Source: Dehalococcoidia bacterium
GTDB taxonomy: Bacteria; Chloroflexota; Dehalococcoidia; Lucifugimonadales; UBA1127
Direction: 5' to 3'
DNA: 64,000 nt
Assembly (NCBI GenBank): GCA_034422455.1
Contig: DAOUJQ010000013.1
Span: 98,110-162,109, forward strand
Part shown: positions 1-64,000 of the stretch, piece by piece
Position numbering within the stretch: position 1 is the stretch's first letter
How the letters are laid out: each line of letters begins with the position of its first letter
Notes under the pieces: generated by a model
Seen by the model: the letters and a program-made list of their open reading frames with translations, nothing else
Told to the model about the DNA's origin: nothing
Databases searched by the model: none
Made by a program: the position numbers and the translations under genes

Positions 1-2
1 GC

Positions 3-1412
3 ATGCTGGACGACGCCCGAGAGGGCCGCTTCGACGTCATCGTCTGCTGGAAGTCCGACCGCCTGAGTCGGGGCATGTTCCCCGCCGCGGCCCTCATGGA
101 GGTAGTGGAGGCCTACCAGCTGCGCATCGAGTCGGTGATGGACGCCGTCGACATGAAGACGTTTGGGCTCATGGCCGCCATCGGGAAGATCGAGTTGGAC
201 AACTTCCGGGAGCGGGCCGCCATGGGGAAGCGGGGCGCCGCCAAGCGGGGGCGCATCGCCACCGGCCGCCCGCCCTACGGCTACCGGGTGGGCCCCGACG
301 GCAGGCCCACCGTCGACGAGAACGAGGCGGAGGTCGTCCGCCGCATCTTCCACGACTACGTGGAGCGGGGCCTCGGCATCGTGCGCATCGCTTGGGACCT
401 GACGGATGAGGGGGTGCCCACCGCCACCGGGGGGCGCACCTGGCACGAGTCGGTCGTGCACAACCTTCTGGGCAACCCCGTCTACACGGGCACCTGGGCC
501 TACGGGCGGACCCGCAACATCACCACCGACGAGGGGAAGCGGGTCTTCGCCCAACCGGCCGACACCTGGATCGGGGTGCCGGTGCCGCCCATCGTGGACG
601 AGGAGACCTTTGCGCAGGCCCAGGCGACCAAGCGGGCGCGACTCAGCCGGGCCAAGCGCAACACCAAGGTCCTCTACCTCCTTCAGCACCTGCTGCGATG
701 CGCCGAGTGCGGGCGCACGTTTCAGGCCCACTCCCGCTGGCACGCCAACTCAACCCGTCGTGGCCGTCGGGTCTCCTACGACCTGAAGGCTCCCCTCCGC
801 TACTACGCCTGCACGGGGAGCAAGCTGCGGCTCCGCTGCCGGGAGAAGCCCAGCATCAAGGCGGAGCGGCTGGAGGGTCGGGTCTGGGAGGAGGTGAAAG
901 CAGTCCTCCAAGAACCCGGCGTCATCATCGCGGGCATGGAGGCCGTGGGGCAGGGCAACCATGCGTCCCTGGCGGAGGAGCAGGCGAAGGCGGAGCGGGA
1001 CCTACGAGCAGTGCAGCGGGAGGAGGAACGGCTCGTCCGCCTCTATGTCGCCGGGAAGATCACCGAGGAGATGCTGGACCTCCAGCGCAAATTCATCACC
1101 GAGTGCCTGGAGCACCTGAGGGCCAAGGTGGACGACTACCGGGCCCGCGCCGCGACGGAGGTCACCCGCGAGCAGATGGTCGACAGCGTGCAGGCGTGGA
1201 CGGCGCGAGTGGGCGCCGGGCTGGACGCGCTGACCGAGGAGGAGAAGCGCGACGTCCTCCAAGACGTGGTGGACGAGATCACGGTGGACGGGCAGAATAA
1301 CCTCGTCATCACCGTCGCCATCCCCATCGACGGAGAAGAACAAATTATCTCACCGGTAAGCCGGTATCCAGAAACCCCGCGCCCAACGGCCTCCACATAC
1401 CCGGACCCATAA
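3..1412 (+). CDS. large serine recombinase (N-terminus cut by window edge)
   Basis: Resolvase-type catalytic-domain remnant (FDVIVCWKSDRLSRG), recombinase domain (PPYGYRVG, VVRRIFHDY), Cys-rich zinc-ribbon region (CAECGRTF..YYAC) and a long coiled-coil tail. The last ~20 codons (PVSRYPETPRPTA) are read out of an R3 intergenic repeat. Confidence 0.85.
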   Translation: MLDDAREGRFDVIVCWKSDRLSRGMFPAAALMEVVEAYQLRIESVMDAVDMKTFGLMAAIGKIELDNFRERAAMGKRGAAKRGRIATGRPPYGYRVGPDGRPTVDENEAEVVRRIFHDYVERGLGIVRIAWDLTDEGVPTATGGRTWHESVVHNLLGNPVYTGTWAYGRTRNITTDEGKRVFAQPADTWIGVPVPPIVDEETFAQAQATKRARLSRAKRNTKVLYLLQHLLRCAECGRTFQAHSRWHANSTRRGRRVSYDLKAPLRYYACTGSKLRLRCREKPSIKAERLEGRVWEEVKAVLQEPGVIIAGMEAVGQGNHASLAEEQAKAERDLRAVQREEERLVRLYVAGKITEEMLDLQRKFITECLEHLRAKVDDYRARAATEVTREQMVDSVQAWTARVGAGLDALTEEEKRDVLQDVVDEITVDGQNNLVITVAIPIDGEEQIISPVSRYPETPRPTASTYPDP

Positions 1413-1470
1413 CTCGTCGTTCCTGCGAAGGCAGGAACCCAGAGGGGCGGACGGGGGCGGGGCCGATTCG
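1353..1470 (+). repeat. repeat cluster I: R3 fragment (CCGGTATCCAGAAACCCCGCGCCCAAC) plus short R2 (GTCGTTCCTGCGAAGGCAGGAACCCAGAGGGGCGG)
   Basis: Same motifs recur at 2558, 2703, 3079, 26452, 26517, 37783, 47948, 48052 and 54493. R2 forms the hairpin TTCCTGC/GCAGGAA. Confidence 0.85.
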
Positions 1471-1537
1471 CGGATTTCGCCTCTGCCCGTGGAATGTGTC
1501 AATATAGACGCAGCGACTTGCCCCGGAGAGGAAACCC

Positions 1538-2515
1538 ATGCCCCTCCTTGAAGTCAACGACCTGCGCCTGGCCTACGTCACTGACCGCGGCCTGCTCTGG
1601 GCCGTGGACGGCACGTCCTTCGCGCTGGAGCCCGGCCAGGCCCTCGGCGTCGTCGGCGAGTCCGGCAGCGGCAAGAGCAGCCTCGCCCTCGCCCTCATGC
1701 GGCTGCTGCCCCGCAACGCCCACGGGCCGGAGGGCCGCGTCCTGATGGATGGCGTCGAGGTGCTCTCCCTCGGCGAGGAGGAGTTCCGCCGCCGGTTCCG
1801 CGGCAACGTCATCTCCATGGGTTTCCAGGGCGCGATGAACTCGCTGAACCCCGTCATGCGCGTCGGCCACCAGATCGCCGAGCCGCTCCTGCTGGACGGC
1901 GGGACGAGCAAGCAGGACGCCTACGCCAGGGTCCGCGACATGCTGGAGCGCGTCGGGCTGCCTGCCGCGGTCTTCGGCCGCTACCCCCACGAGCTCAGCG
2001 GCGGCATGAAGCAGCGCGTCGTCATCGCCATGGCCCTCGTACGCGACCCCGCGCTCGTCGTGCTCGACGAGCCCACCTCGGCGCTCGACGTGAGCGTGCA
2101 GGCGCAGATCATGAACCTGCTCAAGCAGTTGAAGCGGGAACTGGGCCTCTCCCTCATCTTCATCACCCACGACCTCGCCCTCGCCAGCGACGTCTGCGAC
2201 TACATCGCCGTCGTCTACGGCGGCTGCATCGTGGAGATGGGCGGCATCGAGGAGGTACTGCTCAACCCGTCGCACCCGTACACGGAGAAGCTGCTGGCCA
2301 GCGCGCCCAAGCTCCGCGCCGGCTCCCACCCCGAGTTCATCCCCGGGGCGCCGCCGGACCTGCTGGACCTGCCGCCCGGCTGCCGCTTCAGCCCCCGCTG
2401 CAGCCACGCGATGGACCGCTGCTTCACCGACGACCCTCCAGCCTTCAACCTCAGCCCCACGCACACTGCCCGCTGCTGGCTGCGGGAAGTCACGGACAAC
2501 GAGTCCGGAGCCTGA
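1538..2515 (+). CDS. ABC transporter ATP-binding protein, oligopeptide/dipeptide (OppD/DppD-like), orphan
   Basis: Walker A GESGSGKSS, signature LSGGMKQRV, Walker B VVLDEPTSALD, C-terminal Opp-type extension (NPSHPYTEKLL..GCRFSPRC). GGAGAGG lies upstream of the ATG. No permease or binding protein is adjacent. Confidence 0.85.
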   Translation: MPLLEVNDLRLAYVTDRGLLWAVDGTSFALEPGQALGVVGESGSGKSSLALALMRLLPRNAHGPEGRVLMDGVEVLSLGEEEFRRRFRGNVISMGFQGAMNSLNPVMRVGHQIAEPLLLDGGTSKQDAYARVRDMLERVGLPAAVFGRYPHELSGGMKQRVVIAMALVRDPALVVLDEPTSALDVSVQAQIMNLLKQLKRELGLSLIFITHDLALASDVCDYIAVVYGGCIVEMGGIEEVLLNPSHPYTEKLLASAPKLRAGSHPEFIPGAPPDLLDLPPGCRFSPRCSHAMDRCFTDDPPAFNLSPTHTARCWLREVTDNESGA

Positions 2516-3345
2516 CCCCCCGTTCGCCCTGAGCCTGTCGAAGGGCCTAGCTCCCACCGTCGTTCCTGCGCAGGCAGAGCCTGTCCCCGCGTAGGCGGGG
2601 AAACCCAGAGGTGCGGGGTCGGGTGGGGCACGCCCGCCTTGGATGTCTCCTCTTGCCGCCCGCACCCGCCGTTCGCCCTGAGCCTGTCGAAGGGCGCCCC
2701 TCCCCCAACCCCCCATACCGGCGCATGCCGGTATCCAGAAGCCTCGCGCCCAACGACGCCCGCGCACCCCCTGCCACCACCCCCTCGCGCGAACGCCGTC
2801 CCCCCGCTACCCTCGCCCCATGCACCGCCACCACAACCCCGGCGCCATTTCCCCCTCCCCTCTCGTGGGGAAGGGCCCCCTTTCCGATTGCCCTGAGCCT
2901 GTCGAAGGGTCCCGCGCAGGCGGGACCCCAGAGGGGCGGGGCGCACGCCGGCCGGGATTCGTTTCCCCTCGGTGAATATTTGTGTTGTATCTGCAACGTG
3001 CCAACTCCCCTACAAAACAAAAAGCAAGACGAATCCCGGCAGCTACGCCGGACGCGGGGCGCGCCCCAACCTCCCTCCCCCATACCGGCGCATGCCGGTA
3101 TCCAGAAACCCCGCGCCCAACCACCCTCTCCGATTGCCCTGAGCTTGTCGAAGGGTCCTGCGCAGGCAGAGCCTGCCCCTGCGTAGGCAGGGGAACCCAG
3201 AGGGGCGGGGTCTGGGTGGGGCCGTTCGCCCTGAGCCTGTCGAAGGGTCGCCCTGGGCCTGTCCTGAGGCTCTCGAAGGGCCTGTCGAAGGGTCGCCCTG
3301 ACACCGTCCCGTTGCCCCCAAGCTCCATCCGCTCGTACCCTGCCC
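2516..3345 (+). repeat. repeat hub II: nested R1, R2, R3 modules and composite-element copy A
   Basis: R1 core CCGTTCGCCCTGAGCCTGTCGAAGGG at 2519, 2668 and 3220 (variants at 2881 and 3128). Long R2 at 2558 and 3155. R3 (CATACCGGCGCATGCCGGTATCCAGAA) at 2703 and 3079. There is no regular spacing. Confidence 0.9.
2765..3055 (+). repeat. composite element (CE) copy A: GC-rich 5' module, then nested R1/R2, then AT-rich 3' hairpin module
   Basis: 5' module CACCCCCTGCCAC..CGCTACCCTCGCCCCATGCACCGCCACCA. 3' module CCGGGATTCGT(2952-2962)..TTGTATCTGCAACGTGCCAAC..ACGAATCCCGG(3029-3039)CAGCTAC. Homologous to the copies at 3294, 48229, 51443 and 58368. Confidence 0.8.
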
Positions 3346-3465
3346 TGGCAGGTTGAAACGGCACGGCAAAGCAGGGATCGTTTGTAAATTTTTTCGCTTT
3401 GTAGCTGAGATTTGCCAAATCAGCTATAAAGCGAATCGCAAATCAATTCCTCTCGGCTACGCGCT
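3294..3465 (+). repeat. composite element copy D
   Basis: CGCCCTGACAC..CGCTCGTACCCTGCCC 5' module. 3' module has a 12-bp hairpin CTTTGTAGCTGA(3397-3408)/TCAGCTATAAAG(3420-3431) including one G-T (G-U) pair, with loop GATTTGCCAAA. A truncated GGGAATTGTT restart lies at 3468. Confidence 0.7.
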
Positions 3466-3575
3466 TTGGGAATTGTTTTGGACGGTCAATAGCCTCCGCC
3501 AATGGCGGAGCCCTTGAGGAGAGTAGGGCAGCAATGATGTGGGACGCGCCGCAAGCCGGGACGGGGCAGAGACTG

Positions 3576-4088
3576 CTACAGCGTCATCACCGCTTCCAGC
3601 CGGTAGCCCCGCAGCCGTTCTCTGCCGCCGAGCGCGCCCAGCTCCACCAGCAGCGACAGCCCCGCGACCTGTGCGCCGGCGCCCTCCACCATGCGGATGG
3701 CCGCGGCCAGCGTGCCCCCCGTCGCCAGCACGTCGTCGACGATGAGCACCCGCTGCCCCGGTTCCAGCCCGTCGCGGTGCATCTCGATCGTGTCGGAGCC
3801 GTATTCGAGGTCGTAGTCGACGCTCACGGTTTCGTAGGGCAGCTTGCCCGGCTTCCGCGCCGGCACGAACCCCGCGCCGAGCCGCAGCGCCACCGGCGTG
3901 CCCAGCAGGTACCCGCGCGCCTCCACGGCCAGCACCGCGTCGATGCCCGCGTCCGTCCACGGCGCCGCCATCGCGTCCACTGCCGCCGACAGCCCGGTGG
4001 CGTCCTTCAGCAAGGGGGTGATGTCCTTGAACATGATGCCCGGCTGCGGGAAGTCCGGGATGTCCCGGATGAGCTGCTTAAGGTCCAT
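3576..4088 (-). CDS. apt: adenine phosphoribosyltransferase
   Basis: [27 protein letters not shown] and PRPP-binding motif [13 protein letters not shown]. Start trimmed to ATG 4088 from the longer track ORF. Confidence 0.9.
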
Positions 4089-5109
4089 CGGCGGCTCCCT
4101 GGTCGGACGACGGTTGCCCGGCGCTCGCGCCGCCGTTCCCGCTATGGGCGGTGAACAGGTGGCACGCGACAAATCGCCCCGGCCGCGCCTCCGTCAGCTC
4201 CGGCTCCACCACGTCGCACACGCCGGCCATGAACTCCGGGCACCGGGGGTGGAAGCGGCAGCCCGTCGGCACGTTGACCGGGTTGGGCGGGTCGCCGGGA
4301 ACGGTGGGCCGGTCGCGCAGACGGTTTGCCGGGTCCGCCTCCGGCACCGCCGCGATGAGCGCGACGGTGTACGGGTGCAGCGGCTCGCCCAGCACCTCGG
4401 CGGGCGACCCTTGCTCCGCGACCCTGCCCAGGTACATGACGGCAATGCGGTCGGAGAAGTACCTTGCCGTGGCGATGTCATGCGTTATGTAAATAAATGC
4501 GATGCCAAGCCGCTCCTGCAGCTCCCGCATCAGGTACAGGATCTCCGTGCGGCTGGACGCGTCGATCATGGAGACCGGCTCGTCCGCCAGGATGTACTCC
4601 GGCTGCATGATCAGCGCCCTCGCGATGCCCACCCGCTGACGCTGCCCGCCGGACAGCATGTGCGGGAACTTGCTGGCGAACTCTCCCGCGGGCGCAAGCC
4701 GCACCTCCTCCAGCGCGTGCCGGATGCGGTCCGCCTTGTCCTCGATGCCGTGGATCAGCAGCGGCTCCTCCAGTACCTGCCGGACGTCCATGAACGGGTC
4801 GATGCTGGAGTACGGGTCCTGGAAGACGGCCTGCGCCCGGCGGCGGAACCACCGCAGCTTGCCCTCCCCCGTGTGCGTGATGTCCTCGCCGTCGAACACC
4901 ACGGAGCCCTCCGTTATCGGCGCCAGCCGCAGCGACGCCCGTCCCAGCGTCGTCTTGCCGCTGCCGGAGTCGCCCACCACGGACACCGTCTCGCCGCGCT
5001 CCAGCGCAAGCGACACGCCGTCGACCGCATGCACCGTCTCCGACCGGAAGAGCATCTTCCGGGCTGAGAAGTGCACCTTCACGCCATCCATGACCAGAAG
5101 CGGCGGCAA
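4078..5109 (-). CDS. ABC transporter ATP-binding protein, oligopeptide/dipeptide (OppF/DppF-like), orphan
   Basis: Walker [31 protein letters not shown]-terminal [16 protein letters not shown] start at 5109 (ATG alternative at 5091). 11-nt overlap with apt. Confidence 0.85.
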
Positions 5110-5312
5110 AGCTAACGAATCCTCTCTTGCATACGTTTCCGGTATATGGGGTCGGCGCGCGCGGCCCCTCCGGCCCGCTCATTGTACGCCAATGTCGCCC
5201 GCGGCAACCCGCCATCGCCGGACGAGACACGCCGGGGCGCGGTCCGGCGTTGCTGCAATGGCTGCCCGCAACATCGGGTGCTACAATGTTCCCAAGCACT
5301 GGGAGGACACGC

Positions 5313-6320
5313 ATGCAGAAGGTTTGGGTTCGGACCCTGGTTGTGTTGATAATGGCCGCCCTCTTTGCAGGCGGTCTCGTGCTCGGATTGTCCGTGAACG
5401 AGCCGGATAATGCCGCGCTCCGCGCCGAGACGGAGGAGCAGCAAAGGGAGTTGACCAGCCTGCAATCACGCCTCACCGATCAGGACGGTCAGATTACGGA
5501 CCTGCGCACGCAGCTTGCTGATGCGAATGCCGAGCGTTCCGGCTTGACCGTGTCGCTGGAAGCCTCCCGCTCGACGGCAAGGGACCTCGAGCAGGATGCC
5601 GCCCACATGTCGTCCGAACTCGGCAGCATCAGGACGCAGTTGGACCGGTCGGAGTCCGCGCTGAGTGGGACGGAGGACAGGAACCGCAAGCTCCAATTGG
5701 AGCTGCTGCAAGTCAGGGAATTGCAGACTGATCTGAACCAGGCGTTTGATCTGCTCTCCGAGCTGGAGGAGCTGACCAACACCGAGTTCGGGCCCAACCA
5801 CGGCGACGCCCTTCTGCTGGTGGAGGAGGGATACCTGGCCGCCAACAACAGGAACCTGAAGGAAGCCGCCGCGTTTTTCGAGGAGTCCAGCAAGGCCTTT
5901 GAGCTTGCCAGGGCCAACGCGGAAGAGGTCACCACCAAGAGCGAGGAGATTGCTTCCCTGGTCCCCGAAGAGGCGAACCAGACCTTCATCACCAGCCACC
6001 GGAACGCGCGCTCCACCGTCTTTGCCATGGAGGCGCAGGCCCGCAACTATGAGGCCGCCGGCCACCTGTACACCATCCTCGAAGAGTGGACGGAGACAGA
6101 CTCGCCCACCGCGCGCGACAAGACCCGGTGGCGCGAGCTGGCGGACAAGGCCGAGGACCAGTTCGAGATGGCGATGAGCGCGCTGGACGGGGCCGACACC
6201 TGGAGTCCCGGCCTCTGGCGGCGCACCGAGGCCCTGCGCCTCAACGTGCGCGACTGGCGCAATCTGTTGGTCGGCATCCGGATCAATATCATCGATGCGC
6301 CGGAGCGCAGGGGCAGCTAG
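5313..6320 (+). CDS. hypothetical membrane-anchored coiled-coil protein
   Basis: GGGAGGA lies 5 nt before ATG 5313. One N-terminal hydrophobic helix (VRTLVVLIMAALFAGGLVLGL), then ~300 aa rich in E/Q/L/R. No family recognised. Confidence 0.5.
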   Translation: MQKVWVRTLVVLIMAALFAGGLVLGLSVNEPDNAALRAETEEQQRELTSLQSRLTDQDGQITDLRTQLADANAERSGLTVSLEASRSTARDLEQDAAHMSSELGSIRTQLDRSESALSGTEDRNRKLQLELLQVRELQTDLNQAFDLLSELEELTNTEFGPNHGDALLLVEEGYLAANNRNLKEAAAFFEESSKAFELARANAEEVTTKSEEIASLVPEEANQTFITSHRNARSTVFAMEAQARNYEAAGHLYTILEEWTETDSPTARDKTRWRELADKAEDQFEMAMSALDGADTWSPGLWRRTEALRLNVRDWRNLLVGIRINIIDAPERRGS

Positions 6321-7033
6321 CTTTGCAGGGCGGGTGAGTTGAGCATCGCCCGCGTCTGATCCGCTTCCGCCCACTCGGCGCGCAGCCCCAGCCGGCGGGC
6401 CAGCGCGTCCGCCACTGTGGCCCGCACCTGCGAGCCGTCGACCTGCCGGCCGAGCTCCCGCTCCATCGACGTCACGGGCAGGCCGGGCACGCCGCACGGC
6501 ACGATGTGCCGGAAATAGCCGGTGTCCGTGCTGACGTTCAGCGCAAACCCGTGGCTGCTGGTCCCCCGGCTGACCCGAAGCCCAATCGCCGCCAGCTTGC
6601 GCTCGTTCGGCGGCTCGCCCGTCCAGATCCCCGGCATGACGTCCGAGTGGTGGGCGTCCAGCCCGAAGACCGCCAGCGCCTCGGCCAGCGCCGCTTCCAG
6701 CGCCCTTACGTAGCGCACCGGCCCGCCGATGCGGCGCACGTCCAGGATCGGGTACCCCACGAGCTGCCCGGGACCGTGGTAGGTGACCTCCCCGCCGCGG
6801 TCGACGGCGTACACCGCGATCCCCTCCCGGGCCAGCGTCTCATCGTCCAGCAGCACGTCTTCACGCCGCCCGCGACGACCCAGCGTGTACACGTGCGGAT
6901 GCTCCAGCAGCAGCACCGTGTCCCCGATGCGCCCCTTCTGGCGTTCTGCCACGAGGCTCTTTTGCAGCGCCCACGCCGCGCTGTACTCTGTCTCTCCGAG
7001 CCAGTGAAAGACGGCTGTTGCCCGGTCGCTCAT
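6317..7033 (-). CDS. lipB: lipoyl(octanoyl) transferase
   Basis: LLLEHPHVYTLGRRG, VTYHGPGQLVGYPI, KLAAIGLRVSRG..HGFALNV, typical of LipB. Confidence 0.9.
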   Translation of the reverse strand: MSDRATAVFHWLGETEYSAAWALQKSLVAERQKGRIGDTVLLLEHPHVYTLGRRGRREDVLLDDETLAREGIAVYAVDRGGEVTYHGPGQLVGYPILDVRRIGGPVRYVRALEAALAEALAVFGLDAHHSDVMPGIWTGEPPNERKLAAIGLRVSRGTSSHGFALNVSTDTGYFRHIVPCGVPGLPVTSMERELGRQVDGSQVRATVADALARRLGLRAEWAEADQTRAMLNSPALQS

Positions 7034-7105
7034 GGGGCCATTATCGGCAGGGAATGTGGCGCGCGCCAGCGGTGTTGATTCGCTACAATGAAGCGGGAGG
7101 CAGCA

Positions 7106-7576
7106 ATGGCAGAAAGACGGTATTGGCTGTTCAAGTCAGAGCCCAACGCCTACTCCTACGCCGACCTGCAGAACGACGGCGTGGCCGAGTGGGACGGCGT
7201 CCGCAACTACCAGGCCCGCAATTTCCTCCGGGACTCCATCAAGGAGGGCGACGGCATCCTCTTCTACCACAGCAGCACCTCGCCCATGGCCGTCGTCGGC
7301 ACGGCCGTAGTCGTCCGCGACGGCTACCCGGACTCGACCGCGTGGGACCCCGACTCCGCGCACCCGGACCCGCAGAGCACGCCGGAAACCCCCCGCTGGT
7401 ACATGGTGGACATCAAGGCAGACCGCGAATTCGAGTCGCAGGTAACCCTGGAAGCCATCAAGAACACCCCGGGGCTGGAGAAGATGATGGTCGCCCAGCG
7501 CGGCTCCCGTTTGTCCATCCAGCCGGTGACGCCTGAGGAGTGGGACATCGTCACAAAACTGGGCGGGCTCGGGTAG
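7106..7576 (+). CDS. EVE (PUA-like) domain protein
   Basis: RYWLFKSEPNAYSY..WDGVRNYQARNFLRDSIKEGDGILFYHS. GGGAGG lies 5 nt before ATG 7106. Confidence 0.8.
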   Translation: MAERRYWLFKSEPNAYSYADLQNDGVAEWDGVRNYQARNFLRDSIKEGDGILFYHSSTSPMAVVGTAVVVRDGYPDSTAWDPDSAHPDPQSTPETPRWYMVDIKADREFESQVTLEAIKNTPGLEKMMVAQRGSRLSIQPVTPEEWDIVTKLGGLG

Positions 7577-7581
7577 GCGCC

Positions 7582-8433
7582 ATGCGGATCGGCGCGCACG
7601 TATCGTCCGCCGGCGGCATCAGCAGGGCCGTCGACCGCGCCGTGGAGATCGGCGCGGAGACCATCCAGGTCTTCTGCTCTCCGCCGCAGGGTTGGGCGTA
7701 CAAGCCCCCTCCGGAAGATGAGGTCATCGCGTTCCGGCAGAAGTCGGAGGAGACGGGCATCGGCCCGGCCTTCCTGCACGGCATCTACCTCATGAATTTC
7801 GGCAGCCCGGACCCGGAGCTGATCGCCAAGTCGAAGGCTGCTCTTTCCAACTACATGGAGTGCGCAGCGCAGATCGGCGCCACGGGCGTCATCTTCCATA
7901 GCGGCAGCCACAAGGGCCAGGGGTTCGAGGCCGTCCTTCCCCAGACCGTCGCCGCCCTGCGAGAGGTGCTGGCCGCCGCCCCTGAGGGGCCGCTGCTGCT
8001 CATCGAAAACTGCGCCGGAATGGGCAACCACATCGGTGCGTCCTTCACGGAAATCGGGCGCATCATGGACGGCATCGACAGCTCGCGCGTCAAGGTTTGC
8101 CTGGATACCCAGCACTCCTTTGCCGCCGGTTACGACGTCTCGCAACCGGAAACCCTAGACGCGGCGCTTGCGGAGTTCGACTCGGCAATTGGGTTGCACA
8201 ATCTCGTCGCCGTGCACGCCAATGACGCCAAGACCCCCTTTGCCTCGGGCGTCGACCGCCACGCGAACATCGGCGAGGGCTACATCGGCGACGCCGGGTT
8301 CGCCGTCATTCTCGCCCACCCGGCGTTCCACGACGTTCCCTTCCTGCTCGAGGTCCCGGGTGAGGGCAACGGGCCGGACCGCGCACAGCTTGACCACGTC
8401 AAGGCCTTGCGGGACGGGGCGGGGGCCGCGTGA
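7582..8433 (+). CDS. nfo: deoxyribonuclease IV (endonuclease IV)
   Basis: MRIGAHVS start, FHSGSH, LIENCAG, CLDTQHSFAAGYD, VHANDAK..DRH, metal-ligand pattern of the Nfo family. Confidence 0.9.
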   Translation: MRIGAHVSSAGGISRAVDRAVEIGAETIQVFCSPPQGWAYKPPPEDEVIAFRQKSEETGIGPAFLHGIYLMNFGSPDPELIAKSKAALSNYMECAAQIGATGVIFHSGSHKGQGFEAVLPQTVAALREVLAAAPEGPLLLIENCAGMGNHIGASFTEIGRIMDGIDSSRVKVCLDTQHSFAAGYDVSQPETLDAALAEFDSAIGLHNLVAVHANDAKTPFASGVDRHANIGEGYIGDAGFAVILAHPAFHDVPFLLEVPGEGNGPDRAQLDHVKALRDGAGAA

Positions 8434-8810
8434 TGGCCGTCAGGCTCACGACGACCCAGTTCGAGCGACTCGTCGCAGACGCCTTGGAGGGACTGCCGCA
8501 GGAAGTCCACGACATCCTGGACAACGTCGAGGTCATGACGCAGCACTGGCCGTCGGCGGAACAGATGGAGGACACCGGGACGGAGCACGACTACGGCCTG
8601 CTGGGCCTGTACGAGGGCATACCGCTCATCGACCGCGGCCACTACAACTGGGCGCTGCCGGACCGCGTGACGCTGTTCCAGCGGCCGCTGGAGGCCGTCT
8701 GCGACACCCACGACGAGCTTGAGCGCCAGGTGCAGATCACCGTGGTGCATGAGCTGGCGCACCACGTGGGCTGGGACGACGAGGATATCCACCGAATGGG
8801 CTTCGGCTAG
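8430..8810 (+). CDS. small zinc metallopeptidase-family protein
   Basis: C-terminal VVHELAHHVGWDDEDI (HExxH). Start GTG 8430 or ATG 8433, overlapping the nfo stop. Confidence 0.7.
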   Translation: MMAVRLTTTQFERLVADALEGLPQEVHDILDNVEVMTQHWPSAEQMEDTGTEHDYGLLGLYEGIPLIDRGHYNWALPDRVTLFQRPLEAVCDTHDELERQVQITVVHELAHHVGWDDEDIHRMGFG

Positions 8811-8828
8811 CCCCGCCGCTCCTGCTCG

Positions 8829-9974
8829 CTACGCTGCCGCGTGCTCCTCGACGGCCTCACCCTCCACCCGAACGCGAACGAAGTCCCTTTCAGCCTCGCG
8901 GACGTGGCCGTTCCGGTCGCCCCGCTGTGCGTCGCGGGCCCGCTCCAGCCGCTCCTCGGCGATGCGGTCCGCCGCCTCGTGCGGTGGGAGGCCGTGTTTG
9001 CGGGAAACGTGCAGCACCCGCGTCACCGTTTCCTCGATGTCCCGCACGCGCTCTCGGGCAACGCACTCGTCGTAGCCGTCAACCTCGACCGCGAGGTTGA
9101 TCACCCCGCCGGCGTTGATGATGAAGTCGGGCACGTACACGATGCCCCGGTTCCACAGCTGCCTGCCGTTCTCCGGCGTCAGCAACTGGTTGTTGGCCGC
9201 GCCGGCGACCACCTTGGAGCGCAGGCGTCGAATGGTGTCGCAGTTCAGCACGCCACCGAGCGCGCAGGGCGCGAACACGTCGGCCTGGACGTCGTAGATG
9301 GCGTCCGGGTCCTGCAGGACTGTGCAGTTGAGCCCACGCGCCCGCTCCAGCGCCGCCGGGTTCACGTCGGTCACGGTGATGCGCGCCCCCTCGGCGAGCA
9401 GGTGCTCCACCAGGGAGGTCGCCACCTTGCCGAAGCCCTGCACGGCGACCGACACGTCCTTCAGCGTGTCAGTGCCCAGGGTCTCCCGCACGGCGGCCTT
9501 CATGCCCTTGTAGATGCCGAAGCCGGTGATGTGGGAGGTGTTGCCGCTGCCGCCGTATTGGGCCGGCAGCCCCACGACGTGCCTTGTCTCCTCGCTTATC
9601 GCGACGAGGTGCTCAGGCCTGACGCCGACGTCCTCCGTGGTGATGTACCGTCCGCCCAGGGAGTCGACGTGGCGGCCGAAGGCACGGATCGCCGCGTCGC
9701 TGACGCCCGTCTTCGGGTCGGCCCAGATGAGCGCCTTGCCGCCGCCGAAATCGAGGCCCGCGGCCGCGCTCTTGTACGTCATCGCGCGGGCCAGCCGCAG
9801 CACGTCATTCACCGCATCCTCTTCCGTCGCATGGGGCCAGATGCGCACGCCGCCAAGGGACGGCCCAAGGGTAGTGTCGTGGATGCAGATGAACGCTCGG
9901 AGGCCGGAACTCTTGTCAACTGCCACCAGCAACTGCTCGTAGTCGCCGGTCTGCATGGTGTCGATCACGTCCAT
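8829..9974 (-). CDS. Leu/Phe/Val-type amino-acid dehydrogenase (leucine dehydrogenase-like)
   Basis: AFICIHDTTLGPSLGGVRIWP, AAAGLDFGGGKALI, Rossmann VAVQGFGKVA. Start trimmed to ATG 9974. Confidence 0.85.
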   Translation of the reverse strand: MDVIDTMQTGDYEQLLVAVDKSSGLRAFICIHDTTLGPSLGGVRIWPHATEEDAVNDVLRLARAMTYKSAAAGLDFGGGKALIWADPKTGVSDAAIRAFGRHVDSLGGRYITTEDVGVRPEHLVAISEETRHVVGLPAQYGGSGNTSHITGFGIYKGMKAAVRETLGTDTLKDVSVAVQGFGKVATSLVEHLLAEGARITVTDVNPAALERARGLNCTVLQDPDAIYDVQADVFAPCALGGVLNCDTIRRLRSKVVAGAANNQLLTPENGRQLWNRGIVYVPDFIINAGGVINLAVEVDGYDECVARERVRDIEETVTRVLHVSRKHGLPPHEAADRIAEERLERARDAQRGDRNGHVREAERDFVRVRVEGEAVEEHAAA

Positions 9975-10173
9975 CGTGTGCCTCCTCTCCGGCGCCTGCG
10001 GGAACAGGCGTCGCGATCGACTATGTTCCTCTCCTTCCATTGTAGCCCAAAATCGACCGTTGTGACGAATTTCGTCGCGGTATTTCAAGCGAATCCTGAG
10101 GACGCCAATGGAAGGAGGGACAAGACATCGGTGGGACGGGCGGGCTGGAGGCAGTGGAAGCCGGAAGGGCGGC

Positions 10174-10911
10174 TTACAGGTCGCGGCTGTTCATGAACTT
10201 GAGCGCAAGGAAGGGGAGGATGAGGATCGGCACAACCCCCAGGCCCACCAGCACGGTGACTTCGATGGAGAGCGACTTGCCCTGCAATACCAGCGGAAGG
10301 TTGCCGAGCACCCCCTCCGGGGTAAATCCGTCCGCGTATGCCAGGTCCAGGATGCCCAGCGCCATGTACCAGATGACGCCCAGCACAACCAGGCCCATGA
10401 CCGTGTTCGTGACCAGTACGCTGACCGTGATGCCGAGGAACGACAGGACGGTGAGCAGCAGCACCCAGTACGCCATGCCGACCAGGATGCCCTCGACGGT
10501 CATGTCGTTGTTGAGCGACATTTCGCGCATCAGGAACGCAGTCGGAGCCGCGACGATGATGAAGATGAACGCATTCCCGAATGAACGGGACACCAGCTTC
10601 GCCAGCAGGTAGGGCGTCGGCGCGATGCCGCGGCTGATGATGGACTCGCCCAGGAACCTGAACTCCTGCGAGATGGCGCTGACGCTGTTGGCCAGCACCA
10701 CCAGGCTGCCCAGGACCACGTACAAGACCAGCGCCCAGCCCATCAGGAATGAGGAATCGTCAATGAAGTTGCGGGATACGATTACGCCCATGACGCCGCC
10801 GGTCAACGTGAGCACGAACCAGAACCGGACAATCCATGACTTGGCAAGAATGGTCAGGTCATACTCCAGGAGACACAGAAAGGCGTTGGTGCTGAGGCCT
10901 CTTCTCATCAA
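10174..10911 (-). CDS. ABC-2-type transporter permease (hypothetical membrane protein)
   Basis: Multiple hydrophobic segments. 4-nt overlap with the upstream ATPase gene. Confidence 0.6.
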   Translation of the reverse strand: MMRRGLSTNAFLCLLEYDLTILAKSWIVRFWFVLTLTGGVMGVIVSRNFIDDSSFLMGWALVLYVVLGSLVVLANSVSAISQEFRFLGESIISRGIAPTPYLLAKLVSRSFGNAFIFIIVAAPTAFLMREMSLNNDMTVEGILVGMAYWVLLLTVLSFLGITVSVLVTNTVMGLVVLGVIWYMALGILDLAYADGFTPEGVLGNLPLVLQGKSLSIEVTVLVGLGVVPILILPFLALKFMNSRDL

Positions 10912-11975
10912 ATCACCTCGTCGGATGAAGCGGAGCGCAGTGAGGGTAGTTCATCCCGAGGTGCTCTGGACGGCGAGTAAATCCCCAACTGGGCCATGAT
11001 GTCCTCAGTGTCCAGCGCCCGGGCAAAGCCCTTCCGGCGGTCTTCCTGCAGCGTCTTGAGGAAGGCGTCCTCCAGGTCCCCTGCAGGCTGAATGGACTTG
11101 AGCACGACACCGTGGCGGGCGAGGGCGTCCAGCACCTGGCTAAGGATGGTGATGAACTCGCCCTCCCGGTTGTTGAACGCAATCCTGACCGTATTCGCGC
11201 CCAATCGCTCAAACGTGATCCCGCGCACCTCCACGGTTGCGGCCTGGAGGCCCAGCTCTACTTCGCCCTCGACCAGCAGGTCGATGGTGTTGGCCAGGGT
11301 GAGGTGCTTCATGTCCAGCACGGAACCGGTGAACACCAGCTTCCCGTGGTTCAGGATGCCCACGAAGTCGCAGGTCTCGTCGGCGTCCGGCAGGATGTGC
11401 GTCGAGAGGATGATGGTCTTGCCTTTGCGCCGCAGCTCCTCAAACAGGTCCAGCGTGTAGTGCCGTCCCTCCGGGTCAAGGCCGATGGTCGGCTCGTCGA
11501 GGAGCAGCAGGTCCGGGTCGTTCATCAGCGCGGCCGCGATGCCAAGGCGGGTGCGCTGGCCGCTGGACAGGTGTTCGATCCGTTGGGACGACGCCTGCAG
11601 CAGGTCCATGGCGTGGAGCAATGCCGAGAGCCTGGGCTTGCGGATGCTGGGGACGATGCCGAACAGCTTGCCGACCAGGTCAAGATAGGATATCGGCGAC
11701 ATGTCGAAAGGGAAGTTGCCGTTCTGGGAGAGGAAACCGATACGCCGGCGCAGGTGGCCCGCTGCGAGGTTCATCGGCTCCTGGAAAACGCGGATGCTTC
11801 CCGCCGTAGGCCGCTGCAGCCCCATGATGAGCCGCAGCGCCGTGCTCTTTCCGGCGCCGTTCGGGCCAATGAGGCCGAAGATGCAACCCTGGGGTATGGA
11901 TACGTTTACGCTGTTGAGGGCAATTTGCCGTGCTGCATAGATCTTCGTGAGGTCTACCGTCTCAACAACGTCCAT
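10908..11975 (-). CDS. ABC transporter ATP-binding protein (ABC-2 exporter type)
   Basis: GPNGAGKST, LSSGQRTRL, LLLDEPTIGLD. GGAGGAG before ATG 11975. Confidence 0.85.
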   Translation of the reverse strand: MDVVETVDLTKIYAARQIALNSVNVSIPQGCIFGLIGPNGAGKSTALRLIMGLQRPTAGSIRVFQEPMNLAAGHLRRRIGFLSQNGNFPFDMSPISYLDLVGKLFGIVPSIRKPRLSALLHAMDLLQASSQRIEHLSSGQRTRLGIAAALMNDPDLLLLDEPTIGLDPEGRHYTLDLFEELRRKGKTIILSTHILPDADETCDFVGILNHGKLVFTGSVLDMKHLTLANTIDLLVEGEVELGLQAATVEVRGITFERLGANTVRIAFNNREGEFITILSQVLDALARHGVVLKSIQPAGDLEDAFLKTLQEDRRKGFARALDTEDIMAQLGIYSPSRAPRDELPSLRSASSDEVI

Positions 11976-12130
11976 GTCTTCTCCTCCAAAACCTAGCGGC
12001 TATGTTCTCACATATGCGTAACTTCGGGCAATAGGATAGCCGGGCGCCGGACGGTTGCGAACGCAGTGAATGGCTTTGACGCTGGCCGTGGGTGCAACTA
12101 CAATGTTGCCAGAAATTTGGGAGGTGCGGC

Positions 12131-12769
12131 ATGGCCAAGCTCTCTTGTGACGTGTTCTTCGATTACACCTGACCCTTTGTGTACAACGCAGCCGTGTGGC
12201 TGGAGTCCGCAAAGGAGACCGCGGGAGACGAGCTGGAGCTGAACTGGCGAGGTTTCCTGCTGGAACAGATCAACAGCAAGGAAGGCCCTGACTGGAAGGT
12301 CTGGGAGCAGCCTGACGACTATGAGTTTCGCGGAATGTGGGCCCTCCGGGCCGGCGAGGCCGCCAAGGCGCAGGGGCCGGAGCTCTTCCAGCAGTTCCAC
12401 ATGGCGCTGCTCCGGGCACGCCACGTGGACCGCGTCAACGTCGGCGACCGGGAAGTGCTCATGGAGATCGCCGCAGGCGTAGGCCTCGACCTGGAGCAAT
12501 TCCGCGCCGACATGGAGGACCAGGCGACCAAGGACAAGGTCGCCGCTGACCACGTCGAGGCCGTCGAGAGCTACGGCGTGTTCGGCACGCCCACGTTCGT
12601 CTTCCCCAACGGCGCCGCGGCGTTCGTCAAGCTCCTCAAGCCGCCGGAGGCCCGCGCGTCACGCGCCCTGGAGCTGCTCTCCGAGATGATGGAGGACCAC
12701 ATCTACATCGGTGAGGTCAAGCGGCCCCAGCCGCCGTGGCCCAAGGGCGCATTCACCGCCGGGAGCTAG
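12131..12769 (+). CDS. DsbA/FrnE-like thioredoxin-fold oxidoreductase with in-frame TGA (12170-12172) at the active-site Cys position; candidate selenoprotein
   Basis: GGGAGG (12119-12124) lies 6 nt before ATG 12131. The reading is MAKLSCDVFFDYT-TGA-PFVYNAAVWLE, in frame with track ORF 12179..12769. The cis-Pro loop GVFGTPTFVF is present. A hairpin follows the TGA. Confidence 0.6.
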
Positions 12770-12777
12770 CCCCTCGC

Positions 12778-13473
12778 ATGGAGCCGAACGTGGAGTCAGT
12801 CGAGAAGGCGTTGGGCGTCCGCTTTCGCGACCCGGGCCTGCTGCGCCTCAGCCTGACCCATAGCTCATACGTCAACGAGCACCCCCAGGATGCTCCGGTC
12901 TCGAACGAACGGCTGGAGTACCTGGGGGACGCTTTTTTGAGCGCGGTTGTCGCCCGCCGCCTCTACCTCGACCATCCGGACATGACCGAGGGTGAGCTGA
13001 CGGAGGCCCGTGCCAGCGTCGTGCGCGGGGAGACCCTCGGCCAGCGGGCCCGCGAGATCGGCCTTGGCGAACACCTCCTGCTCGGCCAGGGCGAGGAGCA
13101 GAGCGGCGGCCGGGAAAAGCCCGGCAACCTTGCGTGCGCGCTGGAGGCGGTTGTCGGCGCCATCTACCTCGACCAGGGGCACGAGGCCGCCGAGGCTTTC
13201 ATCTTCCGGGCGTTCGCAACCGAGATCGACGGCGCCGCCTCACCGAAATCACTGCAGGACCCAAAGTCACAGCTCCAGGAGGCCGCGCAAGCGCGGGGGC
13301 TCGGCGCGCCGCAGTACCGGCTGCTCTCCGAGATAGGCCCCGGGCACGCGCGCACCTTCACCGTCGAGGTCATCGTCGCCGGCGAGCCTCTCGCCAGGGG
13401 CTCCTCCTCCCGCAAGGTTGACGCTGAGCGGCGGGCGGCGAGTGCGGCGCTGGCGCTGCTCCCCGCCCTCTAG
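12778..13473 (+). CDS. rnc: ribonuclease III
   Basis: ERLEYLGDAFL signature, EALVGAIYLD-like ALEAVVGAIYLD, C-terminal dsRBD. Confidence 0.9.
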   Translation: MEPNVESVEKALGVRFRDPGLLRLSLTHSSYVNEHPQDAPVSNERLEYLGDAFLSAVVARRLYLDHPDMTEGELTEARASVVRGETLGQRAREIGLGEHLLLGQGEEQSGGREKPGNLACALEAVVGAIYLDQGHEAAEAFIFRAFATEIDGAASPKSLQDPKSQLQEAAQARGLGAPQYRLLSEIGPGHARTFTVEVIVAGEPLARGSSSRKVDAERRAASAALALLPAL

Positions 13474-13582
13474 CCCTCTCCCCTCTCCCTGCCTTGTAAG
13501 CGCCTGGCAACGGCCTTCCATACGAACGCACATCTTTTGACATACTATAACATCAATGCATATTCCAATATAATCAAAACGA

Positions 13583-13611
13583 TTGGAACGCCTTGACAGC
13601 AGGCGTATAAT
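13583..13611 (+). promoter_or_regulatory. putative sigma70-type promoter of oppB paralogue 1 (TTGGAA-N17-TATAAT)
   Basis: TTGGAA 13583-13588, 17-nt spacer, TATAAT 13606-13611, in an AT-rich island. GGAGGAGGA SD at 13655. Confidence 0.5.
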
Positions 13612-13668
13612 TCGCGCACGTCCTTACATCCAGCCAACGGTGAAGCCCAGCGGAGACAGGAGGAGGAC

Positions 13669-14628
13669 ATGCAGCGGTACATCATCGTCAGGCTGGCCCA
13701 AGCGGCGCTCACGCTGGTGGGCGTCAGCATTGTCGTCTTTGCGCTCTCTACACAAGTGGGTAACTCCCTGGACTACCTTCCGCCGCGGGGGGATTGTGAC
13801 AACGGTAGGTACCTTCTGCATATCACGATCTCAACTTGTGTCATCGACCCGTGGTACGTTCAGTACTTCACTTTCGTGAAGGACGCTGCCCAGGGCGATT
13901 TTGGGCCGTCCCGCAATTGGCAGGGTCCTGCTATGGGACTGGTATTGCAGTACTACCCTCAGACGCTCCAATTGGCCGCTGTGTCCATCGGCGCGTCGCT
14001 GCTCTTGGCCGTGCCTATCGGCGCGCTGTCTGCCGTGAGGAAGGGCGGCGTACTGGACAGAGTAGCAAGGCTGTTCACCATTTTGGGGCAGTCCACTCCC
14101 CCCTTCTTGGTGGGCGTTCTCCTTGTCGGGATTTTTGCCTTGCGTTTGGAGTGGCTGCCCGGGTACGGGATGGGCAGCGTCTCCCATTGGATCTTGCCGG
14201 TCATCGCACTGGCATTGTTCCCAGCGGCGCTGCTGATGCGCTTGACTCGCGTCTCCATGCTTGAGGCCCTGGACAGCAACTATGTCAAGACCGCGCGAAT
14301 CCACGGCCTGCCAGACTGGAAGGTCGTGTGGAAGCACAGTCTTGCCAACGCTGCCGCCCCGCTTCTTGCGACGTCCGGCGCCATCGTGGCCAGCCTGCTC
14401 GCAGGCGCCGTCGCTGTTGAGGTAGTGTTCGCGTGGCGCGGTGTCGGCCTGCTGGGGCTGCAGGCGGTCAACACGCACGACTACAATGTGATCTGGGCGC
14501 TGATCATGTTCGTTTCCGTGCTGGTTATCGCCGCGCACTTGCTCATCGACATCCTCCGCGCCGGCATCGACCCTCGGATCCGGCACGCGCCGCACCCCGC
14601 CATCGAGCCCGGCCCGCATCCCCTCTGA
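13669..14628 (+). CDS. ABC transporter permease, OppB/DppB-like, paralogue 1 (divergent)
   Basis: MQRYIIVRL start, EAA-loop region LDSNYVKTARIHGLPDWKVVWKHSLANAAAPLL. Body strongly diverged from paralogues 2 and 3, with a 12-aa C-terminal extension. Confidence 0.8.
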   Translation: MQRYIIVRLAQAALTLVGVSIVVFALSTQVGNSLDYLPPRGDCDNGRYLLHITISTCVIDPWYVQYFTFVKDAAQGDFGPSRNWQGPAMGLVLQYYPQTLQLAAVSIGASLLLAVPIGALSAVRKGGVLDRVARLFTILGQSTPPFLVGVLLVGIFALRLEWLPGYGMGSVSHWILPVIALALFPAALLMRLTRVSMLEALDSNYVKTARIHGLPDWKVVWKHSLANAAAPLLATSGAIVASLLAGAVAVEVVFAWRGVGLLGLQAVNTHDYNVIWALIMFVSVLVIAAHLLIDILRAGIDPRIRHAPHPAIEPGPHPL

Positions 14629-14699
14629 CGCCCCCCATACGCACGCACATCTTTTGACATACTATAACACTAATGCATATTCCAATATAATAAAAACGA

Positions 14700-14728
14700 T
14701 TGGAATAGCTTGACAGCAGGCGTATAAT
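14700..14728 (+). promoter_or_regulatory. putative promoter of oppB paralogue 2 (duplicate of 13583-13611)
   Basis: TTGGAA 14700-14705, 17-nt spacer, TATAAT 14723-14728, inside the ~180-bp duplicated cassette. Confidence 0.5.
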
Positions 14729-14785
14729 TCGCGCACGTCCTTACATCCAGCCAACGGTGAAGCCCAGCGGAGACAGGAGGAGGAC

Positions 14786-15706
14786 ATGCAGCGGTACATC
14801 ATCATCAGGCTGGTCCAATCGGTATTCACCCTCATCGGCGTCAGCATCATCGTCTTCTCCCTCGCCAGACTCTCCGGCAACCCCCTCGACGTGCTCCTGC
14901 CAGTGGAAGCCAGCGATGGCGACTTCAAGCGCATCAGCAAGCTCTGGGGGCTGGATGAGCCCTGGTACATCCAGTACTTCACCTTCGTGAAAAACGCCTC
15001 CCGCGGCGAGTTCGGCCCGTCCTTCAAATGGCAGGGGCGCACCGCCATGGAACTGGTGATGCACCATCTCCCCGCGACACTGCAACTGGCGGTGATCTCC
15101 ATTGGTGTTTCGGTGCTCCTGGCCGTGCCCATTGGGGTGATGTCCGCAGTGAAGAAAGGCACCTTCCTGGATACGGGCGGGAAGCTGATCGCCCTGTTGG
15201 GGCAGTCGCTTCCCTCCTTCTGGCTGGCCATCGTGCTCATTTGGATCTTCGCGGTACAGCTCGGATGGTTTCCGACGTCGGGCCGAGGCAGCTTCTCGCA
15301 CATGATTCTGCCGGCCGTGGCCCTGGGGTGGTTCTCCGTGGCGTCCTTCATGCGCCTGACCCGCTCCTCCATGCTGAATGTGATGGACAGCGAGTACATC
15401 AAGCTCGCGCGCATCAAGGGCCTGAAGGAGTGGAAGGTCGTGTGGAAGCACGGTCTGAAGAACGCGGCCATCCCGCCCCTCACGGTGTTCGGCGCCATCG
15501 TGGTCGGCCAGATGACAGGCTCCGTCACCATCGAGACGGTGTTCGCGTGGCCCGGCATCGGCCTGCTCGCGATCCAGGCGGTGAACGCGCGCGACTACCA
15601 GGTCATCCAGGCCGTGACGATGTTCATCGCCGTCCTGTTCATCGGCGTAAACCTGCTCATCGACATCCTGTACGCCTACGTCGACCCGCGCATCCGGTAC
15701 ACTTAG
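14786..15706 (+). CDS. ABC transporter permease, OppB/DppB-like, paralogue 2
   Basis: Full-length permease, MDSEYIKLARIKGLKEWKVVWKHGLKNAAIPPL. Roughly nine-tenths identical to paralogue 3 by eye. Confidence 0.9.
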   Translation: MQRYIIIRLVQSVFTLIGVSIIVFSLARLSGNPLDVLLPVEASDGDFKRISKLWGLDEPWYIQYFTFVKNASRGEFGPSFKWQGRTAMELVMHHLPATLQLAVISIGVSVLLAVPIGVMSAVKKGTFLDTGGKLIALLGQSLPSFWLAIVLIWIFAVQLGWFPTSGRGSFSHMILPAVALGWFSVASFMRLTRSSMLNVMDSEYIKLARIKGLKEWKVVWKHGLKNAAIPPLTVFGAIVVGQMTGSVTIETVFAWPGIGLLAIQAVNARDYQVIQAVTMFIAVLFIGVNLLIDILYAYVDPRIRYT

Positions 15707-15874
15707 TTCCGATGAACCGTCACCAGCGCCGCTCTAGGAGAAACAGTTCGCCCGCGCGGGGCGGAGGCGCCGGCGCGCGCAGGGGCGTATGGGTTTGGGC
15801 GGCGGTCGCCGCGGCGATCGCTGTGGCAATCGCCCTGTCGAGGACCGTCCTCTAGTCCCGGCAAGGAGGGAGTT

Positions 15875-16120
15875 ATGCGGTGGATCATCCTGCGACCGGC
15901 AGCAGCAGTGGTGGGTTGGGCCATCGCGCTTCTCGCGTTGACAATTGCGCTGCTCGGCGCCCTCCGTTTCTTCCTGCAGACCGGCGCAAGCCCCATCTAC
16001 GTCATGCGGCGCAAGCGATGGTACGAGACGTCCGTGCTGGGCCGTCCGATGGGCCTGGGCGGGCTCCTGGCATTCGGGCAGTGGGCGGCGGAGCAGGGAC
16101 GCTCCCGCCACTGGCCTTAG
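15875..16120 (+). CDS. hypothetical small membrane protein
   Basis: AAGGAGGGAG lies 4 nt before ATG 15875. Has hydrophobic segments. No family recognised. Confidence 0.4.
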   Translation: MRWIILRPAAAVVGWAIALLALTIALLGALRFFLQTGASPIYVMRRKRWYETSVLGRPMGLGGLLAFGQWAAEQGRSRHWP

Positions 16121-16503
16121 GGGAGTCCTTCCATGCTTTCGAAACAAATAGGGATTATAGGAGGCTCGCGGGTTGACAGCGCCAGAGGCCTATGATACTT
16201 ATTGCCAAATGTTTCAAATGCCCGGGGGGACGGGTATGGTGTGCAAGTCACACGTCCCCATTTCTCCGCGGCCAGAGCTCCCAGGTGAAGACCTTCGTGA
16301 GGAGCCCAATCCCAAACCTCAAACAAGAATTGGGGAAGGTCTAACCAAAACACCGGTTGGCACGTTGTCGAAACCATCGCTAACGTTGACAATGTTTTGG
16401 GCGGAACCGAAAGATGCAATAGCGCGTTCTTGACGCCGAAAGTATAATCTCCGCACCCCGGAAGAAGACCAGCGGAGGCATCCTGAGGAGAAACGAGGAG
16501 GAA

Positions 16504-17424
16504 ATGCAGCGATACATTATTATCAGGCTGATCCAATCGGTGTTTACGCTCATTGGCGTGAGCATCATCGTCTTCTCCCTCGCAAGGCTCTCCGGCAACC
16601 CCCTCGACGTGCTGCTCCCGGACGAAGCCGACGACGAGACGTTCATCCGCATCAGCGAGCTCTGGGGCCTCAACGATCCCTGGTACATCCAGTACTTCAC
16701 CTTTGTGCGGAATGCATCCAAGGGTGAGTTCGGTCCCTCCTTCAAGTGGCAGGGCCGCACGGCAATGGAGCTCGTGATCCTGCACCTCCCGGCGACGCTC
16801 CAGTTGGCGGTGGTCTCCATAGGCGTGTCGGTGCTCCTGGCGGTGCCCATCGGGGTGATGTCCGCCGTGAAGAAGGGCACCATATTGGATACCGTCGGGA
16901 AGTTGATCGCCCTCCTTGGGCAGTCGCTTCCCTCCTTCTGGCTGGCCATCGTGCTCATCTGGATCTTCGCGGTGCAGCTTGGGTGGTTCCCCACCTCGGG
17001 CAGGGGCGGCATCTCCAACATGATCCTGCCGGCCGTCGCCCTGGGGTGGTTCTCCGTAGCCTCCTTCATGCGCCTGACCCGCTCCTCCATGCTCAACGTC
17101 CTGGACAGCGAGTACATCAAGCTGGCCCGCATCAAGGGGCTTCCTGAGTGGAAGGTCGTCTGGAAGCACGGCCTCAAGAACGCGGCCATCCCGCCCCTCA
17201 CGGTGTTCGGCGCCATCGTGGTCGGTCAGATGACCGGCTCCGTGACCATCGAGACCGTGTTCGCCTGGCCCGGCGTCGGCCTGCTGGCGCTGCAGGCGGT
17301 GAACGCCCGCGACTACCAGGTCATCCAGGCCGTGACGATGTTCATCTCCGTGCTGTTCATCGGCATGAACCTGCTCATCGACATCCTCTACGCCTACATT
17401 GACCCGCGAATCAGGTACCAGTAA
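16504..17424 (+). CDS. ABC transporter permease, OppB/DppB-like, paralogue 3
   Basis: Same architecture as paralogue 2. GAGGAGGAA before the ATG. Confidence 0.9.
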   Translation: MQRYIIIRLIQSVFTLIGVSIIVFSLARLSGNPLDVLLPDEADDETFIRISELWGLNDPWYIQYFTFVRNASKGEFGPSFKWQGRTAMELVILHLPATLQLAVVSIGVSVLLAVPIGVMSAVKKGTILDTVGKLIALLGQSLPSFWLAIVLIWIFAVQLGWFPTSGRGGISNMILPAVALGWFSVASFMRLTRSSMLNVLDSEYIKLARIKGLPEWKVVWKHGLKNAAIPPLTVFGAIVVGQMTGSVTIETVFAWPGVGLLALQAVNARDYQVIQAVTMFISVLFIGMNLLIDILYAYIDPRIRYQ

Positions 17425-17473
17425 CCGTCAGGCAATGTGACAGGCAGTTGAAGAACGAAAGGGAGTACCGGTA

Positions 17474-18403
17474 ATGGCAACTGAGGGAAACGTCCTACAA
17501 CTACCGCAGAGGCTGCCCTGGTACAGTACCGCGCGCATCAAGCGCTTTGGGCACCTGATCTTCAATGAGTATCCCGTTGTGTGGCTGACGATCCTGTTTT
17601 TGGTCCTGATCTTCCCCGCCCTTACGGCGCAGTGGACCGCGCCCCACGACCCCCTCAAGCAGCAGCTCAGCAAGCGGTTGACCCCGCCGGTGTGGGACCA
17701 GGGCAACCCCGCAAAGCCCGGCACCTGGACGAACATCCTGGGCACTGACAAGCAGGGCCGCGACATCCTGAGCCGCATCATGCACGGCTCCCGCATCTCC
17801 CTGATGGTGTCCCTCTCCGCTCTGGCAATCGGCGGCACCATCGGCACCACCCTCGGACTCGTCTCCGGCTACTTCGGCCGGTGGGTCGACCACCTCATCA
17901 TGCGTATCGTAGACACCTTCTTAGCGCTGCCGCTCATCTTGATGGCGCTGGTTATCGTGGCCGTCTTCGGCCCAAGCTTCTACACCGCCATCGGAGTCAT
18001 ATCCGTGCTTCTATGGTCGCGGTACACCCGGCAGATCCGGGCGGAAGTCCTGTCCATCAAGGCCCTGGACTTCGTGGCCCGCGCCAGGGTGGCCGGCTGC
18101 TCCAACGTCCGGATCATCATGAAGCACGTCTTCCCCAACGTGGTGAACACCCTCATCGTGCTGGCGACGCTGCAGGTGGGCACCGTCATCCTGCTCGAAG
18201 CCACGCTCAGCTTCCTTGGCGCCGGCATCCCGCGGCCCAACCCCGCATGGGGCGTCATGGTGGCGGACGGCCGCGACCACATCGCGAGCGCGTGGTGGAT
18301 TGCCGTCATGCCCGGCCTCGCCATCATGTTTGTCGTGCTTTCCATGAACATGATGGGCGACTGGCTGCGCGACAAGCTGGACCCCAAACTGCGGCAGGTG
18401 TAA
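17474..18403 (+). CDS. ABC transporter permease, OppC/DppC-like
   Basis: N-terminal OppC-type region (PLKQQLSKRLTPP..ILGTDKQGRDILSRIMHGSR) and EAA loop (ALDFVARARVAGCSNVRIIMKHVFPN). Confidence 0.9.
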   Translation: MATEGNVLQLPQRLPWYSTARIKRFGHLIFNEYPVVWLTILFLVLIFPALTAQWTAPHDPLKQQLSKRLTPPVWDQGNPAKPGTWTNILGTDKQGRDILSRIMHGSRISLMVSLSALAIGGTIGTTLGLVSGYFGRWVDHLIMRIVDTFLALPLILMALVIVAVFGPSFYTAIGVISVLLWSRYTRQIRAEVLSIKALDFVARARVAGCSNVRIIMKHVFPNVVNTLIVLATLQVGTVILLEATLSFLGAGIPRPNPAWGVMVADGRDHIASAWWIAVMPGLAIMFVVLSMNMMGDWLRDKLDPKLRQV

Positions 18404-18407
18404 CACT

Positions 18408-19469
18408 ATGACGACCACAGGACAGCCGGACATCTATCAGGAGCCGGAAAAGAACATTGGTGACGTGGTCCTGGACGTTAAGGACCTGCGTACCTACCTC
18501 TACACGAGGTGGGGCATAACCAAGGCGGTGGACGGCCTGAACTTCCAGGTGCGCCAGGGAGAGACCCTTGGCATCGTGGGAGAGTCCGGCTGCGGCAAGA
18601 GCATGACGGCGCTGACGTTGCTGCGCCTCGCGCCCAAGCCCGCCGCCCGCATCGTCAGCGGTGAGATCTGGCTGGACGGTGAGAACATCCTGGAGCGGCC
18701 GGAAGGCGAAATGCGTTTCGTTCGCGGCCAGAAGATCTCCATGATTCTCCAGGACCCAATGACGTCGCTCAACCCGGTGTTCACCATCGGCAACCAGATG
18801 GTTGAGGCCCTCGGCATGTACTACCAGGAGGAGCAGACCAAGGGCCTCCGCGCCCGCGCGGTCGACATCCTCCGGCGCATGGGCGTGGCCGCTCCTGACC
18901 GCCGGATCCACGACTTTCCCCACCAGATGAGTGGCGGCATGAAGCAGCGCGTGGTGGGCGCCATGGCCATCGCCGGCACGCCCCGCGTGCTGATATGCGA
19001 CGAGCCGACGACTGCCCTCGACGTGACCATTCAGGCCCAGTACCTCCGCCTGCTCAAGCAGGTGCAGGCCGAGTCCGGCGTCTCCATCATCTTCATCACC
19101 CACGACATGGGCGTGGTCGCCAAGATGTGCGACCGGGTTCTTGTGATGTACGCGGGGCGTGTGGTTGAGCAGGGTGAAATTCGCACCCTCTTCAGGAACC
19201 CGTCGCACCCCTACACCAAGGCCCTGATGGCGTCCGTTCCGTCGATGGAAGAGAAGCACGTCGACAAGCTCTACTCCATCGAGGGGCAGCCTCCGGCCCT
19301 CTTCGATCTCCCGGTGGGCTGCCGCTTTGCCAACAGGTGTGAATTCGCCACGGACAAGTGCATTGAAGCGTATCCTCCCTCCTTCGGGAACGAGCAGGGC
19401 CACACTGCGGACTGCTGGCTCCTGGAGAGTGAGGCGCAGTGGTCCAAAGTGGCGGAAGCCGCCGCATAA
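18408..19469 (+). CDS. ABC transporter ATP-binding protein, OppD-like
   Basis: [47 protein letters not shown]. Confidence 0.9.
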
Positions 19470-19490
19470 CCTGGTTTTTTGGGAGGAATC

Positions 19491-20462
19491 ATGGAACAGG
19501 ACGTCCTGCTCCAGGCAACAGACCTGACCAAGTACTTCCCCGTCACCAAGGGTTTGGTGCTCCAGAAGATCGTCGGTTGGGTGCAGGCGGTCGACCACAT
19601 CAACTTCACCATACCCAGGGGCAAGACCCTTGCCCTGGTGGGCGAGTCCGGCTGCGGGAAGACGACCACCGCCAAGCTCATTCTCAGGCTGGAGCGGCCC
19701 ACAACCGGCCAGATCCAGCTCGAGAACAGCGACGTCCACACGATAGAGGGCGACGAGCTCAAGCAATACCACACCGACGTTCAGGCCGTCTTCCAGGACC
19801 CCTGGAGCTCACTGAGCCCCCGGATGCGTGTCCGGGACATCATTTCAGAGGCCCTGGTGGTGAACCAGAAGGTGCAGAAGCAGGAGGCCTACGACCGCGT
19901 GGACTACCTGCTTACCGCGGTAGGACTCCGAACGCAGCAGGCCACCCTCTACCCGCACGAGTTTAGCGGCGGCCAGAGGCAGCGACTGGCCCTGGCCGCG
20001 GCGCTGGTCGGCAACCCCAAGCTCATCTGCCTGGACGAGCCGGTCTCGGCGCTGGACGTGTCCATTCAGGCCCAGATCATGAACCTCCTGAAGGACCTGC
20101 AGGACACCTTCAACGTTGGCTACCTGCTCGTTGCCCACAACCTCGCCACCGTCCGCTACCTCGCCCACGAGGTCGCGGTGATGTACCTCGGCGAGATCGT
20201 GGAGCAGGCGGAGACCAACGAGCTCTACGACAACACCCTCCACCCGTACACGAAGGCGCTCTTCTCGGCGGCGCTGACGGCCAACCCGGACTCCCAGCGT
20301 GAGGAGATCATCCTCCGCGGCGAGGTTCCCAGCCCCATCAACCCGCCGTCCGGCTGCCGCTTCCACGTCCGCTGCCCGTACGCGATGGACATCTGCTCGG
20401 AGCAGATCCCTGAGCGCAAGGAGATGGCGCCGGGCCACTTCGTCAACTGCCACCTCTACTAG
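19491..20462 (+). CDS. ABC transporter ATP-binding protein, OppF-like
   Basis: GGGAGGAATC directly before ATG 19491. GESGCGKTT, FSGGQRQRL, ICLDEPVSALD, HPYTKAL..GCRFHVRCP. Confidence 0.9.
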   Translation: MEQDVLLQATDLTKYFPVTKGLVLQKIVGWVQAVDHINFTIPRGKTLALVGESGCGKTTTAKLILRLERPTTGQIQLENSDVHTIEGDELKQYHTDVQAVFQDPWSSLSPRMRVRDIISEALVVNQKVQKQEAYDRVDYLLTAVGLRTQQATLYPHEFSGGQRQRLALAAALVGNPKLICLDEPVSALDVSIQAQIMNLLKDLQDTFNVGYLLVAHNLATVRYLAHEVAVMYLGEIVEQAETNELYDNTLHPYTKALFSAALTANPDSQREEIILRGEVPSPINPPSGCRFHVRCPYAMDICSEQIPERKEMAPGHFVNCHLY

Positions 20463-20481
20463 CACAAACACCGTTCGCCGC

Positions 20482-20521
20482 ACGAAGACGTTCCTGTTTG
20501 AACAGGAACGTCTTCGTTTTG
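20482..20521 (+). terminator. intrinsic terminator after the opp operon
   Basis: Perfect 16-bp stem ACGAAGACGTTCCTGT/ACAGGAACGTCTTCGT with loop TTGA, followed by TTT. Confidence 0.75.
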
Positions 20522-20599
20522 ACAGGCGCCGCCCGCCGGGGCTGCATTGCGGGCGGTGGTACAGTAGAATGGAGCCGAGCCGTCGGAGGTTGTCTGGAC

Positions 20600-21733
20600 A
20601 TGCAGCACGTTTTCCATGAGACCGTAAAGGCCCTGGAGGCCGGTGACCCCTGCGTGATGGTCACCGTCATCCAGACGGAGGGCTCCACGCCGCAGAAGCC
20701 CGGCGCCAAGCTCCTTGTGCGCGCTGACGGCAGCGGCGTCGGCACCCTCGGCGGCGGCTGCGTCGAGGGCGACATCTGGTTCGCCGCGAAGATGCTCCTG
20801 CGCGGCGGCGGCCCTGCCGAGGTCCGCGACTACGAGCTCACCGAGGAGATCGCCGCCCGGGACGGCCTCATTTGCGGCGGCACCATGCACTTCCTGCTCG
20901 ACCCCATCCGGGAGCCGCGGGACGTGCTGCCCCGGATGCAGCAGGTCGAGCGCGCCTACGACGGCGACACTGCCATAGGCATAGCGACGCTGGTGGGGGC
21001 GCCGGACGGCTCCCCGCATCCCGTCGGCGGCAAGCTCTACCTGGAGGCCAACGGGTCAACGAAGGGCACCCTGGGCGACCCGGCCCTGGACGCGCAGGCT
21101 GTCGGGCACATCCGCGAGCTGCTGGACTACGGCAAGTGCGAGCACGTCACGACCGCCGAGGGCTACCAGCTCTTCATCGAGACCTACACCATGCCCCCGA
21201 CCCTCGTGGTCATGGGCGGCGGCCACATCTCCAAGGCCCTCACCAACCTTGCCGGGCCGCTGGGCTTCCAGTACTACGTCGTGGACGACCGGCCGGAGTT
21301 CGCCAACCCGGAGCGCTTCCCGGACGCCGTCAACACCATCGTCGCCGAATACGACAAGGGCCTTGAGGGCATCCCCATGAACGCCAACACCGCCGTCGTC
21401 GTCGCCACCCGCGGCCACCGTTATGACGACATGGCGGCCGAGGCTGCCGTGCGCTCCCCCGCGGGCTACGTGGGCATCCTGGGCAGCAAGCGCAAGAACC
21501 TGCTCATCTTCGAGGAACTCTTCCGCAAGGGCATCCCGGAGGAGCGCATCCGCGCCGTCCGCGCGCCCGTCGGTCTGGACCTTGGCGGGCGCACGCCGGA
21601 GGAGATCGCCCTCAGCATCATGTCGGAAATCGTTGCCCTGCGCCACGGCGCCGGCGGCTCCCCGCTGCAGATGGACAACCGCCTCTTTGGCATAGCCCGC
21701 GAGAAGGGCCGGGCCGTTCCCGGCAGGAGCTAG
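20600..21733 (+). CDS. XdhC/CoxI-family molybdoenzyme maturation protein
   Basis: N-terminal XdhC_CoxI pattern (VMVTVIQTEGSTPQKPGAKLLV..GTLGGGCVE) and C-terminal Rossmann domain (LVVMGGGHISKAL). Confidence 0.8.
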   Translation: MQHVFHETVKALEAGDPCVMVTVIQTEGSTPQKPGAKLLVRADGSGVGTLGGGCVEGDIWFAAKMLLRGGGPAEVRDYELTEEIAARDGLICGGTMHFLLDPIREPRDVLPRMQQVERAYDGDTAIGIATLVGAPDGSPHPVGGKLYLEANGSTKGTLGDPALDAQAVGHIRELLDYGKCEHVTTAEGYQLFIETYTMPPTLVVMGGGHISKALTNLAGPLGFQYYVVDDRPEFANPERFPDAVNTIVAEYDKGLEGIPMNANTAVVVATRGHRYDDMAAEAAVRSPAGYVGILGSKRKNLLIFEELFRKGIPEERIRAVRAPVGLDLGGRTPEEIALSIMSEIVALRHGAGGSPLQMDNRLFGIAREKGRAVPGRS

Positions 21734-21735
21734 GC

Positions 21736-22341
21736 GTGCCCGGAATCGCGGCCGTCCTGCTGGCCGCCGGTGAGTCCTCCCGCATGGGCCAACCCAAACC
21801 CCTGCTCCCTTGGGGTGGCCGCCCGCTGCTCCGTTGCCAGGTCGATGCCCTCCTCGAAGCCGGCGCCGCGCCCGTCATCGTCGTGCTGGGCCCAACGACA
21901 CTGGAGGCCGAGTCGCTTCTCACAGGTCTGGAAGGCGTCCAGGCCGTCGTCAACCACCGTGCGCCGGAGGGCAAGACCACCTCGGTCCGCCTCGGCGTCG
22001 AGCACGTCCCCGGCGACGCCGGCGGCCTCCTGCTCCTCGCCGTCGACCAGCCGCGCACGGCGGGGATCCTGCGCGCGGTCATCGACCGCCACGCCATCTC
22101 TGGAGCCCTCATCACCCACCCCGCGTACCGGGGGCGCGGCGGGCACCCCATCATCTTCGACGCCTCCCTTGTTCCGGAACTGCTCGCCGTCACCGAGGAG
22201 CGGCAGGGCATACGGGAGGTCGTAAGCCGCCACAGGGAGGCCTTGCAGCGCGTGGAGATGGACGACCCGATGGTGCGCCTCGACCTCAACACCATGGACG
22301 ACTATCGCGCCGCGCTGGCCTCGTACGCACCGGGCTCGTAG
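21736..22341 (+). CDS. MobA/MocA-like nucleotidyltransferase (molybdenum cofactor cytidylyl/guanylyl-transferase family)
   Basis: AAVLLAAGESSRMGQPKPLLPWGGRPLL N-terminus. GTG start 2 nt after the xdhC-like stop. Confidence 0.7.
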   Translation: MPGIAAVLLAAGESSRMGQPKPLLPWGGRPLLRCQVDALLEAGAAPVIVVLGPTTLEAESLLTGLEGVQAVVNHRAPEGKTTSVRLGVEHVPGDAGGLLLLAVDQPRTAGILRAVIDRHAISGALITHPAYRGRGGHPIIFDASLVPELLAVTEERQGIREVVSRHREALQRVEMDDPMVRLDLNTMDDYRAALASYAPGS

Positions 22342-22457
22342 CCTCGGCGGTTTTGACACCCCTATGGCCCTATACTATGCTGAATTTCGCCTGCGGCATG
22401 CCTTGGACCGCATGCCCGTACAGGAATTCGCATAACAGTCCCCCTGAGGAGAACACA

Positions 22458-23156
22458 GTGCCGGGACGCGTCGGCGTCATACTGGTTGGAGCGGGCGAAA
22501 GCCGCCGCATGGTGGGCATCGACAAGGTGTTCGCCACCCTGCGCGGTCGGCCGGTCCTCGACTACTCCCTCGGCGTCATGGCCTCCGTCCCCGAAGTGGC
22601 CGACGGCGTGATCGTCGTCTCCGGCCACAACGTCGAGCAGGCGCAGTACGTGCTCATGCGCCGCGGCTGGTCCGTGGGCTGGAGCATCTGCACCGGCGGC
22701 GCGCGCCGACAGGACTCCGTGCAGCACGGCCTGGAGCGGATCCCCAACGCCCAATGGGTGGTCATCCACGACGTTGCCCGTCCCTGCGTCGACCGCGCGA
22801 TGGTCTACCGCGGGCTGGAGGCCGCGCGGGAGACGGGCGCCGCCATCGCGGCAGTCCCGGTGACGGACACCATCAAGGTCGTCGACGGCGTCCGCGTCGC
22901 TGAAACGCCCGACCGCTCGCGCCTGTGGGCCGTGCAGACGCCGCAGGTCTTCCGCCGCGACCTGCTGGAGGCAGCATTCGCGGAGATTCGCGACGACGTG
23001 ACGGACGAGGCGACGATGCTGGAGCGCATGGGCCACGCCGTCAACGTCTTCCCCGGCGACTACGGCAACGTGAAGGTCACTACGCCCCAGGACCTGGCCG
23101 TCGCCGAGGCCATCCTCGCGTCGCGCGTCGTGCCGGAGGTGCTGCCATCCGCATAG
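22458..23156 (+). CDS. ispD: 2-C-methyl-D-erythritol 4-phosphate cytidylyltransferase
   Basis: VILVGAGESRRMVGIDKVF, VIHDVARPCV, AAVPVTDTIK, VQTPQVF. GTG 22458 preceded by TGAGGAGAA. The upstream part of track ORF 21810..23156 is an out-of-frame overlap of the previous gene. Confidence 0.9.
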   Translation: MPGRVGVILVGAGESRRMVGIDKVFATLRGRPVLDYSLGVMASVPEVADGVIVVSGHNVEQAQYVLMRRGWSVGWSICTGGARRQDSVQHGLERIPNAQWVVIHDVARPCVDRAMVYRGLEAARETGAAIAAVPVTDTIKVVDGVRVAETPDRSRLWAVQTPQVFRRDLLEAAFAEIRDDVTDEATMLERMGHAVNVFPGDYGNVKVTTPQDLAVAEAILASRVVPEVLPSA

Positions 23157-23623
23157 GCTCTGGCTACGACGTCCACCGCCTCGTCGAGGGTCGTCCCCTG
23201 GTGGTCGGCGGCGTCACCATCCCCCACGACAGGGGCCTCCTCGGCCACAGCGACGGCGACGCCCTCCTCCACGCCGTCATCGATGCGCTGCTCGGGGCCG
23301 CCGGCCTCGGCGACATCGGCGGCCAGTTCCCTTCCAGCGACCCGGCCTACAGGGACGCGGACAGCCGCGAGCTGCTGCGGCGGGTGGCGTCGCTCGTAGC
23401 TGCGTCAGGTTGGAGATTGGTCAACCTGGATGCTACAATCATCGCCGAAAGGCCCGTCATGAAGCCCTACATCGGGCCCATGCAGGACTGCATTGCGGCG
23501 TGCCTGTCCGTCGAGACCGCGCAAGTCAACGTCAAGGCCAAGACCAACGACGGCCTCGGGGCGCTCGGCGGCGGCGAGGGAATCGCCGTCCACGCCGTGG
23601 CCCTGCTCGAGGAAACCCCATGA
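23147..23623 (+). CDS. ispF: 2-C-methyl-D-erythritol 2,4-cyclodiphosphate synthase, apparent ATC start
   Basis: (I)RIGSGYDVHRL..GHSDGDALLHAVIDALLGAAGLGDIG aligns with the canonical MRIGxGxDVH from residue 1. GGAGGT (23135-23140) lies 6 nt before ATC 23147. There is no ATG/GTG/TTG in frame for >200 nt upstream. Confidence 0.8.
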   Translation: MRIGSGYDVHRLVEGRPLVVGGVTIPHDRGLLGHSDGDALLHAVIDALLGAAGLGDIGGQFPSSDPAYRDADSRELLRRVASLVAASGWRLVNLDATIIAERPVMKPYIGPMQDCIAACLSVETAQVNVKAKTNDGLGALGGGEGIAVHAVALLEETP

Positions 23624-24990
23624 AGCTCTACGACTCCCTGACCGGCGAAAAGAAGGACTTTGTGCCCCTGGGCGATACCGTCAAGATGTACGTCTGCGGC
23701 ATCACCCCCTACTCCTCGTCCCACGTCGGCCACGCCATGTGCGCCGTCTACTTCGACACGCTGCGCCGGTACCTCGAGTACTCCGGCCACCAGGTCACGC
23801 ACGTCCAGAACTTCACGGACATCGACGACAAGATCATCGACGCCGCCGCAAAGCAGAAGACGTCGCCGGTCACGCTGGTTGAGGAGATGGTCGAGGAGTA
23901 CCTCATTGACATGGCCACCCTCAACGTCCAGCCCGCGCACATCTACCCGCGCGTCACCGACGAGGTCCCGCGCATCATTGAGATGATCGAGGGCCTCATC
24001 GACAAGGGCTTCGCGTACGAGTCGGAGGGCGACGTCTACTACCGCGTCACCAGCTTCCCCGGCTACGGCAAGCTCAGCCACCGCACGCTCGACGGCATGA
24101 TGGCCGGCGCGCGCATCGAGCCGGGCCTCGGCAAGGACCACGCCATGGACTTCACCCTCTGGAAGCGCGCCAAGGCCGGCGAGCCGTCCTGGTCCAGCCC
24201 CTGGGGCGAGGGCCGCCCCGGCTGGCACATCGAGTGCAGCGCCATGGCCCTCCACTATCTCGGCCCCAACCTGGACATCCACGGCGGCGGGCAGGACCTG
24301 GTCTTCCCCCACCACGAGAACGAGATCGCCCAGACCGAGGCGTTCACCGGCCGGGAGCCCTTCTCCCGGCACTGGGTGCACAACGGCCTGCTGCAGCTCG
24401 ACCAGGACAAGATGAGCAAGTCGCTCGGCAACTTGGTCACCGTCCGGGAGGCCCTGGACAAGTTCGGCTCGGACGCGCTGCGGCTCTTCTTCCTGAACTC
24501 CCACTACCACAGCCCGCTGGCCTACTCTGAGGAAAGCCTGGTCGGGCAGCAGCGCGCCGCCGACCGCCTGCGCACGGCCCTCGGCGTCGCGGGCAGCGGC
24601 GGCGCGGCAGAGGCCGTCGACCCGGAGCCGCACCGCGAGCGCTTCCGCGCCGCCATGGACGACGACCTGAACACGCCCCAGGCCCTCGCGGCCGTCTTCT
24701 CGCTCACCCGCGACATCAACCGCGGCAACGAGGAGGGCAAGGGCATCGCCGCCGCGCAGGAGTGCCTGCGGGAGCTCACGGAGGTCCTCGGCCTGCGGCT
24801 GCTGCCGGACGTGGGTTCCGGCGACCAGCCCGCCCGCCCCTTCGTCGAGCTGCTGGCCGAGGTGCGGCAGGAGCTGCGAGCGTCGAAGCAGTTTGCTCTT
24901 GCCGACCGCATTCGCGACCGCCTCCAGGAGATGGGCGTGACCCTGGAGGACACGGCGGACGGCACAAACTGGCGCTTCACCGGCAACTGA
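23620..24990 (+). CDS. cysS: cysteine--tRNA ligase
   Basis: YVCGITPYSSSHVGHA (HIGH), KMSKSLGN (KMSKS), CWHIEC-like GWHIECSAM. ATGA overlap with ispF. Confidence 0.95.
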   Translation: MKLYDSLTGEKKDFVPLGDTVKMYVCGITPYSSSHVGHAMCAVYFDTLRRYLEYSGHQVTHVQNFTDIDDKIIDAAAKQKTSPVTLVEEMVEEYLIDMATLNVQPAHIYPRVTDEVPRIIEMIEGLIDKGFAYESEGDVYYRVTSFPGYGKLSHRTLDGMMAGARIEPGLGKDHAMDFTLWKRAKAGEPSWSSPWGEGRPGWHIECSAMALHYLGPNLDIHGGGQDLVFPHHENEIAQTEAFTGREPFSRHWVHNGLLQLDQDKMSKSLGNLVTVREALDKFGSDALRLFFLNSHYHSPLAYSEESLVGQQRAADRLRTALGVAGSGGAAEAVDPEPHRERFRAAMDDDLNTPQALAAVFSLTRDINRGNEEGKGIAAAQECLRELTEVLGLRLLPDVGSGDQPARPFVELLAEVRQELRASKQFALADRIRDRLQEMGVTLEDTADGTNWRFTGN

Positions 24991-25024
24991 TGCTTTCTTC
25001 CGCAACGCGCCCGATAGGACTCGC

Positions 25025-26440
25025 ATGATGTCCACCGCGCTTGTCACAGACTTGACCCGCCTGCTTGCGCCGGAGCGCGTGAGCGCCGACCCCGACGAGC
25101 TCTTCCGCGTGTCCGGCGACGCCCTCGCGGCCTACCGCGCCTTCCGCCGCACCGGCGGCGTCGAGGTGCTGCCGGTCGCCCTCGTCTCCCCCACCCGCGT
25201 CGAGGAGGTCGCCGCCGTCGCCGATTTCGCGTCCCGGCGTGGCATCCCCCTCGTCCCGCGCGGCGGCGGCACGGGCGTCATGGGCGGCGCGGTGCCCGTC
25301 GAGGGCGCAATCGTCGTCGAGCTGCGCGGGCTGGACGCCGTCCACGAGATCGACCGGGAGGGCCGCCGCGTCACCGTCGGCGCGGGCGCGATCCTGGAGG
25401 ACGTGGAGGACGCCCTGGCGCCCAACGGCCTGCTCCTCGGCCACGACCCGTGGAGCCGCCCCATCGCAACGGTCGGCGGGGCCATCTCTACCAACGGCAT
25501 GGGCTACCTCGCCGGCAAGTACGGCAGCATGGGCGAGCAGGTGCTCGGCCTGCAGGTGGTGCTCGGCGACGGCAACGTCATCGAGACGCCGGGCGTGCCA
25601 AAGGTCGCCGGGCCGGACGTTGACCACCTCTTCATCGGCGCGGAGGGGGCCATGGGCATCATCACCCGCGCCACGATGCACGCCCATCCCCAGCCGGAGG
25701 CCTGCCGCCGCTGCGCCTACCGCTTCACCAGCTTCATGGCCGGCTTCACCGCCGTGCAGGAGATGCACGCCATCGGCCTGCGCCCGGCGATGGTCGACTT
25801 CGCCGAGGAGTTTTCACGCGAGCCCATCGGCCAGCCGGCCGAGAGCGAGACCACCCTCTACCTTTCGTTCGAGGGCTTCCGCGAAGAGGCCGCAGTCCAG
25901 GCCGACCGAGGCCACCGCATCTGCACCGCCGCCGGGGGCGAGCTGCTGCCGCCGGAGGAGGTGGAGGAGTTCTGGCGCGAGCGGCACTCGTCGGCCGAGC
26001 GCTACAAGCGCGAGGTGCAGCTCTACGGCCACGCGGCCCGCAGGCGCCGCCGCCCGTGGCGCATGGACTACCTGCACGTCGCCGTACCGGCATCGCGGGT
26101 GCCCGAGTACCACGACTACTGCCAACGGCTGCTCGCGCAGCGGGGCATCCCCGTGCGCGAGTGGTCGCTGTGGGGCCGCCCGGAGTACTTCTCGCTGCTC
26201 ATCTCGGACCCGTCGCCGGAGGACCGCCCCAACGCCGCGCTCATGTCGCAGGCCGTCGACGACATCCTGTCGGCGGCGCAGGACATGGGCGGCTCGATGG
26301 AGTATTGCCACGGCGTCGGCCTCAAGCTCACGCACCTCATGCGCCGCGACCGTGGCGACGCGGGCATCGAGGCCCTCCGCCGCGTCAAGCAAGCCCTCGA
26401 CCCGCAGCGCATCCTCAACCCCGGCAACCTGGACCTCTAA
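25025..26440 (+). CDS. FAD-linked oxidase (GlcD / alkyl-DHAP-synthase-like)
   Basis: PCMH-type FAD-binding domain (IPLVPRGGGTGVMGGAVP, GGAISTNGMGY) and C-terminal oxidase domain. Confidence 0.8.
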   Translation: MMSTALVTDLTRLLAPERVSADPDELFRVSGDALAAYRAFRRTGGVEVLPVALVSPTRVEEVAAVADFASRRGIPLVPRGGGTGVMGGAVPVEGAIVVELRGLDAVHEIDREGRRVTVGAGAILEDVEDALAPNGLLLGHDPWSRPIATVGGAISTNGMGYLAGKYGSMGEQVLGLQVVLGDGNVIETPGVPKVAGPDVDHLFIGAEGAMGIITRATMHAHPQPEACRRCAYRFTSFMAGFTAVQEMHAIGLRPAMVDFAEEFSREPIGQPAESETTLYLSFEGFREEAAVQADRGHRICTAAGGELLPPEEVEEFWRERHSSAERYKREVQLYGHAARRRRRPWRMDYLHVAVPASRVPEYHDYCQRLLAQRGIPVREWSLWGRPEYFSLLISDPSPEDRPNAALMSQAVDDILSAAQDMGGSMEYCHGVGLKLTHLMRRDRGDAGIEALRRVKQALDPQRILNPGNLDL

Positions 26441-26625
26441 CCCGACCTCTTCATACCGCCGAATGCCGGTATCCAGAAACCCCGCGCCCAACGACCCCCG
26501 CAATCGCCAGCCCTAGACTCGTCGTTCCTGCGGAGGCAGGAACCCAGAGGGGCGGGGGAGAGAGGGGCCGTTCGCCCTTACCGCGCCCTGAGCTTGCCGA
26601 AGGCGCCCCGTCCCACCCTGCCATC
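26441..26625 (+). repeat. repeat cluster III (R3, short R2, degenerate R1)
   Basis: CATACCGCCGAATGCCGGTATCCAGAAACCCCGCGCCCAAC; GTCGTTCCTGCGGAGGCAGGAACCCAGAGGGGCGGGG; CCGTTCGCCCTT..CCCTGAGCTTGCCGAAGG. Confidence 0.85.
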
Positions 26626-26997
26626 CCCCCCTTGTGCCTGCGCGTGCTCCATCGATACCCTCTCCACATGAAGCCCGCGACAAACCGCCCAAAATCCTTT
26701 CCTGCGGCAACTTCTGCGATCATCCACAGCTATGGAAAACGCCGCAGTCGTCCTGGCCGCTCGAATGCATCGACTCCTATCTACGCATTGCCCCGCCAGA
26801 TAGGGTCATTTCCTCTTTTCAGTTTTTTCTTTCGTTTTCCTATCTGGAATCGGCTCTTCCAGATACGGGTCGTTTACCCAGAACGACCAGGTCTTGCATA
26901 CGAGTCGATTTTGGGTATCTGCCCAGGGCAACAATTGCTGCACATAGAAAGAGGAAGGTCAGGCTTCAAGGAGAACCCCGCACGGCGGCGCTGTGCC

Positions 26998-27810
26998 TTA
27001 ACGCGGGGTGACCCGCACAGGAGCCCCCCGCCCCACGCCCAGCGCCTCCGCCGCGCTCCCGCCGGGTTGGGCGACCTCCAGCGTGTCGTGGCTCCCGACG
27101 AGCGCCACCAGCGGCCGCGCAACGTCGTAGTGGCGGCTGAGGCCCATGACGCGCTGCCCGACGATCTCCACCACGGCGTCGGCAGGGAGCTGGTGCGCGG
27201 GAATGTTGGTCACCAGGTTGCCATAGCCGTCCACGTACACCACCTCGCCTGCCACCGCCCCGTCGCGCTCCACGGGCTGCGGGCCCGGCAGCCGCACGAG
27301 CTCGCTCACCGGCTCGCCCATAGCGGAGGCCGCCACGCCCAGCGAGTAGTGCGCGGCCACCGGCGCGAAGACATCGCGGCCGTGGAAGGTGTTGCTGACC
27401 GTCGCGCGCCAGTACGCCGGGTTGATGAGGTGGTACGCCAATACCCCCGCGGGCAGCGGGGATAGCCCGGTCGTCGGCGTTTCGGGCGCATCGCTGCGCC
27501 AGACGACGCGGCTCAGCAGGCCGTTATCCGGCCCCACGAACGCTCCCGACGCCGTCTCGACCAGCACGGGCCGCCGCTCGCTGCCGACGCCGGGGTCGAC
27601 CACGGCTACGAAGACCGTGCCCTTTGGGAACGCCGAGGCCGCGTTGCCGAGCATGAAGGCCCCGGCGGCCACGTCCTGGCGAGGGACGTCGTGGGTTATG
27701 TCTACAATCGTCGCCGAGGGGTTGACTGTGAGGATGGCGCCCTTGAGCTCACCGGCGTAGGTGTCGCGCAGACCGAAGTCGGTCAGCAGCGCGATCACCG
27801 GCGCGGCCAT
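26998..27810 (-). CDS. SAM hydrolase / SAM-dependent halogenase family protein (DUF62)
   Basis: VIALLTDFGLRDTYAGELKGAIL, IVDITHDVPRQD, VVDPGVGSERRP, FHGRDVFAPVAA. Confidence 0.85.
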   Translation of the reverse strand: MAAPVIALLTDFGLRDTYAGELKGAILTVNPSATIVDITHDVPRQDVAAGAFMLGNAASAFPKGTVFVAVVDPGVGSERRPVLVETASGAFVGPDNGLLSRVVWRSDAPETPTTGLSPLPAGVLAYHLINPAYWRATVSNTFHGRDVFAPVAAHYSLGVAASAMGEPVSELVRLPGPQPVERDGAVAGEVVYVDGYGNLVTNIPAHQLPADAVVEIVGQRVMGLSRHYDVARPLVALVGSHDTLEVAQPGGSAAEALGVGRGAPVRVTPR

Positions 27811-27817
27811 GGCGCCG

Positions 27818-28036
27818 CTACACGGAGAAGCGGGCGCTGAGGATGGCGAGGCCGACGAAGAGGACGATGAGGCCGATGGTGAACCGGAAGAGCAGCAGCT
27901 CGATGCCGCGGCGCACGCGGAACGTGCTCTGCGCCTGCCCGAAGGCGCCGGAGCCCTCGCCCCGCACTTGCATGAGGATCACCGCCACCAACAGGACGGA
28001 CACGAGGATAAGCGTGGCGTTCAGAAACGGTCCCAT
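27818..28036 (-). CDS. secG: preprotein translocase subunit SecG
   Basis: 72 aa with two hydrophobic helices and the loop ILMQVRGEGSGAFG typical of SecG. Confidence 0.75.
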   Translation of the reverse strand: MGPFLNATLILVSVLLVAVILMQVRGEGSGAFGQAQSTFRVRRGIELLLFRFTIGLIVLFVGLAILSARFSV

Positions 28037-28061
28037 GTGTTTGCCTTTCTTGCGCTGCCGG

Positions 28062-29591
28062 CTAGCCTCTTTGGGCGGCCAGCTGCTCCTCCAGCAGTTC
28101 GTTCACCATCGCCGGGGCGGCCCGGCCCCGCGTCGCCTTCATCACCTGGCCCACCAGGAACTTGGCCGCGTTCTCCTTGCCGCCCAGCCAGTCCTGCACC
28201 GCCTGCGGGTTGCCGTCGATCGCCTCCCGCACGGCGGCCAGTATCGCGTCCGAGTCCGTCACCTGCGACAGTCCCTTGGCCTCCACCACCTGCCTGGGGC
28301 TCCCGCCGTCCTCGAACATGGCCTCCAGCGCCTGCTTGGCCTGCGTGCTGCTGACGGTGCGGTCGTCGACCAGGTCCACGAGCTCCGACAGCGCCGTCGC
28401 GGTCACCTTGCTCTCCCACGGCTCCAGCCCCGCCAGGTTCAGCAGCCGCGCCAGCTCCGAGTTCACCAGGTTCGCGACGGCCTTTGCCCGCGCCTGCAGC
28501 GCATCGCCCTCCAGCGCCCGCGCGCCGACGGCTTCCTCGTAGTAGTCCGCCGTCTGGCGGCTCGCGGTCAGCAACGAGGCATCGTATGCCGAGAGCCCGT
28601 ACTCGCGCTGCATCCGCTCGCGCCGGGCGTCGGGCAGCTCCGGGAGGCTCTCGCGGACCTCATCGACCCACTCGCGGGAGATCAGCAGCGGGGGCAGGTC
28701 GGGCTCCGGCAGGTAGCGGTAGTCGTTGGCGTACTCCTTGGAGCGCTGCGATACCGTGACCCCCTGGTCCTCCAGCCAGCCGCGCGTCTCCTGCGACACG
28801 CGCCCGCCGCTCTCCAGCACCTCTATCTGCCGCTGGATCTCGTACTCCAGCGACCGGTGGACGGAGCGGAAGCTGTTCATGTTCTTGACTTCCACCTTGA
28901 CGCCGTACTCCGTGGAGCCCTTGGGCCGCACGGACACGTTGGCGTCGCACCGGAAGCTGCCCTGTTCCATGTCCGCCGTCGAGACGCCGATGTACCGCAG
29001 GATGGAGCGCAGCTTCACCAGGTACTGGCGGGCCTCGTCCGGGCTCCGCAGGTCGGGCTCGCCGACGACCTCCATGAGGGGCACGCCGGCACGGTTCACG
29101 TCCATGAGCGCGTAGCCGGACCCGGCGCCGTCGCGGGCGTGCTGCAGCTTGGCGACGTCCTCCTCCAGGTGCGCCCGCGTGATGCCGACGTTGCGCGTCT
29201 CGCCGTCGCTCTCGATGGCCATCCAGCCGCCGTACGAGATGGGGTTCTCGTACTGCGAGATCTGGTAGCCCTTCATCAGGTCCGGGTAGGAGTAGTTCTT
29301 CCGGTCGAACTGCGCGAACTCGCCGATGGAGCAGTTGAGGGCCAGCCCCGTGCGGATGACGTGCTCCACGGCCTGCTTGTTGATGACCGGCAGCACGCCC
29401 GGCATGGCGAGGCAGACCGGGCAGACGCCGGTGTTCGGCTCGTTGTCCTGGTAGTCGGCCGGGCACGAACAGAACATCTTGCTCCTGGTGAGCAGCTGCG
29501 CGTGCACCTCGAGGCCGATGACCGGTTCCCACTCCACGGGGTCGCTCCTTGCGGCGCCGCACACCATGCGATGGCGGCGGGTTTCAACCAT
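28062..29591 (-). CDS. gatB: Asp-tRNA(Asn)/Glu-tRNA(Gln) amidotransferase subunit B
   Basis: [32 protein letters not shown]-terminal YqeY-like tail. Start 29591 or 29567. Confidence 0.9.
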
Positions 29592-29702
29592 TCAAGTATA
29601 CGTTTGGCAGCTTGCGGCGGGCAAGGCGGATGCATTGACACCCCCACCCCCACAGACTAGCCTTGGGCAAGGTTTCTGGCCACTCGCTGGAGGCGCCATT
29701 CG

Positions 29703-31718
29703 ATGCTGACGTTCCGCTACTCCCACTGGGACGGCTCCCAGCAGGTCTTCGACCCGGACAGGGACGACCTCATGGAGGCCCTGGCCGACGACCTGATGGA
29801 GCACGGCGACATCAACCGCGCCCTGCGCGACATGCTCCGCCGCGGGATGCAGATGCCCGACGGCCAGCGCCTCGATGGCCTCCGCGACCTCATGGAGCGC
29901 CTGCGCAGGCAGCGGCAGGAGCAGCTCCAGCGCTATAACCTCGACAACACGATGGAGAGCCTCAGGGAGAAGCTGAAGGACGTCCTCGACACCGAGCGCC
30001 AGGGCATGGACCGCCGCCTGCAGGAGACGGAAGAGCGGCGCGGCGAGCCCGGTGAGGACCCCACGAAGGACCAGCTCGTCGAGAACCTGCGCCGGCAGGT
30101 CGAGCGCAACAAGGAGTCGCTCGACGCCCTGCCGGAGAGCCTCGGCGGCGCCATCCGCGAACTGAACGAGAACTACGAGTTCATGGACCCGGACGCCGCC
30201 CAGAAGTTCCAGGAGCTCATGGACGAGCTCCGCGGCCAGATGGCCAGCAACATGGTGCAGAACATGCGCCAGAACCTCCAGAACATGACCCCCGGCGACA
30301 TGTCGGGCGTCCGCCAGATGCTCCGCGACCTGAACGATATGCTGGAGACCGGTGGAGAGCCGGACTTCCAGCGGTTCATGGAGAAGTACGGCAGCATGTT
30401 CGGCCCCAACCCGCCGGAGTCGCTGCAGGAGCTGCTGGAGCACATGCGCCGCCAGATGGCGCAGATGGACTCGCTCCTGAACTCGCTGTCAGAGGAGCAG
30501 CGCCGGGAGCTCATGGACCTCATGGAATCGCTCATCGACGACGAAACGGCGCGGGAGCTGGCGCGGCTATCGTCGCTGATGTCGCAGTTCCTCCCGCCGG
30601 ACGACATGGGCCAGCGCTACCCGTTCATGGGCGATGACCCCCTCGACCTGCAGGAAGCGATGCAGCTCATGGGCCACCTGCAGGACATGGACGATCTGGA
30701 GCGGCAGCTGCAGGCCGTCATGCGCCGCGGCAACCTGGACGATCTTGACCTCGACGAGATCGAGCGGCTGCTGGGCGAGGAGGCCCGCCGCGACTTGGAG
30801 CACCTGAAGGACATCGCCCGGATGCTGGAGGAGGCCGGCTACATCCGCAGCAACGGCGACCGCATGGAGCTCACGCCGCGCGGCATCCGCAAGATCGGCC
30901 AGAAGGCCCTCAAGGAGGTCTTCGCCAACCTGAAGAAGGACCGCCTCGCCAACCATGAGCTGTATGAGACCGGCCTGACCGGCGACCTCTCCGGCGCGAC
31001 GCGCCAGCACCAGTTCGGCGATCCCTTCGACATCTCGCTGGAGCGGACGCTGAGCAACGCCATCGTCCGCAACGGCCCCGGCACGCCCGTGCGCGTGCTG
31101 CCCGGCGACTTCGAGTTGGTCGAGCGGGAGCAAGCCACGCAGGCCGCCACGTGCGTGCTGCTGGACCAGAGCCGCTCCATGGGCCACTGGGGAAGCTGGT
31201 CGTCGGCCAAGAAGGTGGCGCTGGCCCTCATCGCGCTGGTGCGCAGCAAGTTCCCGCGCGACGCCATCTACCTCATCGGCTTCTCGGACTACGGCCGGCG
31301 CATCCCGGAGGAGGCCCTGCCGGAGACGTCGTGGAACGCGTGGGTGTCCGGCACCAACATGCAGCACGCGCTGATGATGTCGCGGAAGCTGCTGAGCTAC
31401 CACAAGGGCGCGACGCGGCAGGTCATCATGATCACGGACGGCGAGCCCACCGCGCACATGGAGGGCGACTACGCGGCGTTCAGCTACCCGCCCAGCTTCC
31501 GCACGATGCAGGAGACGCTGAAGGAGGTGCGCCGCTGCACTCAGGAGGGCGTGACCATCAACACCTTCATGCTGGAGTCCAACCCCTACCTGCTGGACTT
31601 CGTCGACAAGCTGACGCGCATCAACCGGGGGCGGGCGTTCTACACGAGCCCGTACCAGCTCGGCGAGTACGTGCTTGTCGACTACATCAACAACCGCCGG
31701 AAGCGCGTGACGGCGTAG
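29703..31718 (+). CDS. von Willebrand factor A domain protein with long acidic helical N-region
   Basis: C-terminal VWA with MIDAS-like LLDQSRSMG and VIMITDGEPT. No MoxR-type ATPase partner in the window. Confidence 0.7.
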   Translation: MLTFRYSHWDGSQQVFDPDRDDLMEALADDLMEHGDINRALRDMLRRGMQMPDGQRLDGLRDLMERLRRQRQEQLQRYNLDNTMESLREKLKDVLDTERQGMDRRLQETEERRGEPGEDPTKDQLVENLRRQVERNKESLDALPESLGGAIRELNENYEFMDPDAAQKFQELMDELRGQMASNMVQNMRQNLQNMTPGDMSGVRQMLRDLNDMLETGGEPDFQRFMEKYGSMFGPNPPESLQELLEHMRRQMAQMDSLLNSLSEEQRRELMDLMESLIDDETARELARLSSLMSQFLPPDDMGQRYPFMGDDPLDLQEAMQLMGHLQDMDDLERQLQAVMRRGNLDDLDLDEIERLLGEEARRDLEHLKDIARMLEEAGYIRSNGDRMELTPRGIRKIGQKALKEVFANLKKDRLANHELYETGLTGDLSGATRQHQFGDPFDISLERTLSNAIVRNGPGTPVRVLPGDFELVEREQATQAATCVLLDQSRSMGHWGSWSSAKKVALALIALVRSKFPRDAIYLIGFSDYGRRIPEEALPETSWNAWVSGTNMQHALMMSRKLLSYHKGATRQVIMITDGEPTAHMEGDYAAFSYPPSFRTMQETLKEVRRCTQEGVTINTFMLESNPYLLDFVDKLTRINRGRAFYTSPYQLGEYVLVDYINNRRKRVTA

Positions 31719-31821
31719 AGAGTGCCCTGCGGCCCTTCCACAGGCTCAGGGCGACGGGATGATAAGTAAGAGGGACGCCCGCTTGGGCGTCCCTCTTGAC
31801 GTTCTGGATTAGTCGTGCGGC

Positions 31822-32688
31822 CTAGATCATCAGCGCGTCGAAGACGTCCTCTGCCCTGCGCGTGTGCGCGTTGACCGTCGCGGTTGCCATCCGCTGCTCC
31901 AGCGGCACCGAGTCCGGGTCCTGGTAGATGAGGCCAAGCGGCAGCCCGGGGCTGTCGACGATGGCCATGGCCGCGCTGCGGTCCGTCGTGTCGTGGTCGC
32001 CCGGCACGTCGTAGATGACCGGCGCGATGCCCTTGGCCGGGTCGCCCTTCAGCACGTCGTAGGTGTTGTTGTACGTCGTGCACGGGGACTGCACGTGCAC
32101 GATGGCGAAGCCGGGGTGCTCCATGCCCTGCAGGATGAGGTCCGCCATCTCGCGCACCTTGGATGAGAAGCCAGACGCCACGAAGGAGACGCCCAGCGTC
32201 ATGTACAGGTGCAGCGGGCTGATCTGCGCCTCCACCTTGCCGTAGGGGGTGGAGGAGGTGACGGTGCCTTCCACCGTCGTAGGCGAGCTCTGCCCCTTGG
32301 TCAGGCCGTAGACGCCGTTGTCCATGATGACGGCGCAGACGTTCAGGTTGCGGGCGGCCTGTGGCGCGATGTGCTCCCCGCCGATGCTCAGGAAGTCGCC
32401 GTCGCCGGCCACCACCACCACATTCAGCTCCGGGTTGCCCATCTTCACGCCCATCGCCAGCGGCAGCGATCGGCCGTGGATGCCGTGGAAGCCGTAGGGC
32501 TGCTGCCCCTCGAGCAGGTGCACGAGGTTGCCGGAACAGCCGATGCCCGCCACCACGACGTTGCGCTCGATGGGCATCTCCGTCTTGACCATCCACTTCT
32601 GCATGGCCATTTCGAGCGCCCGGCGCACGCCGAAGTCGCCGCAGCCGGGGCACCACTTGAAGTCGTATTCCGGGTTCTTCTTGCTCAT
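31822..32688 (-). CDS. korB: 2-oxoacid:ferredoxin oxidoreductase, beta subunit
   Basis: FKWCPGCGDFGV, GIGCSG, TPP-binding VVVAGDGDFLSIGG. Confidence 0.9.
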   Translation of the reverse strand: MSKKNPEYDFKWCPGCGDFGVRRALEMAMQKWMVKTEMPIERNVVVAGIGCSGNLVHLLEGQQPYGFHGIHGRSLPLAMGVKMGNPELNVVVVAGDGDFLSIGGEHIAPQAARNLNVCAVIMDNGVYGLTKGQSSPTTVEGTVTSSTPYGKVEAQISPLHLYMTLGVSFVASGFSSKVREMADLILQGMEHPGFAIVHVQSPCTTYNNTYDVLKGDPAKGIAPVIYDVPGDHDTTDRSAAMAIVDSPGLPLGLIYQDPDSVPLEQRMATATVNAHTRRAEDVFDALMI

Positions 32689-34400
32689 ACGTTCACCATC
32701 CCTCGCGTCCCCGCGCCCAGCCGGTCCTCCAGCTGCCGCGCCAGGTCCCTCACGTTGAACGGCAGCCCCGTGTACTGCGTGATGGACTCCGCCTTCACGC
32801 CCAGGGACCGCAGATAGCTTGAAAACTGGCCCTGGAAGTTGAGCTCCGGCACAACCACCAGTTCCTTCTGCAGCAGCTCCTCCAGGAGCTTGGCCGGCAG
32901 CGGGTGCAGGTACATGGTGTAGTACCAGGCCACGCTCAGGCCGTCGGCCTCCAGGATCTCGTACGCTTCCTCAGTCGGGCCCTTGGAGCCGCCCCACGGC
33001 ATGACCGCGACGGGGGAGTCGGTGTTGCGGGCCTCGTACTCGCCGTCCTCCAACAGGCCGAGCTTGGAGAAGCGGCGCTCCATCATGTGGACGTGGCGGT
33101 GGGGGAGGTGTGTGGTGTCGCCGAAGGGGTCGTGCTCGCTCGCGTTTGCGATGTAGGGGCCTGGGCCGCCGGGGAGGGGCATGGGGGAGATTCCGCGCTC
33201 TTCGTATCGGAGGTAACCGTTGTCGCCCTTGTAGACCTCTCGGTTCTCGACATGGACCTTGGTCACGTCCGGCCGCGGGATGTTCTGCGCTCGCTCTGCC
33301 AGCATCTGCTCGCTCAGCAGGATGACCGGGCCCTGGTAGCGCTCGGCCCAGTTGAAGGCGCTCACCGTGGCGTAGAAGCACTCCTCCACCGTTCCCGGCG
33401 CGATGACCGGGATGGCCGAGTCGCCGTGGGCCGGGTGCAGCGCCACCTGGAAGTCCGACTGCTCCGTCTTGGTCGGCAGGCCGGTTGCCGGGCCGCCGCG
33501 CTGCACGTTGACCAGCACGTAGGGGATCTCCGTCATCCAGGACATGCCGACGGCCTCGCTCATGAGCGAGAGCCCGGGGCCGGACGTGGCCGTCATCGCC
33601 TTCTTGCCGGAGTAGCCGGCGCCGATGACGGCGTTGATGGCCTCGATCTCGGAGCTGGCCTGGTACGCGAAGTTGCCCTCGCCGGCCAGGTTGCGCTCCA
33701 TGAAGACGAGGATCGGCGTGGCCGGCGAAATGGGGTAGCCGACGTAGAAGCTGATGCCCGCCGCCAGCGCGCCCGCCGAGATGGCCTCGTTGCCTTTGAT
33801 GAGCACCTGGGGATACTCGGGCTTCTGCGGCGGCGAGAGCTCGGCCAGCACAAAGCCGCTGGCTGCCGCGTGGCTGCGGCCCAGGAGCATCGCCTCGATG
33901 TTCGAGCGGATGATCTCGTCGTCCCCTGCGCGGCCCCTGGAGAACCGCTTGGTGACGAACTCGTCCAGGAACTCCTGCGGCATGTTCACCAGGTGCGCAA
34001 AGGCGCCGATGACCACCATGTTCTCGGCGCGCGCGTTGCCGGTGGACTTCGCCAGCTCCTCGAAGGGGATGCCGAAGCTCTTGCCGTCGCCGTCCAACTG
34101 GAAGTCGCCAAGGTTGTAGATGATGACCCCGTCCGCCGCCACCTCGTCCTTGTGGGTGTCGTACGCCTCCCGGTTGAAGCAGACCAGCACGTCTATCTGG
34201 TCGCCGGAGCTGCGCACGGGCCGCGTGGAGATGCGGGTCTGCGTCCAGGTGGGCCCGCCGAGGATCTGCGAAGGGAAGGTGGAGAACGTCTGCACGTGAA
34301 AGCCCGCCATGGACGCGGCCTGGGCGAGACCGTCAGCGGAAGTGACCATGCCCTGGCCGCCCTCTCCCGCGAACCGGATGATGAAATCGTCTCGCTTCAA
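32685..34400 (-). CDS. korA: 2-oxoacid:ferredoxin oxidoreductase, alpha (gamma-alpha fused) subunit
   Basis: IIRFAGEGGQGMVT gamma-type N-terminus followed by the alpha domain (YPISPATPIL). TTG 34400 is preceded by GGGAGGT and preferred over the track start 34457. Confidence 0.85.
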   Translation of the reverse strand: MKRDDFIIRFAGEGGQGMVTSADGLAQAASMAGFHVQTFSTFPSQILGGPTWTQTRISTRPVRSSGDQIDVLVCFNREAYDTHKDEVAADGVIIYNLGDFQLDGDGKSFGIPFEELAKSTGNARAENMVVIGAFAHLVNMPQEFLDEFVTKRFSRGRAGDDEIIRSNIEAMLLGRSHAAASGFVLAELSPPQKPEYPQVLIKGNEAISAGALAAGISFYVGYPISPATPILVFMERNLAGEGNFAYQASSEIEAINAVIGAGYSGKKAMTATSGPGLSLMSEAVGMSWMTEIPYVLVNVQRGGPATGLPTKTEQSDFQVALHPAHGDSAIPVIAPGTVEECFYATVSAFNWAERYQGPVILLSEQMLAERAQNIPRPDVTKVHVENREVYKGDNGYLRYEERGISPMPLPGGPGPYIANASEHDPFGDTTHLPHRHVHMMERRFSKLGLLEDGEYEARNTDSPVAVMPWGGSKGPTEEAYEILEADGLSVAWYYTMYLHPLPAKLLEELLQKELVVVPELNFQGQFSSYLRSLGVKAESITQYTGLPFNVRDLARQLEDRLGAGTRGMVNV

Positions 34401-34797
34401 TTGGACCTCCCATGCCCTGCTGCATCCGTGCCCGGCGCACCCGTGGCGGTCGCTCACGCGCGACCGGCGAGGAGTGGAAGGCAGCCGTACACGTGGCGCA
34501 AATCAGGGTCCTCAGGGCGCCAGCCGACGAACACCAACGTATCGTTCATCGGTTGCAACCCCGCCAGCCAACGTACCATCGGGCATTGAGCATTGTCAAC
34601 CAAAATTCGTATGTGCACAGCTTCACAATCACCTTTATTTTGCGGAATTCGTCGCGGTTGAAGCGCGCCCCTGCGGAGTCGTGACGGCGGACGCCGGTAC
34701 CGGTCGATTTGGGGAACGGGAGCAGTTTCGGCGCTCTTTTGCGCACCCGTGGCCGTGCTCGAACGCAGTGGAATGTCGCGCCCCTGCGGCCTGCCAG

Positions 34798-34839
34798 ATC
34801 CGTTCGCCCTGAAGCCCTCGAAGGGTCAATGGAACGGAT
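34798..34839 (+). repeat. solitary R1 hairpin repeat
   Basis: ATCCGTTCGCCCTGAAGCCCTCGAAGGGTCAATGGAACGGAT, with outer stem ATCCGTTC/GAACGGAT. Confidence 0.85.
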
Positions 34840-34981
34840 TGGGCAGGCCTGAGGAGGGTCGACCCTGCCGGAGACCGTTCTCTGGTTGGGAATGCGGTAT
34901 GCGGCTGGCTTTGCGGCAATTGGTCCTGCGCCGTTCCGGCTATGCTATGATGCAGCCACAGCTAGTCGCGTGGAGGCAGGT

Positions 34982-35503
34982 GTGCCCGGCCCGAAGAACG
35001 ACCTGGGGAGAGCGATCACCCTGAGCGCCGACGCCGTCGGCGAGCCCGGCAACCGCCGGTTCCGCCTGCTGGTGGAGGCCGAGAACGGCGAGGCATGCCT
35101 GTGGCTGGAGAAGGAGCAGCTTTTCCAGCTGGCCATCGCCATCCAGCGGCTGCTCTCCACGATGGACATGTCCGCCACCGGCGAGCCCACCAAGCTGCCG
35201 GCACGGTCCAGCGACGCCTACCACGAGTTCAAGGTGGGCCGGCTCATGATCAATGAGGAGGTCCGCGGCCCCATCCTCAACCTGCTGGCCAAGGACGAGG
35301 ATGAAGACGAGCGCGCGGAGGCGACGGTGGGGACGCTGGTGGACCTGGACCAGCTCAAGGCCCTGTCGGAGCGGGCCTTCGTCGTATGCGCGGCGGGGCG
35401 GCCGCGGTGCCCCCTGTGCGGCACGCCAATGGGGCCGGAGGGTCATCAGTGCATGCGCACCAACGGCTACCACCGGGAGCTGATGGAAGACCTTCCCCGG
35501 TGA
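34982..35503 (+). CDS. DUF3090-family protein
   Basis: AVGEPGNRRFRLLVEAENG..LWLEKEQL and C-terminal CPLCGTPMGPEGHQCMRTNGYH. GGAGG lies 5 nt before GTG 34982. Confidence 0.65.
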   Translation: MPGPKNDLGRAITLSADAVGEPGNRRFRLLVEAENGEACLWLEKEQLFQLAIAIQRLLSTMDMSATGEPTKLPARSSDAYHEFKVGRLMINEEVRGPILNLLAKDEDEDERAEATVGTLVDLDQLKALSERAFVVCAAGRPRCPLCGTPMGPEGHQCMRTNGYHRELMEDLPR

Positions 35504-35539
35504 ATGGCCCCCGGCCAAGGCGTTGCGGCTGTCCCCGGC

Positions 35540-36010
35540 CTAGCCCATGCGGTCAGGGTGCGAGGTCCACGCCGCGGGCGGCGTGAGCCGCTCGCGTTCC
35601 GGCTTCCGGGTGCTGCGCACAATCGCCAGCACGACGATGGCCGCGATTGCGCCCACAGCGGCCCCCAGCGGCTGGAACAGCACGAACGGGTAGCCGGGCC
35701 GAACGGCGTCGAGGATCGCGGGGAACCCGCCCGCGGCGGTGCCCGCCAGGGCGCCGATGCCCCCCCAGATGAGCTGTTCCAGCGTGGAGGAGAGGCGCTC
35801 CTGTACGCGCTGCGTGCGGACGGCCCAGTCCGGCCAGTCCATGTTGGGACGCGGCGGCTGGAGCTGCGAGCGGATCCGGCGCTCCATGACCGGCGCCGGG
35901 TCCTCGGCGGGAGTCTCCTCGATGGTCGTCTCCTCGACGGGACGGCGGCCATAGAGGGTGGAAGACCCACGGGATGGGGAAAACGCGGACTCAATACGCG
36001 GTTGCTGCAT
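35540..36010 (-). CDS. hypothetical membrane protein
   Basis: GGAGG lies 6 nt before ATG 36010. Has C-terminal hydrophobic segments. No family recognised. Confidence 0.5.
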   Translation of the reverse strand: MQQPRIESAFSPSRGSSTLYGRRPVEETTIEETPAEDPAPVMERRIRSQLQPPRPNMDWPDWAVRTQRVQERLSSTLEQLIWGGIGALAGTAAGGFPAILDAVRPGYPFVLFQPLGAAVGAIAAIVVLAIVRSTRKPERERLTPPAAWTSHPDRMG

Positions 36011-36155
36011 GAATGCCTCCTATCTACTCGGCACCGTGGCGCGTCACGGCGTTGCCGCGCGCGGCGTTTCCCGCTAGCAATGCTAGCCTGTCAAGTCAGT
36101 ATACGCCCTCAGGTGCAAAAGTCAAACGAGGGCGCTCTGCGTCCCTGCGCCGGCG

Positions 36156-36815
36156 CTAGGCCGTCGCCTTCTCGAGGAGCGCCTGCGGGTTCGTCTCGAG
36201 GATGGCCTTGAACTCGCCCTTGGAGAGTCCTGAGCCGATGACGATCTGCCGCGCCAGCTCCTCCGTCAGCAGGTCGCCCGGCCCGTGCGCGTCCGAGTCC
36301 ACGACCAGGTTGGCGCCGACGGACATGGCCGTGCGGGCGACGTGGCCGTTCGTCAGGCTGTGTCCGGCCCGCGCCGACAGCTCCAGGTAGATGCCCGCCT
36401 GTCGCGCGATGTCGGCCTCCTCCTCGGTGATCATCCCCGGGTGCACCAGGATGTCGACGTCCGTGCTCTCCAGCGCGGCGCGGTTCGTGCCCCCCGCCAC
36501 CGGCTCCTTGATCGTCTCGCCGTGCACCAGCACCAGCCTGGCCCCGTTCGCCTTGGCGCGCCGCGCCGCCTCCGCGATCCGGTGCGGCGGCACGTGTGTC
36601 AGCTCGACGCCCGGCACGACGGTGATGCCCATGTTCTCCGTCGCCTCCGCGCACTCCTTCACCAGGATGTCCAGCACCCGCTCCTGGTCGTTGATGCCCG
36701 CGTGGTCCGTCACGGCCATCGCGGTGTAGCCGTTCGTGACCGCCCGCCGGATGAGCTCGATCGGCGAGAGCACGCCGTCGCTCAGGAACGTGTGTGAGTG
36801 AAAGTCGAAGAGCAT
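36156..36815 (-). CDS. PHP-domain metal-dependent phosphoesterase
   Basis: MLFDFHSHTFLSDG, VTDHAG, ..DSDAHGPGDL. Confidence 0.8.
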   Translation of the reverse strand: MLFDFHSHTFLSDGVLSPIELIRRAVTNGYTAMAVTDHAGINDQERVLDILVKECAEATENMGITVVPGVELTHVPPHRIAEAARRAKANGARLVLVHGETIKEPVAGGTNRAALESTDVDILVHPGMITEEEADIARQAGIYLELSARAGHSLTNGHVARTAMSVGANLVVDSDAHGPGDLLTEELARQIVIGSGLSKGEFKAILETNPQALLEKATA

Positions 36816-36922
36816 GTGACCTCCCGGTATGGCGCTCAGATACGGCCTGCGCTTCTATGATAGTGCATGCCCGGCTATTTTGTGGAGTATACTGGCGGCA
36901 TCTCGCCCTCCGGAGGTGCGCC

Positions 36923-37759
36923 GTGACCGAGTCATCCGCCGGATACGCCAGGCCTGAGCTCCTCGCCGAACCCGGCTGGCTGGAGGAACACCTGGACGAC
37001 CCCAACGTGCGCGTCATCGACTGCGCCAACTTTGACCTCTACCAGAAGGCGCACATCCGCGGGGCCGTTGGCCTGCGGGTCAACCCCTTCATCAAGGACG
37101 CCAACGACTCCGTGCACGTCATGCCGCCAGACCAGTTCGCCGCGCTCATGGGCGGCCTGGGCGTCGGGCCGGACACCACCGTCGTCTCCTACGACACCGC
37201 CGGCGGCGTGCCCGCATCGCGCATGTGGTGGGTGCTCAACTACTACGGCCACACCAACGCCAGGGTGCTCAACGGCGGCTGGGAGCGCTGGTTCCACGAG
37301 GGCCGCCCTATCTCCCGCGACGTCCCGTCGCCTTCGCCCGCCGCCTTCACGCCTGTGACCAACGACTCGCTGGTGTGCTCCCTCGATTATGGTAAGGAGC
37401 ACGTCGGCAACGGGAACGTGCTCTTCCTGGACGTGCGCACGGACGGCGAATGGACCGGCGAGAACTCACGGGGCAACAAGCGCATCGGCCACGTGCCCGG
37501 CGCCGTCCACCTTGAGTGGACCAACTTCATGAACCCGGAGCCGGACCGCTCGTGGAAGTCGGCGGAGGAGCTCCGCGCCATCCTGGCGGAGGCGGGGGTC
37601 ACGCCCGACAAGGAAGTGATCACCTACTGACAGGGCGGCATCCGTGCGGCGCACGGACTGCTGACCCTCCGGCTGCTGGGCTACGACAACGTCCGCAACT
37701 ACGACGGCTCCATGAGCGAGTGGGCCAACCGCGACGACACCGCCCTGACGACGGAGTAA
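36923..37759 (+). CDS. two-domain rhodanese (thiosulfate/3-mercaptopyruvate sulfurtransferase-like) with in-frame TGA (37628-37630) at the catalytic Cys position; candidate selenoprotein
   Basis: GGAGGTG before GTG 36923. The reading continues EVITY-TGA-QGGIRAAHGLLTLRLLGYDNVRNYDGSMSEWA..TTE-TAA(37757). The active-site loop CxxGxR has TGA in place of Cys. A hairpin lies at 37638-37661. Confidence 0.65.
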
Positions 37760-38025
37760 CCCCCACCCGTTCGTCCCCTTTGCGTCGTTCCCGCGAAGGC
37801 GGGAACCCAGAGGGGCAGGGTGGCGCGGGGAATCCTTGTTCGCCTTGCACAGCGCCCGTTCGCCCTGAGCCTGTCGAAGGGCCCCTCGAACGGACATCCG
37901 CCTCCATCTCGTCGTTCCTGCGCAGGCAGAGCCTGCCCCTGCGAAGGCAGGGGAACCCAGAGGGGCCGGGTGGCGCGGGCCAACTCCGTTCGCCCTGAGC
38001 TTGTCGAAGGGGGCGAACGGCCACG
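37760..38025 (+). repeat. repeat cluster IV (short R2, R1, long R2, R1)
   Basis: GTCGTTCCCGCGAAGGCGGGAACCCAGAGGGGC; CCCGTTCGCCCTGAGCCTGTCGAAGGG..CGAACGG; long R2 at 37908; R1 at 37984. Confidence 0.9.
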
Positions 38026-38053
38026 CCCCGGCAGGTGCTACACTGGCCCCGCC

Positions 38054-38440
38054 ATGCCCAAGCAGCGCTACTACCTCGCCGTCTTCGGCAACCCCTGGCT
38101 TCCCGGCCACGTCACCGTGGAGGAGGGCCACTTCGGCGTAAACGCCGGGTGGCCGAAGACCATCGCGCCCGGCGACCGCGTCCTCCTCTACTGCACCGGC
38201 ACCTACGCGCGCTACCCGCAGTCCGTGCCCGGCGTCGGCGTCGTAGAGGAGGTCGACCACGCGGAGCGCAGCTTCTACTTCGCCTACCGCTCGCTGTCGA
38301 GCCCGCTGCCGCTGGAAGACCTGCGCCTAGCCTTCCAGCCCCGGGACCGGGAGAAGCTCGCCAACATCCGCTTCAACAACCACTGGCTGTTCGAGATAAC
38401 GGCGGCGTCATACCGGCGGGCGGTCAAGGGGCTGCTCTAG
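38054..38440 (+). CDS. hypothetical protein (possibly a PUA-like fold; unsupported)
   Basis: 128-aa ORF with codon-like GC3 bias, bracketed by repeat clusters on both sides. No motif recognised with confidence. Confidence 0.45.
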   Translation: MPKQRYYLAVFGNPWLPGHVTVEEGHFGVNAGWPKTIAPGDRVLLYCTGTYARYPQSVPGVGVVEEVDHAERSFYFAYRSLSSPLPLEDLRLAFQPRDREKLANIRFNNHWLFEITAASYRRAVKGLL

Positions 38441-38507
38441 CGACCGTTCGCCCTGAGCCTGTCCTGAGGCTCTCGAAGGGCTTGTCGAAGGGTCTCACGA
38501 ACGGTCG
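38441..38507 (+). repeat. R1 repeat with internal duplication
   Basis: CGACCGTTCGCCCTGAGCCTGTCCTGAGGCTCTCGAAGGGCTTGTCGAAGGGTCTCACGAACGGTCG. A 10-bp outer stem. Supplies the last codons and stop of the gene at 38495..39187. Confidence 0.9.
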
Positions 38508-39187
38508 CCCCTACCCGTCGGGCACAGGTCCAGCAGCGGGCACTCCCCGCACAGCGGCGCCCGCTTGCGGCACGCCTCCTTGGCGAGGTTGTCCAGCAGC
38601 GCGTGGTACTCGTTGAACAGCCGCGCGTCCGGCGGCAGCACGTCCATGAACAGCCGCCGGTAGCTCTCGTACCGCTCCTCCGGCGCCGGCCTGCCCAGCC
38701 GCTGCAGGATGCGCCGCGTGTAGGCGTCCACCACGAAGGTCGGCCCGCCCGCCGCGTACAGCACGATGTCGTCCGCCGTCTCCTCGCCGATGCCGTAGAC
38801 GCCCAGCAGCTCCTCGCGCAGCGCCTCCCACGGCCGCGCGAGCATGGCGGCAAGGTCGCCGCTGTAGTGGTCGTACACGTGCCGGGCGAAGGCCTTCAGC
38901 TTGCGGGCCTTCGCGTTGAAGTAGCCCGACGCGTGGACAAGCTCCGCCAGCTCCTCCTGCGGCGTCTCGTGGATGCCCGCCAGCGACAGCCGTCCGGTCG
39001 ACCGCAGCCGGTGCATCGCCTTCTCCACGTTCGTCCACGCCGCAGACTGCGTCAGGATGGCGCCCACGCACACCTCGATGGGCGTCTCTGCGCCCGGCCA
39101 CCAGCCCTGCGGCCCGTAGGCGTCGTACAGGCGGCGGTAGACCTCGAGGAGGAACGCGCCGTCAGCCTTGCTCATGCGCGCCACCAT
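38495..39187 (-). CDS. endonuclease III-related HhH-GPD protein with [4Fe-4S] cluster loop
   Basis: HhH region (LLGVYGIGEETADDIVLY) and C-terminal CRKRAPLCGECPLLDLC. Confidence 0.8.
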   Translation of the reverse strand: MVARMSKADGAFLLEVYRRLYDAYGPQGWWPGAETPIEVCVGAILTQSAAWTNVEKAMHRLRSTGRLSLAGIHETPQEELAELVHASGYFNAKARKLKAFARHVYDHYSGDLAAMLARPWEALREELLGVYGIGEETADDIVLYAAGGPTFVVDAYTRRILQRLGRPAPEERYESYRRLFMDVLPPDARLFNEYHALLDNLAKEACRKRAPLCGECPLLDLCPTGRGDRS

Positions 39188-39210
39188 GCAGTCTTCCCTC
39201 GCCGCGCCTT

Positions 39211-39263
39211 GCCCAATCCGTTCGCCCTGAGGCTCTCGAAGGGGTTAAAGAACGGATTGGGCT
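39211..39263 (+). repeat. R1 repeat insertion flanked by a 19-nt direct duplication
   Basis: GCCCAATCCGTTCGCCCTGAGGCTCTCGAAGGGGTTAAAGAACGGATTGGGC (13-bp outer stem). CTCATGCGCGCCACCATGC occurs at 39171-39189 and again at 39284-39302. Confidence 0.9.
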
Positions 39264-39284
39264 GGCGCCTGCCCAGGATTCGAC

Positions 39285-40160
39285 TCATGCGCGCCACCAT
39301 GCCGCTGTCTCACGCTCCAGCGCGGCGAGGTCCGGGTACTCGCGCTCCACGCGTGCGACGTACTCCTCCGCTTCCGTCTCCGTGGGCGCAAGGTCCACGG
39401 TCGGCGCCGCTAGGACGTACACCGAGCGCGTCGAGGGCGGGAGCACGACGTCCACCGACAGCGCCTCCCAGTTGCGGTGGGCCAGGGCCGCCGAGAAGAC
39501 GGCAACGTACAGCTCCGGATCGTATCCCACCTCGACCGGCGCGGGGCCGTCATGCTCCACCGCCAACCCCGTTGCCGCCGCAAGCAGCTCACCCCACAGG
39601 ACCCGGAGCACGCCGGGCACGGCGTCGGCGCGCTCCCGCTCGTGGCGAGGCCGGTCGGTGGTAGCCGCCCGCGCGCTCTCGATCGCCTGCCGGACGGCGA
39701 CCGTCGGCACGGGCAGCAGGAACGCCGTATCGCCGGAGCTGAGGACGGACTCCGCGCCGTCGTCAGCCGGTCTGGCCAGCTCCACGAACCGATGCCCGAT
39801 GAGCGGCGTCTCGCCCACGAGGATGTCTCTCCCGCCGTCGTGCTCAGCGGCCCACGTTGCGACGGCGTCCCGAGCCCACAGCCCGGCGGCCCTGCGCAGC
39901 ACGGGATGCGTGATGCCGTCCGCCTCCGGGTAGCGCACCAGCAGCGAGGGGGCATCGAAGGGCCGCCGCGCGACGTCCCACTGCAACACGTACACCCGCC
40001 GGCCGAGGCGGTGCGCCTCCTCCGCCAGCTCCCGCAGTAACAGGCTCTTGCCCACCCCTGGCAGGCCGGCCACGAACACCATCCGGTGGCTCGCCGCGAA
40101 CGACCGCAACCTGACGAGGTGCGGGGCGTCAAGGGGATCGGTGGCGTTGGCGTCCGTCAT
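39285..40160 (-). CDS. hypothetical P-loop NTPase
   Basis: Walker A GLPGVGKS near the N-terminus. No further family assignment. Confidence 0.6.
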   Translation of the reverse strand: MTDANATDPLDAPHLVRLRSFAASHRMVFVAGLPGVGKSLLLRELAEEAHRLGRRVYVLQWDVARRPFDAPSLLVRYPEADGITHPVLRRAAGLWARDAVATWAAEHDGGRDILVGETPLIGHRFVELARPADDGAESVLSSGDTAFLLPVPTVAVRQAIESARAATTDRPRHERERADAVPGVLRVLWGELLAAATGLAVEHDGPAPVEVGYDPELYVAVFSAALAHRNWEALSVDVVLPPSTRSVYVLAAPTVDLAPTETEAEEYVARVEREYPDLAALERETAAWWRA

Positions 40161-40169
40161 GTCGCCATC

Positions 40170-40925
40170 CTACAGCAGCACCGGGGCTTCGGCGTCGAGG
40201 GTGATGGCCTCCGGGGTGACCAAGCACGTGAAGGCGTACGCCTCCACCCCTGCCGCGACGGCCTCCCGCAACGCCTCGCCGAACTCCGGGTCGTTGGCGT
40301 CGTACGGCGAGAGCCCGGTCGCGTCGTCCCGTTGGATGACAAACACCGCTGCGGCCCGATGGCCCTCCTCGACGGCCCGCACCAGCGTCGCGACGTGCTT
40401 GCGGCCGCGGTCGGTGGGCGCGTCCGGGAAGCGTGCGACGCCGTCCTGCACCAACGTCACCGACTTGACCTCGATGAAGCACTGCCCCTCAGCCGACGCG
40501 AGCACGAGGTCCAGTCGGCTGTCGTGGTAGCGCACCTCGCGGCGGCCGGTCTCGTACCCCGCGAAGTGCGGCAGCGTGCCGTCGCGCCACGCCTCCCACA
40601 CCAGCGCATTCGGCAGGCGGGTGTCGGCGCAGACGAGGATGCCGTCCTGCGGCACGCCGCTGCCGGCGCCGTACGCGGCGGCAGGCTCGCGCACAGCGTC
40701 GCTTCCTCGCCGGTCGGTCGCCACCAGGGCAAGGTCGTAGGCCGTCTTGCGGTGGGCCCCCGGCTGCTCCGTCAGGTAGCAGAGTGCGCCGGGCTGCAGC
40801 AGTTCGCGCATCCGGCCGGAGTTGGCGACGTGCACGGTGACCTCGCGCCCGTCCAGCGACACCGTCGCGGCGAAGCGGTTCAGCCGCCGGACGAAGCGGG
40901 CTTGCAGGAGTGGGGGAAAGCGCAT
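40170..40925 (-). CDS. sfsA: sugar fermentation stimulation protein A (SfsA nuclease-like)
   Basis: ARFVRRLNRFAATV..VHVANSGRM..CFIEVKSVTL. Confidence 0.9.
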   Translation of the reverse strand: MRFPPLLQARFVRRLNRFAATVSLDGREVTVHVANSGRMRELLQPGALCYLTEQPGAHRKTAYDLALVATDRRGSDAVREPAAAYGAGSGVPQDGILVCADTRLPNALVWEAWRDGTLPHFAGYETGRREVRYHDSRLDLVLASAEGQCFIEVKSVTLVQDGVARFPDAPTDRGRKHVATLVRAVEEGHRAAAVFVIQRDDATGLSPYDANDPEFGEALREAVAAGVEAYAFTCLVTPEAITLDAEAPVLL

Positions 40926-40932
40926 GGGACGC

Positions 40933-42348
40933 TCAGTCCCGCAAGTTGATGAACTTGAGCAGCCCCGGGTGGACCTCCCGGACGGCGTCCATCGCCTGCT
41001 GGGCGGCGTCGCGAATGGTGAAGTGCGCCTGCGGCTGCGTCCGCAGCTTGAAGTAGTGGTAGCACTCGCGGAGGTTCATGCGGGTGATCAGCCGCCGCAG
41101 GTGCGCGTGCGTCACCACGTACTCCGCCAGCCTCGGCGAGACCTCGGCGACGCACCCGTACGCCTCCGCCGAGACGCCCATCGCCTCGCCGTACAGCGCC
41201 GAGAGCCCGCTCTCCCGGAACAGCTCCGGCTCCACGTACCCCTCCGCCACCGTCAGCGGCTGCGGCAGGTACGACTGCATCCGGTGCCGCTTGAACTCCC
41301 GGTAGGCTCCGTAGTCCATAACGTACTCGAACGTGTACTCCACCTGCTCCAGCTCGCGCACCGTTGGGTCGTGCGGGCCCAGGCCCTCCATCGCCGCCGC
41401 GATGACCCCGGCCCGCTCCTCCGCCGACAGCGCCTCCGCGCGCCGCCGAACGGCGTCGTACGGCTCCTGCGCGTTCCGGTAGAGCATCGCCCCGACGAGC
41501 CTCGACTCCGCGTCCGCCGGGTAGTCGACCAGCCGCGCGGTCACGGGGCTCTCTCCGCCGGCCGCGGCCTGCGCAGGCGGCAGCAGCGTCGCCGCCCGCT
41601 CCCGCAGCGCGGCCCGGCTGCGCTCGATGTAGTCGTTCTTGTCCGCGTACCGCACCAGCGTCGGCGTGATGCTCTTGGCCTGCTCCTTCATCTCCTCGCC
41701 CAGCTCCCGCTCCTCCTGCAGGTCGGACGACAGCAGCTTGCGGACGGCGTGCTCCAGTGCGCGGGTGTTCATCGTGACGCCGACGTTGGTCAGCGTCGAC
41801 GCGGGCAACACGAACCGGCAGGCGTCGGTCGCGATGCGCCGCAGGCGGAGCCGGTACGCGCCGTCGCGCTCGTTCTCCCGCTGCGGGTTGACGCTCGCCA
41901 GGTAGGCCATGGTCCCGTCAACCAGCTGCTGGTACACGTCGAAGAGCCGCTGGCACGCCGCTACGTAGGCGCTGCCGGCCTCGGGCGCGGCGTCCAGCTC
42001 GGGAGGCGTGTAGAAGGCGTTGCGCTCCAGCACCTGGTACCGCGACGACTTCTCCGTGTACGACGCCAGGCGGTTGTCCTCCAGCGTGTCGCACGCCAGC
42101 CGCGAGACGTTCTCGACCGCCAGGTGCACGATCGCGTGCTCCGCGACCGACGCATGCCCGTAGCCGAGCACCCACCGCTCGTGGAAGTCCGACGCCTTCT
42201 CCGCCGTCACCATCTCCTTGATCTGGTCGAAGGGCTCCGGCCTCCGCGACGTCATGGCGAAGACGACGGCGAGCTCCTCTTCCGAGACCTCCTTGGGGTC
42301 AAGCGGATAGACGCGGCGCAAAAACTGGCTCTGCTCGGTGGTTGCCAT
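40933..42348 (-). CDS. thyX: FAD-dependent thymidylate synthase, tandem double-ThyX-domain form
   Basis: The N-half has GHASVAEH and SYTEKSSRYQ but DNR in place of RHR. The C-half has FKRHRMQS but no SxRY. Start trimmed to ATG 42348. Confidence 0.75.
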   Translation of the reverse strand: MATTEQSQFLRRVYPLDPKEVSEEELAVVFAMTSRRPEPFDQIKEMVTAEKASDFHERWVLGYGHASVAEHAIVHLAVENVSRLACDTLEDNRLASYTEKSSRYQVLERNAFYTPPELDAAPEAGSAYVAACQRLFDVYQQLVDGTMAYLASVNPQRENERDGAYRLRLRRIATDACRFVLPASTLTNVGVTMNTRALEHAVRKLLSSDLQEERELGEEMKEQAKSITPTLVRYADKNDYIERSRAALRERAATLLPPAQAAAGGESPVTARLVDYPADAESRLVGAMLYRNAQEPYDAVRRRAEALSAEERAGVIAAAMEGLGPHDPTVRELEQVEYTFEYVMDYGAYREFKRHRMQSYLPQPLTVAEGYVEPELFRESGLSALYGEAMGVSAEAYGCVAEVSPRLAEYVVTHAHLRRLITRMNLRECYHYFKLRTQPQAHFTIRDAAQQAMDAVREVHPGLLKFINLRD

Positions 42349-42659
42349 ACTCCCGTCCGGTGGGTTTATGGGGTTGTCCGTAGTGTACTCCAATCGGCGC
42401 CGAGAAAGGTTGGCCTGCAATGGGAGTTTCTGAGCGCCTTTCGAGCCAAAGCGCATGCCCCGATTAGTGGATGAACAGCTATGCTGAATCTTGACATTTG
42501 TTAGGGACTGTTATTAGCATTCCAAGTGAGGGGTGGTCGTTCGTGGCGGACGATTTCCCGCTTGGAAAGCAACAGCCTCGACGGCCTTCTCCTTCGATGG
42601 TCTTGGCACAGAATAGTCCCGGCAACAAAGCGAGAAACGCGGAGCCCAGGGGGTGGGCG

Positions 42660-43043
42660 ATGACAGAGCGTTTTCAGCAGGAAATCGAGGAGATCCTGGA
42701 GCAGTCGGAGGCGCTGCCGCCGCCGTCTCGCTCTAAGCGCGCACCGCAGTCGAAGGCCGACCGCAGCGGCTCCTCAGGCGCGGGCAGCTTCATCACCCCC
42801 GGCCGCGCCATCATCGCCGGCGTGCTGCTCCTCCTCACCTTCGCCCTCATCTTCGATGGCACCCTCGCGACGGCCTTCCTTTGGGCCGGCCTCGTCCTGG
42901 GCGTCCTGGGCTACGCCTTCATCTTCGCCCGCGCGGACCGCAAGGACAACAACCTGCACTGGCGCGGCAAGCCCGTGGAGTACGACTCCCCGCCGGGCGG
43001 CCCATCCTTCTGGGACAAGCTCAGGCGCCGCTTCCGCCGCTAG
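42660..43043 (+). CDS. hypothetical membrane protein
   Basis: GGGGGTGGG before ATG 42660. Hydrophobic segments (IIAGVLLLLTFALIF, FLWAGLVLGVLGYAFIF). Confidence 0.45.
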   Translation: MTERFQQEIEEILEQSEALPPPSRSKRAPQSKADRSGSSGAGSFITPGRAIIAGVLLLLTFALIFDGTLATAFLWAGLVLGVLGYAFIFARADRKDNNLHWRGKPVEYDSPPGGPSFWDKLRRRFRR

Positions 43044-43113
43044 GCGTCCCTCCCGCCCGGTTGCCCCCACCGTAGTCCCCGAATGGAGGACCTTGCGCGA
43101 GAGCGACAGGCAC

Positions 43114-43422
43114 TCACGCATCGATGACCCGTCGCAAGGCCTCGTTCATTCTCGTCTGCCAGCCCCTTCCGCTGGCGCGGAAGTAGGCGACAACCCCCGC
43201 ATCGAGCCGCAGCGTGACCTTTTCCTTCGTGGGAGCCTTCTGCTTGCCGCGTGCGCGCCGGTGTCGCTCCACGATATGCGGCACGGCTTCGACGGCGGGA
43301 CGAGCTCGCTGCCAATCCTCGTCCGTCCATTCAGGGGCGTCCGGGTCCAGCGCGATCTCGCGTTGGGTCGCCGCCTCTTCCGCATCGGTCGGAACGGCCA
43401 CCTCACGGCGACTCTGCAACAT
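43114..43422 (-). CDS. brnA: BrnA-family antitoxin
   Basis: C-terminal KVTLRLDAGVVAYFRASGRGWQTRMNEALRRVI. AAGGAGAGGAG before ATG 43422. Confidence 0.75.
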   Translation of the reverse strand: MLQSRREVAVPTDAEEAATQREIALDPDAPEWTDEDWQRARPAVEAVPHIVERHRRARGKQKAPTKEKVTLRLDAGVVAYFRASGRGWQTRMNEALRRVIDA

Positions 43423-43525
43423 ATCTGCTCCTCTCCTTTTTGCTCGCCAGCCGCAGGCTGATGATGCGTGTCTTGTCCCCACGCTCCGTGAATACAACGT
43501 TGGTCTTGTTCTTAGTCAGTTCCAT
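43403..43525 (-). pseudogene. brnT: 5'-truncated BrnT (DUF497) toxin remnant
   Basis: Only the C-terminal ~30 aa of the family remain (VVFTERGDKTRIISLRLASKKERSRY). The expected N-terminal ~60 aa are missing and replaced by AT-rich non-coding sequence. Confidence 0.55.
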
Positions 43526-43589
43526 TCGTATGACACGAATATATTGTACTGACAATATGATGGGGATACAAGCAAATAGGTTCACTGCC

Positions 43590-43635
43590 CACGCGCCAAA
43601 CCAAGAGGCCCCCGCCGCTATTGGCAGGGGCCTCT
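43590..43635 (-). terminator. putative intrinsic terminator downstream of the sulfite/nitrite reductase gene
   Basis: 9-bp GC-rich stem AGAGGCCCC/GGGGCCTCT (43604-43612 / 43627-43635), followed on the minus strand by TTGGTTTGG. Confidence 0.5.
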
Positions 43636-43658
43636 CTCGTCGCTCTTGTTCGCTGCCG

Positions 43659-45425
43659 CTACGCCGCGCACTCGCCCTCGCCGCGCTCCACCTTGTACAG
43701 CACGTCGCGGTTCCAGTCGATGTAGTAGTGGATCGTGTCGCGGCCCAGCTCCGGCACCGTGGACACGGGCCGCAGCATCTCCTCGTACGCCGCCGGGCCG
43801 ACGCGGTCCACGTAGTCGTTGAAGATCTCGCCGTCGGTGCGGTTCGCCACGTAGTCGTCGACGATGACCTTGACCGCCTCCTCGATGCGCTTGGACGGCA
43901 CCTTCATGCGCAGGTGGTGGCCGATGCGCACCGGCTTGATCTGGCTCCCGCCGACGTACACCTCGTACGCCGGCACCTGCGCGTTGCCGCTCTTGATCGC
44001 CGCGCCGTGGAAGCCGATGTTGCCCAGGTGGTGCTGTCCGCAGCCGTCCGGGCAGCCGGAGATGTTGATGCGGATGTTGCGGGCAAGCTCGTCGTCCGCC
44101 TTGTACTCGCTGAGGGCGTCCCACAGGTTGCCGGCGAGCCCCTGCGACGACGTGATGCCCAGCGAGCAGCTCTCCGTGCCGGGGCAGGAGACCACGTCGC
44201 TCAGCTCGTTGGCGCCGGGCTCCGCCATGCCCACGGCCGCCAGCTTCTCGTACAGCGCGTGCAGCGCGTTGTTGGGCACCCACTGCAGCGTCATGTCCTG
44301 CCGCAGCGTCATGCGGATGCTGCCCGCCAGCTCGCGGGAGATGTCCGCCAGCTGGAAGAACTGCTCGTCGGAGACGTTGCCCAGGCGCAGCTTGATGAAG
44401 ACGGCGCTGTAGCCGTCCTGCTTCTGGGTGATCACGTTGCTGCCCAGCCACCGCTCGAAGGCGGGGTCGTCCGGCGGGAAAGGCGGGTAGTCCTTCGCGG
44501 GAGGCGGGATGACGGGCTCGTACTCTCCGGCCGAGAGCTCGTCCAGGTCGTAGGTGACGTCGGCGAGCTCCTTCTCCATCACCTCCTCGACCATCTCGCG
44601 GAAGGCGTCGATGCCGATGCGGTTGATCAGCACCTTCACGCGGGCCTTCATCTTGTTCTTGCGGAGCTCGTCGGCCGCGTTGAACACCCGCAGGCATGCC
44701 TCCGAGACCTTCAGGAAGTCCTCGACGGGCACGAAGTCGTACAGCTCCTGCGCGATGAGCGGCTGAATGCTGGTCCCGCCGCCCACCACGATGCGGAAGC
44801 CCTTGCGCTCCACGCCGTCCACCTCGCGGATGACCGCGTGGAAGCCGATGTCGTGGATGGCCGTCATGACCCAGTCGTGGGTGCAGCCCGAGAAGGCCGT
44901 CTTCCACTTGCGGGGCATGTTGTTGGTGAAGTCGCGCCGCACGAAGTTGCGGACGTACGCGACGGCGTACGGCGACGGGTCGAAGACCTCCTCCGGGCAG
45001 ACGCCGGTCAGCGGGCAGCTCGTCACGTTGCGCACGGTGTTGCCGCACGCCTCGCGGCTGCCGAGTCCCGTCGTGCCGAGGGTGCGCATGACCTCCGCGG
45101 CGTCGTCCAGGTTGAGGAAGTGGTACTGCACGTTCTCGCGGGTGGTGATGTGCCCGCGCTTCAGCGGGGTATAGTCGCGCGCTATGCGGCCGAGCGACTC
45201 GAGCTGGTCGGGCGTCATTCGGCCCAGGGGCACCTTGACGCGCATCATCTGGTTGTCGGGCTGCCGCTGGCCGTAGACGCCCTGGCGCAGCCGGAACGCG
45301 CGGAACTCCGCCGCGTCCAGGTCGCCCGTGCGGAAGCGCTTGGCCTCGTTGTCGAAGTGGTCGATCTCCTCGGGAAGCACGGGGATGATGACGTTGGGCC
45401 TCCATCGGCTGTCCGTTGTGGTCAT
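43659..45425 (-). CDS. ferredoxin-dependent sulfite/nitrite reductase (siroheme-[4Fe-4S] family)
   Basis: Two NIR_SIR repeats. Cluster-binding Cys motifs ACGNTVRNVTSCP and SGCPDGCGQHHLGNIGFHG. Confidence 0.85.
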   Translation of the reverse strand: MTTTDSRWRPNVIIPVLPEEIDHFDNEAKRFRTGDLDAAEFRAFRLRQGVYGQRQPDNQMMRVKVPLGRMTPDQLESLGRIARDYTPLKRGHITTRENVQYHFLNLDDAAEVMRTLGTTGLGSREACGNTVRNVTSCPLTGVCPEEVFDPSPYAVAYVRNFVRRDFTNNMPRKWKTAFSGCTHDWVMTAIHDIGFHAVIREVDGVERKGFRIVVGGGTSIQPLIAQELYDFVPVEDFLKVSEACLRVFNAADELRKNKMKARVKVLINRIGIDAFREMVEEVMEKELADVTYDLDELSAGEYEPVIPPPAKDYPPFPPDDPAFERWLGSNVITQKQDGYSAVFIKLRLGNVSDEQFFQLADISRELAGSIRMTLRQDMTLQWVPNNALHALYEKLAAVGMAEPGANELSDVVSCPGTESCSLGITSSQGLAGNLWDALSEYKADDELARNIRINISGCPDGCGQHHLGNIGFHGAAIKSGNAQVPAYEVYVGGSQIKPVRIGHHLRMKVPSKRIEEAVKVIVDDYVANRTDGEIFNDYVDRVGPAAYEEMLRPVSTVPELGRDTIHYYIDWNRDVLYKVERGEGECAA

Positions 45426-45444
45426 GGTCCCTCCTTTGGCCCTT

Positions 45445-45481
45445 CAAAACAAAACCCCGCTCCGTGCAATGGCGAGCGGGG
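45445..45481 (-). promoter_or_regulatory. terminator-like hairpin plus U-tract inside the reductase leader
   Basis: Minus strand: CCCCGCTCgccattgcacgGAGCGGGG followed by TTTTGTTTTG. It ends ~19 nt before the start codon (SD AAAGGAGGG). Confidence 0.5.
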
Positions 45482-45563
45482 CTGCGCCGGAAGCGTTGTT
45501 CGGCTACCCCATTGTCGGTCGACAGCAGCAAACCGTGTTATGCAGTGTCATCATAGTGGGGCT

Positions 45564-45592
45564 AGTCTAGGATTCCCTGTGATTTGTGTCAA
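45564..45592 (-). promoter_or_regulatory. putative promoter of the reductase gene (TTGACA-N17-TAGACT)
   Basis: Minus-strand TTGACA (45592-45587), 17-nt spacer, TAGACT (45569-45564). Confidence 0.45.
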
Positions 45593-45662
45593 GCTGAGCC
45601 CAATAGCGCCGCATAGGCCGCAACCCCGGCGTCCGGGCGCCGTGCGACGATGCCCGCGCCCG

Positions 45663-46877
45663 CTAAAACGTCATCTCCAGGATGTAGAGCCCGCCCTTCA
45701 GCCGGTCGACGACGTACAGGATGCCGTTCTCGTCGATGAAGACGTCGTTGATGCCGTTGGCATCCGCGCCCTCCGGGATCGGCGGCACGAAGTACGCGAC
45801 CTCCTCGGGGCGGAAGGGGTTGCTCGTGTCGTACACCCTGATGCCGCCGTTGAAGAACGTGCCGAAGATCAGCGTCTCCGAGTGGAAGCAGGTGGGCCCC
45901 GGCTGGTTCTCGTAGACGTTGTGCGCCCCGTAGCGGCCGGGCCGGCTGAAGAAGTCGTCGAGGTCCGGCGTCGGGAACGTGCTGATGATCACCGGGTTGG
46001 TCTCGTCGCGGATGTCCACCATCCAGATCAGCTTGGGGTGGTCCTCGCCGCCCGTGCGCACCGACTCCTGGGTCACCACCATCAGGTCGCGGCCGAACAG
46101 CGGCAGCGCCGTGTGCGTGAAGCCGGGGAAGTTCGGCGCAAAGTTGAATTCGCTGACCACCGACGGGTTTGCAACGTCGGAGATGTCCAGGATGTTCGTG
46201 CCCCCGTCGATCCACGCGCAGTACGCCCTGTCCGGGCGTTCCGGGTAGACGTTGGCGTTGTGCAGCCGGTGCCCCGCGTCGAAGTAGGGGTTCCGCCGCG
46301 GCGGTGGCGCATCGTCGCCCTCCCGCGTGCCGGGCAACCACCAGCGGCCCGCCTCCTTTGGGCCGGTGGGGTCGCTGACGTCCACGATCATGTAGAGCTG
46401 GTCGTCCTTCTGGTCGCGGGGCTGGAAGTCGGCCGCGCCCGTGGAGAGGTGCGCGTAGTCGCCGTCGACCCACCACAGCACGTGGCAGCCCCGCGAGTAG
46501 GGCCCGCTCGTGTCGAGGAACCCGATGCGCCGGGGCTCCTCGACGTTGCTGACGTCGTAGACGCCCATGCCTGTGCCGGGCTGCCCCGGCTGCTGCGACT
46601 GGTACGCCACCAGCATTATGTCGTCGACGATGGACAGCGAGTTGGAGCGCAGGTGCGGGTGGTCCAAGTCTGTCTGCACGATGACCCTGGGGTTGGCGAT
46701 GTCCGTGACGTCCACGCCCGTGATGTCCTTGGGCGCGCTCTCGTGGGCCATGTAGAGGATGCGGCGTCCGTCCCTGCTCTGGTACAGGTGGACCCCCTCG
46801 CCGATGTTGCCGAAGCCGTTCAACAGGTGGTGGGAGATGAGCCTCATGTTGCGGATTTCCAGGTTCTGCATGACCAT
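45663..46877 (-). CDS. LVIVD-repeat beta-propeller protein
   Basis: Repeated motifs: GVDVTDIANPRVI, MGVYDVSNVEEPRRI, LYMIVDVSDPTGP, TNILDISDVANPSVV, LIWMVDIRDETNPVI, IRVYDTSNPFRPEEV. AAGGAGG before ATG 46877. Confidence 0.7.
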   Translation of the reverse strand: MVMQNLEIRNMRLISHHLLNGFGNIGEGVHLYQSRDGRRILYMAHESAPKDITGVDVTDIANPRVIVQTDLDHPHLRSNSLSIVDDIMLVAYQSQQPGQPGTGMGVYDVSNVEEPRRIGFLDTSGPYSRGCHVLWWVDGDYAHLSTGAADFQPRDQKDDQLYMIVDVSDPTGPKEAGRWWLPGTREGDDAPPPRRNPYFDAGHRLHNANVYPERPDRAYCAWIDGGTNILDISDVANPSVVSEFNFAPNFPGFTHTALPLFGRDLMVVTQESVRTGGEDHPKLIWMVDIRDETNPVIISTFPTPDLDDFFSRPGRYGAHNVYENQPGPTCFHSETLIFGTFFNGGIRVYDTSNPFRPEEVAYFVPPIPEGADANGINDVFIDENGILYVVDRLKGGLYILEMTF

Positions 46878-47017
46878 GGCGCCTCCTTTGGCTGCGGCCC
46901 TGCCCGCGTCCTCGCCCATACCGCGTAATCTACACCAGGACGGCGCCGAACCCAACGGGCCGGGGCACATTCCCCGCGAGCCGCTATAATGGCGGCAGGC
47001 TGAACACGGAGGCGGGC

Positions 47018-47728
47018 ATGGCCGAGTCCGGCGCCGTCATGCGGCGGCAGGTGGTCAAGTACAACTTCTACCAGGTGGACCCCGCGTGGCGCCGCCTGCC
47101 CGACGGCGCGCGCGACCGCCACCGCCACGAGTTCGCCGCCATGGTCGGCGAGTTCTCGGACCGCATCGAGGTGCGCACCTACTCCCTCGTCGGCCTCCGC
47201 GCGGACGCCGACTTCCTGCTGTGGCTGCTGGGGTGGACACTGGACGGCATGCAGGAGTTCGCCGCGGCGGTCAACGCGACGGGCCTCGGCAAGTACCTGC
47301 GCAACGCCTACTCCTACCTCTCCCTCAGCCGGCCGTCGCCGTACGTGGACAGCCACGTGCATGCCGGCCAGGAGGGCCGCGCGAAGGCGATCCGGCCGCA
47401 GAGCCCGGACCACCCGTACCTCGTCGTCTACCCCTTCGTGAAGACCGCGGACTGGTACCAGCAGCCGCTGGAGCGCCGCCAGGAGATGATGAACCAGCAC
47501 TTCGCCATCGGGCACAAGTACCCCGGCGTGCGCAACAACACCACCTACTCCTTCGGCATCGACGACCAGGAGCACATCGTCGCCTTCGACGTGTCCAACA
47601 TCGACGAGTTCCTGGACCTGCTGATGGAGCTGCGCGAGGCCGAGGCGCGGCCCTACACGGAGCGTGACACGCCCATCTTCACCTGCATCGCGCGTGACCT
47701 GGACGACGTCCTCAAGGGCCTGGGGTAG
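47018..47728 (+). CDS. chlorite dismutase-family protein (HemQ/ChdC-like)
   Basis: Length and pattern (YNFYQVDPAWRRL, YSLVGLRADADFLLW, YLVVYPFVKT..WY, FGIDDQEHIVAFD) fit the Cld/HemQ family. Confidence 0.8.
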   Translation: MAESGAVMRRQVVKYNFYQVDPAWRRLPDGARDRHRHEFAAMVGEFSDRIEVRTYSLVGLRADADFLLWLLGWTLDGMQEFAAAVNATGLGKYLRNAYSYLSLSRPSPYVDSHVHAGQEGRAKAIRPQSPDHPYLVVYPFVKTADWYQQPLERRQEMMNQHFAIGHKYPGVRNNTTYSFGIDDQEHIVAFDVSNIDEFLDLLMELREAEARPYTERDTPIFTCIARDLDDVLKGLG

Positions 47729-47731
47729 CCC

Positions 47732-47938
47732 ATGCCCCCCATCTTGAAGCACGCCCCGCGCTTCCTGCTTTCCTTCGGCGGCGCCCTCTTCGGCATCAGC
47801 GTGCTTATCCTCATCATCGCCGAGGGCCGGCCGGGCATCCTCTACGTCATGGGCGGCATCGGCCTGCTTCTTGTGGCCTTCGGGCTCACCCTCTACTTCT
47901 TCACGGAGGGAGTCGGCGGCCGCCGCACCGGGTACTAG
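47732..47938 (+). CDS. hypothetical small membrane protein
   Basis: 68 aa with two hydrophobic helices. The ATG lies 4 nt after the preceding stop. Confidence 0.4.
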   Translation: MPPILKHAPRFLLSFGGALFGISVLILIIAEGRPGILYVMGGIGLLLVAFGLTLYFFTEGVGGRRTGY

Positions 47939-47939
47939 C

Positions 47940-48605
47940 CATCCCCGAATCGTCATTCCCGCGAAAGCGGGAATCCAGAGGTGTGGTGCTGAGAGGGCCG
48001 TTCGTCCTGAGGGAAATCGAAGGACGAACCGGGGGGCGCCCCATCCCCACCCCCTCATACCGGCGCATGCCGGTATCCAGAAACCCCGCGCCCAACGGCC
48101 CCTTCCGATTGCCCTGAGCTTGTCGAAGGGTCCTGCGCAGGCAGAGCCTGTCCCCGCGTAGGCGGGGAAACCCAGAGGGGCGGGGAAGGGAGGGGGAACC
48201 CCCACCGCGCGACAGGCAGAAGAACCATCACCCCCTGCCACTACCCCCTCGCGCGAACGCCATCCCGCCCGCTACCCTCGCCCCATGCACCGCCACCAAA
48301 ACAGCACAACCGCCCTGCTTATCGCCCCGCGAAGGGCCGGGAATTGTTCCCCCCTGATGAAAAAATTTTTGTCTTGTATCTACAACGTGCCAACTCAGCT
48401 TCAACACGAAAAACAAAACAATTCCCTGCAGCTACGCCGGACGCGGAAAAACTCTGCCCCGCACACCCGCCTACCCCAACCCCTCATACCGGCGAATGGT
48501 CACTCCGTACCCCGATACGGGGTTGGGATGGGGGTCGTAGGGGCGACCCTTGTGGTCGCCCTCCCGTTCGCCCTGAGCCTGTCGAAGGGTCAGCCGAACG
48601 GCGGC
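47940..48605 (+). repeat. repeat hub V (R2 variants, R1 variants, R3 x2, CE copy B)
   Basis: GTCATTCCCGCGAAAGCGGGAATCCAGAGG (47951), R3 at 48052 and 48481, R1 variant at 48092, long R2 at 48130, R1 at 48563 abutting the modC stop. Confidence 0.9.
48229..48445 (+). repeat. composite element copy B
   Basis: CACCCCCTGCCAC..CGCTACCCTCGCCCCATGCACCGCCACCA, then GGGAATTGTT(48329-48338)..TTGTATCTACAACGTGCCAAC..AACAATTCCC(48417-48426)TGCAGCTAC. Confidence 0.8.
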
Positions 48606-49697
48606 CTACCCCAGCACCACCACGCTGCTGGCCTTCAGCACCAGGCTCACCTCCACGCCGGGCCGCAGCTCCAACGAGGACGCCGCCTCTGGCGTCAGCG
48701 CAGCCAGCACCGTCGCTCCCGCGTCCGCCGACACCAGCACGCTGTCGCCTACCCGGTCGACCGCCGTCACCGTTGCCCGCAGCACGTTGCGCGCGCTCAG
48801 GCCGTGCGGCGGCTCCGCGGCAACCATCACGTCCGACGCCGGCACCACCACGGCGATCTCCTCGCGCACCTGCCGGTCCACAGCCGGCAGCCAGAGCGTG
48901 AAGCCGGAGAAGCTCGCCTCCGTCAGCCCGCTCTCCGGGTGCTGCGCCACCACACGGCCCTCCAGCAGCGTCTCCATGTGCGCCGGCTCCAGCAGCGGCA
49001 GCACCGCCTCCTGGTGCAGCACCCTGCCCGGCGCGTCCATCGCGACCTGCTCGCCGTTCGAGAGCACCAGCGCCTGCTCCGCGATCGCCGCCACCTCCGA
49101 CAGCGCGTGCGATACGTAGACCATCGGGATGCCGGTCTCCCTGTGTACGGCCCGCAGCCGCCGCAGGATCCGCCCCCGCGCCGGCATGTCGAGCGACGCA
49201 AGCGGCTCGTCCAGCAGCAGCACCTCCGGCGACGCCGCCAGCGCGCGGGCCAGCGCGACCCGCTGCCGCTCCCCGCCCGAGAGGGTGCCCGGCATGCGGT
49301 GCAGTAGGTGCTCCACGTCCAGCAGCTGGACGAGCTGGTTCGGCTGCAGGTACCGCCGGTGCTTTGGCGTGTGGTTCCAGCCGAACAGGATGTTCTCGCG
49401 GACGCGCAGGTGCGGAAAGAGGAGGCCCTCCTGGTGCACGTACCCCACCCGCCGCTTGTCCGGCGGCCGGTTCACCGGCAGGAACCGCCCCTCTGTCGAA
49501 AAGAGCGTGCGGTCCCAGAGCTGCACCGTGCCCGAGTCCGGCCGCGCCGTCCCCGCGATGCAGTTGAGCGTCGTGCTCTTCCCGCTCCCGGACGGCCCGA
49601 AGACTGCCGTGACGCCCGCGGTGAACGTGACGTCCAGGTCGAGCGCAAAGTCCGGGTAGGTCTTGCGGAAGTGGAGTTCCAGGAATGGCTCGCCCAT
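48606..49697 (-). CDS. modC: molybdate ABC transporter ATP-binding protein
   Basis: GPSGSGKST, LSGGERQRV, LLLDEPLASLD, C-terminal TOBE-like domain. ATG 49697 lies 2 nt after the modB stop. Confidence 0.9.
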   Translation of the reverse strand: MGEPFLELHFRKTYPDFALDLDVTFTAGVTAVFGPSGSGKSTTLNCIAGTARPDSGTVQLWDRTLFSTEGRFLPVNRPPDKRRVGYVHQEGLLFPHLRVRENILFGWNHTPKHRRYLQPNQLVQLLDVEHLLHRMPGTLSGGERQRVALARALAASPEVLLLDEPLASLDMPARGRILRRLRAVHRETGIPMVYVSHALSEVAAIAEQALVLSNGEQVAMDAPGRVLHQEAVLPLLEPAHMETLLEGRVVAQHPESGLTEASFSGFTLWLPAVDRQVREEIAVVVPASDVMVAAEPPHGLSARNVLRATVTAVDRVGDSVLVSADAGATVLAALTPEAASSLELRPGVEVSLVLKASSVVVLG

Positions 49698-49699
49698 GG

Positions 49700-50401
49700 C
49701 TACACCGCCGCCCGCTTCAGCAGCCACCGGTGCGCCAGCAGCGCCGCCAGCGCCAGCACGAGCGAGAATACGATGAAGCGCACAGCCGCGTCGTCATTGC
49801 CCGTCTGCAGGTTCGTGTAGATGGCCAGCGGCAGCGTCTGCGTGTGGCCCGGGATGTTGCCCGCCACGATGATCGTCGCGCCGAACTCGCCCAGCCCCCG
49901 CGCGAACGCCAGCAGCGAGCCCGCCGCGATGCCGCGGAATGCCAGCGGCACGGTCACGCCCGTGAACACCTTCCACCGGTTCGCCCCCAGCGTGCGCGCC
50001 GCCAGCTCCAGCCGTTCGTCGACGCCCGCCATCGCCACCTCCATCGACCGCACCATGAGCGGCAGCGCGACCAGACCGGCGGCCAGCGCGGCGGCGAACC
50101 ACGTGAACAGCAGCTCGACGTCCAGGCTCTCCTGCAGCCCCGCCAGCGGCCCGTTCCGCCCCAGAAGCAGGAGCAGCGCGTAGCCCGTCACCACCGGTGG
50201 CAGCACCAGCGGGAACGACACCAGCGCGTCCAGCAGCACCTTCCCGCGAATCGAGGTCTTCGCCAATACCCACGCGACGAACAGTCCAATCGGCAGCCCG
50301 ATGAGCGTGCCAACGAAGGCGACGCGCAGCGACAGGAAGAGTACAGAAAGCTCCTCGGACGTTGGCAATACGAGACCCTTTCTCGTGGCGGAATGCGTCA
50401 A
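49700..50401 (-). CDS. modB: molybdate ABC transporter permease
   Basis: CysTW/ModB-type permease (FPLVLPPVVTGY, EAA loop MAGVDERLELAARTLGANRWKVF). TTG start at 50401; the start is uncertain. Confidence 0.85.
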   Translation of the reverse strand: MTHSATRKGLVLPTSEELSVLFLSLRVAFVGTLIGLPIGLFVAWVLAKTSIRGKVLLDALVSFPLVLPPVVTGYALLLLLGRNGPLAGLQESLDVELLFTWFAAALAAGLVALPLMVRSMEVAMAGVDERLELAARTLGANRWKVFTGVTVPLAFRGIAAGSLLAFARGLGEFGATIIVAGNIPGHTQTLPLAIYTNLQTGNDDAAVRFIVFSLVLALAALLAHRWLLKRAAV

Positions 50402-50454
50402 ATGGTAGCGGCTGCGGCCTGTGGTGCCAAGGCAAACCGTTCCCCCTGCCCTCC

Positions 50455-50581
50455 CATCCGTTCGCCCTGAGCCTGTCGAAGGGGGTTACACGAACGGATA
50501 GGGTGCCACTTGGAGCGGGCTGCGGCCTGCGCTCCCGTCCGTTCGCCCTGAGCCTGTCGAAGGGCGCCGCACGAACGGACC
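50455..50581 (+). repeat. two R1 repeats inside the modA-modB intergenic gap
   Basis: ATCCGTTCG..CGAACGGAT (50456-50499) and GTCCGTTCG..CGAACGGAC (50537-50580). GCTGCGGCCTG is repeated at 50411 and 50519. Confidence 0.9.
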
Positions 50582-50598
50582 ACCGCTTGGCGCGGCCC

Positions 50599-51375
50599 CT
50601 ACGGCGTCGTGAACCCGTGCGACCGGAACACGGCCAGCGCCTCCTCCGTGCTCAGGAAGGCCAGGAAGGCCGCCGCCCCGTCCGGGTTGTCCGCCTCCTC
50701 CAACGCCGCGACGGGGTACACGACCGGCGGATGGCTCCCCTCCGGGAAGGGCCACAGCACGCGAACGCCGGCGGCGCCGTCCGCGTCGGTGGCGTACACG
50801 ACGGCGGCGTCGGCCGCGCCGGAGGCCGCGTACTGCAGCGCCGTGCGCACGTCGGGCCCGTACAGCAGCTTGGACTGCAGATCCTCCCACAGTCCCAGCT
50901 CTTCCAACGCTCCCTGCGCATACTCCCCCGCCGGGGCCAGCGCGGGGTCGGCCATCGCCACGCGCGTCACGCGGTCGCCCAGCAGGTCCTCCGGCCCCCC
51001 GATCTCCACGCCGCCGCTTGGGCCGACCAGCACGAGCGCGTTCCCCAGCAGGTCGGTCCGGCTCTCCCCGACCACGTGCCGCGCTGACGCCAGGTGGTCC
51101 ATCGGCCCGTCGCCCGCTGCGAAGAAGACGTCGGCCGGCGCGCCCCGCACGATCTGCTGAGCCAGCGTCCGCGACCCGCCGAAGCTGAACCGCACCGCCG
51201 TGCCGTGCTCCTCCTCGAATCGCTCTCCGACGGACTCGAGCGCGTCCGACAGGCTCGCCGCCGCGAAGACCGTGAGCGTCGCGGGCGCATCGCCCCCGCC
51301 GCACGCCGACGCGGCGGCCGCCAGCGTCAGCGAGACGGCCAAGAGGGCGGCAAAAAGTGTCGACTTTGCTCGCAT
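50599..51375 (-). CDS. modA: molybdate ABC transporter substrate-binding lipoprotein
   Basis: Signal/lipobox LTLAAAASAC, then TLTVFAAASLSDAL..FSFGGS..ADVFFAA. Start trimmed to ATG 51375. Confidence 0.9.
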   Translation of the reverse strand: MRAKSTLFAALLAVSLTLAAAASACGGGDAPATLTVFAAASLSDALESVGERFEEEHGTAVRFSFGGSRTLAQQIVRGAPADVFFAAGDGPMDHLASARHVVGESRTDLLGNALVLVGPSGGVEIGGPEDLLGDRVTRVAMADPALAPAGEYAQGALEELGLWEDLQSKLLYGPDVRTALQYAASGAADAAVVYATDADGAAGVRVLWPFPEGSHPPVVYPVAALEEADNPDGAAAFLAFLSTEEALAVFRSHGFTTP

Positions 51376-51442
51376 CGGCGCACCTTGGTTGGAGTGCTCC
51401 AATGCTAGCACAGCGCGTTCGGTCATGGCCGGGGCGCACGTC

Positions 51443-51640
51443 CGCACCCTGACACCTGCGTATTGCCCGTGCGCGGCGACCGCCGGTAACCTCGCTTCAT
51501 GGGCATCGCAACAAGGAATCCGACCGGGCGTTCAGCAGAGGGATTCGTTTCCGCAACGTGCGTTTTCGTCTTGTAGCTGAAATGTGCCACGGTAGCTACG
51601 ATCACGAATGAGAAAACGAACTCCCGCAGCTACAGGGGGC
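51443..51640 (+). repeat. composite element copy C
   Basis: CGCACCCTGACAC..CCGGTAACCTCGCTTCATGGGCATCGCAACAA, then GGGATTCGTTT(51540-51550)..CTTGTAGCTGAAATGTGCCACGGTAGCTAC..AAACGAACTCCC GCAGCTACA. Confidence 0.75.
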
Positions 51641-51714
51641 CGGAGAAGACGGACCTAATCGATTCCGGGCCATGTCCCGGCGCCCCGGGGCCTCCATGCC
51701 GGGCAGCCTCCCTG

Positions 51715-51723
51715 TGGTATAGT
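51715..51723 (+). promoter_or_regulatory. possible extended -10 (TGgTATAGT) upstream of acnA
   Basis: TGGTATAGT lies 42 nt before ATG 51765. No convincing -35. Confidence 0.35.
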
Positions 51724-51764
51724 GCACGTGTCCCATGGTATTCCCGCAGAGGAGAACGCCCGCA

Positions 51765-54464
51765 ATGACCAGCCAGAGCTACCACGCCGGGGCCCGCGCA
51801 ACCCTGAGCACGCCCCAGGGCGACAGGGTCTACTACAGCCTGCCCTACCTGGAGCAGCAGGGCCTCACCAACCTGGACCGGCTCCCCTACACCATCCGCA
51901 TCCTGCTGGAGAACGCCCTCCGCAGCGTCGACGGCTACCTGGTCGAGGAGGAGGACGTCGCCGCCGTGGCGAGCTGGCGGCCCGACGCGCCGCCCGAGCG
52001 GACGTTCCCCTTCATGCTGGCCCGCGTCCTCATGCAGGACCTCACCGGCATCCCCGCCCTCGTCGACCTGGCCGCCATGCGCAACGCCATGGCCCGGCTG
52101 GGCGGCGACCCGCAGAAGATCAACCCGCTCATCCCCTGCGACCTGGTCATCGACCACTCCGTGCAGGTCGACTACTTCGGCTCCCCGCTGGCCCTGCAGC
52201 GCAACGTGGAGCGCGAGTTCGAGCGCAACCAGGAGCGGTACAGCTTCCTCAGGTGGGCGCAGAACGCCTTCAAGAACTTCCGGCTCGTGCCCCCCGGCGC
52301 GGGCATCGTCCACCAGGTCAACCTGGAGTACCTGGCCGACGTGGTCACGACGCGGGAGACCTCCGACGGCCTCACCATCTTCCCGGACACGGTCATCGGC
52401 ACGGACTCCCACACCACCATGATCAACGGCCTCGGCGTCCTCGGCTGGGGCGTCGGCGGCATCGAGGCGGAGGCCGTCCTGCTCGGCCAGCCCTACTACA
52501 TGCAGGTCCCGGAGGTCATCGGCGTCAAGCTCAGCGGCACCCTGCGCGAGGGCGTGACCACCACGGACATGGTGCTGACGCTCACGCAGATGCTGCGGGC
52601 GCGCGGCGTCGTCGAGAAGTTCGTCGAGTTCTTCGGCCCCGGCCTCTCCAACATCCCGCTCGCCGACCGCGCCACCGTCGCCAACATGTCGCCCGAGTAC
52701 GGCGCGACGTGCGGCTACTTCCCCATCGACGCCTACACCCTCGACTACCTCCGCGGCACCGGCCGCGACGAGGCGCAGGTGCAGCTCGTCGAGGCCTACG
52801 CCAAGGCGCAGGGCCTCTTCCGCACCGACGACTCGCCGGATCCGGAGTATACGGACGTCCTCTACCTGGACCTCGGCGACGTCGAGTCCAGCCTCTCCGG
52901 GCCACGCCGCCCCCACGATCGGGTGTCCCTCGGCGAGATGAAGAGCAGCTTCCGCGGGGCATTCCCCGTCCAGACCGCCGAGGCCAACGGCAACATCCCG
53001 CTGACCGGCGAGGCCGACATAGACGGCGAGACCCACAAGATCGGCCACGGCTCCGTCGTCATAGCCGCCATCACCAGCTGCACCAACACCTCCAACCCGT
53101 CCGTCATCATCGGCGCCGGGCTGCTGGCCAAGAAGGCCGTCGAGAAGGGCCTGTCGGCCAAGCCGTGGGTGAAGACGAGCCTTGCCCCCGGCTCCCAGGT
53201 CGTCACAGACTATCTTGCCGCCGCCGGACTGACGCCGTCGCTGGAGGCGCTGGGCTTCCACACCGTCGGCTACGGCTGCACCACCTGCATCGGGAACAGC
53301 GGGCCGGTCCCGCAGCCGATAGCGACCGCGACCGAGGACAACGACCTCGTCGCCGTCTCCGTGCTCAGTGGCAACCGGAACTTTGAGGGGCGCATCCACC
53401 CCTTGGTGAAGGCCAACTACCTTGCGTCTCCCGTGCTCGTGGTGGCCTACGCCCTCGCCGGCACGGTGGACCTCGACATGACGAGCGACCCCATCGGCGA
53501 GGGCGCCGACGGGCAGCCCGTCTACCTGCGCGACATCTGGCCCTCGCAGTCGGAGATCCAGGAGACCATCGCGCAGTCGCTCAACCCGGAGATGTTCCGC
53601 GAGCGCTACGCCGCCGTCTCCGAGGGCTCCGACGCCTGGAAGGCCGTGCCCGCGCCCACCGGCGACCTGTTCGAGTGGAACGAGGACTCCACGTACATCC
53701 GCGAGGCCCCCTACTTCTTGGGCCTGCAGATGGACGTGGAGGAGCCGCAGGACATCCGCGGCGCCCGCGTGCTGGCCGTGCTGGGCGACTCCATCACGAC
53801 CGACCACATCTCGCCCGCGGGCGCAATCCCCGCCGACCGGCCCGCGGGGAGGTACCTACTCGACAAGGGCGTGGAGCCGGTCGACTTCAACATCTACGGC
53901 TCCCGTCGCGGCAACCACGAGGTGATGGTGCGCGGCACCTTCGGCAACATCCGCCTCCGCAACCGCCTCACGCCGGAGATGGAGGGTGACTGGTCGATCT
54001 ACCTGCCCGATGAGAACGTCACCAGCATCTTCGAGGCGTCCCAGCAGTACATCGAGGCGGGCATCCCGACCGTCATCATCGCCGGCAAGGAGTACGGCTC
54101 CGGCAGCTCCCGCGACTGGGCGGCCAAGGGCCCCAACCTCCTCGGCGTGCAGGCCGTCGTGGCGGAGAGCTACGAGCGCATCCACCGCAACAACCTCGTC
54201 GGCATGGGCGTCATGCCCCTGCAGTTCAAGCCCGGCGAGAACGCCGACACCCTCGGCCTGACCGGCCGCGAGACCTTCGAGGTCGTCGGCATCTCCGAGG
54301 GGATCACGCCCGGCCAGACGGTGCAGGTGCACGCCGTCAAGGAGGACGGCGCCCGGCTGGCCTTCGACGCCACCCTCCGCATCGACAACAACGTGGAGAC
54401 CGACTACTACAAGCAGGGCGGCGTCCTGCACACCGTCCTGCGCAGGCTGCTGCGGGAGGGCTAA
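51765..54464 (+). CDS. acnA: aconitate hydratase A
   Basis: ~900 aa. YYSLP..LPYTIRILLEN, DSHTTM, cluster ligands ITSCTNTSNP and GCTTCIGNSG, GSSRDWAAKG. Confidence 0.95.
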   Translation: MTSQSYHAGARATLSTPQGDRVYYSLPYLEQQGLTNLDRLPYTIRILLENALRSVDGYLVEEEDVAAVASWRPDAPPERTFPFMLARVLMQDLTGIPALVDLAAMRNAMARLGGDPQKINPLIPCDLVIDHSVQVDYFGSPLALQRNVEREFERNQERYSFLRWAQNAFKNFRLVPPGAGIVHQVNLEYLADVVTTRETSDGLTIFPDTVIGTDSHTTMINGLGVLGWGVGGIEAEAVLLGQPYYMQVPEVIGVKLSGTLREGVTTTDMVLTLTQMLRARGVVEKFVEFFGPGLSNIPLADRATVANMSPEYGATCGYFPIDAYTLDYLRGTGRDEAQVQLVEAYAKAQGLFRTDDSPDPEYTDVLYLDLGDVESSLSGPRRPHDRVSLGEMKSSFRGAFPVQTAEANGNIPLTGEADIDGETHKIGHGSVVIAAITSCTNTSNPSVIIGAGLLAKKAVEKGLSAKPWVKTSLAPGSQVVTDYLAAAGLTPSLEALGFHTVGYGCTTCIGNSGPVPQPIATATEDNDLVAVSVLSGNRNFEGRIHPLVKANYLASPVLVVAYALAGTVDLDMTSDPIGEGADGQPVYLRDIWPSQSEIQETIAQSLNPEMFRERYAAVSEGSDAWKAVPAPTGDLFEWNEDSTYIREAPYFLGLQMDVEEPQDIRGARVLAVLGDSITTDHISPAGAIPADRPAGRYLLDKGVEPVDFNIYGSRRGNHEVMVRGTFGNIRLRNRLTPEMEGDWSIYLPDENVTSIFEASQQYIEAGIPTVIIAGKEYGSGSSRDWAAKGPNLLGVQAVVAESYERIHRNNLVGMGVMPLQFKPGENADTLGLTGRETFEVVGISEGITPGQTVQVHAVKEDGARLAFDATLRIDNNVETDYYKQGGVLHTVLRRLLREG

Positions 54465-54479
54465 CGCAAGCCTCCGCTC

Positions 54480-54650
54480 GCCAGCCCCGAGCCGTCGTTC
54501 CTGCGTAGGCAGAGCCTGCCCCTGCGAAGGCAGGGGAACCCAGAGGGGCGGGGTGCGGCGGGGGCTGTTCGTGCTGAGTTCCGTCCGAATACAAACACAC
54601 GTCCGTTCGCCCTGAGCCCGTCGAAGGGCGCCTTACGAATGGACTCGCAG
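54480..54650 (+). repeat. repeat cluster VII (long R2, R1-like, R1)
   Basis: GTCGTTCCTGCGTAGGCAGAGCCTGCCCCTGCGAAGGCAGGGGAACCCAGAGGGGCGGGG; GTCCGTTCGCCCTGAGCCCGTCGAAGGGCGCCTTACGAATGGAC. Confidence 0.9.
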
Positions 54651-54686
54651 GCAAAACAAGAAGCCCCGCCTTCAGCAGGCGGGGCT
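54650..54686 (-). terminator. intrinsic terminator downstream of the ferredoxin gene
   Basis: 9-bp stem AGCCCCGCC/GGCGGGGCT (54662-54670 / 54678-54686). The minus strand then reads CTTCTTGTTTTGCC. Confidence 0.65.
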
Positions 54687-54715
54687 CCTCACGCTCGATG
54701 TGACTGGGGGCGGCC

Positions 54716-55018
54716 TTACCCCTCGCCGATGTTCCGCGGCGCGGTCGCCGTGGCCTCCCGGAGGGCGTCCATGTCCTTGCCCTCGAAGTAGTCGTAGTTC
54801 AGCTGGATGAAGGACTCCTCGTCCGCCGGCACCTGGTCCTCGGCGAAGATGGCGTTGACCGGGCAGACCGGCTCGCACGCCGCGCAGTCGATGCACTCGT
54901 CCGGCGCGATGAACATCTGGTTGTCGTCGGCGGTCGTGTAGATGCAGTCCACCGGACACACGTCGATGCATGCGCCGTCCTTCACGCCCACACAGGGTGA
55001 GACAATAATGTAGGTCAT
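54716..55018 (-). CDS. ferredoxin (two Cys clusters; 7Fe/8Fe type)
   Basis: MTYIIVSPCVGVKDGACIDVCPVDCIY and CIDCAACEPVCPVNAI. Confidence 0.9.
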   Translation of the reverse strand: MTYIIVSPCVGVKDGACIDVCPVDCIYTTADDNQMFIAPDECIDCAACEPVCPVNAIFAEDQVPADEESFIQLNYDYFEGKDMDALREATATAPRNIGEG

Positions 55019-55121
55019 GGGTTGGGCATCCCCCTTTCGGTACTCTCGCGTTGTTCGCCAAGCAGCTATTCTCAGCTGTCCTGGCGCATAGCTAGTATAG
55101 CACAGCCGTGGCCTGCCGGAA

Positions 55122-55421
55122 CTAGCCGCCGATGTTCCTCTTCGCCGTCTTGGTCGTCTGCTTGAGGTAGGCCATGTCCTTGCCGTCGAAGTACCGCGCG
55201 TTGATCTCCAGGAACTCCTGCTGGTCGGCGGGAATGCGGTCCTCCAGGAAGATGGCGTTCACCGGGCAGGCCGGGACGCACGCGCCGCAGTCGATGCACT
55301 CGTCCGGCGCAATGAACATCTGGTTGTCGTCGTCCGTGGTGTAGATGCAGTCCACGGGGCAGACGTCGATGCAGCTTCCTTCCTTCAGCCCGATGCACGG
55401 CGTAACGATAACGTGAGTCAT
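55122..55421 (-). CDS. ferredoxin, tandem paralogue
   Basis: MTHVIVTPCIGLKEGSCIDVCPVDCIY and CIDCGACVPACPVNAI. Confidence 0.9.
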   Translation of the reverse strand: MTHVIVTPCIGLKEGSCIDVCPVDCIYTTDDDNQMFIAPDECIDCGACVPACPVNAIFLEDRIPADQQEFLEINARYFDGKDMAYLKQTTKTAKRNIGG

Positions 55422-55523
55422 ACCGGGAAGGCCTCCTCATTGTGGAAAGTGTCTGGTTGCCCTGGCTTGGCCGCCAAACAGCGGGATTGTACCACACCAG
55501 CCTTGCCTATGGCAGTAGCTGCC

Positions 55524-55964
55524 CTAGATGCTGATGCCGTAGTTGCGCTTCCTCACGGTCAGGCTGACGAAGGTCTCCGTTCGCCGGACGCCCGAGATGG
55601 TGCCCACCTCCGACTTGAGGAAGTTCCCCAGGTCCTCGGACGAGGGCAGCGTGACCCAGGAGAAGATGTCGAAGGAGCCGGTGGTGACGGACACCCACGA
55701 GCTCTCTTTGAGCGCCGATAGCTGCTTGGCCACCTCGTCGATCTTGTCCGGATCCACCTGGATGCCGACGAGCGCCTCGGTGTTGTACCCCAGCACTTCC
55801 GGGTCCGGCAGGGCGACCACCTTGATGATGCCGTCCTGCAGCAGCGATTGCAGGCGCCTGCGGACGGTGCCCTCGCTCACCCCAACGTCCCGTGCGATGC
55901 GCGCGTTGCTGGCCCGGCCGTTGTCCTGGAGAATCTGGATGATCTTGCGGTCCAGTTCATCCAT
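55524..55964 (-). CDS. Lrp/AsnC-family transcriptional regulator
   Basis: MDELDRKIIQILQDNGRASNARIARDVGVSEGTVRRRL HTH plus a C-terminal RAM-like domain. Confidence 0.85.
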   Translation of the reverse strand: MDELDRKIIQILQDNGRASNARIARDVGVSEGTVRRRLQSLLQDGIIKVVALPDPEVLGYNTEALVGIQVDPDKIDEVAKQLSALKESSWVSVTTGSFDIFSWVTLPSSEDLGNFLKSEVGTISGVRRTETFVSLTVRKRNYGISI

Positions 55965-56166
55965 GCGGATATACCCCTAACGTAAAGTGGTACATCTATC
56001 GTAGGAAGCGTTACGAAATCTGTCAAATAGGGTATGTTACAGGAATGTTACGATTCATCGGCGGCGTCGTTCAGCCGCAAATGCCCTGTGTCGTGGGGCA
56101 GCGTGGCGCGGGTTGGGCCGGCGCCGCTCGGCAGCGGAGCGTGACGTTGCCGGGCTGTTTGCCGGC

Positions 56167-56670
56167 CTAGCTGCTCTCGGCCTGCTGCGAGTAATACTCG
56201 TCCGCCGTATCGGCCTGAGACGCGTACTTGGACGGGCATTTCACGATGACCTGGTCGGCGTGGAACACTCCGTCCGGCCCGTACTGCCCCTCTGCGATGA
56301 TCTCCGAGTGCACGTTGAAGAAGAGGTCGGGCACGACGCCGTCGTACTGCGTCGCCAGTGTGTGCAGGCCGCCCTCGTCCGCGAGGTGAAAGCTCGCGAG
56401 CGTTCCCTGCGGTTCCCGCGCAAAGCTGTCCTGCACCAGCTTGCCGGACACGCGGTTCTGCACGCCGTACGCCGCGGTGCCCTGCTCCCGCAGCTCGTCG
56501 ACGGTGAGGTAGTAGACCGTGGAGCTCTGGAAGGCCAGGTAAGCGAAGTAGAGCAGCGCGCCAAAAAAGAGCGCGCCGCCGATGATCAGCCGGCCGTGAC
56601 GCCGAAGGAAGGACCGGCTGTCCTCCAGGGGCTGGTCAAGCTGGTATGCGGGCTCTGCTGCGTTGTCCAT
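56167..56670 (-). CDS. ccmE: cytochrome c maturation heme chaperone CcmE, Cys (CxxxY) variant
   Basis: TM anchor, then OB-fold pattern YYLTVDEL..RVSGKLV..YDGVVPDLF..IIAEG, ending VIVKCPSKY where the canonical protein has HDENY. Start trimmed to ATG 56670. Confidence 0.7.
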   Translation of the reverse strand: MDNAAEPAYQLDQPLEDSRSFLRRHGRLIIGGALFFGALLYFAYLAFQSSTVYYLTVDELREQGTAAYGVQNRVSGKLVQDSFAREPQGTLASFHLADEGGLHTLATQYDGVVPDLFFNVHSEIIAEGQYGPDGVFHADQVIVKCPSKYASQADTADEYYSQQAESS

Positions 56671-56726
56671 ACGTTGCCTTTGAGTATATGCCGCGCCAAG
56701 CTGGCCGCGCAACGAAATCCGCGTCG

Positions 56727-57290
56727 CTACACCGCGTCGAAGGGCGCGCCCCAGAGGGCGAACCACTGCTCCAGCCGCTTCTCCACCGGCAGGTGCTCGG
56801 CCACCTTGCGCGCCAGCTCCATCTCCAGCTCGTTGTCCCGACGCTGCGTCTCCGGGACGGGCGCGAAGGGGTAGAAAGTTCCGCGCTTGTGCGTGAAGAT
56901 CCAGTGCACCTCGTGGCCCTCGAAGGTGAAGGGGAAGACCGCCGCCAGCAGCAGGTCGCGGCCGCCGCGCTCGGCGAAGCTCTGGCTGACGACGTACAGC
57001 CCCATCGCCAGGTCCTCGAACTGCTCGTCCGCCAGCAGCACCCACCGGTAGCCGTACTCGTCCGTCTCCACGGCAAATCGCGTGCCCGTGTTCTGCTCGC
57101 CGGAGTGCAGCAGCCCGCGCAGCTCCTGCTCGAGATCGTCGAACGCGGCGCCGTCCCCCGGCTTGTATGTCAGGCCGGCCTTGCCCGTGCTGAACATCTG
57201 CAACGACCCGGACAGCGTCGGCTCGGCGACGGCGATGGCGAGGATGGCGTCGTCCGCCGACTTGCCCTTGCCGCCGCCGAAGAGGGGCAT
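56727..57290 (-). CDS. hypothetical protein translationally coupled to htpX
   Basis: 187-aa soluble ORF. Its ATG overlaps the htpX TAA (TAATG). No family recognised. Confidence 0.55.
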   Translation of the reverse strand: MPLFGGGKGKSADDAILAIAVAEPTLSGSLQMFSTGKAGLTYKPGDGAAFDDLEQELRGLLHSGEQNTGTRFAVETDEYGYRWVLLADEQFEDLAMGLYVVSQSFAERGGRDLLLAAVFPFTFEGHEVHWIFTHKRGTFYPFAPVPETQRRDNELEMELARKVAEHLPVEKRLEQWFALWGAPFDAV

Positions 57291-58213
57291 TACCGCCGCC
57301 CCTCGAGCTCGAGGGCCAGCTGGTTGAGCCGCTCGACGCGCTTGTCCATCGGCGGGTGCGACGCGAACAGGCCCGCCAGCGACTCGCCCTTGAGCGCGGA
57401 TACGATGAAGAAGGCGTTGGCCGTCTCCACCTTACGCAGGTCGTCCGTGGGGATCCGGGCGATGACGCCGGAGATCTTCTGCAGCGCGGAGGCGAGCTTG
57501 GACGGCCGGCCCGTCAGGTACGCGGCTCCGTGGTCCGCGGCGTATTCGCGGTAGCGCGACAGCGCCAGGATGAGGAGCGTCGCGACAAAGTACACGAGGA
57601 TGGAGACCAGGTAGGCCAGCATCAGCGCCGCGGCAAAATTGCCGCCGCCCGCGCGGTGCCGGCCCATCCCGCCAAACAGGCTCATCCACATGAGCATGTT
57701 CATCAGCATGGCCGCCACCGTCGCAAAGAAGCTCGCCAGCATCATCACGCGCACGTCGGCGTTCAGGATGTGCGTCAGCTCGTGGGCCAGCACGCCCTCC
57801 AGCTCGTCGTCGTCCAGCCGCTGCATGATCCCGGTGGTGACGCAGACCAGCGAGTTCTCGCGGTTGCGCCCCGTCGCAAAGGCGTTCGGCACGTGGGTGT
57901 TCGAGACGGCCACCTTGGGCTTGGGCATGTCAGCGCGCTCCACCAGCCGGTCGACCATGGCGTGCAGCTTGGGCTGCTCCTCCGGCGTGACCAGCTGCGC
58001 GTTCATCGACCGCAGCACCAGCTTGTCCGACGCGAACCACTGGATGCCCAGCATGACCGCCGCAATGACGATGACGAACTCGATGGGGACGCCGAGGCCG
58101 AACATGACGGTGATGAAGAAGAGGTACAGCGCGGCCAGCATGAACATGGTGAAGTACATGCGGACTCGCAATCCGCCGTCTCGCCGGTAGGTCCAGCGCG
58201 GGTTCATGGACAT
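57290..58213 (-). CDS. htpX: M48 zinc metalloprotease HtpX
   Basis: HELTHILNAD zinc motif, four hydrophobic segments, AAGGAG before ATG 58213. Confidence 0.9.
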   Translation of the reverse strand: MSMNPRWTYRRDGGLRVRMYFTMFMLAALYLFFITVMFGLGVPIEFVIVIAAVMLGIQWFASDKLVLRSMNAQLVTPEEQPKLHAMVDRLVERADMPKPKVAVSNTHVPNAFATGRNRENSLVCVTTGIMQRLDDDELEGVLAHELTHILNADVRVMMLASFFATVAAMLMNMLMWMSLFGGMGRHRAGGGNFAAALMLAYLVSILVYFVATLLILALSRYREYAADHGAAYLTGRPSKLASALQKISGVIARIPTDDLRKVETANAFFIVSALKGESLAGLFASHPPMDKRVERLNQLALELEGRR

Positions 58214-58367
58214 GGTCTGCTCCTTGGGCGCATGAAATGCCGCTCGGCATCTGGTGGTTACAGGGTCATTATAGCGCACGGGCGCCTCTCACGTTCTCGC
58301 GACGCTAGCCCTTTGCGTACCCCTTTCCCCGCGACACCGGAGGCTGGGGATACACGCCGCGACCGTC

Positions 58368-58740
58368 CCCACCCTGACACGGCTCCATTGCGCCGGCGCA
58401 GCGCCGCCCGCTACGCTCCCCCCATGCAAAGCCACAGCAATGCCCTCAACAGAGCTTCGAGGCCGCCGATGAAAACACCGGCGACGCGGCCTCCGGCCCA
58501 GTCGCGCGTTGTCAGGCCGGAGAAAATTGGGACTCGTTTCCTCTATTGCAGAATTCGTTCTGTAGCTGAGACGTGCCATTCCGGATACAAAACGAAGACC
58601 AAACGAGACCTCCCTCAGCCTTGGAACTCGTTTCTGCAAATTTGCAAATTTTGGTTTTGTAGCTGAGACATGCCTTTCCGGATACAAAACGAAGACCAGA
58701 CGGGACCTCCCTCAGCTACAACAAACGACGAAACGAGTTA
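58368..58740 (+). repeat. composite element copy E with tandemly duplicated 3' module
   Basis: CCCACCCTGACAC..CGCTACGCTCCCCCCATGCAAAGCCACAGCAA, then two 3' units. The 59-nt core TGTAGCTGAGAC(G/A)TGCC..CCTCCCTCAGC occurs at 58561-58619 and 58658-58716. 11-bp stem TTGTAGCTGAG/CTCAGCTACAA (58657-58667 / 58711-58721). Confidence 0.8.
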
Positions 58741-58799
58741 ACCGTTGTACTTGCTGGCTATCGCCGGCATGACGGAAAGGGTGCGAGGGTGAGCGGCGG

Positions 58800-59285
58800 C
58801 TATGCGTTCTGCCCCAGGCTGATGATGACGACGCCGGCCACGACCAGCGCTGCCCCATTCACCACCCGCCACGTGATGCGCTCCATGCCCCGGATGAAGA
58901 CCTGCGAGAAGAGGATGGCCGTCAGCGGGTTCATCGCAAGGATGGGTGCGACCACCACGACGGGAGCGTTCGATACGGCCAGGAACATGAGCATGATGCC
59001 GCCGCCCGCGCCCAGGCCCCCCAGTGCCGCCCACACCCAGGCGCGCCGTCGTGTGCCTCTGTCGCGGCGTACGTCGGGCGCGGAGACAACCGTCAGCACC
59101 AGCATGCCGAAGGTCATCCCCAGCGCCGCGGCCAGAAGCGGAGGGGTGTCCTCCACCACCTGCTTCGCCAGGATCAAGCTGGCCCCATAGGCGAGGCACG
59201 CCGCGCCCGCCAGCGCATAGCCAACCACCTGCGTCCGGGTCAGCGCCGGGCGTGGCGCTTCCGCCGCCGGCTGTGGAGGCCTCAT
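58800..59285 (-). CDS. EamA-domain (DMT superfamily) half-transporter, C-terminal-type half
   Basis: 162 aa, a single EamA-like five-helix unit. Its ATG overlaps the stop of the upstream half (ATGA). Confidence 0.65.
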   Translation of the reverse strand: MRPPQPAAEAPRPALTRTQVVGYALAGAACLAYGASLILAKQVVEDTPPLLAAALGMTFGMLVLTVVSAPDVRRDRGTRRRAWVWAALGGLGAGGGIMLMFLAVSNAPVVVVAPILAMNPLTAILFSQVFIRGMERITWRVVNGAALVVAGVVIISLGQNA

Positions 59286-59707
59286 CGCCGGTCCGTCACG
59301 ATCAGGAGCACGCCGGCCATGACGGTCAGCCCTCCCAGAATGAGCCACACGTTGATCTGCTCGTTCAGGAACAGGATCGCCAGCACAAGTGCGGGGACCG
59401 GCGAGGCCGAGACGACGGGGACCGACCGGCTGAGCCCGATGCGGCTGATGCTTGAGTAGTTCAGGAACCTGCCGAGGAGAAAGTTGGACATGCCGTAGAA
59501 GAATATGGTGACCAGGGCGCCCAGCGTCATGGTGGTCAGGGCTTCCCAATGCAGTACAAAGGACAGCGGTATGAGCAGGAGGAGGCCGCTGAAGAGGGAA
59601 AAGACGGCGCTGGTGGTCGGCCGCATGTCCCGGAGCGCCAGGCGGATCCAAACGTTGCCCATGCCCCACACCGTGGAGGCCCCCAGGGCAAAGAGGATGC
59701 CGGTCAT
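59282..59707 (-). CDS. EamA-domain (DMT superfamily) half-transporter, N-terminal-type half
   Basis: 141 aa, a single EamA-like unit (ILFALGASTVWGMGNV..). ATGA overlap with the purQ stop. Confidence 0.65.
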   Translation of the reverse strand: MTGILFALGASTVWGMGNVWIRLALRDMRPTTSAVFSLFSGLLLLIPLSFVLHWEALTTMTLGALVTIFFYGMSNFLLGRFLNYSSISRIGLSRSVPVVSASPVPALVLAILFLNEQINVWLILGGLTVMAGVLLIVTDRR

Positions 59708-60399
59708 ACGGTGGACCGCTCACCCAGGATGGAGTGGAAGATGCGCAGGCCGTCCGTCCCGCCCAGCAGCGCGGACGACGCCCGCTCAGGGTGCGGCATC
59801 ATCCCCAGCACGTTGCCCCGCCTGTTGACGATCCCCGCAATGTTGTTGAAGGAGCCGTTGGGGTTGGCCTCCGCCGTCGGCACTCCCTCGGCGTTGGCGT
59901 ACCGGAAGACCACCTGGCTGTTGATCTCCAGGTCCCTCAGCTCGCGGGGCGACGCATAGTAGCGGCCCTCGCCGTGCGAGACCGGCATGCCGAGGGCGTC
60001 GCCAACGTGGCAGGCGCTGGTGAACGGCGTGTCCGCGTTCTCGACGCGCAGGTGCGTCCACTCGCACCGGAACTCCAGGTGGTCGTTGCGCAGCAGCGCG
60101 CCGGGCAGCAGCCCCGCCTCGCAGAGGATCTGGAAGCCGTTGCAGCTCCCCAGCACCAGCCCGCCCCGCTCGGCGTAGGTCGCCACCGACTCCATGACGG
60201 GCGAGAGGCTGGCGATTGCGCCGGTGCGGAGGTAGTCGCCGTAGGCGAAGCCGCCGGGCAGCACGACGCAGTCAAAGCCGCTCAGGTCGCGCTCCTTGTG
60301 CCACACGTAGCGTACGTCCTGCTCCAGCGACTCGCCCAACGCGACGCCGAAGTCGCGGTCGCTCCACGTGCCGGGGAAGACCACCACGCCGAATCTCAT
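59704..60399 (-). CDS. purQ: phosphoribosylformylglycinamidine synthase, glutaminase subunit
   Basis: MRFGVVVFPG, LPGGFAYGDYLR, catalytic GSCNGFQIL, MMPHPER. Start trimmed to ATG 60399. Confidence 0.9.
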   Translation of the reverse strand: MRFGVVVFPGTWSDRDFGVALGESLEQDVRYVWHKERDLSGFDCVVLPGGFAYGDYLRTGAIASLSPVMESVATYAERGGLVLGSCNGFQILCEAGLLPGALLRNDHLEFRCEWTHLRVENADTPFTSACHVGDALGMPVSHGEGRYYASPRELRDLEINSQVVFRYANAEGVPTAEANPNGSFNNIAGIVNRRGNVLGMMPHPERASSALLGGTDGLRIFHSILGERSTV

Positions 60400-60427
60400 G
60401 CGCGCTCCGTCCTGCTTACGCCGCCTC

Positions 60428-60530
60428 TTCTTCCCGGCGAAAGCCGGGATCCAGGGGCGGGGCGTCTCTCCCGCATCCGCTCGCCCTGAGCTCCGTCGTA
60501 GGGTCGCCCTGAGCTTGTCGAAGGGCCTCC
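60428..60530 (+). repeat. repeat cluster VIII (R2-like plus degenerate R1 x2)
   Basis: CTTCCCGGCGAAAGCCGGGATCCAGGGGCGGGG; CGCTCGCCCTGAGCTCCGTCGTAGGGTCGCCCTGAGCTTGTCGAAGGG. Confidence 0.8.
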
Positions 60531-60614
60531 AGAACTGTTGGATTATCCCGTAAACAAAACACCCCAACCGCGTTTCCGGCTGGGGTGATGTCCTCCTCCA
60601 AGGCCCCTCCGCTG

Positions 60615-61061
60615 CTAGGCTTGAAGCAACTCCGACACCGTCGCGTTCACGAGGCCGCCGTCGGCCTTGCCCTTGAGCTGCCCCATCAGCTTACCCATGA
60701 CCTTGCCCTTGTCGCCAGGGCCCGCCGCGCCCAGTTCGGCGATGATAGCCCGTGCCGCCGCTTCAACCTCGTCGCGGCCCATGAGCTGCGGCAGGTACTG
60801 CTCCAGCACCGCCAGCTCCGCCGACTCCTGCTCTTCCCGGTCGCTGCGTCCTGCCGTTCGGTAGGCCTCGATGCTGTCGCGGCGCTGCCTCGCCTGCTGC
60901 TGGAGCGCGGCGAGGGTCTCGCCGTCGTCCAGGGGCCCGCCCTTGGCCTTCTCGGCGTAGGCGATGGCGTTGCGGGCCATACGTACGACGTCCCGGCGCA
61001 GCGTGTCGCCGGAACGCATGGCCTCTTTGAGGTCGTCAGCCAGCCGGTCCTGGAGCGTCAT
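60615..61061 (-). CDS. GatB/YqeY domain protein
   Basis: LKEAMRSGD..RDVVRMARNAI..Y..LPQLM..GKVMGKLMGQLKGKADG. Confidence 0.85.
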   Translation of the reverse strand: MTLQDRLADDLKEAMRSGDTLRRDVVRMARNAIAYAEKAKGGPLDDGETLAALQQQARQRRDSIEAYRTAGRSDREEQESAELAVLEQYLPQLMGRDEVEAAARAIIAELGAAGPGDKGKVMGKLMGQLKGKADGGLVNATVSELLQA

Positions 61062-61068
61062 GGCAAGG

Positions 61069-61251
61069 CTACGAGTTCTTGCGGCTCTTGCGGCGCTTGG
61101 CGGCTTCCTTCTTCTTGCGCGTCACGCTGGGCGGCTCGAAGTGCGCCCGGCGTCGCGCCTCGGACAGGATGCCGTCCTGCTGTACGCGCTTGTTGAAGCG
61201 GCGGAGCATGCTCTCGAAGCTCTCGCCTTCCAACTGGTGGACTTCAGACAA
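61069..61251 (-). CDS. rpsU: 30S ribosomal protein S21
   Basis: (M)SEVHQLEGESFESMLRRFNKRVQQDGILSEARRR..EPPSVTRKKK. TTG 61251 with GAGG upstream gives the canonical N-terminus; the track start is 61263. Confidence 0.85.
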   Translation of the reverse strand: MSEVHQLEGESFESMLRRFNKRVQQDGILSEARRRAHFEPPSVTRKKKEAAKRRKSRKNS

Positions 61252-61283
61252 TTCTTGCCTCACTTCTGTTGCTTGGAAGCTTG

Positions 61284-61312
61284 AGTATAGGTGGATTTCG
61301 CAGGGGGGTCAA
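61284..61312 (-). promoter_or_regulatory. putative rpsU promoter (TTGACC-N17-TATACT)
   Basis: Minus-strand TTGACC (61312-61307), 17-nt spacer, TATACT (61289-61284). Confidence 0.55.
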
Positions 61313-61322
61313 GGAACGCGCC

Positions 61323-61351
61323 TTGGCAGCCGTAGGGGCGTCCCCTATAGT
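61323..61351 (+). promoter_or_regulatory. putative promoter of the rumA-maf gene (TTGGCA-N17-TATAGT), near-leaderless
   Basis: TTGGCA 61323-61328, 17-nt spacer, TATAGT 61346-61351. ATG 61362 is only 10 nt downstream and has no SD. Confidence 0.5.
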
Positions 61352-61361
61352 TAGTCCTGCT

Positions 61362-63236
61362 ATGGCGGAGGCAACGCAACACGCCGCGACGGGGGCGCTC
61401 GCGCCCGGCGACCGCATCGAGCTCACCCTGCTGGAGCTTACCCCGACGGGCGAGTGCACGGCCACGCTCGACGGCGGGCCCGTCACCGTCTTCGGCGGCA
61501 TCCCCGGCGAGCGCGTCGTGGCCGAGGTGGTCCGGCGCCGCCGCGACGCCGTCGCCGCCCGCGTGGTCGAGGTGCTGGAGCCATCGCCGCACCGGGTGGC
61601 GTCCGACTGCGAGTATTTCTGGCCCTGCACCGGCTGCCAGTGGCGGCACGTCTCGTACGAGCGCCAGCTCGAAATCAAGCGGGAGCGCGTCGAGGCGACT
61701 CTGCGGGCCGAGCCGGGGCTCGCCGGCGTCGTTGTCCAGCCCACCATGCCCAGCCGCTCGACGTCCGGCTACCGGAACCACGCGCGCTTCACCATCGGGC
61801 CCGGCGGCACGCTGGGCTACGTCAACCACACGACCCGGCGCTTCCTGCGTGTGGACCGCTGCGACCTGATGCACCCGTGGATCAACGACGCCCTGAGCCA
61901 ACTGCAGGAGCGCTGCGCCGAGACCACGCAGCTCTCCGTCCGCTACGGCGTCAACACCGGCGACTACCTCGTGCAGCCGCGGCTCGTTGGGCACGGCATT
62001 GAGCTGGAGAGCGGGCAGAAGCACTACACGGAGGCGATGCTGGGCCGGGAGTTCCGCGTAGCATCGCCTTCATTCTTCCAGGTCAACACGCCGACGGCGG
62101 AGGCCATGGTGGAGCTGGTCGGCGACCAACTGCATCTCCGGCCCACCGACCTGCTCGTGGACGCCTACGCCGGCGTGGGGGTGTTCGCCCGCCTGCTGGC
62201 CGATCGCTGCCGCCGGGTCATCGCCATCGAGGAGTCGTCCGCGGCGGTCAAGGACGCCCGCGTCAACGCCGAGGACTCGCCCACCGTCGAGTTCCGCCTC
62301 GGCAAGACGGAAGACGTGCTGCCGGCGCTCGATGAGACGCCCGACGCCCTCATCCTGGACCCGCCCCGCGCCGGCTGCGACCGCCGGGCCCTGGACGCCG
62401 TCGTGCGCTTTGGCCCCCGCCGGATCGCGTACGTCTCCTGCGAGCCGGAAGCCCTTGCGCGCGACCTTGCGGTTCTGGTGGAAGGCGGCTACTACGTCGA
62501 CCTCGTCCAGCCCGTCGACCTCTTCCCGCATACCCACCACATCGAGGCCATAGCGGTGCTGTCACGAGCCGCCAACGAGAATACCCCGTCGCTTACCCTG
62601 GCGTCGGCGTCGCCCCGCCGACGCGAGCTGCTGCAGCTCCTCGGGCTCGACTACGACGTTGCGGTCTCCGGCGTGGACGAGACGCCGGCGGAGAGCGAAG
62701 ACACGCCGGAGGGGATCGCGCAGTCGCTGGCGCTCCGCAAGGCGCGGGCCGTCGCCGCCGGGCGGTCGTCCGGCCTCGTGCTCGGCGCCGACACCGTCGG
62801 CGCACTGGACGGGGTCATCTACGGCAAGCCCAGCGACGCCGCGGAGGCCGAGGCGACGCTCCGTGCGCTGCGAGGGCGAACGCACACCGTCGTCACCGGC
62901 GTCGCGCTCGTGGACGCCGCCACGGGCGAGGCGGCCGCCGCCTACGACGCCACGCGGGTCACCATGCGCGACTTCACGGACGCCGAGATGGCCTCCTACA
63001 TCGCCTCCGGCAACCCCATGGACAAGGCGGGCGCCTACGCGGCGCAGGACGCGGCCTTCCACCCCGCGGCCGCCATCGACGGGTGCTGGACCAACGTCAT
63101 CGGCCTGCCGCTTTGCCGCGTACGGACACTCCTCGCCCAGCACGGCGTCGATACCCCGGAAGGCGCTGAGTGGGGACCCCTCGGCGAGTGCGCGGGCTGC
63201 GCCTCCATCCCCGAGAAGGGTTGGCCGCTGCCATGA
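61362..63236 (+). CDS. fusion protein: TRAM/RumA-type RNA (uracil-5-)-methyltransferase plus Maf nucleoside-triphosphate pyrophosphatase
   Basis: N-part: TRAM, Cys cluster CEYFWPCTGCQW, FFQVN, ILDPPRAGC, YVSCEP, LFPHTHHIEAIAVL. Short linker AANENTPS. C-part: LTLASASPRRRELL, GADTVGALDG..GKP, MDKAGAYAAQD. No stop and no canonical internal start lies between the domains. Confidence 0.85.
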   Translation: MAEATQHAATGALAPGDRIELTLLELTPTGECTATLDGGPVTVFGGIPGERVVAEVVRRRRDAVAARVVEVLEPSPHRVASDCEYFWPCTGCQWRHVSYERQLEIKRERVEATLRAEPGLAGVVVQPTMPSRSTSGYRNHARFTIGPGGTLGYVNHTTRRFLRVDRCDLMHPWINDALSQLQERCAETTQLSVRYGVNTGDYLVQPRLVGHGIELESGQKHYTEAMLGREFRVASPSFFQVNTPTAEAMVELVGDQLHLRPTDLLVDAYAGVGVFARLLADRCRRVIAIEESSAAVKDARVNAEDSPTVEFRLGKTEDVLPALDETPDALILDPPRAGCDRRALDAVVRFGPRRIAYVSCEPEALARDLAVLVEGGYYVDLVQPVDLFPHTHHIEAIAVLSRAANENTPSLTLASASPRRRELLQLLGLDYDVAVSGVDETPAESEDTPEGIAQSLALRKARAVAAGRSSGLVLGADTVGALDGVIYGKPSDAAEAEATLRALRGRTHTVVTGVALVDAATGEAAAAYDATRVTMRDFTDAEMASYIASGNPMDKAGAYAAQDAAFHPAAAIDGCWTNVIGLPLCRVRTLLAQHGVDTPEGAEWGPLGECAGCASIPEKGWPLP

Positions 63237-63499
63237 ACGTGATGGGTGTCGGGCCCCTGGAGCTGTTCGTCGTGCTCCTCGTCGCCTTCCTGGTGCTCGG
63301 CCCCGAGCGCATGGTCGAGTCGGCGCGCTCCATCGGCAAGACGGTCAACGACCTGAAGCAGACCTTCTCCGGCATCCCCCGCACCCTTGACGACCTGCTG
63401 GAGGAGCCAGAGCCCCCCGACGAGGGCCCCGGCGTCGCGCGCCCGCGGCGGTCCCGCTCATCCCCCCGCGACACTGACGACACCGACGCGAAGGAGTAG
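63233..63499 (+). CDS. tatA: twin-arginine translocase TatA/TatB-family protein
   Basis: MGVGPLELFVVLLVAFLVLGPERM, then an amphipathic and acidic tail. ATGA overlap with the upstream gene. Confidence 0.85.
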   Translation: MNVMGVGPLELFVVLLVAFLVLGPERMVESARSIGKTVNDLKQTFSGIPRTLDDLLEEPEPPDEGPGVARPRRSRSSPRDTDDTDAKE

Positions 63500-63501
63500 C
63501 C

Positions 63502-64000
63502 GTGCCGGACGACGCGCGCCCGCTCCGCAAACACCTGGAGGAACTGCGCTGGCGGTTGCTGGTGGTGGTCATCGCCGTTGTCATTGGCGCAGCGGTCAGC
63601 GTCGTCTTCTTCCGCCCGCTCGTGGAGGTCCTGCTCCGCCCCGGCGAGGGCTACCTGTCCAGCTCCGGCGGTCCCATCTACACGGAGCTCACCGAGCTGC
63701 TGGGCGTGACCGTCAAGGTCGCGCTGCTGGGCGGCCTCGTCATCGCCTTGCCCATCCTCACGTACCAGGTCGTGGCCTTCGTATCGCCGGGGCTGACGCG
63801 CCGGGAGAAGACGTACCTGATGTCGCTGACGCCCGCCGCGCTGGTCTGCTTCGGGCTTGGTGTGGCCTTCGCCTACTTCGTGATCATCCCGCCCATGCTC
63901 AAGTTCCTGCTCACCTACGCCAACGACGTCGCCGTGCCGATGATCCGCATCAGCAACTACGTGAACATCCTGGTCACGCTGGTCTTCTGGATGGGCGTCA
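63502..64000 (+). CDS. tatC: twin-arginine translocase subunit TatC (3' end beyond the window)
   Basis: My own translation from GTG 63502 (AAGGAG upstream): VPDDARPLRKHLEELRWRLL..FVSPGLTRREKTYL... Not in the track because the ORF runs off the window. Confidence 0.8.
   Translation, partial: MPDDARPLRKHLEELRWRLLVVVIAVVIGAAVSVVFFRPLVEVLLRPGEGYLSSSGGPIYTELTELLGVTVKVALLGGLVIALPILTYQVVAFVSPGLTRREKTYLMSLTPAALVCFGLGVAFAYFVIIPPMLKFLLTYANDVAVPMIRISNYVNILVTLVFWMGV

Follow-up and report, generated by a model that had tools for sequence, protein, structure and literature searches.

In IS200/IS605 elements and in REP sequences with their RAYT enzymes, hairpins are active on one strand in single-stranded form, which leads to a replication-biased orientation (Ton-Hoang et al. 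2012, PMC3333891; Gomez et al. 2014, PMC3971601); for single-strand transposition of IS200/IS605, both papers cite Ton-Hoang et al. 2010. Ssn cuts single-stranded DNA only, and only the NTS strand (Chenal et al. 2025, Nat Commun, PMC11893778). In E. coli, the effect of replication risk sequences (RRS) depends on their orientation relative to the fork, and single-stranded gaps are made on one strand (PMC10592627).

We analysed a window of 64,000 nucleotides (contig DAOUJQ010000013.1, positions 98,110 to 162,109) from the genome of a Dehalococcoidia bacterium (G000), in which all copies of several repeat families had been predicted to point the same way. R2 and R3 are REP hairpins of the CGTC-1 type, the class named NTS/SRM in the Ssn literature, and R1, a second hairpin family, combines an 11-bp stem with a GAGCYTGTCGA loop. 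D10 is a fourth, AT-richer module that travels with R1, R2 and R3. An Rfam search of the repeats returned no family match. Pattern searches of the window, allowing up to 3 mismatches (at most 0.1 chance matches expected), found 13 plus-strand copies and one minus-strand copy of R1, with R2 (nine) and R3 (four) exclusively on the plus strand. Searches with nhmmer, using models made from genome-wide copies, gave 18 plus and one minus for R1, 13 plus for R2 and five plus for R3, together with a partial R3 at 48474-48498; since long R2 units match twice, the 13 R2 matches represent about 10-11 elements. The earlier counts by eye (at least 17 R1, 11 R2 and 6 R3) agree with these profile counts. D10, the AT-richer 'composite' module (TTGTAGCTGARAYRTGCC...), is present in six copies, all on the plus strand. 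By profile counts, about 42 of 43 copies and about 13 of 14 separate loci are thus co-oriented. The original prediction is therefore partly confirmed: orientation is nearly uniform, but one reverse-complement copy does exist. This degenerate R1 (31729-31754, minus strand; E=3e-5), found by both types of search, lies directly 3' of the stop codon of the plus-strand gene 29703-31718.

As had been claimed, window repeats keep the same chromosomal orientation after plus-strand genes, after minus-strand genes, and in convergent, tandem and divergent gaps alike (our own gene calls, with Pfam). The following loci are all on the plus strand. R3 (1345-1390) and then an R2 CGTC hairpin (1412-1450) occupy 1345-1452 in a tandem gap between plus-strand genes (nhmmer E=5e-12 and 1e-13). 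A large mosaic array (2519-3304), detected by pattern and profile searches, fills a convergent gap with six R1 (2519, 2669, 2883, 3129, 3222 and 3280), four R2, two R3 (2708 and 3076) and D10 (2977-3021); the closed congener G006 has an empty site here, its syntenic gap measuring 37 nt. A D10 module (TTGTAGCTGAGATTTGCC...) lies at 3391-3435. R3, R2 and a degenerate R1 (26445-26603) follow the plus-strand FAD-oxidase gene (25025-26440) in a convergent gap where G006 has these families the other way round. A weak R1-like match (34799-34829; nhmmer E=0.0026) is an uncertain member. An array of three R2 and three R1 (37780-38490) is found 3' of the plus-strand rhodanese gene (36923-37630), and a lone R1 (39217-39244) between the minus-strand genes 38495-39187 (HhH-GPD, endonuclease III-like) and 39285-40160. 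In a second convergent gap, a mosaic array detected by both searches (47950-48601) comprises, in order, a canonical NTS/SRM-type hairpin CGTCATTCCCGCGAAAGCGGGAATCCAGAGG (47951), an R1-variant hairpin, R3, R1, a long R2, D10 (48366), the partial R3 and R1 (48563), where the syntenic G006 gap measures 8 nt. Two R1 copies in an 81-nt tandem duplication (50457-50575) separate minus-strand modC-like (ABC and TOBE domains, 48606-49697) and modA-like (SBP, 50599-51342) genes. D10 recurs at 51563-51607, in the divergent gap upstream of the plus-strand aconitase gene (51765-54464). A long R2 with R1 (54490-54632) lies between the aconitase stop codon and the aconitase terminator hairpin; this site is empty (19 nt) in G006, and the corresponding place has no repeat match in G001, G002, G005 and G009. 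Finally, two D10 modules 97 nt apart (58552-58693), and a CGTC-like hairpin (CTTCTTCCCGGCGAAAGCCGGGATCCAGGGGCGGGG) with R1 (60431-60534), lie between minus-strand genes; in G006 the CGTC hairpin of the latter gap is reversed.

Turnover of the repeats is rapid. The majority of copies in the window have no counterpart in congeners and were inserted between a stop codon and a terminator; window loci correspond to empty sites in G006, and shared gaps carry the same families reversed. There are 29 strict SRM matches in G000, of which that at 47951 is the one in the window. The reversed R1 at 31729-31754 is probably a relic of an earlier polarity, since its orthologue in G006 points the same way with respect to the genes.

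Across G000 the families are about 50:50 in orientation, but they are sorted into domains. The near-uniform orientation of the window arises because repeat direction, genome-wide, tracks an imbalance of G versus C between the strands that is independent of genes. Orientation flips with GC skew (p=2e-49), 517 of 567 copies being opposite in sign to the 30-kb skew. When skew was taken per locus from third codon positions of flanking genes in either orientation, the written strand, which includes the CGTC-hairpin strand, lay on the C-rich strand at 256 of 281 loci (91%). With repeats masked and coding sequence alone considered, 500 of 556 copies agreed. The same coupling holds for 156 of 189 loci in G006 and for 13 of 15 in a closed genome of another family, and each repeat family is polar by itself (R1 193:24, R2 127:12, R3 53:4, CGTC hairpin 120:16, D10 62:12). 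It could be argued that transcription sets the orientation, the repeats being terminators or 3'-UTR RNA elements. Loci do favour gene 3' ends, with 142 copies in convergent gaps against 48 in divergent ones, as do the window copies placed before terminators. However, neighbouring genes, viewed in the repeat's frame, lie on either strand (94 ++, 69 --, 57 +- and 43 -+), and in a per-locus logistic fit the coefficient for skew sign was -2.5, against 0.3-0.4 for flanking gene strands. This bears out the original exclusion of transcription, and we consider such an origin extremely unlikely.

The asymmetry itself is visible at third codon positions only (-0.22, versus about 0) and is produced by asymmetric G:C to C:G exchange. 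Skews of plus- and minus-strand genes correlate across bins (r=0.74) and the skew therefore belongs to the chromosome strand, not to the gene. On the branch between G000 and five congeners, G>C changes outnumber C>G by 178 to 43, and the G005 lineage is reversed (112 to 26); beside lineage-specific loci genome-wide the counts are 13628 and 10066, against 5512 and 5666 in a repeat-free control. In these five congeners the aconitase block has the opposite skew, with no repeats or one reversed copy. Might passive history, that is tandem duplication, shared descent and inversions that shuffle blocks, suffice without any orientation-dependent process? Tandem arrays do exist (the 81-nt pair, and arrays of 39-nt and 95-nt period in G006), an inversion between G009 and G006 flips skew and R1 orientation together, and sites common to different genomes mostly share their orientation (100 versus 19). 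Yet the insertions are independent, at about 280 separate gene gaps, the same gaps have been colonised oppositely in two genomes, each fitting its own skew, and four sequence-unrelated families have a common polarity. The new copies in the window are lineage-specific and nevertheless uniform, and this already strained explanation is, in our judgement, very unlikely.

Flips confined to origin and terminus, as originally proposed, are not what we see: along the closed chromosome, orientation forms 35 runs and skew changes sign 18 times. The best two-replichore partition accounts for 80% of loci in G006, versus 83% by local skew, and for 74% versus 91% in G000. The many runs also bear on the idea that the repeats are functional polar sites selected for direction relative to fork travel, for example in gap triggering or topological relief, as Chi-like recombination hot spots or as KOPS-like guides for a translocase. 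In its favour, polarity is tied to the chromosome strand in several unrelated families, 30 of 41 genomes from the order have the conserved R1 20-mer, and the G-run tails (GGGGCGGGGTCTGGGTGGGG) could form quadruplexes like oriented RRS elements. However, G-runs occur on both strands, congeners carry anywhere from 1 to 243 copies, and sister genomes lack most window loci, so that no copy is individually conserved; moreover, the elements are 30-100 nt long and confined to gene gaps, unlike 8-mer polar words. Selection of this kind seems to us distinctly improbable.

The region of the window has opposite polarity and skew in G006 although gene order is unchanged, and no long inverted repeats were found at its borders. 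Such flips without loss of synteny would be expected if the repeats themselves wrote the local skew. Strand-specific nicks or gaps at hairpins, made by an Ssn-like nuclease or arising as structure-induced post-replication gaps, would cause one strand to be resynthesised again and again over a few kb on either side, with C:C mispairs, which MutS recognises poorly, turning G into C. New ssDNA-dependent insertions would be co-oriented nearby, and domains would nucleate, grow and flip with neither rearrangement nor a change in fork direction. Several observations are consistent with this. The first kilobase from a locus shows the strongest asymmetry (-0.27), which then falls away to zero. Around isolated loci, in both genomes, the asymmetry forms a symmetric well (-0.11) that is gone by 8-12 kb; of two orthologous genes, only the one in the genome carrying the locus is skewed (-0.04 vs 0.00), and where both genomes are empty there is no asymmetry. 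All 13 genomes of the genus set (G000 and 12 congeners, five of them in one- or two-contig assemblies) encode MutS, the strand cut by Ssn (NTS, the CGTC strand) corresponds to the one becoming C-rich here, and RRS offer a precedent as oriented GC-rich elements that trigger strand-specific gaps (PMC10592627). Against this, the nearly repeat-free 120-340 kb of G006 has a third-position excess skew of +0.1 to +0.34, the rate of G-C differences is flat near loci (0.063 vs 0.060), and copies per locus showed no dose effect. CGTC-only loci (12 of 14) are as polar as R1-only loci (13 of 13), yet a CGTC-type nuclease gene was not detectable in G000 or G006; the unrelated D10 module has the same polarity; and RRS gaps are one-sided and at most 2 kb long (PMC10592627). 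Overall, we regard skew writing by the repeats as unlikely.

The single-strand, replication-linked interpretation given originally fared well in the coupling to skew, but neither in its simple origin and terminus flips nor in its enzyme. It invoked REP/RAYT or IS200/IS605-type mobilisation by a Y1 (HUH) transposase on the lagging-strand template, and the skew-relative bias does resemble that reported for IS200/IS605 (PMC3971601, PMC3333891). However, PF01797 had no match in any of the 13 genus genomes at E<=0.01, or in G000 and G006 at the looser E<=0.1, while controls were positive; the repeats have neither a GTAG tag nor inverted REPIN doublets, only 4 of 285 loci being of mixed orientation, and CGTC REPs reportedly have no dedicated transposase (PMC3733652). 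A Y1 enzyme as the cause is thus hardly credible. The predicted gene flanked by inverted R-type repeats was found, but its product is a 98-aa GIY-YIG nuclease rather than an HUH transposase. The gene (C13:55201-55494) lies 43 kb upstream of the window with an inverted pair of R1-variant hairpins on its flanks, and a second GIY-YIG type, in G009, lies between forward and reverse CGTC hairpins. The 98-aa gene shares the architecture of the Ssn/NTS system and is a candidate Ssn (cd10448), although the best solved relatives of the protein are UPF0213 proteins. Congeners without a strong small GIY-YIG gene (G007, G010 and G011) have 2, 6 and 1 R1 copies; the CGTC-associated type is absent from G000 and G006 despite more than 160 CGTC hairpins.

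The explanation we favour, and to which we give about an even chance, is that polarity arises from single-strand processing at replication forks. The asymmetry would be that between leading and lagging strands, the C-rich strand being the leading-strand template, since the locally G-rich strand carries the 23S rRNA gene, dnaA and, in the ribosomal-protein region, rplB. If, by analogy with what has been demonstrated for NTS and Ssn, the hairpins are handled only as single strands and on one strand only, the two orientations would not be equivalent at the fork. A copy would then be able to insert or persist only if its processed strand kept clear of the lagging template, which stays single-stranded for a long time. 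Segmental inversions moving skew and repeats together might account for the many polarity domains, followed by slow re-equilibration in which old copies disappear, gains take the new orientation and G-C drift is biased. Skew coupling, the chromosome-strand nature of the skew, turnover, the G009/G006 inversion, the leading-strand genes and the nuclease context all support fork processing. Several observations speak against it: the number of orientation runs and skew sign changes, with replichores explaining less than local skew; the polarity difference from G006 across unchanged gene order; and the missing CGTC-type nuclease and the UPF0213 kinship. A plain replichore model predicts neither the symmetric 8-12 kb well nor the unskewed state of a genome lacking the locus. 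Furthermore, dnaA is not at a skew switch, a search for a DnaA-box cluster found none, and genes show no strand bias relative to skew (0.51 vs 0.49).

Compared with IS200/IS605 and REP/RAYT, the repeats are likewise hairpin-based and biased relative to replication, but the associated gene encodes a GIY-YIG nuclease, and Y1 transposase, GTAG tag and REPIN doublets are all missing. With KOPS, Chi and AIMS they share an orientation tied to the chromosome strand; those, however, are 8-mers inside genes that flip once, at dif, whereas here extragenic modules flip dozens of times. Like RRS, they are GC-rich, structured and intergenic, but RRS comprise two conserved copies at a defined position with gaps as a feature, as against hundreds of fast-turnover copies known from sequence. 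CGTC-1 REPs, including Neisseria dRS3 (Di Nocera, De Gregorio and Rocco 2013, PMC3733652), have the same CGTC, CCTC or TGTC tag, 8-bp stem, 4-nt loop and CCA tail, and are also extragenic, prefer convergent and unidirectional gaps and have no transposase of their own; they are described as mostly head-to-head inverted dimers, whereas the present repeats are single or form co-oriented mosaics with other modules, and that paper makes no mention of strand polarity relative to skew. The Ssn system with NTS/SRM (PMC11893778) is similar in that R2 is a one-position variant of NTS (CGTCATTCCCGCGMAVGCGGGAATCYRG), that a single-domain GIY-YIG gene of about 98 aa is bracketed by inverted hairpins of a genome-wide family (CGTC hairpins for the second type in G009), and that repeat load goes with gene presence across the genus. 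It differs in that the G000 gene is bracketed by R1-type hairpins, outside the SRM consensus, its cd10448 membership being that of a candidate, and in that neither G000 nor G006 has the CGTC-associated type. The Ssn paper describes clusters around genes and is silent on leading and lagging strands and on skew; the repeats described here display polarity on the scale of the chromosome.

Fuzzy pattern and profile searches of the window, for which at most 0.1 matches were expected by chance, yielded 18 plus copies and one minus copy of the hairpin repeat R1, 13 plus matches of R2 (about 10-11 elements), and five plus matches and one partial match of R3. Plus copies carry the strand first described for each family (the written strand) on the forward strand of the window. 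Six copies of a fourth, AT-richer module, D10, were all plus as well (2977-3021, 3391-3435, 48366-48410, 51563-51607 and 58552-58693). These counts agree with the original prediction, and its further claim that all copies are co-oriented was very nearly correct, having overlooked a single reversed R1 at 31729-31754. Since this minus copy is orthologous to one in the closed genome of a congener (G006), it looks like a relic. Window genes were called with a codon-usage model and ten were checked with Pfam. Because repeat loci lie downstream of plus-strand genes (FAD oxidase, rhodanese, aconitase), downstream of minus-strand genes (HhH-GPD/endonuclease III-like, modC-like, modA-like) and also in convergent, tandem and divergent gaps, the near-total co-orientation regardless of gene direction is real, as had been proposed.

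A search of the window against Rfam gave no match. D10 contains a palindrome (GTAGCTG...CAGCTAC) and looks like a promoter or small RNA. Its 105 copies in the window's own genome (G000), as against only 2 in G006, indicate a recent lineage-specific expansion, and its polarity is that of the other families (62:12 loci). The open frame of the first gene (3-1412) crosses an R3 copy at 1345-1390 before its stop at 1412, such that either its C-terminus is repeat-encoded or the true stop is obscured. Separately, the stretch 13513-17424 holds three tandem paralogous genes of ~310 codons each (13669-14628, 14786-15706 and 16504-17424), which have in common blocks of 270-300 nt that are 65-85% identical.

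The window occupies C13:98110-162109 of the G000 assembly. Across this assembly (2.33 Mb in 23 contigs, 66% G+C, 94.9% complete) plus and minus totals were close to 50:50 (R1 168/148, R2 90/92, R3 33/36), and single contigs were one-sided (e.g. C3 1/26, C16 2/28 and C17 17/0). The prediction that orientation flips with GC skew was borne out genome-wide: 517 of 567 copies were opposite in sign to the 30-kb skew, and 500 of 556 agreed when skew was taken from confident coding sequence alone with the repeats masked. Merging copies gave 285 loci, 4 of them mixed and 281 pure; 256 of the pure loci matched the skew at third codon positions in the twelve genes flanking them (p=2e-49). In a logistic fit the coefficient for skew sign was -2.5, and those for flanking gene strands were 0.3-0.4. 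The orientation bias was present in each family taken alone, and 525 of the 567 copies lay outside called genes. A difference in hairpin stability between the strands was considered as a cause and rejected, as the DNA folds are equivalent. Repeat orientation could serve as a marker of strand history in metagenome-assembled genomes that have no readable origin.

The skew itself was a property of the chromosome strand. Skew of plus genes correlated with that of minus genes across bins (r=0.74). In both G000 and G006 the difference was confined to codon position 3, with positions 1 and 2 unchanged; GC3 skew was -0.22 in genes that have the written repeat strand as their sense strand and near 0 in the others. 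Accordingly, the asymmetry resides at synonymous sites and is independent of transcription. Coding strand showed no bias relative to skew in either genome (51% vs 49%), an uncommon situation among bacteria whose third-position skew is clear. The 23S rRNA, rplB and dnaA genes all lie on the locally G-rich strand, from which we infer that the G-rich strand is leading and the written repeat strand the leading-strand template; rpoC lies in a region of zero skew.

The coupling was replicated in a second genome. G006, a single contig of 2,734,736 bp from the same genus, was analysed whole: 156 of 189 loci agreed with skew and none was mixed. However, the expectation that orientation would change only at origin and terminus did not hold, since this closed chromosome contains 35 orientation runs (about 82 with shuffled labels) and 18 skew sign changes. 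The best two-arc partition fitted 80% of G006 loci, compared with 83% for local skew; for G000 placed on the G006 frame the figures were 74% and 91%. Orientation bias is documented for IS200/IS605 elements (PMC3971601, PMC3333891), and the repeats here may share such a bias relative to the replication strand: their coupling to GC3 skew is strong, and the closed chromosome has 35 runs. In G006 dnaA lies away from any skew switch, and a scan for DnaA boxes of the E. coli type and AT-rich windows revealed no origin-like cluster. In a more distant closed genome from another family of the order (G031), 13 of 15 loci had flanks that were C-rich on the strand carrying R1; the count for G040 was 9 of 15.

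Several features of the G006 chromosome are recorded here in their own right. Its cumulative skew reaches its lowest point at about 120 kb, beside rplB of the ribosomal-protein region. A separate, strongly positive domain, which starts at a second upward jump near 2.08 Mb, contains mutS (2.155 Mb), dnaA (2.16 Mb) and 23S (2.234 Mb). Eukaryote-style N-domains, with sharp upward jumps and gradual declines, were rejected, as transition widths were no different. Long tandem arrays of R1, with periods of 39 and 95 nt and 11 and 6 copies (segment L004 16933-17342, i.e. G006 76933-77342, and segment L001 3478-3969), demonstrate that R1 has been amplified locally, through slippage or unequal exchange.

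Aligning G000 contigs to G006 gave almost complete collinearity (41 blocks, 2.1 Mb, roughly 80% identity), and the skew of aligned segments correlated (r=0.70). Skew and repeat orientation were both opposite, with gene order unchanged, across several regions, the window among them; such regions constitute a natural experiment. At most window loci G006 has an empty site: the gap measures 8-37 nt there and 190-1090 nt in G000. In two gaps common to both genomes the same families are reversed. Over the aconitase block, skew is positive in five congeners, which have no repeats or a single reversed copy, and negative in G000, which has eight forward copies; aconitase as a query for related loci returned distant phyla only. 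Along the branch between G000 and these five congeners, the repeat strand had 178 G>C and 43 C>G changes, a comparison whose direction is not fixed without an outgroup, and all other complementary substitution pairs were symmetric. In the congener G005 the ratio was reversed (112 to 26). The skew of this high-GC genome is therefore carried by G:C<->C:G changes. Genome-wide, G>C exceeded C>G beside lineage-specific loci (13628 vs 10066; 3969 vs 2971) and in regions of opposite polarity (7610 vs 4839), and there was no excess in regions repeat-free in both genomes (5512 vs 5666).

Inversions contribute to this mosaic, since one between G006 and G009 moves skew and R1 orientation together. Its breakpoint between these two close genomes lies at about 66.9-67.4 kb of G006, opposite 65 kb and 122 kb of G009 (segments L260-L266), and the inverted segment has 2 R1 copies in G009 and 22 matches in G006 (R1, R2 and CGTC hairpins, 16 of them R1). 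A search of the borders of the window's polarity domain for the long inverted repeats of a flip-flop inversion found short R-type matches only. A further idea, that repeat-bearing segments were imported from divergent donors, was rejected, as divergence is not raised near loci.

Which enzyme might act on these hairpins? The original prediction favoured a Y1/RAYT transposase, but no match to the Y1 HUH family (PF01797) was present in G000, G006 or any of the 13 genus genomes, with positive controls. A different candidate is suggested by Ssn, a GIY-YIG nuclease of roughly 94 aa that cuts only ssDNA, only the NTS strand and upstream of the hairpin, and whose gene is typically bracketed by inverted repeats; strand-specific ssDNA cleavage was shown for Neisseria SsnA (PMC11893778). 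G000 encodes a 98-aa GIY-YIG protein (C13:55201-55494; PF01541, E=7.8e-17) 43 kb upstream of the window (window coordinate about -42900), between the last minus R1 (49990) and the first plus R1 (57433) of contig C13. An R1-variant hairpin, CCGTTCGTCCTGAGGGAAATCGAAGGATGAACGG, of which G000 has 74 copies, lies 64 nt upstream of this gene in forward orientation, and its complement lies 69 nt downstream in reverse. G006 has a 96-aa ORF (166444-166734) inside an R1-variant array, and the bracketed arrangement recurs in G008 and G012 on those sides that are available. The 98-aa protein had no NCBIfam match; its best solved relatives are the UPF0213 proteins 1zg2 and 1ywl, and it is 38-41% identical to Ssn-like proteins of G003 and G009. 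On this sequence evidence it is a putative Ssn relative and a candidate member of the CDD family cd10448. R1 numbers 1-6 copies in congeners lacking a strong small GIY-YIG gene, with the exception of G004, a fragmented assembly. MutS is present throughout the genus genomes and NucS is absent.

The position of the 98-aa gene coincides exactly with the C13 switch of repeat polarity and skew. Its G012 orthologue (L273, G012:C67:18734-22027) has one in-frame TAG and may be a pseudogene or a recoding event. In G009 a second, classic Ssn-like type (L277, G009:C1:2709005-2712232; YIGVTSNL...REKALKKWNR) has two forward CGTC hairpins upstream and three reverse ones downstream; because its frame runs on for 310 codons through the downstream repeats, this gene may be damaged or may have lost its stop.

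The asymmetry was strongest beside loci and fell with distance. In both genomes, isolated loci sat in a symmetric well of -0.11 within 1.5 kb that levelled off at about 0 by 8-12 kb, and orthologous genes were skewed solely in the genome carrying the locus (-0.04 vs 0.00). These local effects, in which the size of the skew goes with the presence of repeats lineage by lineage, are not predicted by a plain replichore model. The main alternative is that the repeats themselves write the skew: Ssn-type strand-specific nicks or gaps would imprint a G-to-C bias on several kb of neighbouring genes, so that much of the mosaic would reflect mobile hairpins rather than fork direction, with domains nucleating, spreading and flipping between collinear genomes without rearrangement. 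We consider this unlikely. Several results speak against the repeats as sole cause: the 120-340 kb region of G006 is strongly skewed yet almost repeat-free, G<->C divergence is not elevated near loci, copies per locus have no dose effect on flank skew, and CGTC-only loci equal R1 loci in polarity.

The best-supported reading, in which our confidence is evenly balanced, is that polarity would arise from strand-specific, single-strand-dependent handling of the hairpins on a chromosome whose strand asymmetry is caused by replication, and that inversions followed by slow re-equilibration would produce the mosaic of polarity domains. We go no further because fork direction is inferred and this reading does not account for the local effects. 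If a nuclease sees one strand, and only when single-stranded, the two orientations must be unequal at the fork. Few bacterial repeats are as widespread as CGTC-type REPs (dRS3, NTS, SRM), and Ssn, described in 2025 without a link to replication, is the sole enzyme tied to them; a near-absolute polarity that is coupled with a gene-independent strand asymmetry offers a testable in vivo logic for this system. Neither Di Nocera 2013 (PMC3733652) nor Chenal 2025 (PMC11893778) mentions leading or lagging strands or skew. The novel results are a comparison with congeners, the tracing of the skew to G<->C changes, a coupling that is lineage-specific, and the R1-GIY-YIG architecture.

These repeats differ from several known systems. 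REP/RAYT elements (REPINs, REPtrons) have a GTAG-type tag and inverted doublets, whereas here the tags are CGTC or CCTC and loci are co-oriented. KOPS, Chi and AIMS are short oligomers that also occur in genes and flip once at the terminus, unlike these extragenic 30-100-nt modules in 35 runs. No paper turned up in a search of the literature on the R1 core or its pseudo-peptides. R2 and R3 resemble CGTC-1 REPs, with their unpaired 5' tag (CGTC; variants TGTC, CCTC), 8-bp stem, 4-nt loop and short CCA tail. R2 copies begin CGTCGTTCC or CGTCATTCC, and R3 copies have CCTC, CCCC or CTTC ahead of the stem; R3 folds as DNA into an 8-bp stem with loop GCAT and R2 into a 7-8-bp stem with loop GAAG, with tails CCCAGAG and CCAGAA. 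The first two stem positions are A:T in R3 (ATACCGGC) and in the copy at 47951 (ATTCCCGC), and the commonest R2 starts GTTCCTGC. The SRM consensus HGTCWYN(0-2)YYVSBRHN(0-5)WNVSBRGN(0-2)RNCYNB is matched strictly 29 times in G000 and 34 times in G006, exact NTS cores among these. The principal R2 consensus falls outside it, with G for W after CGTC as the one mismatch seen by eye, and neither R1 nor R3 matches it. CGTC-1 units mostly form head-to-head inverted dimers, which is not so here (mixed loci 4/285 in G000, 0/189 in G006). As in the Ssn/SRM system, a small single-domain GIY-YIG protein (about 94 aa there, 98 and 96 aa here) is encoded, in G000, between inverted copies of a genome-wide hairpin, the R1-variant. 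R2 and R3 are best read as CGTC-1 REP/NTS-SRM hairpins, and R1 as a hairpin family that accompanies them and has a small GIY-YIG partner of its own.

Follow-up and report, generated by a model that had tools for sequence, protein, structure and literature searches.

A composite element recurs between the genes of the window, by which we mean the whole 64-kb stretch of Dehalococcoidia DNA that was analysed, and its inverted arms change in concert from copy to copy, which raises the question of whether it encodes a folded RNA, offers a recognition site on DNA or descends from a mobile element; a first-pass annotation had left these options side by side. Our analyses indicate that a DNA-level mobile or recognition element is more probable than a folded RNA. 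The reading that we favour, with roughly even confidence, is that the loci belong to a clade-specific, high-copy and strand-polarised interspersed mosaic repeat of uncultured Dehalococcoidia, and that they represent the gene-less version of a cassette composed of a promoter, a terS-like gene and an array of sites.

Copies of the element in the window

All five loci that had originally been grouped into a composite family are present at the places given for them, far beyond chance expectation, and a sixth copy at 26.6 kb (26612-26680) had been overlooked. The 3'-module pattern TTNGNNNTGTAKCTRNNANNTGCCN8TWYRA matches the window six times, always on the plus strand (2979, 3393, 48368, 51565, 58554 and 58651), and never matches in 100 shuffles; the 5'-module pattern CCCTGMCAY-N7-TYGNNC-N17/18-TAMSST-N5-CAWG has five matches, all on the plus strand, and likewise none in shuffles. 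An HMM search finds six 5' modules, again all on the plus strand (2766, 3295, 26612, 48231, 51442 and 58367). The six copies of the window are without exception intergenic.

Copies A and B are homologous from CACCCCCTG through to CAGCTACGCCGGACGCGG, and these sequences mark the borders of the paralogues. In copy A, the 5' module (2765-2824, plus strand; pattern and HMM matches) consists of an upstream box CCCTGCCAC, a -35-like TCGCGC, a 17-nt spacer, a -10-like TACCCT and a C-ATG at 2820. GC-rich REP-type repeats that we recognised by reading the sequence (2850-2945, plus strand, with REP-a at 2890) are nested in the spacer of this copy and lie outside the family core. Its 3' module (2954-3057, plus strand; 93.5 bits with model R1, with the fold and located arms in agreement) has the outer arms GGGATTCGT and ACGAATCCC, an inner TGTATCTG-N13-CCCCTAC and the terminal CAGCTACGCCGGACGCGG. 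Copy B is closely similar in its 5' module (48231-48289, plus strand; alignment, pattern and HMM), and its 3' module (48339-48446, plus strand; 87.7 bits, fold and located arms) has the arms GGGAATTGT and ACAATTCCC and the same terminal CAGCTACGCCGGACGCGG. The 5' module of copy D (3295-3344, plus strand; HMM E=8e-5, alignment) is degenerate and lacks the CATG, and its 3' module (3373-3461, plus strand; 78.3 bits, fold z = -4.5) contains a near-perfect 16-bp inner hairpin, TTCGCTTTGTAGCTGA/TCAGCTATAAAGCGAA. Copy C comprises a 5' module at 51442-51511 (plus strand; pattern and HMM) and a 3' module at 51540-51634 (plus strand; 88 bits). In copy E, a 5' module (58367-58433, plus strand; pattern and HMM) is followed by two tandem 3' modules with a period of 97 nt, the first at 58529-58619 (plus strand; 69.2 bits, direct repeat D1) and the second at 58623-58740 (plus strand; 57.7 bits, repeats I4 and D1). 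The sixth copy combines its 5' module (26612-26680, plus strand; pattern and HMM matches) with a 3' part of a variant, GTATCTG-type form (26776-26880, plus strand; sequence reading and heptamer map), which contains two palindromes, CCTATCT..AGATAGG and TTTCGTTTTC-CTATCTGG-N11-CCAGATAC-GGGTCGTTT.

Arms and heptamers of the 3' module

At the core of the 3' module stands a fixed GTA[G/T]CTG-N13-CAGCTAC pair that is enclosed by variable, mutually matching arms, and it is followed downstream by one to three direct CAGCTACG repeats with a period of about 34 nt. The 13-nt spacing of the heptamers is constant in 39 of 43 copies. The outer stem is formed in copy A by GGGATTCG at 2954 and CGAATCCC at 3030, and in copy B by GGGAATTG at 48339 and CAATTCCC at 48419; the pairing described earlier for copy B is thus real, but its left arm had been placed 10 nt too low, at 48329-48337. 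The double change at two positions between these stems is as it was claimed to be, and the covariation of the outer arms is borne out by the larger family: when 43 copies are aligned with a covariance model, 81% of the cells pair as compared to 72.5% after shuffling, none of 500 shuffles reaches the observed value, and double changes are found at all 11 outer pairs. An alignment-free test agrees with this, as the arms of a copy match each other better than they match the arms of other copies (p<5e-5). Minimum-energy folds of copies A, B, C, D and E3a contain the outer stem (z from -1.1 to -4.5), and it is missing from some subfamilies, such as those of L010 and L026. The covariation of the outer arms is equally expected from an RNA or a single-stranded DNA hairpin. 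The second, inner palindrome that had been described for copies C, D and E is perfect in D, including one G:T pair, and partial in C, but in E its proximal arm is degenerate (CCGGATAC), and the left heptamer arm pairs with a distal CTCAGCTACAA instead.

From the covariation, selection on a plus-strand RNA or single-stranded DNA fold had been suggested, and here our data point elsewhere. G:T mismatches are as frequent as A:C mismatches, with 15:15 in the best stems and 42:35 in the inner stem, a comparison based on only 30 and 77 mismatches, respectively, so that the single G-T pair in copy D counts for nothing. At the variable heptamer position there is no compensation, the two arms being statistically independent (GC 19, TA 4, TC 10, GA 6), and a Type II subtype carries the heptamers as direct rather than inverted repeats with unchanged spacing. 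Together, these three observations favour DNA-level recognition over an RNA fold, and the direct repeats with their period of about 34 nt also speak against the fold. The proposed comparison with known RNA families returned nothing from Rfam 15 at gathering scores, and only chance-level matches at E values up to 10. The compensatory changes can be explained by inverted-repeat arms that evolve jointly, as do those of REP classes or the ends of transposons, and do not demand a plus-strand RNA fold; such changes between the arms of inverted repeats are, taken by themselves, no evidence of RNA structure. The 3' module would accordingly be an array of recognition sites at the DNA level, made up of the inverted GTA[G/T]CTG pair with its 13-nt gap, the one to three direct copies, and inverted flanking arms whose sequence varies between subfamilies and matches within each copy.

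The 5' module and the terS-like gene cassettes

The 5' module is conserved in blocks, namely CCCTGACAC, TTGCCC, CGCTACCCT and CATG, which are separated by spacers of constant length and variable sequence. Its geometry—the box CCCTGACAC, a -35 TTGCCC, 18 nt, a -10 TACCCT, 6 nt and a fixed ATG at the predicted start—is what speaks for a promoter, and from this geometry we infer a sigma-70-type promoter that would start transcription at the A of the ATG. The T that opens TANNNT is 12 nt upstream of the ATG, the distance at which this motif is the published mark of leaderless genes in high-GC bacteria (PMC3160421). The module itself is not structured, as there is no mutual information at its pairable positions, no hairpin and no internal covariation, and a distant pairing between CCCTGACAC and a TGTCAGGG further downstream, noted in copy E, was dismissed since only 6 of 96 copies show it. 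The earlier view that the element is non-coding is supported: substitutions after the ATG are distributed over codon positions 1, 2 and 3 as 131:101:101, the translations from the fixed ATG differ between copies, and a coding GC3 signature is confined to the TerS-like reading frames described below, so that a small-peptide gene was rejected. An alphaproteobacterial origin of the window, and with it readings of the motifs as sigma-54, EcfG or RirA-box sites, were discarded, as the spacings do not fit and as the AcnA relatives of the window carry the names Chloroflexota or Dehalococcoidia. We also abandoned the idea of a dedicated promoter for the downstream gene or a terminator of a convergent gene, because 47 of the next genes point the same way as the element and 35 the opposite way, and because acnA and the M48 peptidase gene retain their own conserved promoters beside the elements.

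In related loci, the two modules bracket ten orphan genes for proteins that resemble terminase small subunits. These ten reading frames begin exactly at the ATG of the 5' module, lack a Shine-Dalgarno sequence, and are the only ATG-starting frames with the coding GC3 signature. They constitute one protein family of 100-146 aa that matches the terminase-small-subunit profiles of PHROG and NCBIfam (E about 1e-5 to 1e-6), and their viral homologues occupy the terS position, directly upstream of terL and portal genes. The same 3' motifs are found directly 3' of each chromosomal TerS-like frame, with a 3' module of the type seen in the window at L082, L055 and L040, and different TerS-like paralogues adjoin different array subtypes. 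The neighbours of a cassette were read at L013 only, and there they are, as judged by sequence, ordinary-looking reading frames such as an ABC-transporter-like set; terL and portal genes were seen only beside the viral homologues and not in the L013 cassette. Aligned flanks are shared by L013, L035, L048, L074 and L081.

No terS-like gene is present in the window, whose six copies are all gene-less, and the search for terS-like coding remnants in copies without the reading frame gave nothing significant, the best match being one of 12 aa in L068 (E=0.05). What we call a gene-less derivative could instead be a case of shared modules. A structure-based assignment of function was given up, since the AlphaFold model of the TerS-like protein is too poor (pLDDT 61, pTM 0.33), and the profile of the family has no sequence relative in the PDB. 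Phage terS genes commonly contain or adjoin their own pac sites. By their adjacency, the TerS-like proteins are candidate binders of the 3' arrays. In gene-containing copies, the 5' module would drive a leaderless mRNA for the TerS-related protein, and in those of the window its product would be a short non-coding transcript. The reader of the sites may be the TerS-like family, by analogy to terS and pac, or a strand-specific enzyme of the HUH/REP type.

Distribution, strand polarity and competing explanations

Searches with the 5'-module pattern in other genomes listed at least 85 loci, and among these matches all but one chance match come from about seven Dehalococcoidia/Chloroflexota MAGs, where a single genome contributes up to about 20. 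Within one genome, the homology of paralogues is limited to about -56 to +240, includes the variable spacer and has sharp borders, beyond which the flanks are unrelated. Three relatives (L003, L004 and L005) lack copy C, and their modA-acnA spacers are much shorter and cannot be aligned with that of the window; in L003 and L004, copy E has the opposite orientation with respect to its flanks, and no inverton with flanking inverted repeats was found around it. A viral origin of the repeat itself was rejected, as the 5' pattern has no match in IMG/VR and the 3' pattern only one chance match within a coding region. Among the options originally proposed, the old MITE-like element comes nearest to this evidence, with a discrete unit that is present, absent or inverted among relatives, but the features of a classical MITE are lacking: there are no terminal inverted repeats or target duplications at the borders of copies A and B, whose ends CACCCCCTG.. 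and ..CAGCTACGCCGGACGCGG are not inverted copies of each other, and no parent insertion sequence with a transposase and the same ends was found, since the only frames bracketed by both modules are the TerS-like ones. Without terminal inverted repeats, target duplications or a 5' hairpin, the element fits neither classical MITEs nor the ends of IS200/IS605.

The orientation of the element is tied to replication-associated strand asymmetry. Its sense strand is the C-rich strand in 83 of 90 loci (92%, p=1e-17), and the skew does not depend on the gene strand, as the coding-only values are -0.080 and -0.068 for genes of either orientation. Where a syntenic block has switched strand between the window and L003/L004, the element follows: the skew of the block is -0.057 in the window versus +0.045 to +0.083 in L003-L005, and in every case the C-rich strand carries the element. 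A second, GC-rich and promoter-less repeat family, REP-a, is polarised in the same way, at 17:1 in the window and 80:4 outside it. To our knowledge, the ratios of 83:7 and 80:4 are stronger than any known for enterobacterial REPs. By the usual rule that G exceeds C on the leading strand, the sense strand would be the lagging strand and the promoters would point head-on to replication, which is odd for a selected transcription unit; tRNA genes, as a guide to the leading strand, are split 10:6 in orientation. The units are discrete and are gained, lost or turned round among close relatives, and the coupling of their orientation to this asymmetry points to a replication-coupled, strand-specific mode of spread or maintenance.

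Three other explanations have to be weighed against the favoured mosaic repeat. Small non-coding RNA genes, in which the 5' module is the promoter of a plus-strand transcript of about 170-300 nt that folds into the 3'-module hairpin and uses its conserved loop (AAUGYGNCA) and CAGCUAC repeats to bind a protein or target RNAs, would account for the promoter geometry with its fixed start, the non-coding spacer, the covariation of the outer helix in 43 copies with its preference for the arms of the same copy, and the occupation of all kinds of intergenic context, as expected of independent genes. They would also explain why, between the orthologues L017 and L018, the spacer (65-67%) is less well kept than the promoter (89%) and the 3' module (88-92%). 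We nevertheless consider them rather unlikely, as G:U is not preferred over A:C, the central heptamer position has 16 broken cells versus 4 compensated ones, the Type II heptamers are direct, nothing pairs with the additional direct repeats, some subfamilies, L010 and L026 among them, lack the outer stem, and the polarity extends to promoter-less REPs. A search for a terminator on the sense strand of the element found none, and the multi-copy sRNA families of Rfam, which resemble the element in standing alone between genes and in having a promoter of their own and a conserved hairpin, differ from it by the lack of any Rfam match, of a terminator and of a G:U signature, and by its direct DNA-type repeats. 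Of similarly low probability is a non-autonomous IS200/IS605 or REP-RAYT element that a Y1 HUH transposase, its gene lying elsewhere in the genome, would mobilise in single-stranded form at the replication fork, with the hairpin and GTAG on the G-rich strand as the enzyme's substrate and the promoter as cargo. Single-strand transposition is documented to produce orientation bias (PMC5027513), which would match the extreme polarity along the replication-type skew, and the absence of terminal inverted repeats and target duplications, the hairpin, the GTAG-containing motif beside the foot of the palindrome, the REP-like arm classes that keep their complementarity and the co-resident REP-a of the same polarity fit as well. 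On the other hand, the element has a hairpin at one end only and a conserved, promoter-like 5' end devoid of structure, neither tnpA nor tnpB was found, and a crude regex scan for HUH/Y1 motifs in 790 kb of fetched loci, a weak test, was empty. A strand-specific hairpin should moreover produce a wobble asymmetry that is not seen, and the terS-like cassettes are syntenic in several genomes, resembling stable genes rather than transposons.

REPs carry GTAG 5' of an imperfect palindrome, and their classes differ in sequence yet keep complementarity (PMC3333891). The element may share this arrangement, and it resembles REPs and BIMEs in arm classes that differ and stay complementary, in its high copy number, strictly intergenic position and mosaic of modules, and in the other REP-like repeats (REP-a/b/c) nested among its copies; the complementary strand of copies A, B and C carries CGTAGCTG at 2-4 nt 5' of the outer-stem foot, but the conserved unit is a heptamer that is also found inside the stem. 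It differs by a palindrome of 85-100 nt instead of 30-40 nt, which is AT-rich in a genome of 67% GC, by its second heptamer pair of fixed spacing, its direct repeats and its promoter-like head with a leaderless ATG, by the 92% replication-strand polarity, and by the lack of a RAYT gene in the same crude scan. The Correia elements of Neisseria and ERIC sequences are likewise short intergenic repeats that form hairpins, may supply a promoter and differ in their presence from strain to strain, as does the element with its promoter-like head. The terminal inverted repeats of Correia elements measure 26 bp and are accompanied by a TA duplication; neither feature is seen in the element, which is also unrelated in sequence, and we know of no comparable strand polarity in these families. 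Least probable of all is an immobile regulon, in which the 5' module is the promoter class of one sigma factor or activator, the 3' module an operator array for TerS-like regulators, and the likeness of copies a matter of functional convergence and local duplication. The block-wise conservation typical of protein-DNA sites, the fixed heptamer spacing, the pairing of TerS-like paralogues with array subtypes and the constant position of orthologous copies across related genomes are in line with it. The shared variable spacer, sharp borders and unrelated flanks of paralogues, however, argue for common descent rather than convergence, for 35 of 82 copies the next gene presents its end or its wrong strand, strand polarity is unexpected for operators, and copy C has inserted between two genes, each of which keeps a conserved promoter of its own.

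A more speculative version of the mosaic repeat, which we regard as improbable, though somewhat less so than the regulon, would make the arrays chromosomal pac-like loading sites for host-resident orphan TerS-like proteins that mark the chromosome directionally, for packaging, transfer or organisation similar to gene transfer agents or lateral transduction, or else a replication-polarised mobile promoter cassette with a TerS-like trans factor. Under the pac-like alternative, each loading site would have its own leaderless-type promoter, all in the same direction relative to replication, in a host-encoded or domesticated system. The likeness to phage terS with pac or cos sites lies in the small-terminase homologue followed by inverted and direct arrays of short sites at the ten related loci; it differs in that the chromosomal genes are orphan and syntenic across genomes, with no terL or portal at L013, the one cassette that was read, and in that most arrays are gene-less and scattered over the chromosome, including all six of the window.

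If the mosaic repeat is what we think it is, uncultured high-GC Dehalococcoidia carry at least tens of promoter-bearing repeat copies per genome, whose orientation stays tied to the replication strand and is reset whenever a block of the chromosome moves to the other strand. This would provide a clean natural system for the strand-specific spread or selection of repeats, and an unexpected tie of interspersed repeats to orphan homologues of phage small terminases as possible trans-acting partners. The repeat would also serve directly as a marker of which way replication runs in fragmented MAGs. Sponge, coral or marine hosts are suggested by the source names.

A discrete, non-coding, high-copy composite element

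The two-module build that the first-pass annotation had proposed for five intergenic loci (copies A to E) is borne out by direct reading and by alignment of the loci. A degenerate pattern for the core of the 3' module had six matches in the window, whereas 100 shuffles yielded none, and a pattern for the 5' module had five, again with none in shuffles; all matches lie on the + strand. An HMM recognized six 5' modules, all on +; at the additional sixth locus (26612-26680, +), the 3' part that comes after the 5' module is a variant based on TATCTGG/CCAGATA, and copy E contains two 3' modules in tandem. The claim that the element is non-coding also held, as substitutions between related copies are distributed 131:101:101 over codon positions 1:2:3. 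The comparison with Rfam that had been suggested gave no match for the repeat, and no tRNAs were found.

When the 5' pattern was scanned over one genome per species, at least 85 loci were found; among the matches listed, seven Dehalococcoidia/Chloroflexota MAGs account for all but one (a chance match in an archaeon), and a single MAG has up to ~20 of them. For the family analysis, 96 oriented copies were extracted. Same-genome paralogues (L009/L075, L032/L069 and window copies A/B) have an identity of 73-95% over the stretch from about -56 to +240 relative to the fixed ATG of the 5' module, and their flanks beyond these limits are unrelated; L007 and L046 match throughout from -56 on and not at all upstream of it. 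In the orthologues L017/L018, identity is 89% in the promoter and 88-92% in the 3' module, a level similar to that of the flanking genes, and just 65-67% in the spacer.

The 5' module follows the consensus cccccaCCCTGaCAC..cCcCcTtGCcCc(N)CGCTACCcTccCccCATG, with a spacer of 18 nt in 91 of 96 copies, a -35-like TTGCCC and a -10-like TACCCT (TAnnnT); no covariation was found inside it. The A of the invariant ATG comes six bases past the -10, so that the first T of TANNNT lies 12 nt before the ATG, which is the signature of leaderless genes; in high-GC taxa, the middle positions of this motif are uninformative (PMC3160421). Judged from the sequence, the module has a promoter-like geometry of the leaderless type, and it would be an active promoter. 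About 75-100 nt past the ATG, in an otherwise fast-evolving spacer, several subfamilies (nine loci: L015, L025, L087, L064, L023, L010, L026, L051, L068) have a conserved island GGTCCGCATCGATGG with the palindromic core CATCGATG. None of the window copies contains this island, which may be a further recognition site.

Heptamer sites and co-varying arms in the 3' module

The tail of the element is made up of heptamers and of arms that co-vary. Up to 500 nt from the ATG, we counted 77 CAGCTAC, 32 GTAGCTG, 22 GTATCTG and 17 CAGATAC. In the usual layout, GTAGCTG-N13-CAGCTAC precedes one to three more CAGCTAC(G) about 34 nt apart, and the gap of the inverted pair is fixed at 13 nt in 39 of 43 non-redundant copies; this pair is the best-conserved 3' part (ttgGatTTGTAgCTG.aAtG.G.cac..CAGCTACaAa). 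A second subtype, CGAGTC-GTATCTG-N13-GTATCTG-ACTCG, keeps this spacing but has its heptamers in direct orientation, with inversion confined to the flanks. On the minus strand of copy A, the TTGGCA loop with an A-rich tract scores as a sigma-70-like promoter, and a small GC hairpin at GTAGCTG followed by a T-rich arm scores as terminator-like on the minus strand; antisense signals within the 3' module (window 3052-3035 and 51636-51623, both -) are a possible reading.

The first-pass annotation had described an outer stem maintained by compensatory changes. The arm sequences of copies A and B and their two double changes are correct, but the left-arm coordinate of B was 10 nt off, and the stem is present in single-sequence folds of A, B, C, D and E3a (the first 3' module of copy E). 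A covariance model seeded with five window copies, including both helices, detected 43 copies (E<0.01) when run against 790 kb, and the window accounts for six of these. In the resulting alignment, which was itself fitted to the structure, 81.1% of cells pair; shuffling lowers this share to 72.5%, and none of 500 shuffles attains the real figure. The covariation score is 0.289 versus 0.156, slid-partner controls give 32-48% pairing, and double changes occur in all 11 outer pairs. Alignment-free tests agree: the left flank scores 7.63 locally with its own right flank and 6.49 with those of other copies (0/20,000 permutations reach it), and duplex energies likewise favor the own flank over those of other copies (p=0.0007). 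The own flank is the best partner in only 4 of 43 copies, and the outer stem is missing from some subfamilies.

The covariation of the arms thus stands, but the strand-specific fold postulated with it is not supported. A plus-strand RNA structure, which we consider improbable, would account for the paired arms, but its expected signatures are missing: G:T equals A:C (15 each) in stems scored with both transition mismatches alike, and the ungapped inner stem has 42 G:T versus 35 A:C. The sole variable heptamer position (GC 19, TA 4, TC 10, GA 6) matches the prediction for independent arms, and neither the direct-repeat subtype nor the extra direct heptamer copies can pair. Together, the equal mismatches, the independent heptamer position and the non-pairing direct repeats suggest that the tail is a recognition unit in repeated form, that it is read at the level of DNA, and that its two arms are kept alike. 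It would be read by TerS-like proteins or an HUH-type enzyme, and spread or maintenance could be coupled to replication. In E. coli REP classes, complementarity is likewise kept despite differing sequences (PMC3333891); our repeat only resembles REP/BIME elements, and a crude motif scan of 790 kb of loci found no Y1 enzyme. The element fails the tests that define a classical MITE, and the borders of A and B show neither terminal inverted repeats nor target duplications; IS200/IS605 ends were rejected on their defining tests as well. We have filed the repeat with the interspersed mosaic repeats, as a variant of that kind.

Orphan terS-like genes with the same modules

In ten loci, the ATG opens a genuine gene whose product has 101-146 aa and the motif KKRGAPxGNQNARKHGLYS (L013 508-933, and the ATG-initiated ORFs of L035, L074, L081, L048, L040, L055, L060, L014 and L082). 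These ten form one family, and no other ATG-initiated ORF shows a coding GC3/GC2 signature; in the remaining copies, among them all six of the window, the spacer is non-coding, and there is no terS-like gene within the window. Their products are homologues of phage small terminase subunits. The ORFs match the terminase-small-subunit profiles PHROG 1889 and PHROG 509, and NCBIfam NF040601 below its cut-off, with no match in Pfam. Homologues are common on viral contigs, and in both contigs examined (L093 5989-9058; L098 5525-8594) the homologue immediately precedes terL-like and portal genes. On the chromosome, the gene appears as an orphan with neither terL nor portal nearby, judged from the neighbors of L013, which are ordinary-looking ORFs, and from the aligned flanks that L013, L035, L048, L074 and L081 have in common; several of the genes are syntenic across MAGs, and they are apparently expressed as leaderless mRNAs. 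Directly 3' of each follow arrays of the window-type motifs CAGCTACG, GTATCTGG and GATTGTTTC..GAAACAATC hairpins, and L082, L055 and L040 contain the window-type 3' module. At the sequence level, the repeat and the orphan genes share their modules. This link and the replication polarity deserve follow-up.

Strand polarity and genomic setting

The strand polarity of the repeat is extreme. The + strand of the window, which bears all six copies, is C-rich in 14 of 16 4-kb bins; in the fetched loci, sense and C-rich strand coincide 83 times out of 90 (p=1e-17), and 9 of 10 terS-like cassettes obey the same rule. The coding-only skew on the element strand is similar for co-oriented (-0.080) and opposite genes (-0.068), and the asymmetry is therefore of the replication type rather than an effect of gene strand or repeat. 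The usual G>C rule would make the sense strand the lagging one; tRNA gene orientation, a check of the leading strand, is split 10:6. An unrelated GC-rich REP-like repeat, GCCCTGAGCCTGTCGAAGGG, is distributed 17:1 (+:-) in the window (+ at 2526, 2675, 2890, 3136, 3228, 3261, 26585, 37862, 37992, 38461, 39224, 48111, 48570, 50464, 50545, 54609 and 60506; - at 31733) and 80:4 on the C-rich strand in related loci, so that the polarity is a general property of this clade's repeats; CATACCGGCGCATGCCGGTATCCAGAA (4:0) and CCTGCGCAGGCAGAGCCTGTCCCCGCGTAGGCGGGGAA (5:0) are other one-sided window repeats. A replication-tied orientation bias is documented for single-strand (HUH) transposition (PMC5027513).

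The window was compared with three syntenic relatives, L003, L004 and L005 (AcnA identity 93, 90 and 89%). AcnA relatives are annotated as Chloroflexota or Dehalococcoidia, and one window protein is also contained in ENA metagenome scaffold NGUY21-1_SAMN17524325 scaffold_386. The identically oriented syntenic block (window 37018-64000 versus the whole relative loci) has a skew of -0.057 in the window and +0.055, +0.045 and +0.083 in the relatives; the block is on opposite replication strands, with its skew re-equilibrated. The element between the M48 peptidase and EamA genes is on + in the window (copy E) and on - in L003 and L004, where the 5' module is joined by variant 3' modules, and in every case on the C-rich strand; its orientation tracks the skew reversal, which confirms the link to this strand.

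Spacers of every kind host the window copies: A and D lie between convergent genes (ABC ATPase/phosphoribosyltransferase), B between a chlorite-dismutase-like and a modC-like gene, and C between divergent modA-like and acnA genes. Copies B and C are absent from all three relatives; the modA-acnA spacer measures 94-158 nt there versus ~390 nt in the window, and both genes retain their own conserved promoter-like boxes. These comparisons indicate that the repeat has been gained, lost or inverted between relatives.

Several minor observations concern the neighborhood. An acnA upstream box TGGTATAGTGC (extended -10) with the RBS AGAGGAGAAC is kept in all four genomes (window 51718-51735; L003 ~9958-9975; L004 ~9950-9967; L005 ~9955-9972), and the M48 gene retains a TATAAT box (cattatagcg on +, window 58268-58277); ordinary promoters in these genomes are AT-rich, in contrast to the element's TACCCT. 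The left window edge is crossed by a large serine recombinase (window 3-1412, +) that has Resolvase, Recombinase and zinc-ribbon domains and may mark an integrated element. A BrnT/BrnA-like toxin-antitoxin pair was called at window 43114-43525 (-; L001 6097-6508) and is not among the listed genes of the relatives at the corresponding place. Directly 3' of the chlorite-dismutase-like gene, all four genomes have an ORF of 67-68 aa without a Pfam match (window 47732-47938, +; L003 6361-6567; L004 7011-7214; L005 6933-7136). In the relatives, the spacer between the M48 and EamA genes is a hot spot of repeats and also contains other tandem arrays, namely about four ~30-nt units (cctcgctaccgtcattcccgccagcctgcc) in L005 (17370-17480) and repeated gcaggaaggacgagag units in L004 (16800-16940).

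Follow-up and report, generated by a model that had tools for sequence, protein, structure and literature searches.

Among the 15 new prokaryotic selenoprotein families reported from the Sargasso Sea was COG2897, 'Rhodanese-related sulfurtransferase', which was represented by three sequences (Zhang, Fomenko & Gladyshev 2005, Genome Biol 6:R37, PMC1088965). These selenocysteine (Sec)-containing sequences, given in the 2005 supplement as AACY01016424, AACY01314374 and AACY01110644 (PMC1088965), include the stretches ..IVTYuQGGIRAAHVMFVL..VYDGSMGEWANRDDTPLIK, ..IATYuQGGIRAAHVF.. and ..IYTYuQAGVRAAHANF.., where u marks Sec. The published Sargasso DNA runs TGA CAG GGT GGT ATA CGT GCG GCG CAC GTT.., and the three sequences have in common the pattern TGA CAG G.T GG..T. 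CGT GCG GCG CA[CT] G.. (PMC1088965). A later review still lists 'Rhodanase-related sulfurtransferase, COG2897 (SseA)' as predicted (PMC9312934), and we found no literature report of experimental selenium incorporation for the COG2897 Sec rhodanese, which is listed among predicted selenoproteins.

Sec is also found in or beside the active-site loop of other proteins with the rhodanese fold, namely the single-domain COG0607 forms 1 and 2, the LYCAU-motif proteins (NF041203) and TsoB (NF045694), but these differ from the COG2897 form in being single-domain or fusion proteins (TsoB combines rhodanese and DsbD) and in their motifs, which are UxxS, CxU and UxxxxU. Among the Cys enzymes, those of Thermus thermophilus (PDB 1uar) and Azotobacter vinelandii (RhdA, PDB 1e0c) pair an inactive N-terminal domain with a catalytic C-terminal domain, and in both the catalytic residue is followed by a six-residue loop.

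The DNA considered here, a stretch of 64,000 nucleotides to which we refer as the window, comes from a Dehalococcoidia assembly, and the closest relatives of the source sequence are Dehalococcoidia MAGs. In ENA it matches positions 84,982-148,981 of NGUY21-1_SAMN17524325_METAG-scaffold_386 (ERZ23495174; 154,721 bp). We propose, with a probability of about 0.9, that one of its genes encodes a cytoplasmic two-domain rhodanese-type sulfurtransferase (COG2897/SseA) in which the catalytic C-terminal Cys is replaced by a UGA-encoded Sec. Judged by its sequence the gene belongs to the COG2897 Sec rhodanese family predicted in 2005 and is no new kind. With AACY01110644 the protein shares 50% identity across 159 aa (BLASTP, E = 1e-58), and it resembles the 2005 set in domain family, in the Sec column with its motif TY-U-QGGIRAAH, in the C-terminal YDGSMGEWANRDDTPL and in the SECIS core CGUGCGGCGCAYG. 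The UxxG arrangement of that family ('form 4'), with Sec at TY-U-Q[GA]G[IV]RAAH and a C-terminal YDGSMGEWAN, is thus found here together with the shared SECIS, and the window DNA, TGA CAG GGC GGC ATC CGT GCG GCG CAC GGA, can be compared codon by codon with the Sargasso sequences. There are differences as well: the host is a high-GC (67%) Dehalococcoidia MAG whereas the 2005 family came from low-GC surface-ocean bacteria, the gene is a full-length two-domain one rather than a fragment, and the outer stem pair of the hairpin is C-G where the Sargasso sequences have A-U or G-C.

The preliminary description of this DNA, made from its letters alone, had held that one reading frame passes through a TGA to a TAA, that reading through restores the rhodanese loop and the C-terminal Y-x-G-S-x-x-E-W, that the TGA stands in place of the persulfide-forming Cys, and that in the absence of readthrough the protein would lose its catalytic residue and the end of the domain; each of these points is borne out by the translation and the alignments. 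A single frame leads from GTG 36923 through TGA 37628-37630 to TAA 37757-37759, about 278-279 codons in all, and translates as ..DKEVITY*QGGIRAAHGLLTLRLLGYDNVRNYDGSMSEWANRDDTALTTE*. The UGA is codon 236 of this frame, so that termination there yields 235 aa, whereas its decoding as Sec would add the 42 codons that follow and give a product of 278 aa. The ORF 36794..37630 is merely the longest mechanical ORF; the true start is GTG 36923, which agrees with the N-termini MTQSS.. of the orthologues (P0001-P0008) and is likewise the start in the public gene call for the source contig. The features are collected in Table 1.

Table 1. Coordinates in the window of the rhodanese gene, its domains and its hairpin
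Feature	Position	Strand	Basis
Shine-Dalgarno-like GGAGG	36912..36916	+	6 nt 5' of the GTG start; read off the sequence
Predicted Sec-containing tandem rhodanese CDS, complete	36923..37759	+	translation; Pfam; PDB matches
N-terminal inactive rhodanese domain (predicted), approximate limits	36950..37290	+	internal-duplication alignment; 1uar/1e0c alignment
C-terminal catalytic rhodanese domain, residues 155-269, UGA inside	37385..37729	+	best Pfam stretch
UGA at the catalytic Cys column, predicted Sec codon	37628..37630	+	alignments; loop U-Q-G-G-I-R-A
Putative SECIS core: 7-bp upper stem UCCGUGC/GCACGGA, triloop GGC	37641..37657	+	fold; frozen codons; covariation
Extended hairpin, this genome	37632..37668	+	MFE fold; lower stem less conserved between lineages

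When the protein was searched with Cys written in place of the TGA, the Pfam profile PF00581 (Rhodanese) matched in two stretches with E = 3e-39, the better of them extending over profile positions 3-101 of 102, and full-length alignments were obtained with 1uar (E = 9e-53) and 1e0c (E = 1e-42). In these alignments the TGA falls on the catalytic Cys of both enzymes (YC-RIAERS in 1uar, HC-QTHHRS in 1e0c), and the length of the six-residue loop and the positions of its Gly and Arg are retained in U-Q-G-G-I-R-A. The catalytic residue is Cys in the two known enzymes and UGA (Sec) here, and since the loop that follows reads QGGIRA rather than RIAERS (1uar) or QTHHRS (RhdA), donor and acceptor specificity may differ from theirs. 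In the N-terminal domain the position of the active-site Cys is occupied by Asp92 (..VVSYD-TAGGVPAS..), and an internal-duplication alignment (second HSP) sets VVSYDTAGGVPASRMWWVL against IVTYCQGGIRAAHVMFVL; this domain is predicted to be catalytically inactive, as expected for the tandem rhodanese architecture. The protein thus has what defines the tandem rhodaneses (PF00581 x2; COG2897 SseA/TST), two domains in one chain of which the N-terminal one lacks a catalytic Cys, except that the catalytic column holds UGA and no Cys codon, and only decoding of the UGA as Sec, which is chemically analogous to Cys, would give that column its catalytic residue. Among NCBIfam models the best match was the 3-mercaptopyruvate sulfurtransferase equivalog, at 128 bits against a cut-off of 250; the scores against NF041203 (32.5 bits, cut-off 115) and TsoB (17.6 bits, cut-off 805) were lower still.

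The rhodanese gene is a solitary one, with a PHP-family gene running divergently beside it, and its neighbourhood points to no pathway. Gene order around it is kept only within a close clade (loci L001-L008), which we read as vertical inheritance and not as a functional operon, and a promoter and terminator scan gave nothing useful on the + strand.

A protein search that covered a collection of 5.8 billion sequences returned as the closest proteins P0001-P0008 (73-86% identity), every one of which is exactly 235 aa long and ends in ..[IV]TY; full-length homologues occur only at 63% identity or less, and read TYCQGGIRAAH. At the level of DNA, the preliminary description had posed the question of whether orthologues carry Cys or TGA at this column, and both were found. 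In a genome set with one genome per GTDB species, from which the best 80 loci were taken, TGA stands at the column in 23, and in a metagenome scan of marine and other loci, which was seeded with a published marine family member, 74 of 80 loci had TGA and the other 6 had TGC; where TGA is absent the codon is TGY, and a Cys codon (TGC or TGT) is found at the same column in 52 homologous loci altogether. The hosts of the 23 TGA loci are MAGs of Dehalococcoidia, other Chloroflexota, Binatia and Thermodesulfobacteriota, and all 23 loci run on in frame through QGGIRAAHG...YDGSM.EWANRDDT to a conserved end position. Selenoprotein genes are recognized by an in-frame UGA at a column where homologues have Cys, flanked on either side by conserved sequence, and the rhodanese gene shows this pattern.

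The Sec/Cys column was masked for a rough neighbour-joining tree of 150 C-terminal domains. All 98 Sec forms fell into one clade of 108 sequences, within which ten Cys forms are nested, and parsimony on this rough tree suggests about four switches between Sec and Cys.

The rhodanese TGA is also singular within the window. A six-frame scan of the 64 kb found coding signal on both sides of a TGA at this gene only, and a further GC3-based readthrough scan of the window and 19 related loci flagged only the rhodanese gene, apart from one locus (L011) in which the flag appears to reflect two neighbouring genes that share a frame. Downstream of the TGA no overlapping ORF with coding signal was found on either strand.

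Bacterial SECIS elements are described as stem-loops that directly follow the UGA and whose small apical loop contains guanosine (PMC1088965). A hairpin of this description lies right after the rhodanese UGA. The preliminary description had placed a stem GCA-TCCGTGC / GCACGGA-(C)-TGC at 37638-37661, with a G-rich, SECIS-like apex some 18 nt from the UGA, and had raised the possibility that the hairpin accompanies TGA only; the stem is where it was said to be, the apex proves to be the triloop GGC at 37648-37650, and, as detailed below, the core motif is confined to Sec forms. All the elements that it described are therefore present, far beyond chance. The two strands of the upper stem occupy 37641-37647 and 37651-37657, so that the core begins 10 nt past the UGA and the apical loop lies 18 nt past its A. 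The extended hairpin folds with a minimum free energy of -28.5 kcal/mol (z = -2.85 against dinucleotide shuffles), and only 1 of 200 shuffles folded as well; the sequence of its lower stem differs among loci. Rfam gave no SECIS or other credible match, either for the whole window at gathering thresholds or for 37560-37760 at E <= 10.

The putative element resembles the fdhF-type SECIS of E. coli in its site within the coding sequence directly 3' of the UGA, in an upper stem-loop that starts about 10-11 nt past the UGA, and in a small apical loop whose first positions are occupied by G. An 11-nt spacing between UGA and stem-loop is the rule for bacterial SECIS of the fdhF type. It differs from the fdhF element in having a GGC triloop rather than a GGUC tetraloop, and in an upper stem without a bulged U.

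The constraint on this RNA is most apparent in the codons that encode it. Codons +4 to +8 are ATC CGT GCG GCG CAC in all 24 genome Sec forms, and this freeze holds despite protein identities down to about 50% and differing genome G+C; the 17-nt core is identical in MAGs of Chloroflexota, Binatia and Thermodesulfobacteriota. In the 13 nearest Cys forms, by comparison, Ile, Arg and Ala at these positions are encoded by three to five different codons, and in the Sec forms themselves the equally invariant upstream residues Gly -11, Pro -8 and Tyr -1 are written with two or three synonymous codons. The pairing accounts for the choices made: Arg is CGU because this codon pairs with the A of the His codon, and the residue after His, which is Gly in Sec forms and Ala or Thr in Cys forms, is Gly because it supplies the GG that pairs with CC (CAC-GGN stem strand). 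Of 101 Sec forms 72 carry the core motif CGU[GU]CGGCG[CA]A[CU]G, as against none of 52 Cys forms.

When the 62 distinct core-motif sequences are compared, 96.3% of the cells of the 7-bp stem are paired, and controls in which the register of the stem was shifted fell to 15-71%. Compensatory changes are seen at pair 15-29 (CG 52, AU 6, GC 1) and at pair 19-25 (GC 61, UA 1), and the stem covariation score of 0.080, against 0.025 for shuffled alignments, was reached by none of 500 shuffles; since the stem core is near-invariant this covariation depends on a small number of pairs, which come moreover from related sequences.

Of the Sec forms that do not carry this core, 28 make up a marine subclade (RAANS[LV]FVM) with another hairpin, GGCGAACA-GUN-UGUUCGUC, 7 nt further downstream, and one has yet another hairpin. 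In the marine subclade the Ile codon is AUC, AUU or AUA and the Arg codon CGA, AGA or CGG, which is the free variation expected if RNA structure is what causes the freezing elsewhere. Every Sec form thus has a stable hairpin, and neither motif is found in any Cys form; the two main types, which account for 100 of the 101 Sec forms, have in common a triloop with G first, the loop starting 18 or 26 nt past the UGA. The SECIS appears to have turned over within the rhodanese family, the marine subclade having evidently swapped its hairpin for a different one.

Our searches for the Sec machinery covered the window, its flanks and the fetched loci, that is, portions of genomes rather than whole ones. 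ARAGORN detected no tRNA-Sec in the window and 24 loci (the loci of 23 Sec-form genomes and L081), Pfam identified no SelA, SelB or SelD among the ten largest ORFs of the window, no sel genes were present in the 10 kb of source scaffold past each window end, and tblastn with E. coli SelD and SelA, queries that were validated against PDB 3u0o and 8uzw, gave no match in 1.82 Mb of fetched loci (164 loci); selB was sought solely through Pfam labels on large window ORFs and through public gene calls. Within the class Dehalococcoidia, the cultured Dehalogenimonas alkenigignens possesses selC, genes for Sec synthesis, a Sec-specific elongation factor and selenoproteins (PMC4918011), and BSepDB counts two MAGs of the class, one with 49 selenoproteins and one with 46, among the richest bacterial selenoproteomes (PMC13326102). 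The window itself contains a second Sec candidate, a DsbA-like gene (Pfam DSBA) that reads MAKLSCDVFFDYT-TGA-PFVY, with the TGA at the Sec column of published DsbA-like selenoproteins (..DYIuPWCY.., ..DFTuPFCY..); the GC3 readthrough scan misses it because its TGA is just 13 codons from the start. This candidate and the precedents in the class lend indirect support to the use of Sec in the source organism.

Several other readings of the UGA have to be weighed. Public gene callers give a 235-aa product, as would be expected if the gene were genuinely truncated or a pseudogene, its catalytic end lost and the remaining fragment inert or serving another role. However, the stop at this column is TGA in 98 of 98 homologous loci and never TAA or TAG, the 42 downstream codons remain in frame to a conserved end in lineages down to about 50% identity, and GC3 is 0.95 past the TGA (0.93 before it). 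Over codons +10 to +38, dN/dS (Nei-Gojobori, window versus 16 Sec-form genomes) lies at 0.06-0.45, just as low as in the 28 codons that precede the TGA; synonymous sites were saturated in the comparison with four more distant Sec-form genomes. The 42 codons between the TGA and the TAA are thus under purifying selection and the gene is not genuinely truncated; that reading, to which we give next to no credence, is effectively refuted by the comparisons. An error of sequencing or assembly deserves equally little: TGC and TGT are one base from TGA and errors in MAGs do occur, as in the frameshifted P0009, but more than 100 assemblies, independent of one another and drawn from several phyla and sequencing projects, show the same TGA, long-read complete chromosomes among them, and assembly error is therefore excluded. 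Nor can UGA have been reassigned throughout the lineage to a standard amino acid, given that TGA terminates many well-supported genes of the window, such as that for Cys-tRNA ligase (23410..24990), and the coding signal stops there, so that UGA is otherwise an ordinary stop in this genome. On these sequence comparisons error and reassignment are both refuted.

The alternative that calls for more thought, though we judge it very unlikely, is leaky termination independent of Sec, in which a near-cognate tRNA for Cys or Trp would read the UGA-C, the hairpin slowing the ribosome, and the enzyme made would have Cys or Trp at this position. In bacteria, UGA-C is a leaky stop context. C does follow the UGA in all 62 distinct core-motif sequences, and the Sec machinery was not found in the window, flanks or fetched loci, both of which would fit this explanation. 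However, the C is there because the conserved Gln codon CAR forces it, and the hairpin has the hallmarks of a bacterial SECIS, with a small G-first apical loop about 20 nt from the UGA (PMC1088965). The hairpin is, moreover, frozen in sequence and not in stability alone, which points to a sequence-specific binder. Alternation of TGA and Cys at a catalytic residue is the standard signature of a selenoprotein, and were Cys the intended product TGY would be the simpler solution, the one that sister lineages in fact use. The comparative evidence for recoding of the rhodanese UGA as Sec is, in our view, strong.

If Sec is indeed encoded, the UGA would be recoded co-translationally, the hairpin 10 nt past it acting as a bacterial SECIS that recruits SelB-GTP-Sec-tRNA(Sec) to the ribosome as it reaches the UGA. 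Insertion of Sec would be followed by translation of the remaining codons to the TAA, giving the full-length enzyme with its loop U-Q-G-G-I-R-A. By analogy with the Cys rhodaneses, the selenolate might then accept the sulfane sulfur of a donor, for example thiosulfate, to form an enzyme-bound Se-S(-) intermediate, and this sulfur could be handed to a thiophilic acceptor; Sec, with its lower pKa and greater nucleophilicity, would plausibly quicken both half-reactions. When selenium or the Sec machinery is lacking, just the inactive 235-aa fragment would be made. The sequences themselves show the anatomy of the gene, the Sec/Cys column, selection on the codons past the TGA, the constraint on the hairpin RNA and the place of the gene in the 2005 family. 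The recoding steps, Sec insertion and its dependence on SelB included, we infer from what is known of Sec decoding in bacteria, and for substrates and Se-S chemistry the Cys rhodaneses serve as the model.

A role for the Sec enzyme beyond that of a faster sulfurtransferase may also be imagined, namely selenium trafficking, in which selenium or sulfur carried as a selenenyl-sulfide or perselenide would be delivered to selenophosphate synthetase, or selenite would be detoxified. As a separate possibility, the identity of the 17-nt core between phyla could mark a gene that moves among them as a self-contained Sec cassette. On the sequence patterns at hand we regard these ideas as unlikely.

Sulfur transfer by a Sec-containing rhodanese is the reading that we prefer, and we regard it as almost certain that the gene encodes a selenoprotein which public gene callers cut short. 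Its close relatives in public collections are called as 235-aa 'thiosulfate/3-mercaptopyruvate sulfurtransferase' that lack the catalytic residue; one cluster of such calls at 90% identity numbers 110 members, and complete chromosomes of Dehalococcoidia belong to the clade as well. Complete chromosomes with the TGA form are OZ244559.1, OZ220679.1, OX638292.1 and OZ252245.1. Models for the LYCAU-type and TsoB Sec rhodaneses exist in NCBIfam but none for the COG2897 Sec form, and the public calls are truncated as a result, so that metabolic reconstructions of these widespread Chloroflexota, Binatia and marine lineages will contain a broken enzyme.

The general knowledge of selenoproteins is unchanged by these findings, which will not surprise specialists; their value lies in annotation and in illustrating SECIS constraint and turnover within one family. 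A family once known from ocean fragments is now extended to full-length genes and to high-GC Dehalococcoidia, and it offers a clean case of a SECIS that constrains synonymous sites and one amino acid, the Gly after His.

The DsbA-like thioredoxin-fold gene of the window is a second candidate selenoprotein gene. Its frame opens with ATG and meets an in-frame TGA 13 codons on, reading MAKLSCDVFFDYT-U-PFVYNAAVWL. The TGA stands where the CPxC motif has its first Cys, but Val takes the place of the resolving Cys. Compared with the published DsbA-like selenoproteins predicted from the Sargasso Sea metagenome, the Sec column coincides with the TGA column of the window gene. The Pfam assignment of this gene was made on the 196-aa public call, and the hairpin 3' of the TGA is weak (z = -1.3).

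Coordinates of features in the window and at the related loci
Feature	Position	Strand	Remarks
DsbA-like thioredoxin-fold gene	12131..12769		in-frame TGA 12170-12172; Pfam DSBA/Thioredoxin_5
Sulfite/nitrite reductase (NIR_SIR) gene	43659..45425	-	6 kb downstream of rhodanese
Dispersed intergenic repeat	37772-38011 and 17 sites window-wide		core CTGAGCCTGTCGAAGGGC; sites e.g. 2529, 2678, 37865, 50548
Mobile or defence island	window 3..1412 and L162 1-9875
Single open frame, tRNA (uracil-5-)-methyltransferase and Maf nucleotide pyrophosphatase domains	61269..63236
Marine-subclade hairpin region	about 20-40 nt after TGA		metagenome loci L123-L160

The NIR_SIR gene could be linked to the sulfite that a thiosulfate sulfurtransferase releases. 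It is kept in the rhodanese neighbourhood of six loci of the close clade (L001, L002, L004, L005, L006 and L008) at 91-94% identity; against such a link, it lies on the opposite strand from the rhodanese, with unrelated genes between the two. Directly after the rhodanese stop codon come two composite repeat units, each of about 130-150 nt. Across the whole window, with up to 3 mismatches allowed, the repeat core occurs in 17 copies versus 0.13 expected, 16 of them on the + strand, and these repeats look like REP or MITE-type elements.

Locus L162 comprises the 8.5 kb of the scaffold before the window together with window positions 1..1412, and it holds a mobile or defence island that encodes a large serine recombinase, an AbiEi/AbiEii toxin-antitoxin, a ThsB-like TIR protein and an N6/N4 DNA methyltransferase. 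Near the other end of the window, the two-domain open frame measures 655 aa, whereas the public call gives 624 aa; it represents either an unusual fusion or two separate genes that share a frame.

Two database entries were irregular. P0009 (282 aa) is the same rhodanese, in which an assembly frameshift carries the reading past the TGA in another frame. The homologous locus L016 is probably from a mis-binned or mislabelled MAG, because it is labelled 'uncultured Enterobacteriaceae bacterium' yet its Sec rhodanese is Binatia-like.

The hairpin 3' of the Sec codon appears to have turned over among the Sec rhodaneses. In a marine subclade marked by ..RAANS[LV]FVM.., the CGUGCGGCGCACG hairpin is gone and synonymous sites vary freely at the former stem position; a different hairpin, GGCGAACA-GUN-UGUUCGUC, is found shifted 7 nt downstream. 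The marine subclade appears to represent a SECIS replacement inside one protein family.
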